64,000 nucleotides of DNA, taken from NCBI GenBank assembly GCA_026936335.1, contig JAPMXV010000004.1, positions 310,001 through 374,000 on the forward strand, given 5' to 3'. Below the pieces are notes generated by a model. The model was given only the letters and a program-made list of their open reading frames with translations. It was not told the origin of the DNA and made no database searches. Below, one piece after another: positions 1 to 64,000 of the stretch (positions within the stretch are counted from its first letter, which is position 1; each line of letters starts with the position of its first letter). This DNA is from Mantamonas sphyraenae STR306. Lineage: Eukaryota; Protista; CRuMs. A program made the translations under genes and the position numbers.

Positions 1-221
1 CAGGTGGCAAGCACAATGGCCACGATGAGGACCTCGAATCCCAAGCGAGTGCACAAGGTCATGACCAGGGTCAGGGCAGGCGACTTGTAGTCTGCATGCA
101 GCTGGCGGATAAAGTCCAGGCCGTTCTGTTCGAGCGAGTCAAGCTCAAAGGTGGCTGCCATGGCCACTGCCAGGAGGGAGGCGGCAGTCAGCACGGCAGC
201 AACGGACGGACTGTGGGACAT
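1..221 (-). CDS. 5' part of a membrane protein, probably PAP2/glucose-6-phosphatase-like (runs off the window)
   Basis: Manual translation from ATG 221: MSHSPSVAAVLTAASLLAVAMAATFELDSLEQNGLDFIRQLHADYKSPALTLVMTLCTRLGFEVLIVAIVLAT... A hydrophobic leader precedes a 'GLDFIRQL...LT..M...T.LG' pattern typical of PAP2-family N-termini. Catalytic motifs lie outside the window. Confidence 0.45.
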   Translation of the reverse strand, partial: MSHSPSVAAVLTAASLLAVAMAATFELDSLEQNGLDFIRQLHADYKSPALTLVMTLCTRLGFEVLIVAIVLAT

Positions 222-305
222 TTGGGGATGGGATGGAGACAGGTAGGATTGGGTGGGTGGATGTGCGGAGCGCGGGTGGAGGCAAAGCGACAGCACGACA
301 CAGAC

Positions 306-2316
306 ATGGAGTGGCAACGGCAAATGATGCACAACAACGAGGAGTTGCGCGACTTTATGCGCGACATGTCGCAGTGGGAAGAGCAGATGGAGGCAAAGGA
401 TGCAGCGTTGCGGACGGCGGAAAAGCCGAGCCAGGATGTGCGTTTCTGATCGGTGGAAAGTGGTGGGATCACAAAGCGCATACTGACGCCATTGGGAGAC
501 CCTGCGGAACACCGGGGACGGTCGTGTTGTTCGGGAATGCACACATACACGTGCAACACACCGGATTTGGAATGGATGGACCCCTGGATGCGTGTGGGTG
601 GAACACTGGAATCGGGAACGCGCGCAGAAGCTGCCGCCGGTACGAGGAAAGGGCCAGACACGGAGTGAACGACAAGCGACAGCACGGAGCGAGACGTCGG
701 ACAGCAACAAGGGAGGAGGAGCAAAGGGGGAGGGCAAAGAGCAGGAGGAGGCCCAGCATGTGACGAAGCTGGACGACAAACCGCGGATCTCGTCGTACGA
801 CTACGATGCGTGGGCAAGCTACGATGTGGTAGGTGTGGAATCAACATCATCAGCAGGAGAGGATGGAGAACATTATGGGAGAGAGGTAACTGACACAGCG
901 GGAGCATCATACACGTTGCAGGACAAGGCTCTGAAAGATCTGGACGAGAAGGACGCACCGCAGGCAAGCAGCGGCGGCGTGCGCAAGGCTCCGCGGAAAA
1001 AGGTGGTGGATGCAGGGAGCGAAAAGGCACGGGGCAACGAATTCTTCAAGCGGGGACAGTACGCGCAGGCTGTGGAATGTTACAGCAGCAGCCTGGAGCT
1101 GGGACCGGAGCAGCCGGCGATTGTTTACGCAAACCGGGCTCAGGCGTACATCAAAATGGAGGCATACGAACAGGCGGAAGCAGACGCGCACCGTGCGGTG
1201 GAGGAGGATCCGACGTATGTCAAGGGGTGGGCCAGGCGTGCACATGCGCGCAAGGGCCTCCGCAAGTACGCCGAGGCGCTGGAGGACTTTGAGCACGTGC
1301 GTGGACTCAAGCCTAACGACGCAGACACACGCAAGCAAATCCGACAGCTGCGTGCATTGCTGCCGAGCCACGGGGCTGGCAGCAAGGTTCCAGAGCGGCC
1401 TCGGCGCAAGATTGCCATTGAGGAGGTGGAAGAGGACGAGGAGGACGAGGAGGTGGTTGTGGAGTTGAACTCCACGACAAACAACACAACAAAGAGTGTG
1501 ACGACAAGCACGTCACCAAGCTCGGGTGGAGGACGAGTGCAAAGCGTGAAGCCGCGTCGCAAAATGGCGATTGAAGAGGTGGAGGGGGATGACGATGATG
1601 ATGAGGAGGAGGTGGCCCTCCAAGCGTCACCGTCACCAAAGGCTCAGGACACACAGCGCAAGAGTGGTGGGAATCGTGTGCTTATCGAAGAGGTCAGCAG
1701 CGAGGGAGAAGAAGCCGAGGGAGAAGCAGCGGGCCACAGCAGCAGTAGCAGCAGCAGCAATGGAGCCAAGAGCAGCAGTGCAGATGTACAAACGGCCAAG
1801 GCGCTGGCAGCAGCCAAGGCGAAGCGTGCGGCAGAGGCAGAGGTGAAGGAGGCGGCAGCGGGAAAGACGGCGGGTGGCAGCGGGAAGAAGGGCAAGAAGA
1901 GCAAGAAAAAGAGCAGCAGTGGAGTGAGCAACAAGGCACCGATGAGCAGCATGAAGTTTGTCAAGACGTGGAATGCGCTGGAGGGCGACACAGAGAAGCA
2001 GTTTGAATTCGTGAGTGCGATTGCACCGGGCGAGCTGAAGCTGATTTTCAAGGACAACATGGAGTCCAAGATGCTTGTGTCGTTGGTAGAGCTGGTGGGC
2101 AGCGAGTACGTGGCCAGGGGTGAGGTGCGCCTTGCACTTCGCACGTTGGTGGGCCTGAGCAACGTGAAGCGCTTCAGCATGCTGCTTGCGTTTGCCGGAA
2201 GTGCGGGCAAGGCGACGGTGCGCGACAGTGTGGCCAAGGTGGCCGAGGCGTGTACAGACAGCGCCGACCAGGCGTTGTTGGCGCAGGTGACCAGTGTGTA
2301 CGGCGGGGCTGAATGA
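306..2316 (+). CDS. RPAP3: RPAP3/SPAG1-like TPR co-chaperone (R2TP complex)
   Basis: join(306..437,628..2316); phase-0 intron GTGCGT...CAG. Contains the N-terminal 'QMMHNNEELRDFMRDMSQWE' segment, a TPR clamp 'EKARGNEFFKRGQYAQAVECYS...YANRAQAYIK...YVKGWARRA', and an RPAP3_C-like tail 'FVKTWNAL...LKLIFKDNME...LSNVKRFSMLLAF'. Confidence 0.85.
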
Positions 2317-2339
2317 AAACGATGATGTCCTTCGAATCC

Positions 2340-2906
2340 TCATCCCAATCCGACACCCTGTGTCAGCTCGGACATGGTGTCTTGGTCAAGGTACGGGTTG
2401 TGCTTCCATACAATCGAGAGGGCGACAATGTGTTTTGGGGAGGCGTGTGCACGGAGTGTTTCGAGGACCCCTTGCTTGAGTTGGGTCTCGTTCTCGAGGC
2501 ACACGAGCGCCTCGTGCATGAGCGAGGCGCGCTGCAATACATCGCTGCTGCCGTGCATAATGTCATCCATGTCTTGTGGTGAGCGTATGAGAGAGAGAGC
2601 CGTGCGTGCGTCGCTCTCAGCGTCACACAGGTCCTCCAGGGCATCCAGCATGGCCGTCAGGTGTCGTTCCATCTTGCGGAGGCCATTGTAGACGTGGAGA
2701 GCATCGTTGACGCGTTCGTTGTCGAGGGAGAAGTGTTCTGGAGTTGTGTCTTGCTGGGGTACGGAGCCGAGGTTGGCCAAGATGGAGGCCGCTGCTGCGT
2801 CCTGCTCTGCCCAGGTCTTGTAGGCTCGGAGAAAGGTCACGTGGCTGTCCTGTATGGCCTGGACGCACTGGAGCACGACCTGAGCCGTGGGGGTGGAGGA
2901 AGACAT
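2340..2906 (-). CDS. CINP-like helical protein (188 aa)
   Basis: ATG 2906 to TGA 2340. Helical/coiled content, and the C-terminal 'LKQGVLETL...LSIVWKHNPYLD' resembles the CINP 'W..QPY' motif. The family call is tentative. Confidence 0.5.
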   Translation of the reverse strand: MSSSTPTAQVVLQCVQAIQDSHVTFLRAYKTWAEQDAAAASILANLGSVPQQDTTPEHFSLDNERVNDALHVYNGLRKMERHLTAMLDALEDLCDAESDARTALSLIRSPQDMDDIMHGSSDVLQRASLMHEALVCLENETQLKQGVLETLRAHASPKHIVALSIVWKHNPYLDQDTMSELTQGVGLG

Positions 2907-2956
2907 TCGAGCTGGGCTGGTCACACCGCCGCATCCATCAAAAACGACTCTTCGAC

Positions 2957-5852
2957 ATGAGCAGCAGCCAACCGCAGTTCTTTTTCAAGTCGGAGAACGC
3001 GCAGAAGCGTGCCGAGGGTGAGTGGGAATGGAGCGGGAGCCTGTGTGTGTGTGTGTGTGTGTGTGTTGGGTGGTTGAAAAAGTGTGGTTGGAATGGGGAT
3101 CACTGCCCCTTGGCGACGACCCTGGCGGCCACGTGGGCAGGTTGCACTCGTTTGCGGCGTGTGAGGCGCATCAACTGAGGCACGCAGATGTGTTGGTGGA
3201 GGAGACAGGGACACAGGATTGCGTGGTGAGAGAGGGGGAGGGCCGGGAGCAGAAGCTGACGCACACACATGCAATTTGGCAACGCGGTTCCTTTGTTTCC
3301 CAGAATTCATCTCGGTGGGCAAGAAGAAGGCGGCACTGGACGTGTTGCACTCTGTGGTAGTGTCGCGTCGCCACAAGCAGTGGGACGAAGCGCTGGAGAG
3401 CGTGATGATGCTGTTTCTGGACCTGTGTGTTCAGCTGCGTGAATCGCAAATTGCCAAGGAGGGTCTGTACCAATACCGTTCGGCGTGCTCGAACGTGTCG
3501 TACAACTCGCTGGAGGTTGTGATTGACCACTTTCTGAACCTGGCCAACGAAAAGGCAGCCAACGCAAAGGAAAAGGCGTTGACAATGAACCTGGAGCTGG
3601 ACGACCTGGAAGACGAGACGATGGAGTCTATGATTGTGGCCGCGGTGTCGGGCGAGGAGGCATCGGATCGCAACGACCGGGAGATTGTCGTGCCGTGGCT
3701 GAAGTTCCTGTGGGAGACGTACAGGACGGTGCTGGATACGTTGCGTTTCAACTCGAAGCTGGAGCTGATGTACCACAACACGATCGAAAAGGCGTTTTCG
3801 TTCTGCGAGTCGTACTCGCGCAAGAACGAGTTCCGCTCGCTGTGCTCCATCCTGCGCCAGCAGATGGGCATTTTGATGCGCTACCAGGACCAGTCGCAGA
3901 ACAGCGACCTGAGCGACCCGGACGTGCTTGCGCGCTTCCTGACGTCGCGCTTCCGCCAGTTTGAGGTTGCGCGCACGCTGAAGCTGTGGCGCGAAGCGTA
4001 CCAAACGCTGCAGGACATCCAGGGGCTGATCAACTTCAACACGGGCGCCAACCTCGTGTCGAAGCAGCATATGTTCCAGTACTTTGAGGGTGTGGCGCAG
4101 CTGTTTGCTCTGTCAGACAACCACCTGTACCATGCGCACGCGAAGCTGCGTCTGTTCAACCTGCTCATGCAGAAGAAGGGCGTGTCTGGGGAGGAACGCC
4201 GCGGCCACGCCGACGAGCTGCTGCTGTGTGCGCTTGTGGTGCCGGACCACGAGCCGAACCGTCCTGGCACGACGCTGCTGACCATGTCGCAGCAGCACGA
4301 GTACTACAAGCTGAAGCCGCTTGCAGACATGCTGGGGTTCACGTCGCTGGACCAGTCGCGCAACGCCTTGCTGCGCGAACTGCGCAGCAAGGGTCTGCTG
4401 AAGCTTGTGTCTGCCGAGGTGCGCGAGGCGTACACGCTGCTGGAGAGCACATACGACCCGCTGAACCTGGGCAAGCTGGTGGCTCCGTTTGTGGAGAGTG
4501 TGGAGAGCAACGAGAGGCAGGCGCGATACGCAGAGCTGCTGAAGAAGCTGTCTGCATTCCGCGTGCTGCAGCAGCTGGCCAAGGTGTTCCACAAGCTGAA
4601 GATGGAGCAGTTGCGCGAGCTGATCCCGTTCATGTCGTTTGCAGACTTGGAGGTGCTGATTGTGGAGTGTGTGCGCAACGGACGCCTGAACGTGATGATC
4701 GACCACGAAAAGGCATGCGTGGTGTTTTCGGATGACAACAAGTTCTGGGAGACGGAGAGTGCGCGCCAACAGCTGACGAACCTGAGCAAGAGTCTGCACA
4801 AGGCGATGCCGCTGATCGACCCGGAGCTGCGGGACAAGCGACGCATGCGCAAGGCAGAGCTGTTCAAGCAGATTGTGGCCAACCTGGAAGAGGAACACAA
4901 GCGTGTGATGCGACGCACGGGCGTGATCGAGCAGCGCAAAGAAACGCAGGAAAGGATCATGGAGGAGCAGATGCGTGCCGAGGAGCTGCGGGAAGCACGG
5001 GCGAGCAAGGCACGTGAGGAGTCTGAAGTGGCGCGTTTGCAAGAGGAGGCACTGTTGCGTGAACAGGAACGCATGAAGGAGTTGAAGGAGAAGCGCGAGG
5101 AGGAGGAGGCGCAGGAGCTGCGTGAGAAGCTGAAGGCCAAGGGCAAGGAGGTGGACAAGTCGTACACGGTGGAGCAAATGCGCATCACACTTGCGCGCCA
5201 GACGCGTCTGGAGATGCAGGCGGAGGAGAGGCGCATGGCGAGCCTGGCACGCAAGCTGGACCACATGGAGCGTGCGCGTCGCCACCTGGAGATGGAGAAG
5301 CTGGAGGAGTACAGCCGTGCGCTGTCGGAGCACAACGCAGCACACTTTGAGAAGGAGCAAAAGATGATTGTGGCGCAGGCGGAGAAGAAGCACTCGCTGC
5401 AGATGGCGGAGAAGGAGCGCATGAGCAGGCTGCTGACCGACTTTAGCGAGTTTGTGGACACTGCACTGGAACGGCGCGAGTACAGGTTCCAGAAGGCCAA
5501 GGCAAAGAGACAGAAGGAGCTGGCGGAGCTGTGTGCTCGCCGGGACAAGGAGCGTGCTCGCCAGGAGAGGGAGGAAGCAAAGAAGCGAGCCAAGGTGGAA
5601 GAGGCTGAGGCGCGTGAGCGCGAGCGCTTGGAGCGTGAACGCAGCAGTCGTGGGGACGCTGGCAATGAGGGCCAGGCTGGACCACGTGTGGCGGTGGGAG
5701 CCTGGGGGCAGCAGCGTGCGGGCGCAGAGAGCTGGCGAGAGGAGGAGGAGAACAGCGCCGACTCGGTGGAAAGCGATGAGTCGCGTGGACGGGGCACACG
5801 TGGGCGTGGGCGTGGGCGCGGGCGTGGACGTGGACGTGGGCGTGGTGCATGA
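2957..5852 (+). CDS. EIF3A: Eukaryotic translation initiation factor 3 subunit A
   Basis: join(2957..3017,3304..5852). Contains 'FKSENAQKRAE/EFISVGKKKAALDVLH', 'AKEGLYQY', 'PWLKFLWETYRTVLDTLR.NSKLE..Y', a PCI domain, a charged helical region and a C-terminal RG repeat. Confidence 0.97.
3042..3066. repeat. (TG)n microsatellite in the eIF3a intron
   Basis: About 12 TG units read directly. Confidence 0.9.
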
Positions 5853-5933
5853 GGTGGTTGTGGGATGTGGAATGGGAAATGAATTGAGGTTGTGGCCGAA
5901 GCGCTTGTGGACGCAGCACAAAATTTGCAAAGA

Positions 5934-6854
5934 ATGGTGAGTAGACGAAACATGCGATGTGTGTAAATGGGTACAGGAATGCGACGTACACGCAGTGGAT
6001 GGGCTGCGGAAGGGTGATGACGTGTGTGTGAGCGGTGCGAGGCGCGGGAAGGGCAGAGGGAGAGGAGGTGAATTGCATGCTGACTCGCTCTTTTTGGACG
6101 GCGCTACAGAGCTACGGAAAGTTTGTAGAGATCGGCCGCATCGCTCTGGTGAACTATGGCAAGGAGAAGGGAAGCCTGGTGACCATTGTGAACATTGTGG
6201 ACCAGAACCGAGTAAGTTTGCGGGCGGTGAAAGTCGCGGTGGGCGAGCGAATTTGCAGGCTGACGCAAGGCGACTCGCACACACGTTTCAGGTGCTGGTG
6301 GACAGCCCCAAGGAGATGCGCCAGCTGATCAACCTGAAGCGCCTGGCTCTGACCTCGCTGAAGATCAAGCTGCCCGTGGCTGCCCGTCATGCGACGGTGG
6401 TGAAGGTAAGAGGGGAACATGCGCCATTTTTGCATGCGTTTCCACGCAGCCTCTGCGCGCGCCCTTGCACACGCAGCGTGCATGTATAGCTTGTGCGCAT
6501 GCACGCACGCTGGGCAACCCTTCGCGTTTGCGTTGTGTGTGTGTGTGTGCGACACATGTGCGGCCTGTGGGATGTGTGAGCGTGTGCGGAGTGTAGATGG
6601 GACGCGGGAGTTTGGCTTGTTCTCTGTGTTCTCGCATGGCACTCACACAATGTGCGCTGTGTTGCTCGTGTGTACAGGCCTGGAACAAGGAGAACGTCGA
6701 GGAGCAGTGGAACCAGACCTCGTGGGCTCGCAAGCTGGCCGCTCGCAAGCAGCGTGCCAACAACTCGGACTTTGACCGCTTCAAGGCCATGCTCGCCAAG
6801 AAGCGCCGCAACAAGGCAGTCGGCAAGAAGTTTGTGTCTCTGAAGAAGGCCTAA
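5934..6854 (+). CDS. RPL14: 60S ribosomal protein eL14
   Basis: join(5934..5936,6110..6211,6292..6405,6678..6854); the first coding exon is the ATG alone. Contains 'KFVEIGRIALVNYG', 'IVDQNR/VLVDSP' and 'DFDRFKAMLAKK'. Confidence 0.97.
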
Positions 6855-7091
6855 TTGATCTGGGAATCTCGCAGAAATCAAATGCAACCACCGTCACACG
6901 TCACTTTGGCGTCACTTTGTGGTGTTGCTGTTGAGTCGCCGCGCTCTCTCTTGTTGATTGTGACCGTTTGTTTGCTGGATGACTGTGTGCATGCGTGGTT
7001 GTGTGAGTGTGTGCCTGCCGGTGGTGGGTGTGTGCATTCACTGCATCGGTGGGTGTGGATTGACGCGCTGAAGCAGCAAACGAAAACAAGC

Positions 7092-9060
7092 ATGGCGTAC
7101 CTGTCCCAGGCAGACCTGGAAGGCCTGCACCGGTACAAGTACGGCGGCCAGGATCTATCGCTGATCAACAAGTATGTGCTGGGTCCGTTTTGGAACTGGC
7201 TGATCACTCTGTTTCCGCGTTCGCTCGCGCCAAACATGGTAGGTCGAAAAGCGCGCGACAAAACCTGGACACGCGCCTCTGACACACGCGCGCGACCTCG
7301 TACATGGTGCAGATCACCACCATTGGACTGGCGATGACCGCCAGCACCTATGTGCTCTGTGTATACTACAGTCCCCTCGTGGACCAGGAGCTTCCGCGCT
7401 GGCTTTACTTTGCCATGGCCGCCACGCTTTTCGCTTACCAGACGCTCGACAACCTGGACGGCAAACAGGCACGCCGCACAGGCACCTCGGGCCCGCTGGG
7501 CGAGTTTTTTGACCACGGTGCGTTTGTTGTGCACGATGCACGTCGGAACATGATGCATGGTGCCATCCCCTCCTATCCCTCGGCCTGCTCAGAGAGTTGT
7601 TCATCATGCGCATCCAAATTGCACCCGAGAGGGCCCACCGCGTGGAAACGGAGGGCCTCGTGACCAGGCGTGCCCAGACAGTGCGCTAGATCCCCATGTC
7701 TCGTCGCGTCTTATCTCTGCATGGCCCACTGCTGCATCTGCCTTGTGCTCGCCATCCGCATGCACGTCCGCGGCGTCCTGTTCACATGCGCGCGCCATTT
7801 TCTGACACATTTCACCTGTTCGTTCCCCTGGCCACTTCCAGCCTGCGACTCGCTGAACGTGATGGTAAGCGCATACACACACAGACAGACATCCACACAT
7901 TCGAAGGGCGACATTGCATGAACGCTGACTCTGATATGTCAACAGCTTTGCGGCATGCAGCTCAGCACCACCGCCATGGCTGGCCCGTCGTACTTCTCCT
8001 TTGCTCTGTGGGGCTTTGCTGCCCCCACAGCCTTCTTCTTTCACACCTGGGAGGAGTACCACACCAGCACCATGATCTTGCGTGAGGTCAACGGCCCCAT
8101 CGAGGGACTGCTGATGATCCAGGTGTTCTACCTCGCCACAGGCTACTTTGGCCCCCAGCTGTGGGAGCAGTCGGCCTACGCCGCATTCCTCTCTGACGAA
8201 GACGTCGCTGCCTACAACCTGCCCCCCATGACCATTGCCTCGGCGTTTGCCATCTTTGGCTTTATCGCGGCCATTGTGACTGTCGCCGTCAAGTACGTTC
8301 CACACACACACACACACCCTTCCCTTTCCCCTTGCTTGGCCACAATGATGAGACAGCACTTCTTAGGACACCTTTGAAGCTCAAGAGAGCTCTTGAAACC
8401 AAACTGTGTTTACCCAAACTGAGTGTGCCAAGCGCTTGCCCATGGTTTCTCCCGCCAGCTCTTTTTCTCGCTTCACCCGTCGCTAACTCATGCTCCCCCC
8501 ACACACGTCTCGTTTCCGATATCTCCAGTGTCTATGCCGTGCTCTCCCGCAAGGCTGAGATTCTCTCGGGTTCCAACGACGCACTTGCCGAGCGTCTCAC
8601 ACACACGGGCTCCGTTTCCACTGCCGTTGGCCACCTCATGCCCTACCTTACCTGGCTCCTGGCGGCCAACCTGTGGGTCTACGCCTCGTCGCTGCGTGCA
8701 GACTCCTTCTACGTCCTGCACCCTCATCTCTCCGCCTGGACCGTCGGCTTTGCCTTTGCGCTCGTCACCGACCAGCTCATTGTGGCCCACATCACCATGT
8801 CTCGCTACTTTGCCCTCAGCTTCCCCAATATCCTCCTCCTTCTCCTCGCCTTTTCCGAGGCGGTCGTCATTTGGCGCCCGCAGTCTCTCCTCGCCTCCGT
8901 CCTCACTTCCGAGCGCCTCTTTAACGCCGCCGCCATCTACACTGTCTACATTTCCCTTACTTACTTCCACTACATCCGCGGCTGCGTCTCCCAGATCACC
9001 TCCTTCCTCGGCATCCGGGCCTTTTCCATTCCGCCTCCCAACCGCCAGAAGGGACTCTAG
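7092..9060 (+). CDS. Choline/ethanolamine phosphotransferase (CEPT1/EPT1 family)
   Basis: join(7092..7238,7313..7517,7842..7864,7946..8292,8529..9060). The CDP-alcohol phosphotransferase motif 'DNLDGKQARRTGTSGPLGEFFDH/ACDSL' is completed across a 23-nt exon; also 'LHRYKY', 'LAPNM/IT', 'TWEEYHT' and multiple TM segments. Confidence 0.93.
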
Positions 9061-9074
9061 GTCAATGAAAAGCT

Positions 9075-11314
9075 TCACAATGCCATCGCCCGCACTTGCT
9101 CATCCACATACTTGTCGATCTTCTTGCGCACATCCTCCGTAAAGTGCAGGTTCTTCTTGTGCTTCTTGCACCACTTTTCCTCCTTTGCCACAATCGTCTT
9201 TGTGAACTTTTTCGTCAACTGTTTCAGCTCCTCCTCGTCTCGGATCTTGCCCTGGTTCATCGCACTCACCAGCAGCTTGCGGATCACCTTGCTTGCCTTT
9301 TCGTGGAACCTCTGCATCCGTTCCTTCTTCTCCTTGCTCATCGGCTTCTTCATAGCCGCCCTCTTCTCCGCCTCCTCAGCCTCCTTCTTCAGCTTTGCCG
9401 CCTCCTCCGCAGCATCCATCACCTCTTTGCCTCCTCCACCTGCACTTCCTCCTCCCAATCCACGGTTGCGCTCCATGTTGCGCTTGGCTTCCTGCAATTG
9501 CGCCAAGTCCACCATAAAGTTTGACGATCCGCTCCCGTCGCCACTGCTCATGCTGCTCATGCTGCTCATGCTGCTCATGTGTGACAAATCGCTGTCTTCA
9601 CGTCTGAATTTGGCTGGCGTGTACGTGCTGCCTCCTCCTCCTGCCCCGCCGCCCAGCGAGTTGCGCGACCGCGACCCACCTTCGTGTGTAGGCATCGGTC
9701 CACCCGAGTGCAGCATGGCCATGCGTCGTCCCAGCAACTGCACTGCGCTGCTGCTGCTCGTTGGCGTCCCTGCTGCTGCTGCTGCTGCCGCCGCCGACGA
9801 CGATGATGACGATGCACTGCCCCCTTCCAGCATGCTGCGCTTGCGCTCGGGCGTGCTGTACATCTCCTCGCCTCCGCTCACGCTGTTTTCGCTGTCCAGA
9901 TCTATGCGCTTGCGTTTGATGCGCATTGTGTTCCACTTGTGTGCACTCTCCCAATCTTGCATCAGCCGTGCGCACACCTCTTTGCTTTCGCTCGTGTGGC
10001 CCGACGGGTCACTGGCCTCCTTTTCCGTTGCCTCTACATGCAGCTTCTTGACCATGTCGTACAGCTGCAACTCTGCCAGCTCCTCCTTGCTCACTTCTGC
10101 GTGTTGCAGCACCGTCAGCGTGTTCAGCACAATTGCGTCCCCTGGCGTCACCACACGCATACGCAGGATCTTGGCCAGGTTGCGCATGACTCCTTGCTGT
10201 GCACACAGTCTAGCAAGCACCTGCGACGACTCGGTGCGTCCAATCACTCGCATCACCTGTACCAGGTCCATGTCGTTGTTCTTGCGCTTGCGAATGATGT
10301 TTGCCAACTCTTTCAGCTGCTCCTCGCTCAGCCAGTCTTTCAGGCCATCCTTGCCATCCTGCTGGTACTGTGCCATCAGCGTCACGATGTTGCCGTGCTC
10401 CACACTGCTGTCCACCTGTTCCACAAGCTGCATCCCCAATTCGGCATCTTCTTCAGACACCCCTCGCATCTCCTTCTGGGCAACGCTGCCGATGACCCCG
10501 CGGCAGTTGGCACTCCCGCAGAAACATTCCTGGTTCTCCTCGCCGTATCGCTCAAATTGGTAGTCAAACGTAAGCTCTTCGCCAGCCGCCACGTCCCTGA
10601 TCGCAAAGAAGCCCACGCGCAGTTCGCCCTTCACCTGCCACTTTTGGGTCTCGCAGTTTGGGTCGCAGCTGTGGTTGATGAACCGCGAGATGTTGCCCAT
10701 GCGAGACGCGTCCAGGTACTCGTTCGACGTCAGCGACATGAAGTAAAAGTGCTCGCTGTTCTCGGCGTACTCTGTCGCACGCGCCGCAAAGATGGCCTGG
10801 TTGATCACTTCGCCACAGTACTCAATCACAAACTCGCCCTTGGCCAGCTCCCGTGTCGAACGCAGCCCTCGGCCCTTCTTCTCTGTCTGTGTCCTCAGTT
10901 GGCGTCAGTTGCCTGCCACTCGCCTCTCTTGCTTCGCGCCCTTTGCGCGCGCATTTTCACTACCCGCGCCCCTCTGTCCACGCCCCTGTCACCTACGTGG
11001 AACACCTCCAGGTGGCCGATGTCTGCCGTCGAAAACTGCTGGTTTTTGCATGCTTTGCCGTTTGGACAGCACTTGGGATGGCATTCCAGCCTGCTCTCTC
11101 GGTTCAGACACGATTCGGTCCCGCACAGCGTCTCCTCTGTGCACTCGCACACCATCACCTCCGACCGCTTCAGTTTAGCTGGCTTTCGGTGCACAAAGAT
11201 GTTCTCTGTGATGTTGCTGTATCGCGTCGATTGGTCGTCCGCAAGTTTGCGAGCCGCAAGCTCGTCCTGCGTCGAGCCCAACGCTTCTGTGTTTTGTGTT
11301 TGTTCCACCTCCAT
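9075..11314 (-). CDS. SETD2: Set2/SETD2-like histone H3K36 methyltransferase
   Basis: complement(join(9075..10886,10997..11314)). AWS 'CGTESCLNR...EC..KCCPNGKACKNQQF', SET 'GNISRFINHSCDPNC...EELTFDYQFERYG', post-SET 'CFCGSANCRG', and an SRI-like C-terminus 'LKQLTKKFTKTIVAKEEK...KIDKYV'. Confidence 0.92.
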
Positions 11315-11423
11315 TAGCTTTGTCTGTTCTACACAGTGTGTGTTTATGTGTGTGGTGTGTGGGGTGGGATGGGTGGCCTCTCGGTTGGCAAATTTGGCTG
11401 CCCAGAGCGACGCACGCACAGCG

Positions 11424-13211
11424 TCAATTCTCCAACAGTTCCAATGCACGGCTGGCGTCCACCGTCTCCACGTGGCCCGAACGCCTATCTTGCACCTCGT
11501 ACGCATCGGATGCCAGCGTCTTTGCTGACACAACCACGACCTTTGGGTATCCCACAAGCGCCGCATCCGTCAACTTGACCCCGGCGCCCAGGCGGCGGTC
11601 GTCCAAAATGACATCGTCTGCATTGGGCATGAGAGAGTGCAAGCGCAGCGCATGGTCCATCAGCTCGCCGTTGATGCCTTCGTCCAAGGCCTTTTTCGTG
11701 TGCAACAGCGGTACAATGGCTGTATGGAACGGAGCCAGCGACGCGTTCCAACGTATCCCCTGTGCGTCGTGGTTGGTCTCGATCATGGCCGCCACAATGC
11801 GTGTCAAGCCCAGACCGTAGCATCCCATGTGCATGGGAGTGGCGCTTCCATTGGGACCCGGCACACACGCGTCCAGTTTCGTCGAGTAGTGTGTGCCCAG
11901 GAGGAAGATGTGGCCCACCTCGATGCCACGACGCTCTTGCAGCCGTCCATGGTTACATTCTGGACAGGTGTCGTCGTGTCTGGCCGTACGCACGTCTGCG
12001 TGCAAGGCAGCGTCACCCACGCGTTCGTGTGTGCATTGTACATCAATCACGTGCACCGTTTCCTTGTCCGCGCCTTTGCTCACATCCAAAGCGCCCACTG
12101 CCTTGGTAAGCTTGACTGTGTTGACCTCATCGCCATGGGCCAGCGTCACGCGCACGCGTTGTCCGCCCACCTCCATGTCGACATCCTGGACGCCGCCACT
12201 GGACGCAGGCGCTGTGCCGCGTGCCATTTCTACATTGGCTGCGTAGGAGCAGCTGGAGCAGCTCAGGAGGGTGTCTTCGCCCACGTCGGACAAGACATGA
12301 AACTCGTGCGAGCGGATCCCACCGATGTTGCCGTTGTCTGCTTCGACCATGGCCCAGTCCAGCTCCAGTGTGTTCATGATGTTTGTGTAGCTGTCCATCA
12401 TCACCTCGTACGTTTCCTCCGCGCCGCTCATGTCCTTGTCGAACGAGTACATGTCCTTCATCAAAAACTCGCGCGCACGCATCATGCCAAACCGGGGTCG
12501 TACTTCGTCGCGGTACTTGCGACCTGTGATCCACGCGTCCATCGTTGTGAGCGGGAATCGAGCACGTGTCGAGTCTTTATGTGAGCTGCCGCCGGTGCTG
12601 CAAGGCCGTCTGCCACAAAGTCACTCACCAATTTGGTACAGGCGAAGCGGGAGTTGCTCATGCGATGTCACACAGGTGCGCACAATGTCTGTGATGCACT
12701 CTTCGTGTGTCGGTCCCAAGCAGTATTCGTGGCCAGTTCTATCGTGCAGGCGGATGAGCTCCTTGCCTGTGCTCTCCCACCGCCCTGTCTCCTTCCACAG
12801 GTCGCCCGACAACATGATTGGCATGGAAAGCTTCGTACATCCTGCATGTGTGTGTGCGCGCGCATGTTCATGTGTGTGTGAGTGTTGTCGCGTGAGCACA
12901 AGTAGCTCCAACCTCCTTACCTGCTTGCTGCAGTTCTGTGTCCACAATGTCCTCCAACTTGTCCAATGTGCGCACCCCGAGTGGCAAGATGGAATAAATG
13001 CCATTGGATGACTGTGTACGTCCCCCTCTGTGTCAGGGTCCTTGGTGCGCCTTCCACTGCGAGTGCATGCTCCTCCTCACACACCTACCCGACGCATCAT
13101 GCCAGCACGCAGCATCAACTGGTTGCTCACAATCAGATCGTCGCTGACAGACCTCAGCGTGGGAATGAAGAAGCGCGATACAAGCGCTGGGCCTTTGTTA
13201 CTTGTGCTCAT
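11424..13211 (-). CDS. PARS2: Bacterial-type (probably mitochondrial) prolyl-tRNA synthetase
   Basis: complement(join(11424..12523,12629..12841,12921..13011,13089..13211)). Motifs 'QLMLRAG', 'LGPTHEE', '[26 protein letters not shown]', '[15 protein letters not shown]', '[10 protein letters not shown]', plus an anticodon-binding domain. Confidence 0.93.
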
Positions 13212-13263
13212 CTCGCGTGTCGCTTGTCTCGGGCAAAAACGCTGCTTGTGCCGTCGCTCATGC

Positions 13264-14195
13264 CTACTCTTCCTTTTCCAACTCCTCCAGCTCCTGCAAC
13301 TCTTCTTCTTCCACCACCACCTTGATCGGATCCCTGCTCTTGGGCTTCCTGCCGCTCATGAGGAAGGAGTCAAAGTCAATGCCGCTGCCGCTGCCACTGT
13401 GGCTGCTCGAAGACGATCCTTTGTCTGTGCTGTTCATCACCACCTCAATTTCCAGAGAGCGTCCGTTGAACGAAAGGCCCCGGAAACGGCTGCTGGCCAG
13501 CATGGCGTCCTTGCGGCGCACCATGTCCACCGACGCCTCTCCACCTCGGTACAGCTTGACACCGACCACCTGGCCCACCTCAGAGAACAGCACTTCCAAG
13601 TCCTCACGCGTCAGACTTTCATCCACGTTGTGCAACTCCAATGTGGCTTCTGGGCGCGGCTTCCGCTTCGGATTGATCCAGCCCTTGCGAGGGCGCCCTG
13701 TGCCCCTCTCGCTTCGTGTCAGCTCCCTCCCGTTCTGTTCACTCTCTTCCTCTGCACCCACACACACGCCCGACACACGATCTCGAGCGACCCACCTGTT
13801 CCGTTGCGGCCCTTGCCGTCGATGCGCACCACGCCACGGCGTACCGAGCGGTTCGACTGAGAGCTCGTCGTCGCTGTCGCTCGACGCCCTTGGCCGCCCT
13901 GCTGCGTCCGGTGCACAACGCGTCCACCCGCGGTTCGCCCATTGCTGCTTCCCTGATCACCTCCCCTGCGTCCACCGCCTCCCTGGTTGCGTTGGTTGCC
14001 CCGTGGTTCGTTGTACGGCCGCGAAAGAGTCTGCTTCTGCTTCCCTTCTCGCTTCTCCTTTCCGCTGCCGCTGCTCTTCTTGCTGCTTTCCTGCTTCTCG
14101 CTCTTCTTCTTGCGATCCTTGGCCTGCTTCTCCTTGATCAAAGAGTCCAGCGACAGGGACATCTTCTTCTTCAGCTCCTCCTCGTTGGTTGACAT
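13264..14195 (-). CDS. ALYREF/THOC4-like mRNA export adaptor (single RRM)
   Basis: complement(join(13264..13751,13796..14195)), with a 44-nt intron. N-terminal REF box 'KMSLSLDSLIK', an R/G-rich linker, and RRM 'LELHNVDESLTREDLEVLFSEVG...FNGRSLEIEVV'. Confidence 0.75.
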
Positions 14196-14235
14196 GCTCG
14201 GCTCCCGCGTTTTCCGGTGGTTCTTCCAACGCATC

Positions 14236-17200
14236 ATGTCAGCCTCGAGCGCAACGACCCCGTTGGCTGGCGCATCATCTTCGGCCAATGCGTCTCTCAA
14301 GGCCGAAAAGATCAACGTGTGCCGCCTGCTTGCCTCCAAACTCACCGACGAGGACAACTTCACAAAGTCAGACTTTGCCAGCACCCTCTCGGACGGCATC
14401 CGGTCCCTCCTCAAGGCCATGGGCGACGAAAGTGACGTCGACGTGCGTTTTGTTGCCAACGAGAGCTTCACCCAAGTGCTCGGCGTCCTGGTGCACACGT
14501 ACTCGGAAACCATCCTCCTCGCCCTCTTCAAGGCACTCAGGGCCGGCCGCAGCAGCGGTACCAGTGTTCGCGCACGTGCTGCAGCCCTCACGCATTTTGG
14601 AGCTTTGGCACGGTTCATTGTACCCAAGCAGAGCAAGGCCTTTGCAGCTGCCCTGTGTGGTGATCTCTTTTCGCTTCTGGCCGATCACGAACCCCTCTTT
14701 CTAGTGCGTGTCACCGCCGTTCCCCTCTTCTTGCGCTCATCCAGCAAATGGACATGCTGTCTCCACTCGATTGGCTCACACTGACACCACCCATCTCCAC
14801 CCCGCAGGACGCCCTTCCGCTGGCGTTGACACAGGTGCTGCAAGCGATCGGCAGCTACTTTGCACGCGACGACCTTGGGGGGCTCGTGCGTGCGTTGGTC
14901 AACCTCCTCGACAAGGTGGAAGATGGTAGGTGCATGAGCGTGGTCATTGCGGTGCATGCTTTCGTGCGCTCAGTCCAACCCATCTCCTGACACACGTTCT
15001 GGTTTCGCAGACAAGAGCAATCGCAACATCAGCGCCTGCCTGGGCACACTGCTGCGCAACAGCCCTCACATTCTTATCTCTGAGGTTGCAGAGAGCCTTT
15101 TTACGCGCGTGCACACCTTTCTGGACCATTTCAACACCATTGGCACTGCCGAGGGAGACGGACAGGGCGAGGAAGGCCTCAATCTGCTCGATACGTCTGC
15201 GTCGAGCACAAGCAGCACAGGAGACAGTGGCGACACAGCTACACAGCACCGTGGCAATCTGGCATGCATCGACGCTGTCATCCGCGGGTGTCGCCACACA
15301 GAAGAGCGGCTGTCGCTGCACAAAGGCTCGCTCTTGGCTCCGTACTGTCCGCTGCTGTGGGATTATGTCATGGAGTGTGTGCTCCACAGCGACCATTCCG
15401 TGTCTGTGGACGCTCTGGACACCATGTTTACGCTGATCAAGTTTCACGAGCGTGTCGGAAGCGACACGCGCCAGGCAACCACCACAGCCATTTCCACGGC
15501 CGATCTTGTTGTCAATGTGCTGCGCAACAGCGAAGCACGCATCACCACAAAGGTTTCTGCCATGCGTGTGCTCGTCCCACTGGCCATGGCATACCCCCTC
15601 GTCCTGGTCGCCCAGTTTACATCGGCCGCCAGCGAGTCGGAACTTGACGGCACCGACAACATCATTCTCGATGTGCTGCTTTCGTACACCCTTCATGACG
15701 ACCCACGTCTGCGCGGCACCTGCTTTGTGGTCATTGGTGCCTGGATTGCCACCGTACTCGAGTTTATGCCCTTGTACGTGAGCAAGCACAACTTGGTCAT
15801 CCAGAGCACCTTTCTGCCGCTCCTGCTCAACGACGCCCTGTTGGACAGCGACGCCACGGTTGTCAGACAAGGCCTCGAAGCCGTCTCCTTCATCATGGAA
15901 CCTTTGTTCAAGTCAGAGTGGGCAGCGTGGACAGTGCTGTTTGTCCGTCGCTCCCTCGGTCTGCTGCGCTCCAACTATTGGCTTGTGCGAGCTCAGTCCA
16001 TGCGGTTGCTGTGTACAAAGATCCCATTTGATGTGATGGCCTACCTGGAACGCTTCCAACAGCAGCAGATTGTGCAGGTTGCGGGCAACCTTCGTGGGGA
16101 CGAAGCCAGCGCACAGCCCTGGCCCAAGGGAGCCAACTCCTGCCAAAGCCTGCTCCTGCGTGCCTTACATGACATGCTGGGCCACGAGGACAGTAAGATT
16201 GTCAGCAGCGCTTGCCGTGGCCTTGCGTCGCTTGTGCCCAACCTGTACTTTGCCAGCGAGTTCCAGCTGGCAAATGACATCGAGTGTCAAGAGCAACTGC
16301 TGGCCCGCTTTGCCAAACGAGCCATCCACCGTTTCTCCATAGTGGCCAATTACAGCTCGCCGGAGTGGCTGGACGACGCTTGCGGCTTTGACGCCGCCGT
16401 GCGAGCTGACACGATGGAGAACTCCTCGGATATCACGCACCAGGCAGTGTTGCCTGCACACGAATTCGATGGCGAATACCACGAACGTGTGGCTTCGAAC
16501 CTTTCGCACATCATCCCTCAGCTCATTCGCCGTTGCGGCGCGTTGAACAACCGCCACGTCGTACGAGGCACCTTTCAGGCCATCCGCGTCCTCACCTCGG
16601 TCTATGACGCTGATGCACGGTACAACTTTGCTGCTGGACACACGCAGTGGCAGTTTGACCACACTTTTGCCAACCTGTTTCGCAATACGGGCCCCATTGT
16701 GCACCAGCTCAACAGCCACTTTGGCAACGACGTCAAGGTGTTTGGTCTGCCCCGCAGCGGCACCCATGTGTACTTTGACGACTTGGTGCCCCTCATCACC
16801 GACCGGCTGTTGTCCACGTCGATGGGCACGGATCTGGCCTTGCATTCGGACATGCTGCGTCTGATCGGCAACCTGTTCCCCAAAAACGGCAAGGGCTTTG
16901 AGATCTACGCCGAGCCTGTGTTGCGCCACGTGCTTCGTGTGCTCAACATTTGCGCACACATCATGTTTGACCTGCCGGTGGCGGCATCCAAGGTGGGAGT
17001 GGGCACCACAGCGTCCGAGTCGTCGCCCGTGTCTGGACAGACGAGCCGCGACGTTTCTCTGAGTCACTTTGCACACGAACCAGCCTATTTGGCGCTGTAT
17101 GACGTACTCAAGCGTGCCTACTCGCCCATGACGGCCATGGCAAGTGACGACCATGCCTTCAAGCAGATGCAACGCAGCGCATTGCACACGCTCTCGGTGG

Positions 17201-20200
17201 TCATTCTCAACCTGGGCCCACGTGCGAGCGCGCATGCAGAGGACATTTTGCATGTCATGGCGCACCATATGGTCTCCCAGCCCATCTTGGTCATCGAAAG
17301 CATCCGCAAACTGTTCTTTTCCGTGTTTGGTCCTCCGTCCGAGTACGAGCTGTCCATCATGGAAGGCGGCAGCGGTAGCAGCAGCGGCAGCAGCAGTCGA
17401 AGTGACACAGGCTCAGCGTCGTCGTCGTCGTCGTCGCCGGGGAAGGGCAAACTGACACGGCAAAACAGCGCTGCGTGGTTGCAGATGTCCATGAGCGATC
17501 ATGGTGGCAACAGCACGTCCAACGTGGCCCATTTGTACAACGCTTTGTTTTCGGGCTCTCGTATGCACAGTGTTGCCAGCACACCGCAGCTGGAGCAGCT
17601 GATGAACCAGGAGGTGCGCGATGAGAGCGCACTGGCAAAAGAACTGGATCGCGGCTTGGAGAGCGATGACGACGACTCGTTCACGCTGTTGTCACGCCAG
17701 GACTCGGTGGTGCAGGAGGCCATTGCAGATAGCGGCACGGCGCCGCAGCAGGATTGGCCCGCACGATCCGAGTCGCTTCGCTTTCTGGAGACCTTCCGCA
17801 AGAATTCGCACTTTTTCCTGAGCGACGCCAGTGCTGCAGTGGCTGCGGTTTCAGAGTCGGAACAAGACAGAGCTGACGGGGAATCAAGCGACGCGGGTCG
17901 GGAAATGGCCTTTCAGGACATGCAAGGGGCTGAGGGGGACGAGACACGGGACGATTCTCCCGGAGCAGCTTCGGCTGCAAGAGCGAGCCCCAGCATACGA
18001 CGTGCGTTTTCGCCGTCTGTTGGGGCGGGCGTGTACAAACAGTACAACCAATCACCTGCCAAAGGGACCGCGAACGGTGAGCTGCTCGGGCGTGGCGAAA
18101 AGCCGCATCCATACCAGATCAAGATGCAGGAGACGCACAAAGACCTGATGCGGCAGTTCCAGCCACTTGTGGCAGTGGGGATGCGCATGTACAGACAGAG
18201 CAACGACGTGGAGGTGCAAGTGGCGTTGCTGGGATTGTTGTCTCAGCTGATTGCGGCGCGCATCGACTTTCGCGCGCTGGACCGTGACGACGTCTTTCTA
18301 CAGTTTGTGTGTCAACAAGCTCGAGAAATCAACCAGAGGGTGACGGATCCGGAGCGGTTGTTGCCAGTGATCATGGATTTTCTGTCCAAACTCATCCTGG
18401 TCAAAGCGCACCCGTCGGAGTCGATGGATGCGGACAAGCTGCTTGACATGGTGATGGCACTGATCGACAACCCGGCTGTGGATGCAGACACGACGCTGCA
18501 CTCGCTGACAACCATGGTGTACATCCTGTACGGGCCCAAGTGGTCGCCGTCGCTCCGTGTGGACACGTCGCTGGGCATCTTGAAGGACAACGTGTTTTCG
18601 CTGGTGATCAGCAACATGCGACGCTGCAAGGGCATTCAGGTGGCGACGTACGCGTTGAAATTGGCGTCGCAGCACGAGCTCAGTGAAGACTGGCAGTTGT
18701 GCTCGGAGAAAGCGATGCAGCTGATTCTTCCGCAGCTGGCGTCAACGAAACGGGCGCTGGCAGGCATGCAAACGGAGTTGGAGGTGTGCAAGGTGCAGCA
18801 ACTGTTTGACAGCATGGACAAGAGTATCCTGGACACAGAGTTTCTGCTGAGCATGGTTGTGGAACTCGCAGGAATGGTGACGACCGATGTTTTGGGTGGC
18901 ATGGCGTCGCCACAGCGGCAGCACGGCCAGCAGGAGGCAGAGGAGGAAGCGAGGCATTCGCTGTTCAAGCAGAGACTGCAAGGGGACCAAGTGCCGTGGC
19001 TATTCAACAGTCTGCTGGCCGTGCGGCTGATGACGTTGTACAACAGCGCAGATTTGGTGGCGACGCTGAAGGAACTGATGGACAAGGCTCAGCACAGACG
19101 AAGTGCAGAAAGCGTACTGCAAGGGGTGCTTTCTGAGGAGCAGCTGGGGGAGTGGCACAGCGCATGGAGCGGGGAGGACCTGCTTGTGAGGTTGATGCTT
19201 GCGTTTGTTGTCAGCATTGTGCGCGGCGTGCTTGGAAGAGGTAACCGCGCTCTGAGTGCGGAGGTAGGCTATGCGCTGTTCCACATGGTGCACACGAGCA
19301 ATGTGCTGATCCGAATGGTGGTGGACTCGACGAGCACGGGAGTTGTGCAACGCACGCTTCTGGAGCCGATTGTGGGCTCGTTGACGCGTGCTGTGTTTGG
19401 CAATGTGTCTTCGGGAGAATGGGAGCCGGATCTTGTGGTGGCCACGTGCCATCTGGTGTCGTTCTTGGACGCGTGCGTGGAGGAGAATGCGCAAACGTCG
19501 GCCAACTTGTGGATGGCGTGTATGCCTGCGAATCTGGAGGCAGAGATTAGCCGTACGGGTCTCGTGTCGCACGTGCTGTCCAACCCCATTGTGCTTGCAT
19601 TCAGTCACAGCGTGACGGGCCGCCGAGAGAACGGGTGTGCGGTGAACATGGAGGAGCTGTCGAGCGACTCGCGTCGAGAGTCACTGCCGTTGATCCTGAT
19701 TAATCTCAGCCGGCTGGTGGACTATGCGTCCGTGAGACAATTGACACAAAGTGTTGTGCAAGATCGAAAGGCGGTGGACATGATGGTGGCGCTGTTGGAG
19801 CAGGAGCTTGAGAGCTTGGAGGTTGCGGGACGTGCAGCTGCGCGACGCATGCAAATGCTACAGACGCTGGAGTTGCTCCCGGATGCGCACATGGTGGCCC
19901 ACTTGCGGTTTGTGATTGTGTGGATGATGGATTCGTGCCAGCTGGGACTGCGAGCAGCTGCAGCGAGCTACGTCGAGCGGCTGTGTACAGGCCAAGGCAG
20001 GGAAGGGATGAGTGAGGAAGAGGTGGAACGGACATTGGACGCGTATGTGGCACTGAAACGCAGCAGGAGGTCGACACATATGGACGGCGTGCTGGACAGA
20101 TGGAGTGGGGGCCGATTGACAGAGCGGACAGAGGCAGCCACAGGTGTGGGTGGCGCAGAAGACGGAGGATTCGAGGCGTTTGTGATGCACAGGTGCACCA

Positions 20201-23166
20201 AAGATGCCGAACACGCGCTGCAGTCGCTTGCTGGGATTGGCAGGGTGCTGAACACGGAGCAGCTACGCGCGATGCTGCTGAACGCACGGTTCGACGAGTC
20301 ACTGGTGGTGTCGTTGGCCGGAGACGAAAGCATGGATGCGCACGCAGACATGCTGCGTGCTGTATTGATGGACAAGGTGGAGGCGGATGCAGGCGTGGTG
20401 TGGGTACAGGCGCTCGGGGCAGCGGTTGCTCGTGATCGGGTTGCCCAGCTGGGAGTGTACGCCAGTGCAGAGGCTCAGGAGGCGCTGCAACGGGTGTGTT
20501 GCCAAATGTGGGAGCGCACGCAAGGTCGATTGCAGAGGCGACTGTGGATGACGAGCGTGCTGGACACGGTGCAGGAGGTGTTTCTGCTGGCAGGTGGTCA
20601 GGAGGTAGAGGCGTGGCAGGAACTGATTGTGGCTGTGTTTTGTGTGTACAAGCGCTTGTTTCAAACGCGCTGGAAGACGTTGATGCTGAGTGATTTCCCG
20701 TACGCAAGCGTTTCGCAGAGGGAGGCGCAGCTGATGGAGGCGGTGGAAACGCGGGAGGCCCGGGATTTGGAGGAAGTTCATTTGCGCTATGTGATGATCT
20801 GTCTGCTCCGACCGCTGTGGACAGGGGTGGAGAGCGAACAGCGTGGATCGCAGCGAGTGCGCGGGGCGGTGGAGAGCGACTTTGTGCTGAGCCGTGCGAT
20901 TCTGCAAGGGTGGCGCAATTTGGCGCTGAGCATCGCGCGGATGGACACACGTTACACATACAACCTTTGGCGGATGCCAGGAAGTGGAGAAGAGGGCGTG
21001 GACGACGAGCTGGGCAGTGCAGTGGAGGCGCGTGTTGCCACGCGGCAGTCGCTTCCGCTGCTGGGAAGGGCGGCAGAACAATATTTTGCGTTGCAAGATG
21101 CGAGTCCCGAGGCCTTGGAGGGAGTGGTGCGGCTTGTGAATGTCGTGGGATACCGAGACTCGGCGACGTTCCGCATGGTGTGGAACCTGCTTGCCACAGC
21201 GCTGGAACTTGCAGCAGGCGACGACGGAGACGGGATGGTGGACCGAGCGTCTGAGATGGAGCGGTTGGCGCTAGTCGGATTGCGTGGTTTGTTGATGCAA
21301 CTGAGCTGTACTGTGGCGGGCGACCCAAGCTCTGGGGTGCGGTTTGTACCGGACGACGCGGAGGTTCTGTTGGAAAAGAACGCGTTGAGCGAGCACATGG
21401 TCAAGGTGCGGGATCTGGTGGAGGCACGGTTGCATGAACAGGTGCTGGATGAGAGTCTGCGAGACTGGCGTGCGTTCCGGACGATGGAGGTGGAGGACGC
21501 CACGGATGGGGACGGCACGGCAGACAGCAGCATGGAGCCTCTGGCACGACGCACGGGTAGTCTGCGTGCAGCGGTGCGCAGTGAAAAAGGCAGCGGACGG
21601 GCCGAAGAGGGGAGCGGAAGCGGTGGTGGCAGGAGCATGTCGGCAGCCTATCACAATCACACCGACCGGCTGACAGATTGGGAGAGGTACGGGGCGTGTC
21701 AACGCAGTGTGGGTGAGCTGAGAAAGCTTCACGTGTACGCATGGGAGGATGTGGATGTGGCGCATTTGGTGAGCACGATGGTGCAGTTTCTGCAGCGGGA
21801 GGTGGAACGGTGCAGCGGGCGGACAGAACCGCGGCTGCTGGTGGAGATTTGCAGCTCGCTGACGGTGTTGGCAGATATGTTTCACAGCAGCAGTCTGTAC
21901 GACAGCACGGTGAGCGTGTTTTCGTGGATGTTGGAGGAGCTGTACGGAGAAGACCGGGAGATGGAATCGATGCTGTACGCGCCTGTGCTGCTGGGATTGT
22001 GCAAGTGTATGGCTGTGCGTCACACGAGCACACTGACGAAATCAGTGTGCACGTGGCTGGCCGGCCATGTGACGCGGGCGCTGGAAGGGAACAGCGAGAG
22101 CGTACGGCTGGCGGGGATGCAGTCGCTGGTGTACCTGGTGCAGGGCAAGATGGACGAAGTGGTGAGCAAAGTGTTGTCGACTGCATTTGCGAGCTCCATC
22201 GAGGTGCTGAGCAGGCGGCTGTGCGTACAACGGGTGCGGCTGCAAGGGGCGTCGCTTGCGTTGCTGCTGCTGGAGCGGTACCCGCAAGCTGCGGCGCAGC
22301 TCAAGGTGACAAAGGATGTGGTGGATGTGGCTGTGCAGCTGGCCGGGGAGCGGGGACAGGCGGGACACCTGCGCCAGCTGCTGTGCGCCTTTCGTGGACT
22401 GGAGCGCCTGTTTGTGTCGTATGCGGTGGAGCACACGTACAGACGACGCATCGGAATGCTGGTAGACAACGAGCGGATGGAAGGGCGTGTGTGTCTGGTG
22501 CCCTTTCTTGCGCAGCTAGGCTTGTTTGTGAGCTGTTTGTACTCTGGCGACGTGGCGAATCCGTTCGAGTCATCGCAGGGCAGGCTGATGCAAGAAACAG
22601 AGGATTCGTACCTGAACGTGACGGAAAAGGTGGTTGTGCTGTTCCAAAAGATGCGGCACGGCCAAGCAGAGGTGGGCGTGGTGGTGAGCCAAGTGCTGCC
22701 GCAGATTCTTGTGGATTTCCTGCAGATGGACCAAAGCCTGAGTCTGGTGGTGGGCGAGCTGACGCAGTACACGGAGCCGAACCACTTGGTGGCGCAGGTG
22801 TGGGTGGGATTGGCGCGATGCCTGCAACGGCGCAGCGGAGGGGCTGCAATGCTGCGAGAGTGGGTGCTGATGTGCATGGCTACACTGGCGACAGTGCAGG
22901 TGGAAGAACATGCAGTGTGGGCACTGACGGTGCTGTTTCTGAGTGCCAGCCACGACGACCAGCTGTTGTGGCTGTTGCCAAATGTGCTGAGGCGAGTGCA
23001 GCGTGACGACGGCCTGTTTGAACGTGCGGCAGTGGAGTTTTGGGCGAGTCTGGAGACAGAAGAGGACAGAGGCATGTTTGTCAAGGCATTGCGGGGCAAC
23101 GAGGGCTGGCAAGGACCAGCCGTGTTTGTGAGGGTTTTGAGCGAGTGCATTGGAACATCTGAATGA
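14236..23166 (+). CDS. HTT: Huntingtin orthologue (~2,910 aa HEAT-repeat scaffold)
   Basis: join(14236..14703,14808..14925,15011..23166). Collinear HTT-like blocks: 'DESDVDVRFVANESF', 'RAAALTHFGALARFIVP', 'HDDPRLRG', 'SNYWLVR', 'DLALHSDMLRLIGNL', 'YLALYDVLKRAY', 'FQPLV...Y...VQVALLGLLSQLI...LDRDDVFLQFV', 'VLPQILVDF', 'MLREWVLMC'. Confidence 0.9.
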
Positions 23167-23189
23167 TGAATGATGATGGGTGGACATCT

Positions 23190-24107
23190 CTACCACAATT
23201 TGATGTCGCCCGGGTGCTGTTTGTCTTGATCATCGAGAGAGGCTTGCGGGGCGACGTCGACGTAGAGCGGGTCCTGGCGTTCGACCCATTTGGAGGACAG
23301 GTAGTTGCCAAGGCGCTTGACGACCATACCGACACAGAGGAGTGCGGCGAAAGTGTCACTAGCGGAGCGTGCATAGAACCATGCGCCGGTGCGGAGGAGA
23401 ATTCCCACGAGGCCAAAGAACAGGCCCAGGACATTTGCAGGTGAGTTACCCACGGCAAGCCAATCGCGCCCAGCATGGCGGAACCGACTAACGGCGTCGC
23501 CGACGAGTTGAGCAAGGAGCGAAAGGACGAGGAAGGTATAAAAAAGGGCACTTGTGCGGGGACTTCCAGGGTCGCCGAGCACGCTCAGAAACATCAAGGC
23601 CCAGCCGACGACCTGAAGGAGGATGGATGTGAGACGGACGCGACGCATATGCAAACGCGATTCGACGGTGGTGGCAAAGTAGAGCGCACGCATGGGGGTG
23701 TGCTGGGCGTGGTCAAGGCGGCCCGAGTTGCGGAGGCCGCGAAGATTTTTCTTGAAGTTTTCGCAGACTTGAGGGGTGTCAAACACAAGGAGCATTGTGG
23801 TTTCATGGTTGCCAAAGACGACTTCTGTGTGGGTGGGCTCGTCGGGGAAGTCGCGGACGTAAACGACGTTTTGGACGGGAAACTCCTTGCGTTTCCCTCC
23901 TGTGCGTACGCTGTATAGGCGCACGACGTGCTCTGCAAAGTCAATGTCCAGCCAGCGGTTGAAGGAAAAGCCCACAACAGAGACGCGGTGGCAGTGGTAG
24001 CGCACGGAATTTGTGTCTTTGAGGAGGATGCTGCCGTTCTTTTTGAGCGGGGCAGTTTCCTGTGTATCAAGCGTGCCCAGTTCCTCCGAGTCCGCGCGTT
24101 CGGTCAT
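23190..24107 (-). CDS. Hypothetical membrane protein: N-terminal PH-like domain plus ~4 TM helices (305 aa)
   Basis: The likely start is ATG 24107 (MTERADSEELG). A beta-rich stretch ending in an amphipathic helix ('LVFDTPQVCENFKKNL') is followed by four hydrophobic segments. The ORF fills the gap between HTT and the GNAT-like gene. Confidence 0.65.
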   Translation of the reverse strand: MTERADSEELGTLDTQETAPLKKNGSILLKDTNSVRYHCHRVSVVGFSFNRWLDIDFAEHVVRLYSVRTGGKRKEFPVQNVVYVRDFPDEPTHTEVVFGNHETTMLLVFDTPQVCENFKKNLRGLRNSGRLDHAQHTPMRALYFATTVESRLHMRRVRLTSILLQVVGWALMFLSVLGDPGSPRTSALFYTFLVLSLLAQLVGDAVSRFRHAGRDWLAVGNSPANVLGLFFGLVGILLRTGAWFYARSASDTFAALLCVGMVVKRLGNYLSSKWVERQDPLYVDVAPQASLDDQDKQHPGDIKLW

Positions 24108-24259
24108 GGTTGCTGCAAGGGAAAGAAAAACGAGAGTAGCAGGAAGGAGGATCAAACGGCAGGGGCTGGATCGACACGCGTGACGACGGCAGATGTGGCG
24201 AGGCTTGCGGTGGTGGCGAAGGGGCGGCCCCTGAGGAGACAAGAAAAAACTTGTTTGCC

Positions 24260-25444
24260 ATGGCGTCGGTGGAACTGTACGAGCAGGGCAGCGACGCGTG
24301 GGAGGACATCGAGCTGCCGGACAATGTTTATGGGCAACAGGTGCGTGCACATTTTGAGCCGATGTGGAATGTGGCGAGCACAGCGTACATGGCGAACATT
24401 GAGACTCAGCTGGCGTTGGCGGTGGTGGACAAACACCTTGTGTTTCCGGTGACAGTGACGTCAAGTGAACAGTATGGCAACTGCTTCACATGCTCGCCAT
24501 GGGGGCAGTATGTGGATTACGGGGCGGTGGAAGTGGAGAGTGCTCCGCTTCCGCGTGTGGCAAAATGGGCCATTCTGTGTGTGCTTTGGACGTTGGGGTG
24601 GCTCTTTCGCATGCTCAAGGTCAGCCAGGTGGTGACGGTGAACAACTGGATGTTGACGACGAACCTGTGGCCGGCCGACAAGGAACTGACGGCCGGAAGG
24701 CTAGAGTCGCTGGTGCAGGCTATTAGCACACGGTGGCCACACCACGCCGTGTACTTTCGTTCAGTGAATGATAGTGTGCAGCCAGGCTTGCTGAAACGGC
24801 TCGGCAGGCTCGGGGCGGTGGTGTTTGGTTCGCGCTCGGTGTATTTGTACGACGAGGAGCGGCCACCGAGCAAGAAGCAACGGCGGAAGATGAAGAAGGA
24901 TGTGGCTCTGTTGCAGAGTGACACACAGGCGTACGAAGTGGTGGATGGGCGGACAGTATGCACGAGCCCGGAGGGAGTTGCACGGCTACAATGGCTGTAC
25001 AACAAGCTTTACCTGGAGCGGTACAGCGAGAAGAACGTGCAGTTCACACGGAGGTTTGTAAAGGAGATGGTGGAGAGAGAAGCGCTGCAGGTGCGTGTGC
25101 TGCGTCATCGCGAGAGCGGATCGCTGGATGCGTTGCTGGGGTTCTTTGAGCGAGATGGAGTGATGACGACGCCTGTGTTTGGATATGACACAGACATACC
25201 TGCATCAGTGGGTCTGTATCGTTTGCTTTCAGTCATCCTGATGCTTCATGCAGAGGAGCACGGTCTGAGGCTGAACCAAAGCAGCGGCGCAGCAGAGTTT
25301 AAGATCCAACGGGGCAGCTACCAGACGTACGAGTACTGTGCTGCGTACTGCAAGCATCTGGCCTGGTGGCGCAGCATTCCGTTTCTGACTCTGGTGCCCC
25401 TGATGGGGCTGATGCTGAGAGTGACGACACGTTTGCGGTTGTAG
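24260..25444 (+). CDS. Bacterial-type GNAT/FemAB-fold protein (394 aa, intronless)
   Basis: 'NCFTCSPWGQYVDYG', 'VNNWMLTTNLWP', 'HAVYFRSVN', 'SRSVYL', 'LYNKLYLERYSEKNVQFT', 'TTPVFGYDT...GLYRLL' and 'NQSSGAAEFKIQRG' match my recollection of a conserved bacterial GNAT-like family. Confidence 0.75.
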   Translation: MASVELYEQGSDAWEDIELPDNVYGQQVRAHFEPMWNVASTAYMANIETQLALAVVDKHLVFPVTVTSSEQYGNCFTCSPWGQYVDYGAVEVESAPLPRVAKWAILCVLWTLGWLFRMLKVSQVVTVNNWMLTTNLWPADKELTAGRLESLVQAISTRWPHHAVYFRSVNDSVQPGLLKRLGRLGAVVFGSRSVYLYDEERPPSKKQRRKMKKDVALLQSDTQAYEVVDGRTVCTSPEGVARLQWLYNKLYLERYSEKNVQFTRRFVKEMVEREALQVRVLRHRESGSLDALLGFFERDGVMTTPVFGYDTDIPASVGLYRLLSVILMLHAEEHGLRLNQSSGAAEFKIQRGSYQTYEYCAAYCKHLAWWRSIPFLTLVPLMGLMLRVTTRLRL

Positions 25445-25609
25445 ATCTGCGAGGACGCATGGTTACGGGGGGGGGGGATGGGGAGTGTGGGGTACGTGTG
25501 CGTGTGCTGGGCGGATTCAATGGAGCATGGGCGCATCTGAAGGGTGGGAACTGGGTTGGGAGGGAAGTCGGCGGTGGAGGCAAAAAGAAAAAAAGCACAT
25601 TTGCAGAGC

Positions 25610-27541
25610 ATGCTGGACACTCTGGACATTGTGCTGCTGGTCGTGTACCTCGTGATCATTGTGGGTATTGGTGTGTGGGTGTCACGTGGGAGCAAGGAGA
25701 GCACAGAAGACTACTTCTTGGCGAGCAACGAGCTGAAGAGTTGGGCGCTGGCAGCGTCGGGGATGGCGTCCAACCTGGACATCAGTGGGACGATGATCAA
25801 CACCACGTGGGTGTACGTGCTGGGCATGACTGGCTTTTACATTGAACTGCGCGGTGGCGTGACACTTGCGTTGGCGTACCTGATGTGTTTTGGCAAATCA
25901 CACGACGCGCGCCAAACCTGTGATGACAGTGTCGGAATGGATGCAGTTCCGGTTCGGCAATGGCAAACAGGGTAACTTTGCACGCCTGGTGATGGCCATT
26001 TGCTTGATCCTGTACCACGTAGCGCAGATATCGTACTTTGCGATCGGGTCGGGCAAGTTCCTTGGGCAGTTCCTAGGCATGGACTACTTTTCGGCCGCAT
26101 GCATCATGGTGGGTACAGCGCTGATTTACACGCTGACGAGTGGGCTGAGTGGCGTGGTTTGGACGGACGTGGCTCAGAGCGCAGTGATCTTTTCAGCCAT
26201 CGTCTATGTGGTGATCAACACCATGGTGAACTACACGGTGCCTGAATCGTTCTTTGTGAGTGTCCCTGCGAGTGCAGGTGGATTCATGACGCTGGAGCAG
26301 ACGCGTTCGTCGTGGACAAATGTGTTGCCGCCGTGGGAAGCGGATGTGCTTCCGACGAGCTCGGCGTACAGCGTGTACCGTCCGTTTGGCACGGTGATCA
26401 TGTTCTACATGCTCAAGACTGCGTTTGAAGGGTTTGCAGGTCCGCAGGGCTACATGTCTCAGCGCTATCTGGCGGCGAAGGACGAAAAGAGCGCGGGGGA
26501 GATGACGCTGTTGTGGACGATCCTGCTGGCGTTTCGCTGGCCGTTCATTGCATCGATCGCTGTGATGGCAGCGCATCTGAGCGCAAAGGCGCCCGTGGTT
26601 GTGGATCCTGAGCAAATCCTGCCCTTTGTTGTGGACACACAGTTCCCCACAGGGCTGAAGGGTCTGGTGGTCGCCAGCTTTGTCAGTGCGGGCTCGTCAA
26701 CATTTGACAGCACATGCAACGCTGGGGCGAGCTACTGGGTGAAGGATGTGTACCAGGCGTTCATCAACCCGGCTGCAAGCGAAAAGAAGCTGATGATGCA
26801 GAGTCGCATCAGTACGGTATTGATTGTGGTTGTTGGTATGGCATGTACGCTGCTGTTTGACGACGTCAACTCGATCTGGGGATTCATGAACAGCTCGCTG
26901 GGCGCCGGATTCTTCATTCCGTTTTGCCTGCGGTGGTACGTGTGGCGAGTGAATGGGTACGGCTTTGGTGCAGGAGTGCTTGCAGGCACACTTGCAGCGT
27001 TGGTGCAAAAGGGGTGGCGCCGGACATGGAGGAGTATTGGGCGTTGATTCTGGCGTCTTTGGTGTCGCTTGCGTTCACACTGGCAGTGTCTGCAGTGACA
27101 GAGGCGACAGAGGACGAGGTCCTGACCAAGTTTTACAACAAGACGCGTCCGTGGGGTCTGTGGAGGGAGGTGCAGAGCAAGCTGCCACGCGCAACGCGGG
27201 ACGCGATTGACAAGGAGAACCGCAGTGACCTGCTCATGCTGTGTGTGACTGTTCCGTGGCAGATTTTCATGTTTTTGATGTGGATGATGGTTCCTGTGGA
27301 GTTGTGGACTGAGTTTGGCGTGTTTGCGCTGATCACAGGTGTGCTGTCGCTGCTGATTTGGCGGTTCTGGTGGCGTCGACTCGGAGAACACGTGAGCACA
27401 CCGGCAGACGGCGAAGAAGAGACGGGATTCAGTAGACTGGACAACACAAAAGGGTACGGCACCCCTGAAGAGGACGAAGACGAAGGGGAAGGAGTGGCGG
27501 AGGGGGACGAAGCGGGATTGGTGGCGAATGCAGCTCGTTGA
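25610..27541 (+). CDS. Sodium:solute symporter (SSS/SLC5 family), split by two apparent frameshifts (~25895, ~27012)
   Basis: 'EDYFLA', 'SGMASNLDISGTM', 'EWMQFRFG', 'SGLSGVVWTDVAQ', 'SQRYLAAKDE', 'GLKGLVVA...STFDS...NAGASYWVKDVY', 'RWYVWRVNG' and 'FYNKTRPWGLW' are spread over ORFs 25544, 25890 and 26924. Confidence 0.85.
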
Positions 27542-27543
27542 TT

Positions 27544-28653
27544 TCAGTGGGGCATGTGCGCAGTGGAAGAGCCGACTTTTGTCGAAGAAGAAGAGGAGGA
27601 TGACGAGGAGGACGAGGAGGATCCGACTGTGGGACGTCGGCGGTGGGAGTCTTGAGTTGCGGTCGTTGAGGGAGCGAGCTGCCAAAGAGGCGCTTCTTGA
27701 CACTGGCACGTGCTTCAGAGGCAGAAGATGCAATTGAGGGAGGGCGGGGACGCTTGCGGCCGGAAACGTTGGGTGAAAACGTCTTGAGATAGTTGCTGGA
27801 AGTTGTGGATCGAGGGCCTTGAAACTTGAGGGGCGATGGTGAGGAGGCAGTGACAGCCGGGGTTGCAAAGCGCAAGGGAGATGCGTCAAAGAGGGATTTT
27901 GGTCCAGGGGAGGAGGAGGAGGAGGCAGGGGCAAACAGGTTGAACCGTGTAGGGATGGGCTGGTTGACCGCGGGATGAGATGATGAGGCTGACGAGGAGG
28001 AGGAGGAGGAGGAGGAGGAGGATGACGAAGAGGATGCAGAGGATGAGGATACGGTGAGTGCTCGAAGTTCACGTGTCTTTTGGGTCAGCTTGGCCTCGAG
28101 GAGATCGACGCGCTGGCGCAGGTCTTGGTTGGCTTGATCCTGTTCATCGAGCTGCTGCTGAAGTTGCAATGTGCGCTTGCGGGAGTCGAGGATCTCTGTG
28201 GTCAGTTGGGCGCTGTGCTGTTGCGAACGGTGGAGCATCATGGTCTGCTGGTAGACATAAAATTCGATGGCGACCTCGGCGGCGTGGAGCGCGGCACGTG
28301 GCTGCATGCCGATCATGCCGCTGGGTGGAGGGGCCTTGGAGATATCGATGCGCAGCACGGCATCACTGGATGGTGGTGGGTCCACCGTGGTGGGTGGTGG
28401 AGGGGGGGGGAAACGGGCATGGGAGTGAGCGATGTGTGGGAGTTTGCTCGAAAGCGGAGCGTCAAGTCAGGAATCGACGCACCTTCGTGTGAGTGAAGTG
28501 AAGCACACGGGACATGTGCCCTCATTCTTTGTCTTGAAGTGCTGGACAGCATCGTTGTTGCATAGAATGTGGCCACAGGAGGTGACAAAGAGGATGCTGT
28601 CCATGGGTTCCCAGCAGAGATTGCAGACGAAAGACGATTCATTTTGCGTCATT
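27544..28653 (-). CDS. HEI10: HEI10/CCNB1IP1-like RING plus coiled-coil E3 ligase (in frame with an upstream PB1 domain)
   Basis: RING 'CNLCWEPM....VTSCGHILC...D......TCPVC..SL', intron 28366..28482, then 'MIGMQPRAALHAAEVAIEFYVYQQ', a coiled coil and a Ser-rich tail. The 3' end at TGA 27544-27546 assumes one indel near 27630; as assembled the frame runs to 27429, overlapping the symporter. Confidence 0.75.
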
Positions 28654-30065
28654 GGAAAGGTTGGTGGAGGGCGAGGCGCACGTGGGTGGTTGCTATAGTA
28701 GGACGAGGGCACAAGCGACAGCACAAGCTTGAGCGGATCCGATGCAGACTCGCGCGTGGCGATTGCTTCGGAGAGCTCCTCCTGAGAGAGCACGAGGCAC
28801 TCATCTCCGTCTTCGTCAACATAGGTGATTTTGAAGAAGCCCTCACCGTGATTGCGGTAAAGGCGCTGGATTGTGGCGACGAGCGAAGCAAAGGTTGTGG
28901 TGGTGCTGATCTTGACGCGGCGCACGTCGCCTTGCAGACGCAGCTTGAGCGGCACAATCGTGCCCGAAGAGGACGTGGTGGTGGTGGTGGTGGTGGTTGA
29001 AGAGGTCTGTTGGGGCTGGGTTGGGCTGGCTTCCGGCTGTGAGGGCCCGGATTGGGAAGGGTCGGACTGGCTGGATTCTGGCTCTGCGGTTTCTTGAGTG
29101 TCCTGATGCTCGTTGGCAGCAGCCTGAGGACTCTTTCAAGACCCATTCGGGCACTTCCTCCCATGCATAGTAGGTCTGTGATTCGCTTTCGCCAGAAAAC
29201 GGGGAGAAGGAAGAGTCGACAAACGCGGCCTGGGTGAAGGGGTCAAGGGTGAGCTCTTCCCACACGACACTGGGCTCTGCGGCGTAGCCCAAGTCGCTGA
29301 CGAGTGTGTAGAGCTTCCCGTCGTGTTTGGTGAGGGTGGAAAAGTGGTTTGTTGCGGAAGAGGACGGCGAGCTGATCCTCGTCGAGCTGCTTGAGCAGCT
29401 GGTCGACGCCAGCCTGGGTGAGCTGCTGAGCAGTCTCGTGCAGAAACTGGTCGGCCACGTTTTGCGTCGCTGATGATCTGGCGCAGCTCGTCAGCAGACT
29501 TTCCGGCAAGAGCGGCGTCGGAAACGCCGGTGTCGTCGCGTTTGTGTTGTTCGGCCTTTGCAGCACCGGTTTCTGTGTGCTGGGACACGTCGTCCATGGA
29601 AAGAAGCTCTGCAGCCTCCATCTTTTGAAGGAGCAAGTCGCCCAGCTGGTCGTACGTGTGGTCAGCCACCACGCGAATCTGCTCGTCGTCTTCGGGCACC
29701 CAGGCGTGCACCAGGAGAACGTCAAAGATGCTGAAGAAGTCCTTGCCACGGTCGTCTGCAAAGCTGTAGCAGGCGTTGAAGATGGGGTTGATGTCCAGGC
29801 CAAAGTGGAGGTTTGGGGCGAGTTCCAGCAGCTCCTCCAGCGCCCCTTCGGCGAGCTTGTGTTGGTTTTCAAACAGGGCGTTGACCACCTGTTCCAGCAG
29901 CTGTTCAAGGGTCACCACGCCTTGCTGCTGCAGAAACAGCTTTTGCTCGAGCAGGAGCACGTTGCAAAGGGCAATCAGTGGGCAGGGCCCGTTTTCGTTT
30001 TGCAGCACAATCTCGCATTGACGCCCCTTGTGCACAATCGGTTTCAAGGTGAAGAAGTCGCTCAT
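28654..30065 (-). CDS. MINDY1/2-type deubiquitinase followed by a PB1 domain (three apparent +1 insertions in A runs)
   Basis: Catalytic Cys box 'QNENGPCPLIALCNVLLL', 'GLDINPIF', 'LVHAWVP', 'QQLTQAG', His box 'VLFRN(N)HFSTL' and 'GYAAEPSVVWEEL'. After a Q/S/T linker comes PB1 'LKLRLQGDVRRV...FKITYVDEDGDECLVLSQEELSEA'. Frames shift at ~29462, ~29349 and ~29135. Confidence 0.8.
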
Positions 30066-30548
30066 GGGTTACTTTGTGGCAGTGGAGGGGTGAGCTGGTT
30101 TTGGATTTGTGAGGCAGTCTGTTCTCAGGGCCTTCCAAGGGTCGGGCAGCCATGACCGGGTCATCGAGCGTGAGGAGACGCTTTTCGGACTGGACAGACA
30201 GAGATGGCGGCAACAGAATTGAATGGGAAGAACGTCCTTTTTGACTCCATTCTTGGGTGCGGTTTGTTCAGTCTGTTCTCCAGAATCGGCTCCTTCCAAA
30301 GGCGCTTCTCGGGATGCAGCCATGACCGCATCGTCATCGTCGCCTCGAAGTTGTCCAAACCAACCACATCGAGGCTTCCGAGGTCCTCCAGCTCTTGAAC
30401 CGCTGCTTCATGGTCTTCTTTGCTGCAGATGTAGCGCCAGAGTTGCTCTTCGTTCTTCTCAGTCGATTTTGGATCTCGAATAGACATGATGCTCTTGACT
30501 TGGTCCATGTGGTGCACAGGGAGCCGTTCATTTTGAGCCCACGATGCC

Positions 30549-30592
30549 GATGCAGTCGGATGCAGTCACCGATGCAGTCAGATGCAGTCACC
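30549..30592. repeat. Four tandem copies of GATGCAGTC (10-12 bp period)
   Basis: gatgcagtcg gatgcagtcacc gatgcagtca gatgcagtcacc, read directly. Confidence 0.9.
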
Positions 30593-30674
30593 TCACCAAG
30601 CACAAGCAACTGCTTTGCAACCCATTCAATTGCATTCGCATCCTTCATTGCTTCGGCAAGTCACCCTGTCCCGT

Positions 30675-31359
30675 TCAATACGTGAGAACAATTGCGCCAA
30701 AGCTCAACCCGGCTCCGGTGCCAAAAAGCAACACGCGGTTGCCCCGTTGGATTTTCCCGCTGTGAATGCCTTCGTAGAGCGCATTCGGGATGGTTGACGC
30801 AATGGTGTTGCCGTATTTGCCGAGCACCCAGACCAGTTTGTCGATGTCCCACCCCAGACTCTGCAGCGTCTTGAACCCCTTTCGCGACGTTTGGTGAGGA
30901 CACACGACATCAAACGCATCCAAGGATGACGACAAGCCCTCCTCCACCTCTTCAAAAAAGTCAAACCCGTACTCCAGGGCCAGATCCACAACCTTGCGCC
31001 CCTGCATGCTAAACAGGAGGTCTTCCTTCCTCGTTCGTGGGTTTGTGGTCGGATGCAGAGTCGAGCCACCACCTCGGATGGTGGTCAGCTCGGCCCCGAC
31101 TCCGTATGTGCGAAAGAGGAACCTCGACAATTTGCTCTGCTCCCCCTCGGGCGTCCGTCCCACCACCATCGCTGTGCCCATGTCTCCAAACAGCCCAGCT
31201 GTGTGTGGATCCTTCATATTCAGTGCACACGACGACACCTCGCCGCCCGTGATCAGCACGTACTTCACTGAGCCCTGCTGCAAGAACATGCTCGCCACTT
31301 TTAGCGCCGTCAACGCGCTCAAGCAAGTCGCGTGCACGCTGAACGACGGGATACCTGCT

Positions 31360-31415
<56 letters not shown>

Positions 31416-31958
31416 CACATCCATGCACCCAACCACACAGCCCCGGCAGTGTTTCATGCGTGTCAGTAGCGGCGCGAGAGAAAATTTGGCAGGAGCCCGC
31501 AAACGCACACGCGCTGCTTCCTACATCCCACACCTTCCCCACACCACCATTCATCACTCACCCGACTCGCCCAGGCCGAGTTCCCGTTGCACAAACGGAG
31601 CACTGTCCGGAATTGGCTGTGCTGGGCTTCCACTCGCCGAAATAATCAAGTCCACGTCGCTGGCCTTCAACCCTGCACTTTCCAACGCCTCCCGTGCCGC
31701 CTCTGCAGCCATTGTATGTGCATTTTCGCCCTCGGCGCACCAGTACCGTGTTTGCACACCCATTTTCCGCTCCACCGTTCCTTCTGCTACCCCACACATA
31801 CGGTCAACCTCGCTTGAAAGAACAAGCCGCGAGGGCACACTTCGACCCACGCCCAAAATCTTCACGGGCACCTCGTCTGCATCGCCAGCCATGCGCCCGC
31901 TTACTGGCTCAACACTTCCTGGCGCCACGTGGCCCAAGATGGCGTTTACCCTGTGCAT
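30675..31958 (-). CDS. 3-oxoacyl-ACP synthase III (FabH/OleA-like) condensing enzyme with a PTS2-like N-terminus
   Basis: complement(join(30675..31354,31562..31958)), 358 aa. The Cys-His-Asn triad is intact (ATCLS, PHQTS, GNTIASTIP); also 'LFGDMG' and 'GTGAGLSFG'. The N-terminus reads MH-RVNAILGHV. Confidence 0.9.
31364..31413. repeat. (CA)25 microsatellite in the FabH-like intron
   Basis: Read directly. Confidence 0.95.
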
Positions 31959-32015
31959 CTTTGCGGAAGACTGGTTTTGTTTTTCTTCTGCGTTGACCCA
32001 CGCCACTAATGCTCA

Positions 32016-35000
32016 TCATCCAAACCAATCCAACGCATTCTCCATCATCTTGTCGTCCACGTCGTCGGCATCCACTTCGTCGTCTGCAAACTCGTCCTCA
32101 AAGCCAAACGCGTTGTTGTCGTTCGCAAACGCCCCCATCGCTGCCACATCCATTGCATTGCTCAGCACAGGGATTGCCAACGAATCCACAATGCTGGCGC
32201 GTGCTTCCTCTGCAGCCTGAGCCCGCTTGCGAGCCACCTTTTGCGGACTGGCCACCGTGCCTCCTGCACGTCCCTGCCTGCGTCCTGCTCGCCCACCGGT
32301 CTCCGCGTCCTCCTCTGCCTTCGCCTTGGCCGGTGGCATGTCCACCAGCGACGACATGCTTCGCAATTCCTTCTTCAGCGATGCGTACTGTGATTCTTCC
32401 TCGTCCTCCGCCCGGTTGGCGTGTCCGCCGCCGATTCGTGACAGAGCGTCGCCCATCTCCGACACCTCTTCGTCCACGTGCACCTCTGTGCCACGGTCCT
32501 CCGGTGCAGGCACAAAGCTGATCTCCTCTTCCATGGCACCGTCTCCGCCAACACGCATGCCAAGGTCTCCTGCCTCTAGATCCCTGTCGTCGTCCGTTTC
32601 ACTCGTGCGCCACGTGCCCTTGATCCTCTCCTTGCGTTCGCTCTCGGGATCCATTGCGCTTGCCCGTGACAGCCGTGCAAGGATGCCCAGAGCTGCCGCC
32701 TTGTTCCCGCTGAGCTCCGCCTTCTTTCCTCCACTCTCTGAGCTCCCTGGCTTTGCCAGTGGCCTCAGAGGCGGCAGCGCCACGCGCGATGGTGGCTCGC
32801 TCTCGCTTCCACTTCCTGCTTGCTGCTCCTCCTCTGTGTCCGAATCCATGCGCATTCGCATCGTCGGGATGGGTTCCAGACGCAGTGGCGATGACGTTTT
32901 GCGTCCAGCTGTGCCCACTCCGTCGTTCTCCTCGTCGTCTGTGCCTGTCAAACGCCACGCCTGCATCGGGTCCCGCTTCGGAGTCGCCTTGGTCGTGCCT
33001 GCGCCAGACGCACTCAATGCGCCCATGGCCGCTACCATGCGACCCCCGCTTCATCATCTTGCGCTTCACGATGCTGCGCAGGCGCAGGTTGCGCTTCGTT
33101 TCCTCCTGCTCACGCATCTTTGCCTTGAACGACTCGATGTCCTGCCGGATGCGGTACAGCTTCAGGAACAGACGCACCGTGCCAGTCATCATCACCAGCA
33201 CATACGACACGACCAACAGCAGCTGCACAGCAATCCCTCCTAGCGCAGCTTCTTCCCGGATCGGCGACCCAGGCATCATTGCAAGCAGGAGACCCAGAAT
33301 GATGGCTCGCACAACCGCACTCACAAGCTCCAGCCCAAACAGAGTGCGCTCCTTCTGCGGACGGAACCATCCGATGGCAACCAATTCGATCACAGTCATC
33401 ACCAACAGCACAATTGTCTGTGCAACGGGCATCGACGCCATGAACGCAACCGTCACCGCCGTCACAAGTTTGCGCACAAACACAAGCACAACAAACCAGA
33501 TGCGCTCGTCACGCAGACCTGTCAGGAAGGGCCCAAACAGTTTGATCTGGTGCACAGACGCACGCGGAGCAATGTAGAACACATACGCGGCTGCCAGCAC
33601 AGGCATACCAATCACAAATGCAACAGCCCACAGAACTGCGACGCCATACACCGTGCCATCCACCCAGCTGCTTGAATCTCCCGGTCCCAATGTCAAGTGG
33701 TACAACGCCATTGTCGTCAGCGCCAGGTAGAACACCATGCTGGCTCGGATCACAAACTTGCCAAACGTAAACGGCGTCTCCGCAGCCTTCTCCTGGAACA
33801 GCGCCTGTGCACGCTTGGCTCCCTTTGGTGTGCGCTTCGCCCGCTTTGTGTTGTGCACCAGGTAGTACTTGATGCCCAGCAGCAGCAACACAAGCCCGAG
33901 CAGAAGCGACACCAGAATCATAAAGTACGCCAGCGCGCTCGGGAACAGGTCCCTGTCCGACGCCCCAATCGTCTCGCCGTAGGTTTCCAACGACAGCAGG
34001 CGACGGCCCGTTCCTCCAGTACCGTCGGCCAAGGCCACAGCGCTGCTGTTTTTGCCTCCACTTGCAGTGCCGTTCGCGGCTCCACCCTCGCCTGCCCAAA
34101 GGCGGCGCCAGACCCAGCATCACGATGCCAAATCCACCCGTGAACCCTGTGTACGACGCAGGCAGGTCGCCACCCGTCTGTCCCGTCGCTACGAAAAACT
34201 GCACGTTGTCCACCAGCGAGAACACGTCTCCACCTTGCTGCGCCTGAGCCTGAGCTTGAGCGTGTGCAGCGGACCCGCCTCCTCCTCCTCCACCACCACC
34301 GCCGCCACCACCGCCACCACCGCCGCCACCACCACCACCGCCACCAGCACCTCCACCAGCTCCTCCACCAGCTCCACCAGCTCCAGCTCCACCAGCACCA
34401 CCAGCTCCACCTGCTCCTGCTCCTGCGCCCGCACCTGCGCCCGCACCCGCACCCGCACCCGCACCCGCTGCAGCTCCACCTGCTGCCGCTCCGGATGAGG
34501 CTGCTGCTGCTGCTGCTGCAGGGGCGGCTGCACTCACCGCTGCACTCGCGGCCACATTCGCCACAACCACAGTCACCACCGCCACGGTGGCACTCGTGGC
34601 GGCTTCGCCACTGTCCACCACGCTGCAGTCGGTGCCCGAGTACGTCAACTGACACTGGCACGTGTTGTCAATCAAACACGTGCCGTGGCCGCTGCATGCA
34701 TTGGGGCAATTGAAGCATGTCGTCCCGTTGCCGCCACAAACGCCACAGCGATCATAGACTTTGCCCGAGAACGCCACGCCGTCACAGCCCGCACAGGCGT
34801 TGTTGCCATCGCACACACCGCAGTCATCGTACGCGATGCCCGAGTTTGGCACACCGTCGCAACCCAGGCACGTGGAATTGTTTCCGTCGCACACTCCACA
34901 CGCATCGTACACAGTGCCCGAGTACGGCAGACCGTCGCAGCCTGCACACGTCGCGTTTGTACCATTGCACACTCCGCATGCGTCAAACACAAGCCCCGTG

Positions 35001-38000
35001 TACGGTGACTTGTTTCCTGCCGAATCCAAGCGGCACAGCTCAGGGCCCGTGGGCACCAACTGTGCGCTGAATGACGTCAAGTGAGTGCACTGGCACGTTG
35101 TGTATCCTGGTTGCGACGCCACGCGCTTGCAGCCTTTTGTACTCCACACACGCTCCGCCGTGTCAAAGTACCGGCATTCCGTACGCTCGTACGCCGTCGC
35201 GTCACGTCCAGCCCACGGCAAATGGAACTCAAACGGTTCACTCAGATCCCTCACGGAGATGGCTGTGTTGTTCAGATGGTACAGCGACAGCGACACCACA
35301 GGCGACGAAAGCGCCTGCGTGTCGTTCACAGCCACCACCTCGTGCGGGTCAAAGTCGAGCCGCATCAGACGTCTGTGAACGCACTCGTTTGCACGCACCC
35401 CAAGGGACGCGCCAAGCACACGCGGCACGTTGACACGCGCCCCATTCAGCTGCAGCTCCGTGGCGTTCAGTAGGGTGGACCCAAACACATTGTGCGCCTG
35501 CGCGTACACAAGTGTACTCGGCACCGTCAATTCCTGCTCGCCGCAGGCTCGATCGCGCATGTGGTGCTGGATTGTGCGCTCCACCAGCTCCAATGCCTCG
35601 CGTTGGAATGCGCTCTTGGCCTTGTTTGCCCGCCCGACGCTCACATCCTCGATTGTGCGACCGCGTCGCAGCACGACCGCGCTCATGGCTTCCATGGCAC
35701 TGCGCATCGTCTGCTCCGTGATGCTTACGCTGCTGTTGATTGCTTTGTCCACCATTTTGCGCACGTACTCTGCGCCAATGTCCACCGACGCGGTCGGGCA
35801 CCTCCTCGTGTCGAAGAAGCGCAATGTGCAGCAGCTGCATCTGCTGTTCCACGTGCTCCTTGTTAAGTCCAACTCGCCCTGGTTCTTGGTTCACAATGGT
35901 CTTGACCAGCTCGTCGCGGATCGCCTGTCGCGGAGCCAGCTGTGTGGCATTCTCCACCGGCCGCCTGTTCAAATCGTCTGCAATCACGTACAGCAGATCA
36001 TTCACGCGGTCTCCGTCTGATGTTTTAACTGCACCCGACAGTTGCACACCCACCATCTCCTCCAACACAAACTGCTCGTACGTCTGGAATGCCGATGTTG
36101 AAGGCGACGGCACCACGCGCACCGTGCGCTCTACACGCACCATTGCGCCGCGATTGTCACGCACATAAACTGCCAGAGTCACCGTGTAATTGGACGTGGC
36201 GTTTCCCTGGGGCACACAACGTCAATGCTGCTGCGCTGCGAGTTGAGCACGAGCGGCACTTCGCTTGCAGACCCGCCTGCCGAAACCGCCGTGGAGGCTT
36301 CGAACGAGGTGCCACTCTTGTAGAACACCGAAAAGGTGATGGGCAGATCCAACGGTTCGTCATCCCACTCCAGGGCAGACACGCGGAACGTTGTGTTCAG
36401 CGCCACACCTGCGTGTGGTGTCACCGTCACACTACCCCCGCGCGGTGCCGCGTTGACCACGACGCGCGCGTCTGCATACGCTGCTCCGTTCACGTCGCTC
36501 GCCTGTACTCTGAACACATAAATGCCACCGGGCAGGAGCACGCCAGGATTGATGACCAGGTGCGCGTTGCGCCTGTTGCTTCGCACCGTGGCCACCTCGT
36601 CCGTCAGATCCAGTTGGCCCTGCTCCAGTGTCCACAGGTACGTCAAGGGGTCGTTCGTGCGTGAAGAGGCGATGCTCGTCAGCACCAAGCGCTGGTTGGC
36701 GTTCACGCGGCCCACCGCACTCACGCGCACGCTCGGCACCTGGCCAGCAACCATGCGTACGTCAGTGGTACCTTTGGCCACGCGTCCATCGCTCAAGCGC
36801 TTGATTTCCACCTGTACTTCGTAGTCTCCTACACTCAGCTGCAGTCCAGCCACCGAAAACGTGCCGGTCGGCTCCACCACGCTTCCGTTCAAGGCCACCG
36901 CGCGCGTCAACGCTACCCGGTCCACACGCCACACGGTCCAATTGAAGGAAAAGTCCGACACGGGTGTGTCAACGAGGTCCAACCCCTCAAGCGCAGACAG
37001 CGACAGAACCTGGTCGCGTGCCACACTGCGGTTGGCCCCGGCAATGATGGCCTCAAATGAAGCTGCGATTCCTGTCACTTGCACCTCTACGAACGACGTC
37101 AGGGTTCCCTCTTGCACAACGGTCGCACGAAGCGTGTGCTGCTGGCCGTGGGCCAATGAGTACGCCGGCAGGATCAGACGCCTTCGTGTGCGGCTCGTCG
37201 GATCCAGGCTCAGGCCGCTTGCCGACTGCAGAGTCCATGTCACTGCCAACGAGGGTGCATTGGACGTGCACGAGCTGGCCTGTAGCACGACCTCGAGCAC
37301 ATGGTCTCTGTTGGCTTCCAGTTGTCGGGTGGCGTCTCCCAACAGTGTGATCGTAGGCACGGCCTGGGCGGATTTGCTCACACGCTCACACTTGACGCTG
37401 CTGTTGTACCCCAGAAAGTTGGTCACCTTTAGACAGATGTCTGCCACTGTTCCGGCCAACACAGCACTCGCCGGCACCTCCACCGTGCTCGCTGAGCTTG
37501 CAACTCCACCCAACAAGGAGACAAGTTGGACGGGCGAAGGTCCAGACACGGGCACCACAGACCACGAGTACACCAATGGGTGTGTGCCTGCGCCCGTCGA
37601 CGTGCTTCCGTCCACTTCCAAGCCGTCGCATGCGCCAATTTGGTGCGGTACGTTGACCATGGCCACCGGCGGTTTCACCTCTGCTGGTGCGCTCACGCTC
37701 ACAGTTTGGCCTCCAAGCGCCTGATACAGGTTGTCAACCGCCGTGCTGTTGTCCTTGCCCAGAATGACACCCCCTTTGAGGGCGATCACAGAGCCGATCA
37801 CAGCGGTGTTTCCCTCCGCGAGCGACACTCGCATCGTTCGCGGGTCCACCCACTGGCAGACAGCCGCGGGGCCCACCACGCTCATCGATGCTGCAGAGAG
37901 GTACTTGGTGCACGCGTGTTGCCCCTGTTGGTTCGTGCTGCGGTCAAACACGAGCTCCAGCGCAGACAACAGCTGGTCGAACTGCGTGCTCGCCACACGA

Positions 38001-41000
38001 GGCGGAGGGTAGAACATCAACAACGGGGCGCCGACGTCGGAGAACAGCTGGCCGCCGTTCACAGAAACGCGCAACTCCACACGACGAGGCGACGGCACAG
38101 GACGCACACGGCACACAAGCGCCGTGGCATTCAACCACGTGCCACCAACCACGTACTCGCGGTCAATCTGACAGCGCACGTGTGCAAGCGTACCGTTGCT
38201 TCCAAAGTTGCTTCCGTGCACCACCACGTCCGTGTACTCGTCAAACGCCACTGCCACCGGAACCGCCCTCTCGGCACGAACGCACGTCGAGTTGTCACCA
38301 CCGCACACGCCGCAGTAATCATTCACAACACCGCTGTTGGGGAAGCCGTCGCACCCAGCACACACAGTGTGGTCGCCGCCGCACACGCCACACGAGTCGA
38401 CAAGTTTGCCCGAAAAGGGAACACCGTCGCATCCCAGGCAAGTCGTGTTGTCGCCCTTGCACACACCACATGCGTCGTACGTTGCACCGCTGTTTGGCAG
38501 ACCATCACATCCTGCACAAGCGCCCCCGCTACCTCCACACACTCCACACGCATCGAAAGACAGGCCCGAGTTTGGCACGCCGTCGCATCCGACACATGTG
38601 GTGTTTGTACCGTTGCACACCAGACACTCGTCGCGCACGAGGCCCGAGTTCGGCACGCCGTCGCACCCTTTGCAAGTTGCGTTGTTTCCTCCGCATACCA
38701 AACACTCGTCGTACACAAGTCCCGACGTCTGCGTGCCGTCACACCACAGCACAAACAAATCGATCGTCGTGCTCGCCAAAGGCATGCCTTGCCACACGTA
38801 TGAGAGGGTCACGTTCTCGACCCCGTGGTAACTCAAATCCGGTCGGATGGTGACAAGCTTCACCAGCTGCGCCAGTTGCGCGACCGTACCGTTCAACACG
38901 GCCACGCGCCCGAGCGACTGTGTGTTGTTCAGGCGCACGTTGCTGTGCAACGCAGATACCGTCAGTTGCACAACATCCGTGGCCGAAAGGTCCACGTCGC
39001 TGAACTGCACACCTGCACTGGCCAGCGCATACACGGTGCGATCCACAACCCCGATAGGCTGCGTCTGCGGTTGGGTGATATTCTGCAACGTCAACTGCGC
39101 CACATCGTCCACGCTCTGTACCAACAGCACCGCGCGGCGCTCACTGGCCCCAGCGCCATCGTGGACCCACAGGGATACGTTCACGCTTCCGTGGAAGTTG
39201 GTCTCCGGGAAGAGAACCACACGGCCCCATGCCAGCGCATCGTTGCACGTGCTCACGTTACATACGAACTGCCACGTCTGTGGACCTCCTGGCGAAAGCA
39301 GACGGACGCCTGAACCTTGAAGGGTGACGTTCACCAGCAGCGGTGCCGATGCGCCCAAGTCCACGTCCTCGATGCGGATCGCCGGGAGGGTATATGCCGT
39401 GTCTTCTGGGGTTGACACAACACTCGGAAGGCTTGTGTTGATGAGGGGCAGGTCGTTCACACTGTGCACCACCACAGCAATGCTTGCACTTGCGTTCAGT
39501 GCTCCGTTGATGTCCCCCACGTTGCGGTCGCTAACGCGCACCTCCAGTTGGGTAACACCGAAAAAGTGGGGCTGCGATACAAGCTGCAGTTGTCCAAGCA
39601 GCTCATTGCACAAATCCACGGCGCACACGACGTGGACACCTTGGACGGGCCCGGCGCCGACGTCGACCTGCCCATGCGCCAGCCATACATCCAACTGCAT
39701 TGGGGCGCGCTCGCCGTCTGCATCCACGATGCGCATGGATGATGCATTCACGGGTGCAAAGTCTTCCGTCAAATTGAACACACTTGGCACGCCTACGAGC
39801 TGCGGCGCCGTGTTGACGGCGTCCACCTGCACGGTCAAGGTCAGGTTGACGGTGCCTCCGTGCTCGTCGGTCACAGACACGGTTACGTGTACAGTGCCAA
39901 AGAAATGCTCCACCGGTACAAAATGCAATCCGTGCAAAGTACTGTTCGCATTTGCCAGGCTAACATTGGCACTCGTCGTGTTACCAGCAAGGAGGACGGC
40001 ACCAGACGATGCTTCGACTTGCACTGCAAGTGTGCTAGAGTCTACGTCATCCACACTGACGCCTGTCAACGCGACAGGCACCGACTCTCGCGTATTGAAC
40101 ACAAGTTGCACGGCGGTCAGGAAAGGCACGTCGTTCACAGAGAGCACTTGGATGCTCACGTTGCGTGCGCTCGTCGCCAGCCCGTCTGCAAGCACAAGCT
40201 CAAGCGTGTCTGCTCCAAAGTAGTTTGCGTCCGGTACGTACCACAGGCTCTTCACCGTTTCGTTCACCTGTCCAAGTACTCCTTGCACCACCACTTCCCG
40301 TGTCCCTTGTCCATATGTACCGTTCGTCACCCGTCCATGGCCTGCCCGCACAACCAGCGTCGCAGGGTGTTCCGCCGTCGCGTCAACATCTCGCAGAGAC
40401 ACAACCTCGCCAAGTGCAAAGCCCACGTCCTCGTTGCACACAGCCACACTCTGCGCCACAACAATCTCCAGTGCATCGTCCACCGAGCTCACGTTCACAC
40501 TCGTGTTCACTGCAAACGCCACAGCTCCACGATCCTTGAACGTCCATGCAATCACGTCCGCCCCGTGGTAGTGTGCGTCAGGCACGTAGTACAGCAGTCC
40601 TGCATCCAACTGCACCTGCAGCGTCGAGATCATTCCCTCCAAGCCTATCGTTCGCCCTGTCATCGTGACGTTCACCCCGCCCACGTGGCTCCCATTCGCC
40701 ATCACCCGCCCATGCATCGTCGTTGCTTCGATGCGGATCGCAGGCTCTGCCGTGTCCACATCCTGCAGAACGACTCCCACAATCCTTTTCGCAGTGTCTT
40801 CCACAACGTCCACCGTTACAGGTACCGTTGCAGTCAGCGCATCGTTCACCTCGCTCACAACCACAGTCACACGTGCCCACGTCCACAGTCCAAGCTCGTC
40901 CGTCACGTTCACCTGTACGCTCGCGTTGCCGTAAAAGTTGGCATCCGGGATCATCACCACTGACCTCACTGCGGCCTCCACCACCTGCACGCTGCCCACA

Positions 41001-44000
41001 ACGCTCACATTCCTGCTCAGGCCAGCCCCGCCGCTCACATTCACTCGCCCGTGTGCCGCTACAATCTCCACACGCATCTCCGCACCTCCCACGTCTACGT
41101 CAGACACAGACACTCCACCCCCAATCGCCACCGCCGTGTCTTCCTGTGTCCACACCGTGTCCGGTAGTCCGCTCACCACAGGCCTGTCGTTCACACTCGC
41201 AACAAACAGCGTCACATTCACACGCGTGATCTGGGCTCCGCCTGCTCCGCTCGCCCCGTTGTCCGTCACCTCAATCTGAAGCACGTCGCCCCCCGTGTAG
41301 TGCAGCGACGGTGTGTACTCAACCACACTCAACGCCCCACTCACGTCACTGTGCAGCCCAGAAAACACCATTACAGGAACGCCCGTGGCCGTGCCCGTCG
41401 AAAACGTCACTCCAGACGTCGTGTTCAGCGCAAGCACACCATGGCTCACCTTCAGTTGCACCGCCAGGTTTGCGTGGCCCACATCCACGTCGCTCACAGT
41501 CATCCCACTCACAACCACACTCGTGTCCTCCAGCAGTGTCAACGTCGACGCAGGCACCCCTCCAATGACCGGCCCATCGTTCACCGATTGGACGATCACA
41601 CTCAGGCTCACGCTTCCACCTGCACTCTCCGCGTTGAACGCTGCCACAACAAGACTTGCAGATCCGCGCCAGTGCAAATCACCAGTCACGTTCAGTCCTG
41701 CCAGGTGTCGGTTGATCTTTTCCAGCTCTCCATGCAGGGCCACACTCTGCCGGTCTGTTGCCCACACCACACTGTACGTATCTGCCACGGGGTCGCTGCT
41801 GTTGAACCCCAGTCGCACATTTCCACTGGTCACATTCACCCATACAGTCGTGCTCAACGGTGTGTCGATGTCCAGTACCTGCACGCCTTCCACCCGCAGC
41901 ACAACATCTTCCGACACCACAAACGCCGTTTGTGCAGCAACAACCACCGGCAGGTCGTTCACAGACACAACCTGCACCGCCACCGTTCCCGTCCCGTTCG
42001 CCACACCGTCTCCAACCAGCACATGCACAGAATCCACCCCGTTCCAGTTTGCATCCGGCACATACTCCATGCATCCCACAGCAGACTGTACACACCAGTA
42101 CGGCATCTCGTACGTCCACTTCCTGCCCGTTACACTGGCACTCAACGCACATGATCCGTTGCACACCTTCACCACTCCGTTCTCGGCGCTCACCTCCACC
42201 GTGTACACGTCATTGCTCGACGATCCCACGCCCGCAACGTCCACATCGTACATCGATACTTGCCACAACGTCGTGTTACCATCTTCCAGCACAACCGCTG
42301 CTCCCGTGCTGTTAACCACAACCACAGGTGCGTCGTTCACAGGCGTCACCACAATCGTCTCCACCGCCACCGCCTGTTCACCCTGTGCGTCTTTCACACC
42401 CACGCTCACGCTCACGTTGCCGTTCTCGTCCTTCCCACTCACATACTCCACCGTCCCAAGCACGGCGTTCACGCTCGCCACACTCCCGTTCACCACAAAT
42501 CCGCTACCAACTTCAACCACAGCACTGCCACTCACAAACGCCTCCACCGGCCCATGCTTGTTCAGCTCCGTCGTCAGCTGCAGATTCGTCGCACGCGCTC
42601 CAAGTCGGTCGTCGTTCCCAAACCCAAAGTATCCTCCGTCGTCGTGTCCCCAGTCGCCCAGCCACAGATATCCCTCTGCGTCCACGCGCACAAACATATC
42701 CAATCCGTGCTGGTTTGCCCCGTTCCCGCCCGCCGGGAACGAGTACACATCTCCAGCGCCCATTGGGTTCGTCAGACTGCCGCCCCGTCGAAAGTTGAAC
42801 GCACTGTCGTAGTAAAACACACGCCCGTCCACCGTCCACAGTCGGTGCCCAAACGCATCCTGCTCCGTCGATCGGTACGAGTTGGGCGGTGCAAACGCAC
42901 TCGATCCCGTCGTCCGCACACTCACGTTCAGCCTCTCCCAGTCCACACTAAACACAACGTCCGTCCGCGAGTTCGATCGGAACAGAAACTCGCTCAATCC
43001 GTCGCTCACAAACACCAGCTCGTTCGAGGACGTCGTCAGGCCCAGGTCTCCCGTCAGTCCAAGCTCCCCAAACGACTTGCCATACGTCACTCCGTTGTCC
43101 GCCAGCCACGTTGCGCTGCCGGCCCCGACCACCGTCAGGTGTTGTCCCCTGCCGCTCTGGTCGTACAGCTGCGCCCCACCACACTCATCCACCTTGTAGT
43201 ACGCCCGCACATCGCTCTCGCGCCCGTGTCGACCGTAGTATCGCAGCGTCGTCGTCTCTCCAGTCGTCACGTGTCCCTCCAACACAATCACCTCGTCGTA
43301 CTCGCACGTGCTCGTCTCAGACCCCACACGCAGTGTCTGTCCACTCGCCATCGTGTATCCAGCCTGTACCGTGCCCGTGTACGCAACCGCAGAATCTACA
43401 ATCACTTGCAGCTGTCCACTCTGCGATGTCCACGCAACCGCAATGTGTCGCAGCGCTCCTGCGTCCACACCCACGCCCGTGTTCACCGTCGTCCCACCAA
43501 TCGTCACCTGCACAGACGACGACCCGCGGATGCGCATCACGTCTCCGCCATACCGGATGTCAATCTCCTGGCCCGAGTTCGCATTCACAATCGCTGCCAC
43601 TGTCACCACGCTGTTTGGCCACGTCGACATGCTTGCACGCGTTGCGTACGTTCCGCCTCCTCCGTTCATCCCCACTCGGCATCCATTCAGGCCAAACCGC
43701 ACCAGTGCGTTCTGCGGGTCCAGCCACAGCTCCTTTCCAATCGCGTTGAAGCTCACAGGACGCGCCGTCGTCGCCATACCCACCGGTGCCACTCCGGGCA
43801 ACTTTCGCACCGTCGCATCTTCCGTTCCGTCTCGTCGCCACGTCCTCCACTCCACTCCGCTCGTGTAGGTCGCTTCCACCGACCCAATCTGGCCTGTGTT
43901 GTCCGTCCACAGCGTCGTCGAGTCGTGGTCGTCGATCGAGTACAGAAAGTGTTGCGATGCCACACTGCCGCTCTTCCATCCAGGCGTGCTGCCGTTGCTC

Positions 44001-47000
44001 GTAAACACAGATGCCCATCCGCCGCCGTCCATGCTCATCTCACAGTACACCAGCACACTCTTCATCGGCCCCTCTCCGTCCACATCCACCACATACAGAC
44101 CGCTCTCGTTCGCTCCTCGTGCACGGTACGCGTGGCAGTCTCGCGCCCACGACGCAACCACTCCGCTCTCCATCTCGCTCCCGTTCACAAGTCGCTTGTA
44201 AAACTGTCCGCCGCCTCCAGCTCCCACCAGCTGGCCTGCTTCCACGTTGGCAAACAGCCGCCCACTTCCAGTCACATTCACTGTCACTGTCAATTGAGCG
44301 CCCACGTCCACGTCGCTGACCTGAAGGCCTGGCAGAGCGACACGCACATCCTCCGGCGCCGTGTATCCACCCGCCTGCAGCTGTGCCGTCGGTGCGTCGT
44401 TCACAGAGAGCACTTGGATGCTCACGTTGCGTGCGCTCGTCGACAGCCCGTCTGCAAGCACAAGCTCAAGCGTGTCTGCTCCAAAGTAGTTTGCGTCCGG
44501 TACGTACCACAGGCTCTTCACCGTTTCGTTCACCTGTCCAAGTACTCCTTGCACCACCACTTCCCGTGTCCCTTGTCCATATGTACCGTTCGTCACCCGT
44601 CCATGGCCTGCCCGCACAACCAGCGTCGCAGGGTGTTCCGCCGTCGCGTCAACATCTCGCAGAGACACAACCTCGCCAAGTGCAAAGCCCACGTCCTCGT
44701 TGCACACAGCCACACTCTGCGCCACAACAATCTCCAGTGCATCGTCCACCGAGCTCACGTTCACACTCGTGTTCACTGCAAACGCCACAGCTCCACGATC
44801 CTTGAACGTCCATGCAATCACGTCCGCCCCGTGGTAGTGTGCGTCAGGCACGTAGTACAGCAGTCCTGCATCCAACTGCACCTGCAGCGTCGAGATCATT
44901 CCCTCCAAGCCTATCGTTCGCCCTGTCATCGTGACGTTCACCCCGCCCACGTGGCTCCCATTCGCCATCACCCGCCCATGCATCGTCGTTGCTTCGATGC
45001 GGATCGCAGGCTCTGCCGTGTCCACATCCTGCAGAACGACTCCCACAATCCTTTTCGCAGTGTCTTCCACAACGTCCACCGTTACAGGTACCGTTGCAGT
45101 CAGCGCATCGTTCACCTCGCTCACAACCACAGTCACACGTGCCCACGTCCACAGTCCAAGCTCGTCCGTCACGTTCACCTGTACGCTCGCGTTGCCGTAA
45201 AAGTTGGCATCCGGGATCATCACCACTGACCTCACTGCGGCCTCCACCACCTGCACACTGCCCACAACGCTCACATTCCTGCTCAGGCCAGCCCCGCCGC
45301 TCACATTCACTCGCCCGTGTGCCGCTACAATCTCCACACGCATCTCCGCACCTCCCACGTCTACGTCAGACACAGACACTCCACCCCCAATCGCCACCGC
45401 CGTGTCTTCCTGTGTCCACACCGTGTCCGGTAGTCCGCTCACCACAGGCCTGTCGTTCACACTCGCAACAAACAGCGTCACATTCACACGCGTGATCTGG
45501 GCTCCGCCTGCTCCGCTCGCCCCGTTGTCCGTCACCTCAATCTGAAGCACGTCGCCCCCCGTGTAGTGCAGCGACGGTGTGTACTCAACCACACTCAACG
45601 CCCCACTCACGTCACTGTGCAGCCCAGAAAACACCATTACAGGAACGCCCGTGGCCGTGCCCGTCGAAAACGTCACTCCAGACGTCGTGTTCAGCGCAAG
45701 CACACCATGGCTCACCTTCAGTTGCACCTCCAGATTTGCGTGGCCAACATCCACGTCGCTCACAGTCATCCCACTCACAACCACACTCGTGTCCTCCAGC
45801 AGTGTCAACGTAGACGCAGGCACCCCTCCAATGACCGGCCCATCGTTCACCGATTGGACGATCACACTCAGGCTCACGCTTCCACCTGCACTCTCCGCGT
45901 TGAACGCTGCCACAACAAGACTTGCAGATCCGCGCCAGTGCAAATCACCAGTCACGTTCAGTCCTGCCAGGTGTCGGTTGATCTTTTCCAGCTCTCCATG
46001 CAGGGCCACACTCTGCCGGTCTGTTGCCCACACCACACTGTACGTATCTGCCACGGGGTCGCTGCTGTTGAACCCCAGTCGCACATTTCCACTGGTCACA
46101 TTCACCCATACAGTCGTGCTCAACGGTGTGTCGATGTCCAGTACCTGCACGCCTTCCACCCGCAGCACAACATCTTCCGACACCACAAACGCCGTTTGTG
46201 CAGCAACAACCACCGGCAGGTCGTTCACAGACACAACCTGCACCGCCACCGTTCCCGTCCCGTTCGCCACACCGTCTCCAACCAGCACATGCACAGAATC
46301 CACCCCGTTCCAGTTTGCATCCGGCACATACTCCATGCATCCCACAGCAGACTGTACACACCAGTACGGCATCTCGTACGTCCACTTCCTGCCCGTTACA
46401 CTGGCACTCAACGCACATGATCCGTTGCACACCTTCACCACTCCGTTCTCGGCGCTCACCTCCACCGTGTACACGTCATTGCTCGACGATCCCACGCCCA
46501 CAACGTCCACATCGTACATCGATACTTGCCACAACGTCGTGTTACCATCTTCCAGCACAACCGCTGCTCCCGTGCTGTTAACCACAACCACAGGTGCGTC
46601 GTTCACAGGCGTCACCACAATCGTCTCCACCGCCACCGCCTGTTCACCCTGTGCGTCTTTCACACCCACGCTCACGCTCACGTTGCCGTTCTCGTCCTTC
46701 CCACTCACATACTCCACCGTCCCAAGCACGGCGTTCACGCTCGCCACACTCCCGCTCACCACAAATCCGCTACCAACTTCAACCACAGCACTGCCACTCA
46801 CAAACGCCTCCACCGGCCCATGCTTGTTCAGCTCCGTCGTCAGCTGCAGATTCGTCGCACGCGCTCCAAGTCGGTCGTCGTTCCCAAACCCAAAGTATCC
46901 TCCGTCGTCGTGTCCCCAGTCGCCCAGCCACAGATATCCCTCTGCGTCCACGCGCACAAACATATCCAATCCGTGCTGGTTTGCCCCGTTCCCGCCCGCC

Positions 47001-50000
47001 GGGAACGAGTACACATCTCCAGCGCCCATTGGGTTCGTCAGACTGCCGCCCCGTCGAAAGTTGAACGCACTGTCGTAGTAAAACACACGCCCGTCCACCG
47101 TCCACAGTCGGTGCCCAAACGCATCCTGCTCCGTCGATCGGTACGAGTTGGGCGGTGCAAACGCACTCGATCCCGTCGTCCGCACACTCACGTTCAGCCT
47201 CTCCCAGTCCACACTAAACACAACGTCCGTCCGCGAGTTCGATCGGAACAGAAACTCGCTCAATCCGTCGCTCACAAACACCAGCTCGTTCGAGGACGTC
47301 GTCAGGCCCAGGTCTCCCGTCAGTCCAAGCTCCCCAAACGACTTGCCATACGTCACTCCGTTGTCCGCCAGCCACGTTGCGCTGCCGGCCCCGACCACCG
47401 TCAGGTGTTGTCCCCTGCCGCTCTGGTCGTACAGCTGCGCCCCACCACACTCATCCACCTTGTAGTACGCTCGCACATCGCTCTCGCGCCCGTGTCGGCC
47501 GTAGTATCGCAGCGTCGTCGTCTCTCCAGTCGTCACGTGTCCCTCCAACACAATCACCTCGTCGTACTCGCACGTGCTCGTCTCAGACCCCACACGCAGT
47601 GTCTGTCCACTCGCCATCGTGTATCCAGCCTGTACCGTGCCCGTGTACGCAACCGCAGAATCTACAATCACTTGCAGCTGTCCACTCTGCGATGTCCACG
47701 CAACCGCAATGTGTCGCAGCGCTCCTGCGTCCACACCCACGCCCGTGTTCACCGTCGTCCCACCAATCGTCACCTGCACAGACGATGACCCACGGATACG
47801 CATCACGTCTCCGCCATACCGGATGTCAATCTCCTGGCCCGAGTTCGCATTCACAATCGCTGCCACTGTCACCACGCTGTTTGGCCACGTCGACATGCTT
47901 GCACGCGTTGCGTACGTTCCGCCTCCTCCGTTCATCCCCACTCGGCATCCATTCAGGCCAAACCGCACCAGTGCGTTCTGCGGGTCCAGCCACAGTTCCT
48001 TTCCAATCGCGTTGAAGCTCACAGGACGCGCCGTCGTCGCCATACCCACCGGTGCCACTCCGGGCAACTTTCGCACCGTCGCATCTTCCGTTCCGTCTCG
48101 TCGCCACGTCCTCCACTCCACTCCGCTCGTGTAGAGCGCTTCCACTGACCCAATCTGGCCTGTGTTGTCCGTCCACAGCGTCGTCGAGTCGTGGTCGTCG
48201 ATCGAGTACAGAAAGTGTTGCGATGCCACACTGCCGCTCTTCCATCCAGGCGTAGTGCCGTTGCTCGTAAACACAGATGCCCATCCGCCGCCGTCCATAC
48301 TCATCTCACAGTACACCAGCACGCTCTTCATCGGCCCCTCTCCGTCCACATCCACCACATATAGACCGCTCTCGTTCGCTCCTCGTGCACGGTACGCGTG
48401 GCAGTCACGCGCCCACGACGCAACCACCCCGCTCTCCATCTCGCTCCCGTTCACAAGTCGCTTGTAAAACTCTCCACCGCCTCCAGCTCCCACCAGCTGG
48501 CCTGCTTCCACGTTGGCAAAAAGTCGCCCACTTCCAGTCACATTCACTGTCACTGTCAATTGAGCGCCCACGTCCACGTCGCTGACCTGAAGGCCTGGCA
48601 GAGCGACGCGCACATCCTCCGGCGCCGTGTATCCACCCGCCTGCAGCTGTGCCGTCGGTGCGTCGTTCACGCCGCTCACTGTGATCGTCACGTTGTCGTG
48701 AACCACTGCCTCGCCGTCGTTTGCAACCACGAACAGCCTGTCTTCCCCTTCAAAGTGGAGCGTACCGCGGTACGTCAGCGTGGCCAACTGGGTGTTGATC
48801 GACGTTGTACCGCCCGTGAGTTGGATCGACGTGTGATTGGCCGGTTGACCATTGATGCCAATTCGACCATGGTCCGTGGTCAGTGTGACTGCAAGTTGTG
48901 CGCCTGCGTCTGCGTCAAAGACACGAACCAGCATCATCGCGGAGAGGGGTACATCTTCGGTCGCGGAAACGTTCTTTTGCGCAAGCTGTATCTGTGGCAA
49001 GTCGTTCACAGCGAGAACGTTGATGGTGATGTTTGCCACCAGCTGGTCGTCCACATAAATGACCACTGTGTCGACGCCAAACCAGTTTGCACTGGGAATG
49101 TAGGACACGTTGCCCAGCATGTTGTTCATCGCAACCAACGTGCCGGTCAACGAAATGACCCTGAACCCGAAAACCGGGTTGACGGTGAAGCCCGACAGTT
49201 GAAGCTGGCTTGTGTTGAAGAGAGTCAATGCCCCGGCATTCACCGACATGTTGAGTGTCACCACGGCCGTGTTTGGTAGGTCACCATCGCTCACGTTCAT
49301 GGGATTGAGTTGGAGTAGAACGTCTTCGGAGACAGTGTAGTGACGCGGCCCTCCCAGCACGGTCAGGTCCTCTACACCCTGGATCACCAGGGGAATATTC
49401 GCTGTGGCTGTGTAAACACCGCCCGCGCCGTTGTGGCCTTGATCACTCACGCTGATGGTCAAAAGGTCGGCGCCGTTGTAGTTTGTGCTGCCGCGATACG
49501 TAACTGTCGCCAGCATCGCATTGAGTTGAGTCAACGTTCCTGTGCAGCTCATTTGCGCATCTGAGCTGCCATCACCGATAGCAAACGTCAATCCGACAGT
49601 TGTGGCCACTGAAAAGGTGCCGTGTGACACCGTCACGTTCACACGCAACTCCTGTGACGCGACATCAACATCGCTGACGTTCGTACCCACAATTGCCACA
49701 GTGGTGTCTTCGAGGACAGTGACATGTCCTGGGACCAGCAGCAAAGGGCCATCGTTGACAGGTTCCACGACAATCGCCGTCATCGCGGTTGCGTTCAACG
49801 CTCCTGGAGAGCCAGTTGCTCCTTCGTCTGACACAAACACGGACAGTGTGTCCGTACCATGCCAGTGCAGCGACGGCAAGTACTGCAACCCCTGCAACAC
49901 GGCACGGATGGCTGTCAAGTTGCCCGAGCACACAATCTGCGGCTGCCAGAACCCGGTGCAGGCGACGCCACTGCTGTTGCTGGTGGACACCAGTCCGTTC

Positions 50001-53000
50001 ACTGCCGTGACGCGAACCTGCATGGCATGCGCACCGACATCGACATCGGATGTCGCCACACCCACAATCTGCAACAACGTGTCTTCCGAGACTGGACTCT
50101 GTTCAGGCACGAAAACCTCGGGCGCGTCGTTCACAGGCGTCACCACAATCGTCTCCACCGCCACCGCCTGTTCACCCTGTGCGTCTTTCACACCCACGCT
50201 CACGCTCACGTTGCCGTTCTCGTCCTTCCCACTCACATACTCCACCGTCCCAAGCACGGCGTTCACGCTCGCCACACTCCCGTTCACCACAAATCCGCTA
50301 CCAACTTCAACCACAGCACTGCCACTCACAAACGCCTCCACCGGCCCATGCTTGTTCAGCTCCGTCGTCAGCTGCAGATTCGTCGCACGCGCTCCAAGTC
50401 GGTCGTCGTTCCCAAACCCAAAGTATCCTCCGTCGTCGTGTCCCCAGTCGCCCAGCCACAGATATCCGTCTGTGTCCACACGCACAAACATATCCAATCC
50501 GTGCTGGTTCGTCCCGCTCCCTCCCGCCGGGAACGAGTACACATCTCCAGCGCCCATTGGGTTCGTCAGGCTGCCGCCCCGTCGAAAGTTGAACGCACTG
50601 TCGTAGTAAAACACACGCCCGTCCACCGTCCACAGTCGGTGCCCAAACGCATCCTGCTCCGTCGATCGGTACGAGTTGGGCGGTGCAAACGCACTCGATC
50701 CCGTCGTCCGCACACTCACGTTCAGCCTCTCCCAGTCCACACTAAACACAACGTCCGTCCGCGAGTTCGATCGGAACAGAAACTCGCTCAATCCGTCGCT
50801 CACAAACACCAGCTCGTTCGAGGACGTCGTCAGGCCCAGGTCTCCCGTCAGTCCAAGCTCCCCAAACGACTTGCCATACGTCACTCCGTTGTCCGCCAGC
50901 CACGTTGCGCTGCCGGCCCCGACCACCGTCAGGTGTTGTCCCCTGCCGCTCTGGTCGTACAGCTGCGCCCCACCACACTCATCCACCTTGTAGTACGCTC
51001 GCACATCGCTCTCGCGCCCGTGTCGGCCGTAGTATCGCAGCGTCGTCGTCTCTCCAGTCGTCACGTGTCCCTCCAACACAATCACCTCGTCGTACTCGCA
51101 CGTGCTCGTCTCAGACCCCACACGCAGTGTCTGTCCACTCGCCATCGTGTATCCAGCCTGTACCGTGCCCGTGTACGCAACCGCAGAATCTACAATCACT
51201 TGCAGCTGTCCACTCTGCGATGTCCACGCAACCGCAATGTGTCGCAGCGCTCCTGCGTCCACACCCACGCCCGTGTTCACCGTCGTCCCACCAATCGTCA
51301 CCTGCACAGACGATGACCCACGGATGCGCATCACGTCTCCGCCATACCGGATGTCAATCTCCTGGCCCGAGTTCGCATTCACAATCGCTGCCACTGTCAC
51401 CACGCTGTTTGGCCACGTCGACATGCTTGCACGCGTTGCGTACGTTCCGCCTCCTCCGTTCATCCCCACTCGGCATCCATTCAGGCCAAACCGCACCAGT
51501 GCGTTCTGCGGATCCAGCCACAGTTCCTTTCCAATCGCGTTGAAGCTCACAGGACGCGCCGTCGTCGCCATACCCACCGGTGCCACTCCGGGCAACTTTC
51601 GCACCGTCGCATCTTCCGTTCCGTCTCGTCGCCACGTCCTCCACTCCACTCCGCTCGTGTAGAGCGCTTCCACTGACCCAATCTGGCCTGTGTTGTCCGT
51701 CCACAGCGTCGTCGAGTCGTGGTCGTCGATCGAGTACAGAAAGTGTTGCGATGCCACACTGCCGCTCTTCCATCCAGGCGTAGTGCCGTTGCTCGTAAAC
51801 ACAGATGCCCATCCGCCGCCGTCCATACTCATCTCACAGTACACCAGCACACTCTTCATCGGCCCCTCTCCGTCCACATCCACCACATACAGACCGCTCT
51901 CGTTCGCTCCTCGTGCACGGTACGCGTGGCAGTCTCGCGCCCACGACGCAACCACTCCGCTCTCCATCTCGCTCCCGTTCACAAGTCGCTTGTAAAACTG
52001 TCCGCCGCCTCCAGCTCCCACCAGCTGGCCTGCTTCCACGTTGGCAAACAGCCGCCCACTTCCAGTCACATTCACTGTCACTGTCAATTGAGCGCCCACG
52101 TCCACGTCGCTGACCTGAAGGCCTGGTAGAGCGACGCGCACATCCTCCGGCGTCGTGTATCCACCCGCCTGCAGCTGTGCCGTCGGTGCGTCGTTCACGC
52201 CGCTCACTGTGATCGTCACGTTGTCGTGAACCACTGCCTCGCCGTCGTTTGCAACCACGAACAGCCTGTCTTCCCCTTCAAAGTGGAGCGTACCGCGGTA
52301 CGTCAGCGTGGCCAACTGGGTGTTGATCGACGTCGTATCGCCCGTGATTTGCACCGATGTGTTGTCGGCTGGGGCTCCGTTCAACCCGAGGAGACCATGG
52401 GCACTGCTGAGCGTCACCGTGAGAGTTGTGTACACCGAGTCGATGTCGGTAACGCGGACTAAGGACGGGAAGGCTGATGTGGAGTTGTCCTCGACGTGGT
52501 GGGCAGTGCCGTTGAAGGTGATGTACGGAATGTCATTGATGCTCTGAATGATGATGGTGATGTTGAAGGTGGGTCGGTTGTCAATTCGGATGGTGACCAC
52601 CTCTTGGCCCCACCACCAGCGGCTGGAGTTGTACTGCACACTGCTCAGCAAAGCACCGATGCCATCATATGTGCCTCGCCATGTCACAGAGGTCAATGGA
52701 GTCGTGCGTGCTTCGATGAGTGTGACTTGCGAGGTGTTGTGGAAGGTGAGCATGCCCTGGCGCACCTCAAAGGTTGCGTTGACCTGCTGCACGCCAGGGT
52801 ACTCGTGTGTGTCTGCATCGGAGATCTGCATGGGCTGCATGAGTACACCGCCCCATTCCTGGATCGTGTACTGCGTGGGTCCCGAGATCACTGCAGGATC
52901 GTCCACCTCGACCACGGTGATATCGATCGTTTCGGTCTGAGTGACGGTGGCGTCGTTCAGAGTCACAATCACATAGTCGGTGCCGTGAAAGTGGGTGGGT

Positions 53001-56000
53001 GGGATGTATGTCAGGGTGTTGAGTAAGTTGTTCAGGGTCGTGAAAACGCCCGTAGCCAGGTGGGTGCGCTTCGTGGAGCCTCCCATGCGCAGCTGGCCAA
53101 GTACAGAGGTCACGTTGAGGCTGTTGCTCTCAATGTCCGCGTCGTAGGTGGAGATGCCGGACAGAACGAGTTCGGTGTCTTCCAGCGTCGCGCGGCTTTT
53201 TGGATTCACCGTCAGCACGGGCGGGTCGGGCGTGCCAGTCACCGTAACGGGCACAGTGGTCACTGCCTGTAGGTTTCCACCGGTTCCAGAGGCCCCTAGG
53301 TCGTCGACAAGCAAGTTCAGGGTGTCGGTGCCAAAAAAGTCGGCCGATGCTGTGTACTTGAGCTGGTCCAGGGCGGCGCTGACATCTGTGATCTTGCCGC
53401 GAAAGTCTGTGATGGAAACCGGTCCACCGTTGCCCTGTGTAAACTGCAGGTTTTTGGTGGTGCCGAGCAGCAGGAAGCCACTGGTGACGGTGAGGCGCAC
53501 ACGCACGTCTGCACCCGCAGCGTCAATGTCCGTGACGCCGAGGTTGTTTCCGACGGTGGACTGTGCAAACGAAGCGGTGGTGTCCTCGGCCAGGGTGAGG
53601 CCTGATGGTACGCGCACAAAACTGGGGGGTCGTTGACAGGTTCGATGACCAGGGTGGTCTGCGTCGATGCCTGCCCGTGCTGGTCGCGCACTGTGATCGT
53701 CAGTGTGGCGTTGCCATATTTGTTGGGACCGCCAGTGACATGCAATGTGTCCAAGTGGGCGTTGATCAAAGTCAGGTTCCCGACGAAAGCGGCGGAGCGA
53801 TCGTTGGGTCCGGGGAAGAGGTCGTAGTTGGACTTGGTGAGGTTGTGCGACAATGCAGCATGCACGGTGACGTCACCATGGAGAAGCAAGTCCGGGGTGT
53901 AGCGAATGTTTGTCGGGCGCGTGCCCAGGCGATCGTTGGTGCCCTGGTTGAAGTAACCGCCGTTGTCGTGTCCCCAGTCGGCGAGCCAGAGGTAGGCGGC
54001 GGTATCGACGCGTGCAAACAGGTCCAAGCCCATCGAGGAGTTGGCGATGCTGGCCGGGAAGGCAAACTTTTCACCAGCATCGCCGGCCGGTCCATTGATG
54101 TTGGTCATGGGACCGGCAAGGCGCAGGTTGAAGTCTCCTTCGTAGTACATGGCGCGACCGTTGACAGTCCATAGGTGGTGACCAAATGCATCCAGCGATG
54201 TGGTGGAGTGGTATCCACCCTCGGGCTGGAATGCGGCACTGCCGGAGGGTTGGCCAGATACAGACATGTCCTGCCAGTCGACGCTGAGCAGAGTGTCTTG
54301 CTGCACGTTGCTGCGCACGATGGCCTGGCTGACACCATCAGATACAATGGTATACTCGGTGTTGCTGTCGTTGAGGCCTGCGTTGCCGTGGAGACCGAGG
54401 TCTGCAAAGGAGACGGCCGGACTGGCCGGGGCCGGGCTGAGCCATGGAATTGAAGCTGGGCCGCCTGGCCTGCGGACAGTCATGTGCTGAGCGTTGGGCG
54501 ATTTGTCGTACAGAGTGTCGCCTGCACACTCGTCCTGGCCACGGTTGTGGTAGTATGCAAACAGGTCTGCATCCGATGTGTTTGTGATGCCGTGGCGTGC
54601 AATGTGAGCAACCTGGGTGGCGTTGGAGGAGCGTCCAAGGACGACGATGTGGTCGAAGCGGCCCTGCATGCACTGATTGTTGTCATTGACATTGTCGACG
54701 CCGTCTTGATCGCAGCCAAGTACAAATGCACCGCCAGTGACGACTCCAGTGGCGACTGAGTGTGTCATGACGAGCTGGGCGTCGACCCACAGCTTGAGGC
54801 TGTTTGGCTCCCATGTGACGGCAAAGTGCTTCCAGCCGCCGTCAAAGGCAATGGCGGGTGTCGGGGTGTACGAAGTGCCCTTGTAGAATACAACACCGCC
54901 AGCAAATACCATGAGCTCGTTGTCCATTCCAGGCACGGCATAGTTGACATGGACCTTGTTTGTGTTCTCAACCTTGGCCCAAAAGGCAAGCGTGAAGCTG
55001 CCGGTTGGCATGGTCATGGGGTTGCGGATGGCCACGTTGCTGGTGAGGCCAGCCATGTAGAAGGCACAGCCTGTCGGAGGCAGGCGTGCCTGTTCGTTTT
55101 GCCAGTCAAGCCACAAGGGCCGCGCGACACCGTTCATGACCACTGGGCGCGCGCTGTCGCCGAGGCCAAATGGCAAATTGGCTGGGAGGGTCGTGGTTGT
55201 GACTGTGTCCTGTGTGCCATCACGGCTCCAGGTACGAAACGTGGCACTGGTTGTGGTTGTGGAGTTGTCAGCCTTGAGCTGGGCGGTGTTGTCGGTCCAG
55301 AGGAGGACAGAGTCATGGTTGGTGTTGGCAAAGGCCATGACGGCCTGGGCGGCACTGGAGGCATTCCAGGCCGGCGTGTCTGGGGAGTAGAACACCGAGG
55401 CGGAGCCCTGGGAGCCCGGGCTGTGCATGTCGCAGTAGACGACGAGAGAGGGCAGCTCGGCGTCTGCGTCGGGGTCGATGACGTACAGGCCCGAGGAGCG
55501 GAAGCCATGTGCAAAGTAGTCACTGCACGAGCGAGCCCATGAAACAATGGGAGGGATGGGAGTGTTGGCGGGCAGAGTGCCGTGAAAGGAAATGTAGTCT
55601 CGGTTGAGCGGTGGTGGGTGGTGAAACCCAAGGTGTGCGTCCGTGCCGGTGAGGTTGAGGGTAACGACAGAGGAGAAGCCGTCTGCATCGATGTCCATGA
55701 CAGAGATTCCGGTGATGTTTGCGCGAACGTCCTCCTGCAGGATAATGGGCACGGGAGCGGCGATGGAGATGTAGGGCAGGTCGTCCACAGTGAGAACCTG
55801 CAAAGTGACGGTGGCAACAGATGTGTTGCGTGTGTCGTTGGCAACGATGCGCAGGGTTACGTTGCCGTGGTAGTTTGCGGGTGGCGTGTAGTGGAGGGAT
55901 GCTAGGCGGACGTTTAGGTCGGTCCAGGAAGCGTTGCTGGGAAATGCGAGCAACGTAGCCGGGCCGTGGGAGTCTGTGCGGAGGTTGCCGTGGTCTACAT

Positions 56001-58443
56001 CGAGGGAAAGGGTGATATGTTGGTCATCGTGGTCCTGGACGCGAACGAGGTGGCCCAGGTCGACGTCTGTGTCCTCGAGGAGGGTGACGATGGGGGAGGA
56101 GAGGAGAATAAGCGGGACGTCGTTGACCGAGGTCACGCTGATGACGACGATAGCTTGGGCGATTCCTGCAGGGTTGTGGTCGTCAGCAAGGAGAAAAGTG
56201 ATGTTTTGGACGCCGTGAAAGTTGGCAGGCGGGCTGTAGAGCAGACTCGGGAGGCTAGCCTGAAGGGCTGTGAGGTTTCCCGTGGCATGAATGCGAGAGA
56301 TGGATCCCGTGGTGTTCACATAGGAGACGTGGAGGCCGTTTGGGTTGAGGAGCTGAAGGGAGCCTTGGGAGAAGGTGATGTTGAGGGAAAACAAGGCGTC
56401 CGGGTGTGCGTCGACGTCGGTGAGGTTCCAGAACGTGAGGGGCAGGAGGTGGTCCTCGGGTATCTGGTAGGCGAGGGTGGTGTGCATGAGGGGCGGGTCG
56501 TTGACCGGGTCGATGGAGAGTGGGAGGTCGATATCGACATAGCGGCCAAAGGAAGGGTGCGCCTGTGGATGAGGAAGGCCCGAGTGGGCATAGTCGTAGG
56601 CGCGTATGTGAAGAGTGGCAGAGCCGTGGTCGCGGTTGGGCTCGGGCACGATGCGGAGGGACTGGAGGTCATGGGCAAAGGTTGCGGCGGACGTGTTGAG
56701 GACCAGTTGTGTGGCATTGGCCAAGATGAGCTGGAGGGGCTCCGACGAGTTGATGTGGAGGGTTGCCAGGGGATCGCCGTGGAGAGAAATGTACAAGCGG
56801 ACGGGATCGGTGGGTTGTGCGTCGGAATCGTTGAGACGAATGGACGGGTGTCGGGCAAGGAGCGGATAGGGAACGTCCTCGGTGATGATGATGGAGGCGG
56901 GCATTCCATGGATGGTGGGAGGGTTGTTGACCGGGAGACAGAGGGAAGCGTTGGCGGTGGCTGGTAGGGATGTGTTGGTACCAGCGGGACAGGGGAGACA
57001 TTGGGAGGCGGCAGAGGCCGGTGCGTAGGAGTTGAGAGGGCAGGGAGTGCAGGACTGGGCATCGCTCGTGTCTGTGTAGTATCCTGGCTGGCAGGGGGTG
57101 CAGAGGAAGCCACCGAAGCCTGCGGAGCAGGAGGGCGGGGCAGAGATGGCAAAGATGTCGAGGCCGCCGACCGTGGGAGCTCCGTAGAAATCGTTGCCCG
57201 TAGCGGCTGTCGTACCAGTGATGCGCACAAGGGAGTCTGAGCCGAGGCGCAGGGCGACGGCCATGTCTGTGCCGGCGGTGCCAAACTGGCGGGTGGAGAG
57301 AAGCTGGCCGTGGGGAGAAAAACGCATCAGAAAAGAGTCTGCGAAGCCGGCGTGTGTTTGGGAGGGAAGGGCGGCAAAAGTGGAGCCGGTGATGAGGATG
57401 TTGTGTGTTGAGGGCTCAACGACGACGTCAGTACCCTTGTCGTTCGAGGATGAGCCTGCCTGGACGCTCCAGAGCCTGGTTGCGTTGGGGGCAAAGGCCG
57501 AAAGGACGATGTCTGTGGCACCGAAGGCGGTTTGGCCATCGTAGGAGGCGGAAGCGATGTGACCGGTAAAGTAGATATGACCGGAAAACTGGTCGACGGT
57601 GACATGTGCGGCTGTGCAGGCGCCGGGGCCGCCGAGAATGCGCGTCCACATGAGGGTTCCGTTGGTGGCAAGGGCCGCGAGCCAAAGGGCTTGTGCAGGG
57701 CCTACGGATTCGCCGTTGAGGTCGGTTTGAGTTTGGCCAAAGAGGTAGAGGGTGTCGGAGGCGTTGTGGTAGGCAGTGCTGGTGAGTTGGACGGTGGAAG
57801 AGCCACCGAAGCGAAGCTGCCAAAGAAGGGCGCCTGTAGGGGAGAGTTTTTCGACGAGGACGTCCTGTGGACCGACCTTGAGAGTGCCCGGGACGTGACC
57901 TGTGACGGAGTAGGCGAGGTAGAGGTCGCCACGGGCGTCTATGGCGATGGATCCAGGCTGATCTGTGTCGTTGCTGCCTCGAGTGGCATTCCAGACGGAG
58001 TCGCCCGTCAGGGAGTCGAGCTTGAGCAGAAAGACGTTCTGAACGGGTGCTTGGAGCGGGTCAGACATGTTTCCGATGACTGAGCCGTGGACGTAGAGGG
58101 AAGAAGAGGGGCTGTGGAAGAGTAGGGAGGCGACAAAGTCGGCTCCAGGAGTTCCAAACTGGCGGCCCCACTGTAGGGTGAGGTTTGCGTCGAGGCGTGC
58201 CACGATGGCATCGTTGGAGCCGGACGAGTCGCCATAAACAGCTCCGGGTACGCTGCCTCCAAGAAAGAGGGCGTTTGTGTCGGGGTCGAGGGCAATGCCC
58301 TCGGTGCCGTCGAGGGTTGCGGAGCCCAGGCGAGTTGCCGCAGGCTGGCCTGTTGCAGAGGATGTTTGTACGGGTGTGATGCATGCTGAAAGTAAGAGCA
58401 TGCATGTGAGGAAGCCAAGCGTGGCCCATGGGGTGCGAGGCAT
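32016..58443 (-). CDS. Giant (~8,800 aa) polycystin-1/adhesion-receptor-like membrane protein; one gene split by five apparent indels
   Basis: ORFs 53317..58956 (true ATG 58443, signal peptide), 36179..53617, 35349..36215, 33509..35872, 32599..34038 and 32016..33038 join at ~53620, ~36210, ~35800, ~34098 and ~33045, mostly in homopolymers. Domain order: beta-propeller, Cys-rich, ~30 cadherin-like 'VNDxP' repeats, 4 FReD/LamG cassettes, Cys repeats, IPT, REJ, GPS 'CRYFD....WS.KGC.......CQCTHLTSF', Cys repeats, EGF, multi-TM domain, acidic tail. Confidence 0.8.
34275..34520. repeat. Poly-Gly/(Gly-Ala)n/poly-Ala coding low-complexity tract
   Basis: CCN-rich triplet arrays and (CCCGCA)n on the + strand encode AAAAA...GAGAGAG...GGGG in the giant protein. 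Confidence 0.9.
38280..38750. repeat. Six 78-bp (26-aa) Cys-rich coding repeats 'CDGxPNSG...DxCGVCGG...C'
   Basis: Seen in the translation. A second cluster of about 4 units lies at ~34715-35035. Confidence 0.85.
40129..48670. repeat. Near-identical in-frame tandem duplication, period 4,266 bp (1,422 aa)
   Basis: The sequence at 40131 recurs at 44397 and its first bases at 48663. Shadow ORFs recur at a 4,266 offset (41300/45566, 41313/45579, 42513/46779). Confidence 0.97.
50124..52333. repeat. Third near-identical copy of the ~2.2-kb FReD/LamG cassette (matches 46596..48805, offset 3,528 bp)
   Basis: Direct comparison. Shadow ORFs recur at a 3,528 offset (46779/50307, 47574/51102). Confidence 0.95.
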
Positions 58444-58644
58444 CCTTGAATGGTTGTTTTTGAAAGTTTTGATGGTGCAGGCAGGGTGGGATGTGAGGAA
58501 AGGAGGAAGGAGGGGAGAGGGAAGGTGATGGGCAGGGGTTGTTGAGGGGGGAAGGGGATTTGGAGGGAAGGGATGCAGGGGTGAGACAAAGGCGGACCGG
58601 TGCGATCGTAGACGCACCACAACACCACATTCACACAAGAGAGG

Positions 58645-61600
58645 ATGGACGTGGAAAGCAACAAGGGTAGCCAGCAGGCAGCTAGCAACACGGTGGGCAG
58701 CAGCAGCAGCAGCTCGGGTCACACGGAGGAGGAGGAGTTTGTGGACGAGTCGCTGTACTCGCGTCAGCTGTACACACTCGGTCTGGAAGCACAGCGCCGT
58801 CTGCAACGCAGCAACGTGCTGCTCGTGGGCGTACGGGGCCTGGGTATTGAAATTGGTGAGTGAGCATGTGGCGAATAGGGCGCAGAAGTCGGCCCGGCGG
58901 AAAAGACGGAATTGGAGCACAGGCGGAACCCTCTCTCGGGAGCTTTTTCGCGCCAAGGGGACACAGCGGGGACGGGGCGGACACTGACACTAGGAGAGAC
59001 GGCGCAACGTGGGTGGGCGGTGTCCGTGTGCACAGCCAAGGACATTGTGTTGGCAGGTGTGAACTCGCTGACGCTGCTGGACAACGAGGTGGTGGAAGTG
59101 AGCGATCTCGGGGCGCAGTTCTTTCTGCGAGAAGATGACGTGGGCAAGAAGCGAGCGGCGGCGACAGTGGAACGTCTGGCAGAGTTGAACAACTATGTCA
59201 AGACGCGAGTGGACGAGCGTGCGGTGAGCGAGGTTGCGGACAAGGAGTACCTGGCGCAGTTTTCGGTGGTGATCCTGACAAACAACAAGTCGCTGGAGGT
59301 GACCAAGGCGGTGGGAGACATGTGCCACGAACTGGGCGTTGCGTTCATTGTGGCAGATGCGCGCGGGCTGTTTGGGTCTGTGTTTGTGGACTGCGGCGAG
59401 GACTTTGTGTGCCAGGACACGACGGGTGAAGAGGCACAGAGCGTGATGGTGTCTGGGATCAGCCAGGAGGAAAACGCGCTGGTGACGTGTGTGGAGGACC
59501 ACCGACACGGGTTCGAGGTGGGAGACATGGTGAGCATCAGCGAGGTGAAGGGAATGGTGGAGCTGAACGACGTCGAGTCGTGCAAGGTGACCAAGGTGGA
59601 CGACCCGTTCAACTTTAGCATCGATGTGGACACGCGCACCTTTGGGGCGTACACGACGGGCGGCTGGGCAACAGAGGTGAAGCAACCGACCACAATCCAC
59701 TTCAAGGCATTCAGTGAGGCGTGGCAAGAGCCGGCGATGGTGTACAGCGACTTTGGCAAGATGGAGCGAGCGACGACGCTTCACTTTGGGTCGCTGGCAC
59801 TGCTGCAGTATGCAGACGAGAACGACGGCCAACTGCCAGGACCAAACGACGCCGAGGCGGCAGCCAAGGTGAGCAAGCTGTGCGCCGAGCTTGCGGGCGA
59901 GGCGGTGGACGTGAGCAGCGAGGAAAACGCCAAGGTGCTGGCGACGCTGAGCGGGCACGCAGGGGCGGAGATTGCAGCAATGGCAGCTGTGATTGGCGGA
60001 ATGGTGGCACAGGAGGCGCTGAAGGCGGTGTCGGCCAAGTACAATCCGATCCAGCAGTGGCTGTACTTTGACTCGCTGGAGTCGCTGTCCAGCGTGCCGC
60101 TGGACGCAAAGGAGACTGCGCCGGAAGGGTCGCGGTACGACAGCTACTACGCGGTGTTTGGACGCACGTTCCAGCAACGTGTGCAGAACCTGAACTACTT
60201 CCTGGTGGGCTCGGGGGCGATCGGATGCGAGGTGCTGAAGAACTGGGCGCTGATGGGCTTGGGAACGGGAGCCAACGGAGGGATCACGGTGACGGACATG
60301 GACACGATTGAGCGATCGAACCTGAACCGGCAGTTTCTTTTCCGTTCGCAGCACGTGCAGCAGCTGAAGAGCGAAACGGCAGCAGCGAGCGTGAGGGAGA
60401 TGAACGGGGAGCTGAAGATCAAGGCAATGTCGGACCCTGTGGGCGGCAACACGGAAGAGATTTTCAACGACATGTTTATGGATGCGCTGGACGGCGTGTG
60501 CAACGCGCTGGACAACGTGGAGGCGCGCATGTACATGGATGCGCGGTGCATCTACTACCGCAAACCGCTGCTGGACGCCGGGACGCTGGGCACCAAGGGC
60601 AACACGCAGGTGGTGGTGCCCTTCCTCACCGAGTCGTACGCGTCGTCGCGAGACCCGCCTGAAGAGCACGCCGTCGTGCACCATCAAAAACTTTCCGAAC
60701 CAGATCACGCACACGCTGCAGTGGGCGCGAGACCGGTTCGAGGCGTACTTTGCGGCATCGGCACGGAATGCCAACGGATTTGTGGACGAGGGGCGTGCGT
60801 TTGCAGAGGCAGAAAAGAACGTGACGGGACGCAAGAACCTGCTGCAAGACATCGAGCGGAACCTTGTGACGGAAGTGCCCAAGACGTTTGAGGACTGCGT
60901 AGCGTGGGCACGCCGGCTGTTTGAGGTGGAGTTTTCAAACCAGATCAAGCAGCTGCTGTTTGCGTTCCCGCCGGACCAGGTGCAGTCGAACGGAGCGCTG
61001 TTCTGGAGCACGCCGAAGCGATGCCCGCACGCGCTGGAGTTTGACCCAAAGGACCCGCTGCATATGGAGTTTGTGGTGAGTGCGGCAAACCTGCGCGCGT
61101 TCAACTATGGCTTGGAGGGCAACCGAGACGCCGAGTCTGTGGCAGCGCTCGCGGCCAAGGTGAACGTCCCCGAGTTTACGCCGAGCAGCAAGGTGAAGAT
61201 CAACGCGGACGAAAAGTCGGAGGAAGGCAACGAAGAGGTTGCGGGTGATGAGGACGAGACGGAGGTGGAGCGCATCCTGGAGGTTCTGTCCAAGGTGAGC
61301 GCGCCGAAGAAGCTTGTGGAGGCCAAGTTTGAGAAGGACGATGACAGCAACTTCCACATGGACTTTATCACTGCGGCGTCGAACTTGCGTGCGACCAACT
61401 ACGAGATTGCCACGGAGGACAAGCACACGAGCAAGAAGATTGCGGGCAAGATCATTCCTGCGATTGCAACGACGACGGCGGTGGTGGCGGGTCTGATGAA
61501 CCTGGAGTTGTACAAGCTGTTTTCGCCCGAAGCCAAGGGCCTGGACGACTACAAGAACGGGTTTGTGAACCTTGCACTGCCGTTCATGGCGTTCAGCACG

Positions 61601-61984
61601 CCGATTGAGCCGCCTGCGATTGGACAGTTCCCGGGCATGGCGAGCAGCAGCGGAGAAGAGAAGAGCGAGTACACGATCTGGGATCGTTTCGACGAGGATG
61701 GGTCGGAGGGCGAGACGCTGGAGCAGTTCATCGAGCGATTTGAGAAGGAACGCGGGCTGGAGATCCAGATGATCAGCGCGGGCCAATCGATGCTGTATGC
61801 GGACTTTTGGAACCCGAAGAAGGTGAACGAGCGCAAACAGCTGACGGTGAAGGACCTGTTTGAGACGGTGACCAAGGCGGCGCTGCCCGAACACCAGAAG
61901 TACCTCGTGCTTGAGTGCGCGGTTGTGGACGTCAAGACGGACCTGGACAAGGACATCCCGTTTGTGCGCTACCGCATTCGCTGA
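58645..61984 (+). CDS. UBA1: Ubiquitin-activating enzyme E1, with one apparent frameshift at ~60662
   Basis: Exon 58645..58855, intron 58856..59035, then exon 2. Motifs '[13 protein letters not shown]', '[15 protein letters not shown]', '[17 protein letters not shown]', 'ALDNVEAR', catalytic '[10 protein letters not shown]', '[14 protein letters not shown]' and '[12 protein letters not shown]'. Confidence 0.96.
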
Positions 61985-61993
61985 GCCGGTGAA

Positions 61994-62835
61994 TTACAAG
62001 AGAATACATTTGCAGGATTGGTCAGGCGACGAGGACGGGAGGGTCTTGATGGGAGAATCGCTGCGGTGTGCGTCGCCGTCGCTGTCGGCCGGCGAATCTT
62101 TGTCGTCGATGGTGGTTGGGATCTTGCGGGTAGGGGAGGGGTCCTCGGACTTTGGTTGGAGTTGGTGGGTTGTGGTGGAGCCAACGAGGGTGGGGGGTTG
62201 GTCATCATCGTTCTGAAGAGCAGTCAGTGGGGAGGACTCGGAGGAGCTGGGTGCGTCTCGGAGCGGGCTAGGTTGGTCGACGTATTTTTGCTGGGTGGAG
62301 GGCAAGGTGGAGCTCTGCTGGGCAGGCTGGTTGAGGGGATGCGACGGGTCTTTGATCTGCAAGAGCGGCAGGGCAAGGTCTAGGTGTGAGGATGAGAGGC
62401 GCGGCGGAGGGAGGGATTGGGGGCAAAGGCCAGAAAACGGCTGGTGGAAAGGGAAATCCGCGAGGAGTCGGGCAGGGACGGGTACGGAAGAGGCTGGGGT
62501 GGACGAGACGCAGAGAGAGGGACACGTACGCGAACATGGATGTCTGCCGATCGGTCGGCGAGGATGGAAGGAAAGTCGTTGAAGGAGAGCGGGTCGATCA
62601 TGAGCTGGGTGTTGTTGAGAAATAAGGTAGAGTCTGAGTAGGGGATGTCATGGGCGTCGATGAGCATGCGCTTGGCCTGCATGACGGTGGCGCCGAGGAG
62701 GAGGGAGAGGGTGTCTGTGGTGCCGTTGGGAAAGTGCATATGGAGCTGAACAAACTCTGTGGCGTCCTCGTACTCGGCCATGACGTCGTTGAAGGAGGGC
62801 ACGCTGCCTGGCTCTGGCAGAGTGAGCGAGCTCAT
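61994..62835 (-). CDS. Ubiquitin-fold protein with a low-complexity tail and C-terminal CAAX (CKCILL), 222 aa
   Basis: complement(join(61994..62356,62530..62835)). Beta-grasp pattern 'VQLHMHFPNG...LGATVMQAKRML......LFLNNTQLMIDPLSFND'; the protein ends SCKCILL*. Confidence 0.7.
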
Positions 62836-62975
62836 GGTGTGTTGTGGTGGAGGAGGAGAGGAAATGCAGCCAATGTGCGTGTGGAGCGGATGGAGTGTGT
62901 GTGCGGTGGCTGTGGGTGCTGCAGGAAAAGGTTGGCTTTGCGAGAGCTGCGCCACACAACAGGGAAGCGAGAGCG

Positions 62976-64000
62976 ATGTTTGGCCTGAACCAGGACGAGG
63001 AGATCGGCATTGTGGCCGGAGTGGTTGTGGTTGTGCTGCTGGTGGTGTTTCTGTGCTTTCGGCAGCGGAGGAGGCGCCGGTTTGGGTACGGGGTGCTGGG
63101 CACGGAAGAAGGCATGAACACGCCGCTGACGTCGACGTACTACCAGTCGACAAACGAAAAGTGGAACGGTAGGTGTGGAAAGAGAGGGGAGGGAGAGCGG
63201 TGGGCAAGGAGGTGGGCGTGCGGACGCAAGGAAGGCGGTGGGAGGTTCGGGCGCGTGGATGAGTGGAAGAGGGTTTGACGTTTGCTGACACGAACGGGCG
63301 GTGTTGCACGTGGTGGCTTGGCACGGGACCGGGGCCGACGGGGCATCCTGGGAGCGCAGAGAAGGAAACACTGATGAATGCACGGTTCTATCTGCGAAGC
63401 GCGTTTTCGTATGCGTTTGAGCGGGAACTGCGGCGAATGGGCACGCGTGCAGAGAAGGAGTACTTCTTGGTGAAGCACAACAACGATGGGGTGCGTGTGA
63501 TGTCGATGGTGCTGAAGGGAGACGACTGTGTGGTGCCGCTGGACAGTGAGAACGGAAAGCAAACGGTGCGGAGCCTTCTGATGGCCATCAAACACCCGTA
63601 CGTGTATCCGACGAGCGATTTCGATTTCATGGGAGCCAAGGACCTGGCGTTTGTGTTTCGGGAGTTTAACGCAAAGGGATCGCTGCGAGACTACATCTAC
63701 AAGGCGAACCCGCGGGATCCTCAGGGGGTCAAGTACGGCCAGGGAGAGGCATTGGCAGAGCGCAAGGTGGCCAAGTTTGGACGGCAGATCCTGGAGGCGC
63801 TGCTGTTCCTGAACGCAAAGGGGGTGCCGTACAGCCACCTGAAGACGTGCAACGTGATGGTGGTGAAGGGGACGTGCCAGTTGACAGACTACGAAAATGA
63901 CATCCTGGGCCTGAGCGGACAACTGGAACCGTACGTGTCGCAGCTTGTGGGCGTTGACGCACAGGTTGGCGCGTTTGGGCATGTGCTGTACGAAATGGCG
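62976..64000 (+). CDS. Slob/PXK-family pseudokinase with an N-terminal TM anchor (3' end outside the window)
   Basis: join(62976..63168,63360..>64000). TM 'IGIVAGVVVVVLLVVFLCF-RQRRRRR', then 'ARFYLRS', 'HPYVYP', 'KGSLRDYIYKANP', 'FGRQILEALLFL', 'HLKTCNV', 'LTDYENDILGL' and 'FGHVLYEMA'. HRD and DFG are absent. Confidence 0.85.

What the first reader, a model, noticed from the sequence alone, without database searches (positions are those of the whole stretch)
1..64000. Alternating 10-20-kb G/C-skew domains that ignore transcription direction: a possible replication-origin map
Seen by eye: the + strand is G-rich at ~1-7.2 kb, C-rich at ~7.5-16 kb, G-rich at ~17.5-30.3 kb, C-rich at ~30.6-52 kb and G-rich at ~53-64 kb. 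Skew persists across divergent gene pairs (ALYREF/HTT, giant gene/UBA1) and flips inside single genes. HTT goes from CTC/GTC/ACC to CTG/GTG/ACG codons, and the giant gene has 25G:11C at 56521-56580 but 9G:28C at 41041-41100 (illustrative lines). Introns and microsatellites mostly follow, (TG)n versus (CA)n. G-to-C flips look sharp and C-to-G flips look gradual. Inference: replication-linked mutational asymmetry from fixed, efficient origins ~23 kb or more apart. Sharp steps would be origins, implying a C-rich leading strand, opposite to the usual bacterial rule. Skew this strong at this scale is unusual for a eukaryotic nucleus.
Basis: partly seen in the sequence, partly recalled or inferred. 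Interest (0 to 1): 0.8.

Follow-up and report, generated by a model that had tools for sequence, protein, structure and literature searches.

The report
Replicon-scale G/C strand-skew domains
In this small GC-rich eukaryotic chromosome, one DNA strand is strongly G-rich or C-rich in alternating 10-40 kb blocks whichever way the genes point; this is most likely a very strong footprint of fixed replication fork directions, which would let origins and termini be read from sequence alone.

Summary
At four-fold degenerate sites, + strand GC skew is +0.54 in + genes and +0.51 in - genes inside G-domains. It is -0.35 and -0.47 inside C-domains. Single genes reach +/-0.8, which is G:C of about 9:1. 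Non-coding DNA follows, and two long ORFs (HTT, a ~22.8 kb adhesion-like gene) flip sign internally. Gene strand explains about 11% of the variance, so transcription is excluded as the cause.

The window lies 28.5 kb from a TTAGGG telomere. The last 40 kb form one G-rich domain, with about twice the amplitude of internal domains. A second chromosome, probed by motif orientation, shows the same alternation and the same telomere-ward polarity.

The best explanation is a replication-direction-linked mutational asymmetry with fixed origins and fixed termini 25-35 kb apart (inferred, not shown).

At neutral sites all nine flips are 0-4 kb wide, and amplitude is equal beside both kinds of flip. Which flips are origins is unresolved; I lean about 60:40 to C-to-G flips as origins, giving a G-rich leading strand.

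Many unchecked first-reader notes of this scan report the same skew elsewhere in this genome. I found no paper describing it.

The parts
1..7200 (.). G-rich domain on the + strand. It continues from 7.2 kb left of the window. Neutral-site skew is +0.25. It holds RPAP3-like (+) and eIF3a (+).
   Evidence: Segmentation. Four-fold skew is +0.39 and +0.49. Pfam.
5850..8400 (.). G-to-C flip, centre about 6.9-7.2 kb with a ramp of about 2 kb. It lies in ORF-poor DNA between the 3' ends of eIF3a (+) and SET2 (-). A local GC minimum (0.49) sits at 6910.
7201..17400 (.). C-rich domain, neutral skew -0.17. It holds SET2 (-), a class II aaRS (-), RRM/ALYREF-like (-) and the first 2.5 kb of HTT (+).
   Evidence: Four-fold skew on the + strand is -0.38, -0.01, -0.30 and -0.11.
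16800..18800 (.). C-to-G flip inside the single HTT ORF (14938-23163, +). Centre is about 17.4-17.8 kb, with a ramp of about 2 kb.
   Evidence: HTT Pfam hits.
17401..29100 (.). G-rich domain, neutral skew +0.34. It holds the HTT 3' part, a GNAT-like gene and an SSF transporter, all on the + strand.
   Evidence: four-fold skew +0.65, +0.61, +0.54.
29100..30600 (.). G-to-C flip in a 3.6 kb ORF-free gap between convergent genes. The ramp is about 3 kb. It is the lowest-GC kilobase of the window (0.539) and holds a 10-bp tandem repeat at 30547-30592.
30601..52200 (.). C-rich domain, neutral skew -0.09 to -0.36. It holds GPS/TRP-like ORFs (-) and the 3' two-thirds of the giant gene (-). It includes 4266-bp tandem repeats that are 100% and 98% identical.
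52200..53700 (.). C-to-G flip inside the giant ORF. Neutral skew goes from -0.33 to +0.38, then to +0.66. Contigs of three independent runs cover the flip.
52201..64000 (.). Start of a 40 kb G-rich terminal domain that runs to the telomere, 28.5 kb beyond the window. It holds the giant gene 5' part (-), UBA1 (+) and a kinase (+). Beyond the window it holds SNF2 (-), G-patch/R3H (-) and Ank/HEAT (+).
   Evidence: Four-fold skew is +0.49 to +0.82 on the + strand for genes of both strands.
36182..58989 (-). Giant adhesion-like gene with cadherin-like, Big_9, fibrinogen C, laminin G/pentraxin and REJ domains. Its sense-strand four-fold skew is -0.63 in the 5' part and +0.66 in the middle.
   Evidence: The one-base difference at 53623 that joins its two ORFs is.

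Best explanation
The chromosome is tiled by domains of fixed replication fork direction. A strongly strand-asymmetric mutational process has driven neutral sites close to a G-versus-C equilibrium in each domain. That process exchanges mainly G for C, with a weaker A-over-T excess on the G-rich strand.

Sign flips mark fixed origins and equally fixed termination sites. Flips of the same kind lie about 25-35 kb apart, which is the replicon spacing of yeasts.

**Shown:** the domains, their independence from gene strand, their effect on all three codon positions, and their telomere-ward polarity at two chromosome ends.

**Inferred:** that replication is the cause.

**Working polarity (about 60%):** C-to-G flips (17.8 and 52.7 kb in the window) are origins and the leading strand is G-rich, as in bacteria and human. 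The region distal to the last origin is then always replicated outward, which would explain why the terminal domain has the strongest skew. One candidate chemistry is loss of C on the single-stranded lagging-strand template, fixed as C-to-G. This is speculative.
For: 1. **Four-fold sites, + strand coordinates.** G-domains: +0.535 in + genes and +0.511 in - genes. C-domains: -0.347 and -0.470. Non-ORF DNA: +0.27 and -0.17.
2. **Neighbouring genes with Pfam-confirmed strands.** SNF2 (-), G-patch (-) and Ank/HEAT (+) have + strand four-fold skew of +0.74, +0.82 and +0.81.
3. **Gene boundaries.** There is no mean skew jump at divergent (-0.08) or convergent (-0.08) boundaries.
4. **Flips inside ORFs.** Flips occur inside continuous ORFs, and independent contigs cover one of them.
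5. **Spacing.** Up-flips lie at -74.6, -39.6, -7.4, 17.8 and 52.7 kb.
6. **Terminal domain.** It is 40 kb long, reaches the (TTAGGG)n end, and has skew 0.37-0.59 against a mean of 0.23 for internal domains.
7. **Second chromosome.** On C1, G-run and C-run motifs form alternating blocks (z = -3.9). The first 7 kb at its left telomere hold 9 C-run loci and no G-run locus.
8. **Machinery.** ORC2, Pol epsilon, 6 MutS and 4 MutL homologues are present.
9. **Precedent.** Replication-linked skews are established in bacteria, human and yeasts (PMC3459929).
Against: - No replication data (fork direction, timing, ORC/MCM binding) could be examined, so the link to replication is inference by exclusion.
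- A G:C ratio of 3:1 to 9:1 at neutral sites needs a far larger leading/lagging asymmetry than any wild-type eukaryote is known to have.
- Mismatch repair genes are present, so loss of repair does not explain the strength.
- The profile is a square wave, which requires termination sites as fixed as origins.
- Under the favoured polarity, two of five origins would lie deep inside ORFs, while all four down-flips lie at or near convergent gene ends, where origins would fit well.
- Up-flips have the more symmetric flanking arms, as termini should.
- Only 192.5 kb of one chromosome was read directly.
Confidence: 0.7

Rival explanations
1. Replication-linked skew with the first reader's polarity. 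G-to-C flips (6.9 and 29.9 kb) and a subtelomeric element are the origins, C-to-G flips are termini, and the leading strand is C-rich.
For: - All four down-flips lie in or beside ORF-poor gaps at convergent gene ends, with local GC minima.
- Two of five up-flips lie deep in ORFs, where passive termination is natural.
- Termini should lie midway between origins. Arms around up-flips are more symmetric (length ratios 0.90, 0.40, 0.90, 0.57) than around down-flips (0.76, 0.53, 0.22, 0.47), from the positions.
- Yeast leading strands are C- and A-rich (PMC3459929).
- The conserved subtelomere shows a G-to-C inversion about 200 bp before the telomere.
Against: - It needs a very efficient origin at every chromosome end to explain terminal domains that are up to 40 kb long and twice as skewed as internal ones.
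- The sharpness argument it was built on fails at neutral sites.
- It makes slightly more genes head-on than co-directional (35 to 21; not significant).
- In yeast the G-rich strand is also T-rich. Here it is A-rich.
Confidence: 0.28
2. A strand-asymmetric process other than fork direction. One candidate is damage to long single-stranded 3' tails made by resection at chromosome ends and at recurrent internal break sites. Another is break-induced replication toward telomeres.
For: - The polarity fits: the 3'-ending strand toward a telomere, or to the left of a break, would lose C and become G-rich. This matches both chromosome ends examined and would make G-to-C flips the break sites.
- The terminal domains are the strongest.
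Against: - Resection tracts are normally about 1 kb to a few kb, not 10-25 kb (established knowledge).
- Every base of 192 kb lies in some domain, which needs a process that touches all DNA regularly, as replication does.
- Flat, square-wave amplitude across domains does not fit a process that should decay with distance from a break.
Confidence: 0.1
3. Transcription-coupled mutation or repair, or selection on codons and mRNA, produces the skew. The domains would then merely reflect runs of co-oriented genes.
For: - Neutral skew correlates weakly with gene strand (r = 0.33).
- 35 genes have a G-rich sense strand against 21 with a C-rich one.
- Within the window, most domains hold genes of one strand.
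Against: - Four-fold skew is the same for + and - genes within a domain.
- Sense-strand four-fold skew ranges from +0.81 to -0.82 among Pfam-confirmed genes.
- There is no jump at divergent or convergent boundaries.
- Non-ORF DNA follows the domains.
- Sign flips occur inside single ORFs.
Confidence: 0.02

Closest known systems
Bacterial replichore GC skew (leading strand G>C; sign change at oriC and terminus)
   Same: The skew is strand-wide and independent of transcription. It is visible at synonymous and non-coding sites and also shifts amino-acid composition. The steps are sharp at both kinds of boundary. GC skew is much stronger than AT skew.
   Different: - This is a linear eukaryotic chromosome with telomeres and about a dozen domains per 400 kb, rather than two replichores.
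- The four-fold amplitude (up to 0.8) is at or beyond the bacterial extreme, to my knowledge.
- The G-rich strand is slightly A-rich rather than T-rich.
- Polarity relative to the forks is not established.
Human skew N-domains (as summarised in PMC3459929)
   Same: The skew is replication-linked, measured after removing the effect of transcription. It has jumps interpreted as fixed germline origins.
   Different: - Human N-domains are about 1 Mb, the skews are a few percent, and there are no downward jumps. The decline between origins is linear.
- Here the domains are 6-40 kb, the skews are 0.2-0.8, and both kinds of flip are at most 4 kb wide, with flat amplitude between them.
Replication-associated GC/TA skews of S. 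cerevisiae, K. lactis and C. albicans (PMC3459929)
   Same: The genome is compact, inter-origin spacing is about 30 kb, some termination sites also show skew jumps, and origins are intergenic.
   Different: - To my knowledge yeast skews are of the order of 0.01 and are only seen by averaging over hundreds of origins. Here a single locus shows them by eye.
- In yeast the leading strand is C- and A-rich, so G travels with T. Here G travels with A.
GC-skew flips at Candida and Yarrowia centromeres (PMC2924309; disputed in PMC3459929)
   Same: Both are local skew sign changes in a eukaryote proposed to mark constitutive origins.
   Different: In those yeasts there is one flip per chromosome, at the centromere, and its link to replication is contested. 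Here the flips tile the whole chromosome arm.
Gene-linked GC skews (5'/3' skew of unicellular fungi, PMC3315797; trypanosomatid polycistron skew)
   Same: Both give strong strand composition bias in compact protist or fungal genomes.
   Different: Those skews follow the direction of transcription. This one does not.

Membership tests
Replication-associated compositional strand asymmetry | Skew is present at selectively near-neutral sites (four-fold degenerate and non-coding) | tested here: met
   four-fold skew is +0.51 to +0.54 and -0.35 to -0.47. Non-ORF skew is +0.27 and -0.17.
Replication-associated compositional strand asymmetry | The sign is independent of the direction of transcription | tested here: met
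   with gene strands confirmed by Pfam.
Replication-associated compositional strand asymmetry | Sign changes coincide with mapped origins and termini (switches of fork direction) | not testable with these tools
   No replication data were available. Only assembled contigs of DNA runs could be laid, on one 6 kb stretch.
Replication-associated compositional strand asymmetry | Domain size matches replicon size | tested here: met
   Same-sign flips are 25-35 kb apart. This is comparable to the inter-origin distances known for yeasts (established knowledge).
Replication-associated compositional strand asymmetry | Complementary substitution rates differ between the two strands of a domain | tested here: inconclusive
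   The internal repeats are 100% and 98% identical. Differences to three runs are unpolarised. Neither can give directional rates.
Human-type N-domains | Sharp jumps of one sign only, with a linear decline between them | tested here: not met
   All nine flips are 0-4 kb wide. |skew| is 0.233 beside both kinds of flip.
Transcription-associated skew | The sense strand carries a constant sign of skew | tested here: not met
   Sense-strand four-fold skew ranges from +0.81 to -0.82.

The most novel reading that the evidence does not exclude
This eukaryote replicates from highly efficient, evolutionarily fixed origins and equally fixed termini. It also carries an unusually strong, mainly G-versus-C (purine versus pyrimidine) leading/lagging mutational asymmetry. 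Its whole nuclear genome would then carry a bacterial-strength replication map, readable from sequence alone, that rewrites codon usage and protein composition according to a gene's position in its replicon.
Probability: 0.6. Interest if true: 0.85.

Novelty: new variant of a known kind. Interest (0 to 1): 0.8.

Why it matters
**Replication map from sequence.** Replication-linked skews in eukaryotes have so far been faint statistical signals. If this one is replication-linked, origins and termini could be placed to within about 2 kb from sequence alone in a compact eukaryote. Fixed termination could also be studied.

**Mutagenesis.** It would reveal a natural strand-specific mutational process several-fold stronger than any known in wild-type eukaryotes.

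**Protein evolution.** Mutation pressure that depends on chromosomal position reshapes proteins here. First and second codon positions shift by 0.2-0.3 in skew between domains.

**Practical consequences.** Codon-usage, gene-finding and phylogenetic models for this organism must allow for position-dependent strand bias.

Tried and rejected
- **Transcription as the cause:** rejected.
- **Chance:** rejected.
- **Misassembly at the intragenic flip:** the ORFs are continuous, and contigs of three runs tile 51.8-57.8 kb.
- **Loss of mismatch repair as the reason for the strength:** rejected at the level of gene presence, with 6 MutS and 4 MutL homologues.
- **APOBEC-type deaminase:** no APOBEC_N match. 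UDG is present. The REV1_C search was uninformative because its control did not ring anywhere.
- **AT-rich origin islands:** none found. The minimum 200-bp GC is 0.45. Even so, 6 of the 20 lowest-GC spots lie within 1 kb of flips, of both kinds.
- **Polarity from flip sharpness, amplitude profile or jump size:** no usable asymmetry.
- **Polarising substitutions with the 4266-bp repeats:** the copies are too similar.
- **SNP strand asymmetry from the public runs:** the differences are unpolarised and uninformative.
- **Trinucleotide context of the asymmetry:** no distinctive signature in contexts with symmetric flanks.
- **tRNA at a flip:** the ARAGORN tRNA-Gln inside HTT has no Rfam support.
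- **Genome-wide test on all chromosomes:** not possible. I did not try to get round it, and used only motif positions on chromosome C1.
- **Organism identity:** not established. A guess was used only to steer literature searches, which found nothing on this skew.
- **Literature:** no paper describing this phenomenon was found in nine searches.
- **Tools not needed:** the large protein searches, structure prediction and complex prediction were not used.
- none.
Full report
**Setting**

The window is G000:C4:310001-374000 of a 25.06 Mb genome in 78 contigs. Chromosome C4 is 402,514 bp and ends in (TTAGGG)n 28.5 kb to the right of the window. C1 to C3 carry telomere repeats at both ends. The genome therefore appears to consist of many small chromosomes assembled telomere to telomere.

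GC content is 59.3% and very even. The 200-bp mean is 0.596, SD 0.033, minimum 0.45. Genes are mostly long single ORFs.

I could read C4:210001-402514, which is 192.5 kb including the window. All sequence statistics below rest on those 192.5 kb. Coordinates are window coordinates; negative values lie to the left of the window.

**Gene map**

| Gene | Coordinates | Strand |
|---|---|---|
| RPAP3-like | 487-2313 | + |
| eIF3a | 3165-5849 | + |
| SET2 | about 8.5-10.9 kb | - |
| class II aaRS | 11427-12620 | - |
| RRM/ALYREF-like | 13267-13956 | - |
| huntingtin (one ORF) | 14938-23163 | + |
| GNAT-like | 24140-25441 | + |
| SSF transporter | 25.5-27.5 kb | + |
| GPS/TRP-like ORFs | 31.5-35.9 kb | - |
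| giant cadherin-like/REJ gene | 36182-58989 | - |
| UBA1 | 58.9-62.0 kb | + |
| kinase | 63263-64690 | + |
| SNF2 (beyond the window) | 67683-70310 | - |
| G-patch/R3H (beyond the window) | 72337-75108 | - |
| Ank/HEAT (beyond the window) | 75529-85758 | + |

For the whole 192.5 kb I called ORFs with a strong/weak base periodicity score. This score is blind to G-versus-C skew. It gave 62 ORFs and 69% coding.

The HTT codon switch is real: NNC:NNG goes from 349:239 to 338:856, p = 3e-36. At third-codon plus non-ORF sites, the SD of 1-kb skew is 0.315 against 0.057 expected by sampling. Autocorrelation is 0.87 at 1 kb, 0.54 at 5 kb and 0.05 at 20 kb.

**The skew is not transcriptional**

Four-fold degenerate sites, in + strand coordinates:

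| Domain | + genes | - genes | non-ORF DNA |
|---|---|---|---|
| G-domains | +0.535 | +0.511 | +0.27 |
| C-domains | -0.347 | -0.470 | -0.17 |

- Among Pfam-confirmed genes, sense-strand four-fold skew runs from +0.81 (Ank/HEAT) to -0.82 (G-patch/R3H), -0.74 (SNF2) and -0.63 (giant gene 5' part). These genes are neighbours on opposite strands in one domain.
- The mean change in neutral skew is -0.08 across 13 divergent boundaries and -0.08 across 13 convergent ones. A transcriptional effect predicts opposite signs.
- Gene strand correlates with neutral skew at r = 0.33 only.
- First and second codon positions shift by 0.2-0.3 in skew between domains on either gene strand, so protein composition is affected.
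- AT skew at four-fold sites follows weakly, with A on the G-rich strand: +0.05 to +0.13 against -0.18 to -0.22. This is a purine/pyrimidine asymmetry dominated by G versus C, at unchanged GC content.

**Domain structure**

A likelihood segmentation of neutral sites places the flips as follows.

- C-to-G flips: -74.6, -39.6, -7.4, 17.8 and 52.7 kb.
- G-to-C flips: -63.4, -13.1, 6.9 and 29.9 kb.

From 52.2 kb to the telomere, 40 kb in all, the + strand is G-rich throughout. Segments range from +0.33 to +0.80 and fifths from 0.37 to 0.59. That is about twice the mean internal amplitude of 0.23.

Two up-flips lie inside continuous ORFs, HTT and the giant gene. All four down-flips lie at or next to convergent gene ends.

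Ramp fits give widths of 0-4 kb for every flip, with no difference by direction. The profile is therefore a square wave, not the N-shape of human skew domains.

**A second chromosome**

Without further letters, I used the positions of an 11-base G-run motif and of its complement. In my 192.5 kb this pair predicts the domain sign with 95% accuracy.

On C1, the first 132 kb hold 26 G-run loci and 32 C-run loci. They fall in 15 runs where 29.7 are expected, z = -3.9. The first 7 kb next to the left telomere hold 9 C-run loci and no G-run locus. So at this end too, the G-rich strand runs 5' to 3' toward the telomere.

Genome-wide the two motifs are balanced, 14,776 against 14,868.

Many first-reader notes of this scan report the same skew, and telomere-polarised terminal domains of 21-35 kb, at other ends of this genome. 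They are unchecked leads. I could not test them beyond C1.

**Independent data**

Contigs from three runs of one study tile 51.8-57.8 kb, including the flip. They differ from the reference at about 1-1.6% of positions. These differences are unpolarised and cannot give directional rates. All three runs carry an extra G after 53623. That base joins the two overlapping giant ORFs into one of about 22.8 kb.

**Mechanism**

Transcription is excluded, and the effect covers every base of the region in domains of replicon size. Replication fork direction is the only established process that fits. I hold this at about 0.7, and it remains an inference.

Canonical machinery is present: ORC2, Pol epsilon, UDG, 6 MutS and 4 MutL homologues. 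Neither an exotic replication system nor loss of mismatch repair is therefore indicated. No APOBEC_N domain was found. Trinucleotide contexts with symmetric flanks show similar skews, +0.23 to +0.36, so no diagnostic signature emerged.

A G:C ratio of 3:1 to 9:1 at equilibrium implies a several-fold rate asymmetry between complementary G/C changes. One route consistent with G gained at the expense of C, with little change in A or T, is:
1. cytosine loss on the lagging-strand template,
2. uracil excision,
3. insertion of C opposite the abasic site, which yields C-to-G.

This is speculation.

**Polarity**

In bacteria and human the leading strand is G- and T-rich. In S. cerevisiae, K. lactis and C. 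albicans it is C- and A-rich (PMC3459929). Phylogeny therefore gives no prior.

*For C-to-G flips as origins (G-rich leading strand):*
- The region distal to the last origin is always replicated outward. This predicts both the polarity and the exceptional strength of the terminal domain without requiring telomeric origins.
- The polarity fits the chemistry of cytosine loss in single-stranded DNA.
- Genes are mildly co-oriented with the forks, 35 to 21 (not significant).

- Down-flips are all intergenic, at convergent ends, with GC dips.
- Two up-flips lie deep in ORFs.
- Up-flips have the more symmetric arms, as meeting points of synchronous forks should.
- The conserved subtelomeric element has a G-to-C inversion about 200 bp before the telomere, which could be a terminal origin.

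I put this at about 60:40 and regard it as open.

**Novelty**

Nine literature searches found no description of such a skew in a comparable eukaryote. Because I could not establish which organism this is, a publication under its name cannot be excluded.

The kind of signal, replication-linked strand asymmetry, is known. What looks new is its strength, its square-wave form with fixed termini, its G-with-A character and its coverage of a eukaryotic chromosome.

Noticed in passing
window 53623 (ORFs 36182-53872 and 53320-58989, - strand): All three public runs carry one extra G after 53623 compared with the window. With it, the two overlapping giant ORFs become a single ORF of about 22.8 kb. The window has either a one-base assembly error or a strain difference.
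   Followed up: partly
window 40129-51600: Inside the giant gene there are 4266-bp tandem repeats with two 100% identical copies and a third partial copy at 98%. This points to very recent duplication, gene conversion or assembly collapse. The repeats inflate the apparent uniformity of the skew at 40-48 kb.
   Followed up: partly
window 31500-37300, - strand: The giant gene ends in a REJ domain. The next ORFs downstream on the same strand carry a GPS motif and a TRP-type channel domain. Together they resemble a polycystin-1-like receptor, and may be one gene split by an intron or a frameshift.
   Followed up: no
C4 right end (window about 91300-92514); C1 both ends (L038, L039): The subtelomeres share a conserved element. 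About 800 bp are very G-rich on the telomere-ward strand. An approximately 200 bp inversion to C-rich follows directly before the TTAGGG repeats.
   Followed up: partly
window 19217-19299: ARAGORN calls a tRNA-Gln inside the HTT ORF. Rfam finds nothing in the whole window, so it is probably a false positive.
   Followed up: yes
L005:3583-7518 (+), window about -66.4 to -62.5 kb: A 1312-aa ORF combines HRQ1-type helicase domains (DEAD, WHD_HRQ1, MZB) with a weak N-terminal match to the replication licensing factor CDT1 (E = 3.7e-5). It ends at a G-to-C skew flip.
   Followed up: no
window 51801-57800: The public runs differ from the reference at about 1-1.6% of positions. At some places they show two alternative short contigs, which suggests heterozygosity or mixed strains.
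   Followed up: no
192.5 kb region, flips at -63.3, -39.4, -8.3/-7.1, 6.9 and 30.5 kb: Six of the 20 lowest-GC 200-bp spots lie within 1 kb of skew flips of either direction, where about two are expected by chance. The cause is unknown.
   Followed up: partly

Follow-up and report, generated by a model that had tools for sequence, protein, structure and literature searches.

The 64,000-nucleotide stretch of DNA analysed here (the window) comes from Mantamonas sphyraenae, a deep-branching protist, and carries a giant receptor-like gene on its minus strand, with a start ATG at 58443 and a stop TGA at 32016–32018, in agreement with the coordinates of an initial annotation made from the sequence. 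Once five 1-nt corrections are made, the complete CDS (32016..58443) comprises 8,808 codons plus stop with no in-frame stop among them; no introns were seen, so the gene is apparently intronless, and the predicted product has 8,808 aa (~923 kDa). The divergent neighbour is a ubiquitin E1 gene, whose plus-strand frame is open from 58879 onward.

Without correction, the CDS falls into six frame pieces (in the order f1, f0, f2, f0, f1, f2) and thus contains five switches, which the initial annotation had taken for small indels in a single gene that short reads should be able to polish. We compared Logan contigs from three short-read runs (X1, X2, and X3) with the window; in each run, the contigs show a single-base difference that falls precisely on the switch in four of the five cases. 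Relative to the window, the reads have an extra A after base 36213 and lack one base each at 35796, 34098, and 33043, the last a position at which a transcript of Mantamonas plastica is likewise continuous; each of the four changes is carried by the entire contig depth and shifts the frame in the needed direction. Because the short-read contigs contradict the window and each change restores the frame, these four breaks are PacBio assembly errors, and the single-gene reading stands. The fifth putative error (53615..53625, minus strand; one base missing, C6/T4 run) lies in CCCCCCAGTTTT, inside a conserved repeat linker (...EPVNDPPV / VRVPSGLTLAEDT) on both sides of which the sequence fits the repeat consensus, and putting one base back at ~53620 would restore the frame.

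The protein begins with a signal peptide (MPRTPWATLGFLTCMLLLSACITPVQTS; 58360..58443), recognized by a hydrophobic stretch at residues 7–25, followed by an N-terminal globular region (57133..58359) with one SBBP repeat match (Pfam 6.8e-10, residues 266–298); the beta-propeller proposed earlier is represented by this single match. The TNFR-like cysteines could be assigned to an Ephrin_rec_like/TNFR-like module at 56938..57132 (Pfam PF07699 8e-10, DUF7630, TNFR_ELAPOR1). The stalk (38795..56931) consists of cadherin-like/bacterial-Ig-like repeats of ~110–120 aa with VNDxP linkers (Pfam Cadherin_4 3e-41, Big_9 3e-29, and Cadherin_5), and an HMM built from the protein itself gave 35 matches corresponding to 31 repeats, close to the roughly 30 first estimated, four of which are split by inserts of 525–553 aa (53896..55554, 50402..51976, 46874..48451, and 42608..44182). 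All four inserts, described initially as FReD/LamG, were recovered by Pfam and the repeat HMM and combine a Fibrinogen_C-like N-terminal segment with a LamG/pentaxin part; the latter matches Laminin_G_3/Pentaxin, and the Fibrinogen_C match covers the N-terminal ~45 positions only. An in-frame tandem duplication with a period of 4,266 bp and 98.5% identity spans 40107..48706, and a third, partial copy of the unit (~2.3 kb, 96%) is found at about 50078–52421. The stalk is followed by three CGVCGG (ADAMTS_CR_3-like) repeats and ~300 aa without a Pfam match (37277..38794); the IPT domain once placed in this part found no Pfam match in residues 6551–7056 and was not confirmed. With giant bacterial adhesins (Cadherin_4/Big_9/VNDxP) the protein shares the stalk repeat type, which scores with Pfam's 'bacterial' models, but it is the product of a eukaryotic gene, starts with a signal peptide, spans the membrane with a multi-pass domain, and has fibrinogen-like/LamG modules nested within its repeats.

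The ectodomain continues with a REJ module (35976..37276; Pfam PF02010 3e-27), the C-terminal end of which was matched separately (7e-6) across the error at 36213, and with a GAIN-like region (35060..35975) that ends in a GPS motif (35066–35179; Pfam 1.8e-9) also recovered by a scan of the organism's own genome. Sequence matches in the PDB relate this region over up to 140 aa to the GAIN-B domains of ADGRL3, ADGRF1, ADGRE5, and ADGRD1 (E 1e-4 to 5e-4). As the four Cys, one W, and HL|T-S-F of the motif are present, with F where a canonical GPS has its first W, self-cleavage is plausible and would occur between 35078 and 35077 (L7789|T7790; the H-L|T codons are 35083–35075). The first hydrophobic segment comes 162 residues after the GPS, and the first clear TM helix 381 residues after it, contrary to the reported rule that the GAIN domain always directly precedes TM1 (Arac et al. 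2012), and because of this distance an adhesion-GPCR-style tethered-agonist mechanism is doubtful. The polycystin-1 family (PKD1, PKD1L, PKDREJ, and sea-urchin REJ proteins) likewise has a large repeat-rich ectodomain and REJ followed by GAIN/GPS with HL|T, whereas the giant protein lacks PLAT, the 11-TM region, and any PKD_channel match, has Cys repeats and EGF in the 162 aa or more that separate its GPS from the membrane, and ends in a PF06011 membrane part. A polycystin-1-like link is also given by seven other REJ-GPS genes in the M. sphyraenae genome, in which a hydrophobic segment lies about 15–40 aa past the GPS and, in most, several more come after it.

Between GPS and membrane, Pfam placed four CGVCxG cysteine repeats (34709..35017) and an EGF-like domain (34619..34708; EGF_Teneurin 7e-7, EGF_2), in agreement with the Cys repeats and EGF expected there. 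An Ala/Val-rich hydrophobic segment (34499..34591) corresponds to the first PF06011 positions in paralogs and may form a TM helix 0, the equivalent of which has low pLDDT in a paralog model. A Gly/Ala spacer of 90 residues (53 G, 28 A; 34229..34498) is inserted within the N-terminal part of PF06011, and the 'QF' region beyond it (FSLVDNVQFF...PASYTGF...PPW; 34096..34228), suspected from the start to be PF06011-like, is homologous to the N-terminal third of that family, as it aligns with paralogs (L004, L003, and L001) that match the whole HMM; its helix is confident in the paralog model. The membrane core itself (33184..33996) matches Pfam "TRP" PF06011 at 5e-13 (49.1 bits, above the cut-off of 28.5), so that all three domains predicted for a domain search (REJ, GPS, and PF06011) were found. 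AF2 modelled this core as seven helices (pLDDT 88), consistent with the count of TMs first noted, and by the positive-inside rule applied to loop charges its orientation is N-out, C-in. TM7 extends into a basic helix (33049..33183; AF2 model and charge count, 15 K/R in 45 aa), probably the cytoplasmic coiled helix foreseen earlier, and the protein closes with an acidic cytoplasmic tail of ~340 aa (32019..33048) in which WRLTG, LG.L.RLS..SA.DPE, VDSLA.P, FGFEDE, and the C-terminal MEN.LD.F are common to M. plastica and M. sphyraenae.

The core model resembles ESM Atlas models of fungal PF06011 proteins (TM 0.74–0.75) but none of the solved TRP, PKD2, or GPCR structures, and Pfam detected no TRP/PKD2 channel similarity in the membrane domain; neither Pfam nor fold comparison thus returned a standard 7tm_2 or PKD channel. 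The fungal Flc/Pkd2 proteins of Pfam PF06011 (S. pombe Pkd2, Trp1322, and Trp663; S. cerevisiae Flc1-3; A. nidulans TrpR; C. neoformans Flc1) share with the giant protein the membrane domain by HMM and predicted fold, the N-out/C-in orientation, and a cytoplasmic helical/coiled tail. However, they are about 700–800 aa long, their ectodomain is small and ML-like (TRP_N), and they number 3–4 genes per fungus, whereas the giant protein has an ectodomain of ~7,950 aa with REJ-GAIN and no ML-like domain, its PF06011 domain is split by the Gly/Ala insertion, and its genome holds at least 56 matches. Adhesion GPCRs (class B2) follow the same logic of adhesion repeats, GAIN/GPS, and a seven-helix N-out/C-in domain, and share the GAIN-B similarity, but the giant protein has no Pfam 7tm_2 match, its GPS is not juxtamembrane, and Foldseek comparison of the core with class B GPCRs gave insignificant rows (E about 1, TM about 0.2).

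The genome's PF06011 matches, 56 or more, lie in many cases within open frames of 1,000–5,900 residues, and the giant protein is a member of this large, lineage-specific family in which PF06011 is joined to giant ectodomains. Giant paralogs (e.g., G000 C70:167-184k, C5:369-387k, C45:234-246k, and C30:76-88k) also have a single long open frame, an adhesion-type ectodomain, and C-terminal PF06011, but they are shorter and, in the four examined, carry Filamin, TIG, LamG, and Ephrin_rec_like instead of cadherin-like repeats, with neither REJ nor GPS. A closer subfamily (L001–L005; C42:4222, C62:277039, C18:143872, C10:36075, and C5:271717) has the same order of CGVCGG repeats/EGF, hydrophobic helix, Gly-rich spacer, QF region, and PF06011. 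The eight REJ-GPS loci and the PF06011 matches overlap at the giant gene only, and no second protein with REJ, GPS, and PF06011 was found in the genome or among the database matches that could be examined. The claim of singularity therefore stands for the combination among the proteins examined, which together with the adhesin-like stalk is a real new domain architecture, and not for the C-terminal cassette, which is common to the family. Judged by these sequence relationships, the giant gene is an evolutionary chimera, with an ectodomain end from the genome's polycystin-1-like REJ-GPS family and the C-terminal cassette of the closer PF06011 subfamily. Other protist proteins that pair a large extracellular repeat region with a weak PF06011-like membrane end, namely KAG2425203.1 of Chlamydomonas incerta (beta-helix/PMP repeats) and a metagenome LRR protein, differ in ectodomain type, fall under the Pfam cut-off for PF06011, and lack REJ and GPS.

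We consider it rather probable that one intact gene encodes a chimeric ~923 kDa surface protein that works as a self-cleaving adhesion and force sensor through its PF06011 module and tail. In a surface-gliding bacterivore, such a very long sensor would be cleaved by its GAIN domain into two fragments that stay joined non-covalently, and pulling on the stalk by substrate or prey would strain or remove the N-terminal fragment, an event that could be relayed to the PF06011 module and cytoplasmic tail. S. pombe Pkd2 passes Ca2+ on membrane stretch, as shown with reconstituted protein (PMC9727806). Because the core matches no solved channel structure, the 'putative Ca2+ channel' of the initial annotation had to be scaled back to an extrapolation from this distant fungal member, the sole one with known channel activity. 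A less probable, though credible, reading is a structural adhesin only, whose stalk would be used to attach, to gain traction in gliding, or to capture prey, whose PF06011 module would anchor the protein through several membrane passes or serve in trafficking without acting as a channel or in signalling, and whose GPS might go uncleaved. The many PF06011 matches in long open frames, the GPS-free adhesion-type ectodomains of the four giants examined, the unfamiliar membrane fold, and the distance of the membrane from the GPS are consistent with it, but a seven-helix core and tail kept across Mantamonas species exceed the needs of an anchor, the membrane part and tail are likewise dominated by synonymous changes, and the reconstituted fungal relative is Ca2+-permeable.

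It is very improbable that a REJ-GPS adhesin gene and a separate PF06011 gene were misjoined by the assembly at the low-complexity Gly/Ala repeat (34234–34483). The short-read contigs of all runs do stop on either side of this 250-bp, repeat-masked coding stretch, and the assembly has other errors, but the frame is open throughout the repeat, and the same contigs carry GPS and Cys repeats (34484–37899). Moreover, paralogs with uninterrupted frames unite the upstream CGVCxG repeats, EGF, and hydrophobic helix with the downstream QF region and 7-TM core as halves of one cassette, the helix already matching PF06011 positions 3–30, and the PacBio reads have an N50 of 11 kb at 106x (PMC10492846).

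Across all 3′ frame pieces of the corrected frame, 17 allelic differences are synonymous and 4 are non-synonymous; the expected synonymous share is 25.6% (binomial P about 2e-7), and the excess extends to the membrane part and tail; the gene is apparently under selection. That it is a decaying pseudogene with real frameshifts, as the five breaks in the deposited assembly might suggest, is hardly conceivable given this strong excess, the four breaks missing from three read sets, the corrected codons without a stop, and a transcribed M. plastica ortholog. The M. plastica transcript fragment (EukProt) has 49% identity over TM4–TM7 and is colinear across the 33043 break up to the very C-terminus. 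Contigs of run X2, which is labelled 'DNA?' and which we infer to be RNA, are colinear with the DNA across 31971–37899, climb in depth toward the 3′ end (78, 105, 221), and stop 45 nt beyond the stop codon next to a depth-19 contig of the neighbouring gene, a point that the other two runs pass at even depth; this depth pattern points to possible expression of the giant gene in M. sphyraenae.

The giant receptor gene of Mantamonas sphyraenae STR306 encodes a domain architecture that is real and new, although its parts are known, and it belongs to a notable lineage-specific family. With four read-backed single-base changes and an N at a fifth site, the gene forms one open reading frame of 8,808 codons on the minus strand, running from the ATG at 58443 to the TGA at 32016–32018 with no internal stop, and its predicted product has a mass of ~923 kDa. 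Database and fold searches used unaltered pieces of the sequence, while the corrected full-length protein, to which all residue numbers refer, carries N/X at the break at ~53620.

The protein starts with a signal peptide (residues 1–28) and an N-terminal region of ~420 aa that includes an SBBP repeat (266–298), followed by cysteines of the Ephrin_rec_like or TNFR-like type (438–502). The ~30 cadherin-like repeats of the initial annotation were counted as 31, each of ~110–120 aa, which span residues 505–6550 and score with Cadherin_4, Big_9, and Cadherin_5. Four of the 31 are split by inserts of 525–553 aa. These had been described as FReD/LamG inserts, and all four do start like the first ~45 positions of Fibrinogen_C, but a LamG/pentaxin domain is clear only in the first and matched weakly, as pentaxin, in the second. 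The stalk also holds an in-frame tandem duplication of 4,266 bp with 98.5% identity and a third partial copy with 96%. As a side observation, GC skew of the plus strand flips within this one open frame from about −0.3 (40–52 kb) to +0.2/+0.38 (52–58 kb), at the point where the duplicated repeat block gives way to the N-terminal part; amino-acid composition is a candidate cause. Beyond the stalk, three CGVCGG repeats (6633–6730) precede ~300 aa without a Pfam match, where a previously proposed IPT domain found no confirmation. Next come a REJ module (7057–7490; PF02010 at 3e-27, with its C-terminal end at 7e-6), as in polycystin-1 and PKD1-like proteins, and a GAIN-like region with a GPS (~7491–7795; PF01825 at 1.8e-9). 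The remainder comprises four further CGVCxG repeats (7823–7912), a Teneurin-type EGF (7913–7942), an Ala/Val-rich hydrophobic segment (7952–7982), a Gly/Ala spacer (7983–8072; 53 G, 28 A), the QF region (8073–8116), seven clear transmembrane (TM) helices (8171–8420), a basic helix (8421–8465), and an acidic tail (8466–8808). The original observation is confirmed, its domain calls, including the expected Pfam matches to REJ, GPS, and TRP, were mostly right, and its interpretation is partly supported.

The membrane domain truly belongs to the Flc/Pkd2 family. The match to PF06011 (“TRP”) at ~8150–8420 scores 49.1 bits (curated cut-off 28.5; E 5e-13; HMM positions 132–398; 50 bits in the scan of the own genome), and the N-terminal third of the domain aligns to paralogs that match HMM positions 3–419. 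An AlphaFold2 model built on an alignment of genome paralogs and database matches (mean pLDDT 88, pTM 0.80) has seven long helices and a long C-terminal helix. Its predicted fold is that of fungal PF06011 members: the model matches ESM Atlas clusters that consist for 98–100% of PF06011 proteins from Ascomycota and Basidiomycota, with TM-scores of 0.74–0.75 and an rmsd of 2.8–3.7 over 269–291 residues. Neither Foldseek (best E 0.37) nor VIA-align (helical hairpins only, Z <9) found anything meaningful for this model in the PDB, with no TRP, PKD2, or GPCR structure among the matches and no PDB sequence relative, so the family name “TRP” is without backing from the fold here. An ESM Atlas feature search with the piece encoding the seven helices (33046–34095, minus strand) placed nearest, at 0.92, ciliate families and the DGF-1 giant surface proteins of Trypanosoma cruzi, the latter through their C-terminal domain; the recognition value of the query was below the mark of the tool, and a possible distant link among families with giant ectodomains is a lead only.

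Loop charges obey the positive-inside rule, with 8, 4, 3, and 15 K+R in the presumed cytoplasmic loops and 0, 0, and 1 in the presumed external ones, which suggests that the seven helices run from N-out to C-in. In paralogs that match the whole HMM, the hydrophobic segment (7952–7982) and the QF region correspond to the first ~130 positions of PF06011, which makes the Gly/Ala spacer an insertion within the domain. Possibly both of these segments cross the membrane, giving nine helices and a cytoplasmic spacer, or possibly neither does, making the spacer an external tether; the overall orientation is the same under both options. In the model of L004, a paralog from the closer PF06011 subfamily in this genome, the QF helix is confident and the first hydrophobic segment is not.

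The GPS reads C..F........W....C...........C.C.HL|TSF, with its four Cys, single W, and HL|TSF all present, and is predicted to be cleaved between L7789 and T7790. On the basis of this cleavage triad and of similarity to GAIN-B, the surrounding domain would be a GAIN domain; GAIN-B aligns over at most 140 residues to the PDB sequences of ADGRL3, ADGRF1, ADGRE5, and ADGRD1 (E 1e-4 to 5e-4). GAIN/GPS is known ahead of two membrane modules, 7tm_2 in adhesion GPCRs and, in PKD1 proteins, the 11-TM region; here it is paired with a third, unrelated one and placed far from the membrane. The GPS does not immediately precede the first TM helix as in PKD1-like proteins but lies 162 aa from the first hydrophobic segment and 381 aa from the first clear TM helix. 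Every GAIN domain analyzed by Arac et al. 2012 was reported to directly precede TM1, with 5–6 linker residues (PMC3321182).

The receptor differs from each known system with which it shares parts. Canonical TRP/PKD2 channels have six TM helices in an S1–S6 fold with a pore loop and are recognized by Pfam as Ion_trans or PKD_channel, whereas the giant receptor has no such Pfam match and no sequence or structural match to them in the PDB. PKD1-like proteins carry PLAT and a region of 11 TM helices, the last six of which resemble PKD2 channels; polycystin-1 and the giant receptor have REJ and GPS in common, but Pfam found PLAT and PKD_channel in none of the receptor pieces. In contrast to adhesion GPCRs (class B2) there is no 7tm_2 Pfam match, and the best class B rows in Foldseek lie at E 0.9–4 and TM-scores of 0.15–0.2. 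A standard 7tm_2 or PKD channel, which would have spoken against the initial reading of the TM region, was thus not seen by Pfam, Foldseek, or VIA-align. Fungal PF06011 proteins usually have an ML-like ectodomain (PMC8618638); the giant receptor shares the membrane domain of fungal Flc/Pkd2, but ML-like/TRP_N is absent from all of its pieces and its ectodomain consists of REJ-GAIN and repeats.

Within the 25-Mb genome, PF06011 has at least 56 matches at E ≤ 0.001, 38 of them over the cut-off and many in single open frames of 1,000–5,945 residues, compared with four genes of this type in Aspergillus nidulans and three in Schizosaccharomyces pombe (PMC8618638). PF06011 proteins are a large lineage-specific family in M. 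sphyraenae. Four giants (C70:167000–186999, C5:369000–388999, C45:232500–248499, and C30:75000–90999, as contig and position) have PF06011 at the C-terminus and ectodomains with Filamin, GEX2-Ig, TIG, LamG/pentaxin, and Ephrin_rec_like domains. The five genes of the closer paralog subfamily (L001–L005) share a C-terminal cassette with the giant receptor: CGVCGG repeats (as many as 13) or EGFs of the teneurin type, then the hydrophobic segment, the QF region, and the core of seven helices; in L001 the cassette also includes a Gly-rich spacer. REJ-GPS is found at eight loci including the giant receptor, the other seven being C42:302011–307374, C1:134436–139847, C71:258056–260089, C8:147250–149358, and three on C49 (52629–54503, 71696–73825, and 100449–102515). 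Two of these seven carry two REJ modules, and one of the two also has two GPS motifs. In all seven a hydrophobic segment follows the GPS after ~15–40 aa, with several more in most of them, as in PKD1-like proteins. None has a PF06011 match or, after the GPS, a Pfam match to PLAT or PKD_channel, and the 33 PKD_channel (PF08016) matches of the genome lie in neither these genes nor the giant receptor. The two sets overlap at one locus, and the giant receptor is therefore the only gene here that joins both families. Between its GPS and the membrane lie the Cys repeats and EGF that belong to the cassette, and this arrangement appears to record an event of domain shuffling.

Literature and database searches, whose reach is limited by the low sequence conservation of the family, found no paper or sequence in which REJ or GPS is joined to PF06011, in keeping with the earlier remark that no described protein is known to have the full combination. 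A shared-word search of the REJ region against 5.8 billion proteins (3,200–10,300 aa) gave no match at E ≤ 0.001, which says little, and the nine matches of the GAIN-to-spacer piece in the same database were all due to CGVCGG repeats, none being informative on a fusion in other species. With phmmer, the seven-helix piece had 26 matches among 1.84 billion representatives; the eight scanned with Pfam contained neither REJ nor GPS. Other protists also carry a large ectodomain on a weak PF06011-like end, examples being a Chlamydomonas incerta protein with beta-helix/PMP repeats and an LRR protein, and ESM Atlas clusters pair Ephrin_rec_like with PF06011; a large ectodomain on a PF06011 module is therefore not unique as a general plan.

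Beyond the observed architecture, intact GPS motif, conservation, and selection, we infer that the protein is displayed on the cell surface and that 31 Ig-like repeats make up its stalk. To judge from its motif, the GAIN domain would cleave itself, and force on the stalk would reach both the PF06011 module and the conserved tail and might open a path for Ca2+, by analogy with Pkd2. With the GPS so distant from the membrane, it seems unlikely that a tethered peptide docks into the bundle of helices in the manner of adhesion GPCRs; more plausibly, the N-terminal fragment is shed, or force is transmitted through the stem of Cys repeats and EGF. A purely adhesive role in which PF06011 serves as an anchor, the main alternative, is possible though not probable. 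The only direct evidence on Ca2+ comes from a distant member, the reconstituted Pkd2 of S. pombe, which is Ca2+-permeable under membrane stretch (PMC9727806). The most far-reaching form of the receptor-channel reading is a tentative one that we regard as rather doubtful: the protein would correspond, as a single chain, to the polycystin-1/polycystin-2 pair and would form a third class of GAIN receptor beside adhesion GPCRs and PKD1, in which a self-cleaving GAIN domain at the base of the very long stalk directly controls a Ca2+-permeable PF06011 module. This lineage near the base of Amorphea would then hold, in the receptor gene and its other PF06011 genes, a hitherto unrecognized family of giant adhesion receptor-channels. 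The pairing of GAIN/GPS with PF06011, at a distance from the membrane, bears on how GAIN cleavage is coupled to signaling and on the modularity of this ancient domain. To our knowledge, studies of the Flc/Pkd2 domain as a putative mechanosensitive Ca2+ pathway have been confined to fungi. That a deep-branching protist uses it at the membrane end of a large family, many members of which are giant surface proteins, widens the question of the domain's role, and the family offers many natural combinations of ectodomain and membrane module for structural and functional work.

The integrity of the gene depends on how five frame breaks are explained. Stop-free stretches of the minus strand chain from 58989 to 32019 across three frames (in the order f1, f0, f2, f0, f1, f2), the longest comprising 5,897 codons; two frames overlap at each of the five switches, and the protein reads on sensibly through each. 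Logan contigs of four public runs from the same organism and study were compared with the window over 31900–37899. The contigs of three short-read runs (X1, X2, and X3) lack bases 33043, 34098, and 35796 and have an additional A after 36213, with all contig depth carrying each change. These four differences are exactly the four frame switches in this stretch, and each shifts the frame in the correct direction (deletion f to f+1; insertion f to f−1); the four breaks are assembly errors. The fifth switch, at ~53620 in CCCCCCAGTTTT, lies outside the compared stretch and inside a conserved repeat linker. It is likely a missing base in a homopolymer run because the sequences before (...LVIEPVNDPPV) and after it (VRVPSGLTLAEDT...) both fit the consensus of the other repeats. 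The 26.4-kb frame first obtained by correcting five small indels thus stands, with four breaks contradicted by reads and the fifth correction likely from the repeat consensus. Residual 1-nt indels are to be expected in such an assembly, which holds 25,061,354 bases in 78 contigs. It was made with FALCON from PacBio reads and polished with Racon and Pilon (25.06 Mb, GC 59.19%; PMC10492846). In the published transcriptome the longest contig measures 32.28 kb. These single-base errors split the gene into six pieces in the published assembly, and automatic annotation may therefore have missed it.

Introns were rejected as the cause of the four switches, as the reads give 1-nt differences and no joints there. 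The listed joints all fall in the Cys-repeat zone at 34837–34962, have sides of 20–32 nt, and look like repeat cross-matches, and a 14-nt GT..AG candidate at 36221–36182, where the frames overlap by only ~40 nt, is far too short. Contigs of X2 are colinear with the DNA over 31971–34233, 34484–37183, and 37209–37899; the presumed absence of introns elsewhere follows only from the unbroken frames. A chimera caused by misassembly at the Gly/Ala repeat, which would have brought the two halves together artificially, is very improbable.

Among themselves and from the window, the contigs of the three runs differ at 21 single bases in the coding part of 31900–37899. Read in the corrected frame, they comprise 17 synonymous and 4 non-synonymous changes, against a random expectation of 25.6% synonymous (binomial P 1.7e-7), and synonymous changes are present in every frame piece from REJ through the tail. 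By this sequence comparison the gene is under selection, and a pseudogene is very unlikely. In total, 25 allelic sites are listed in these 6 kb (21 coding, ~0.4%), with different alleles in the three read sets, as expected for the diploid state described for the strain (PMC10492846). The best database match of the membrane piece is a 582-aa Mantamonas plastica transcript fragment from EukProt (E 4e-50, 49% identity), for which no encoding contig is on record. It is unbroken from TM4–TM7 across the error position at 33043 and then colinear with the tail to the last residues (MEN.LD.F). This continuity independently supports the 33043 correction, and the fragment shows that the gene is conserved and transcribed in the sister species. 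In X2, contig depths over the gene are 78, 105, and 221, rising to the 3′ end. A boundary lies 45 nt beyond the stop codon, where one contig terminates at 31971 and its neighbour (depth 19) at 31968, while X1 and X3 cross the same point at even depth. X2, labelled “DNA?”, behaves like RNA, which is a suggestive hint of expression, although contigs cannot prove transcript ends.

Downstream on the minus strand lie genes for a FabH-like ketoacyl-ACP synthase III (30678–31520) and a MINDY deubiquitinase (29139–30068), which show no link to the receptor. Farther away, a plus-strand open frame of 2,742 codons (14938–23163) encodes a huntingtin-like HEAT protein, inside which ARAGORN calls an 83-nt tRNA-Gln(CTG) at 19217–19299 that is probably false. 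Upstream, a minus-strand open frame of 704 aa (58993–61104) was rejected as part of the receptor gene, as it has no Pfam match and is antisense to the gene for a ubiquitin-activating enzyme E1. This E1 gene lies just upstream of the receptor gene (58879–61981, plus strand; ThiF, FCCH, 4HB, SCCH, and UFD) and is split between two overlapping frames at 60416–60888, by an intron or another 1-nt assembly error.
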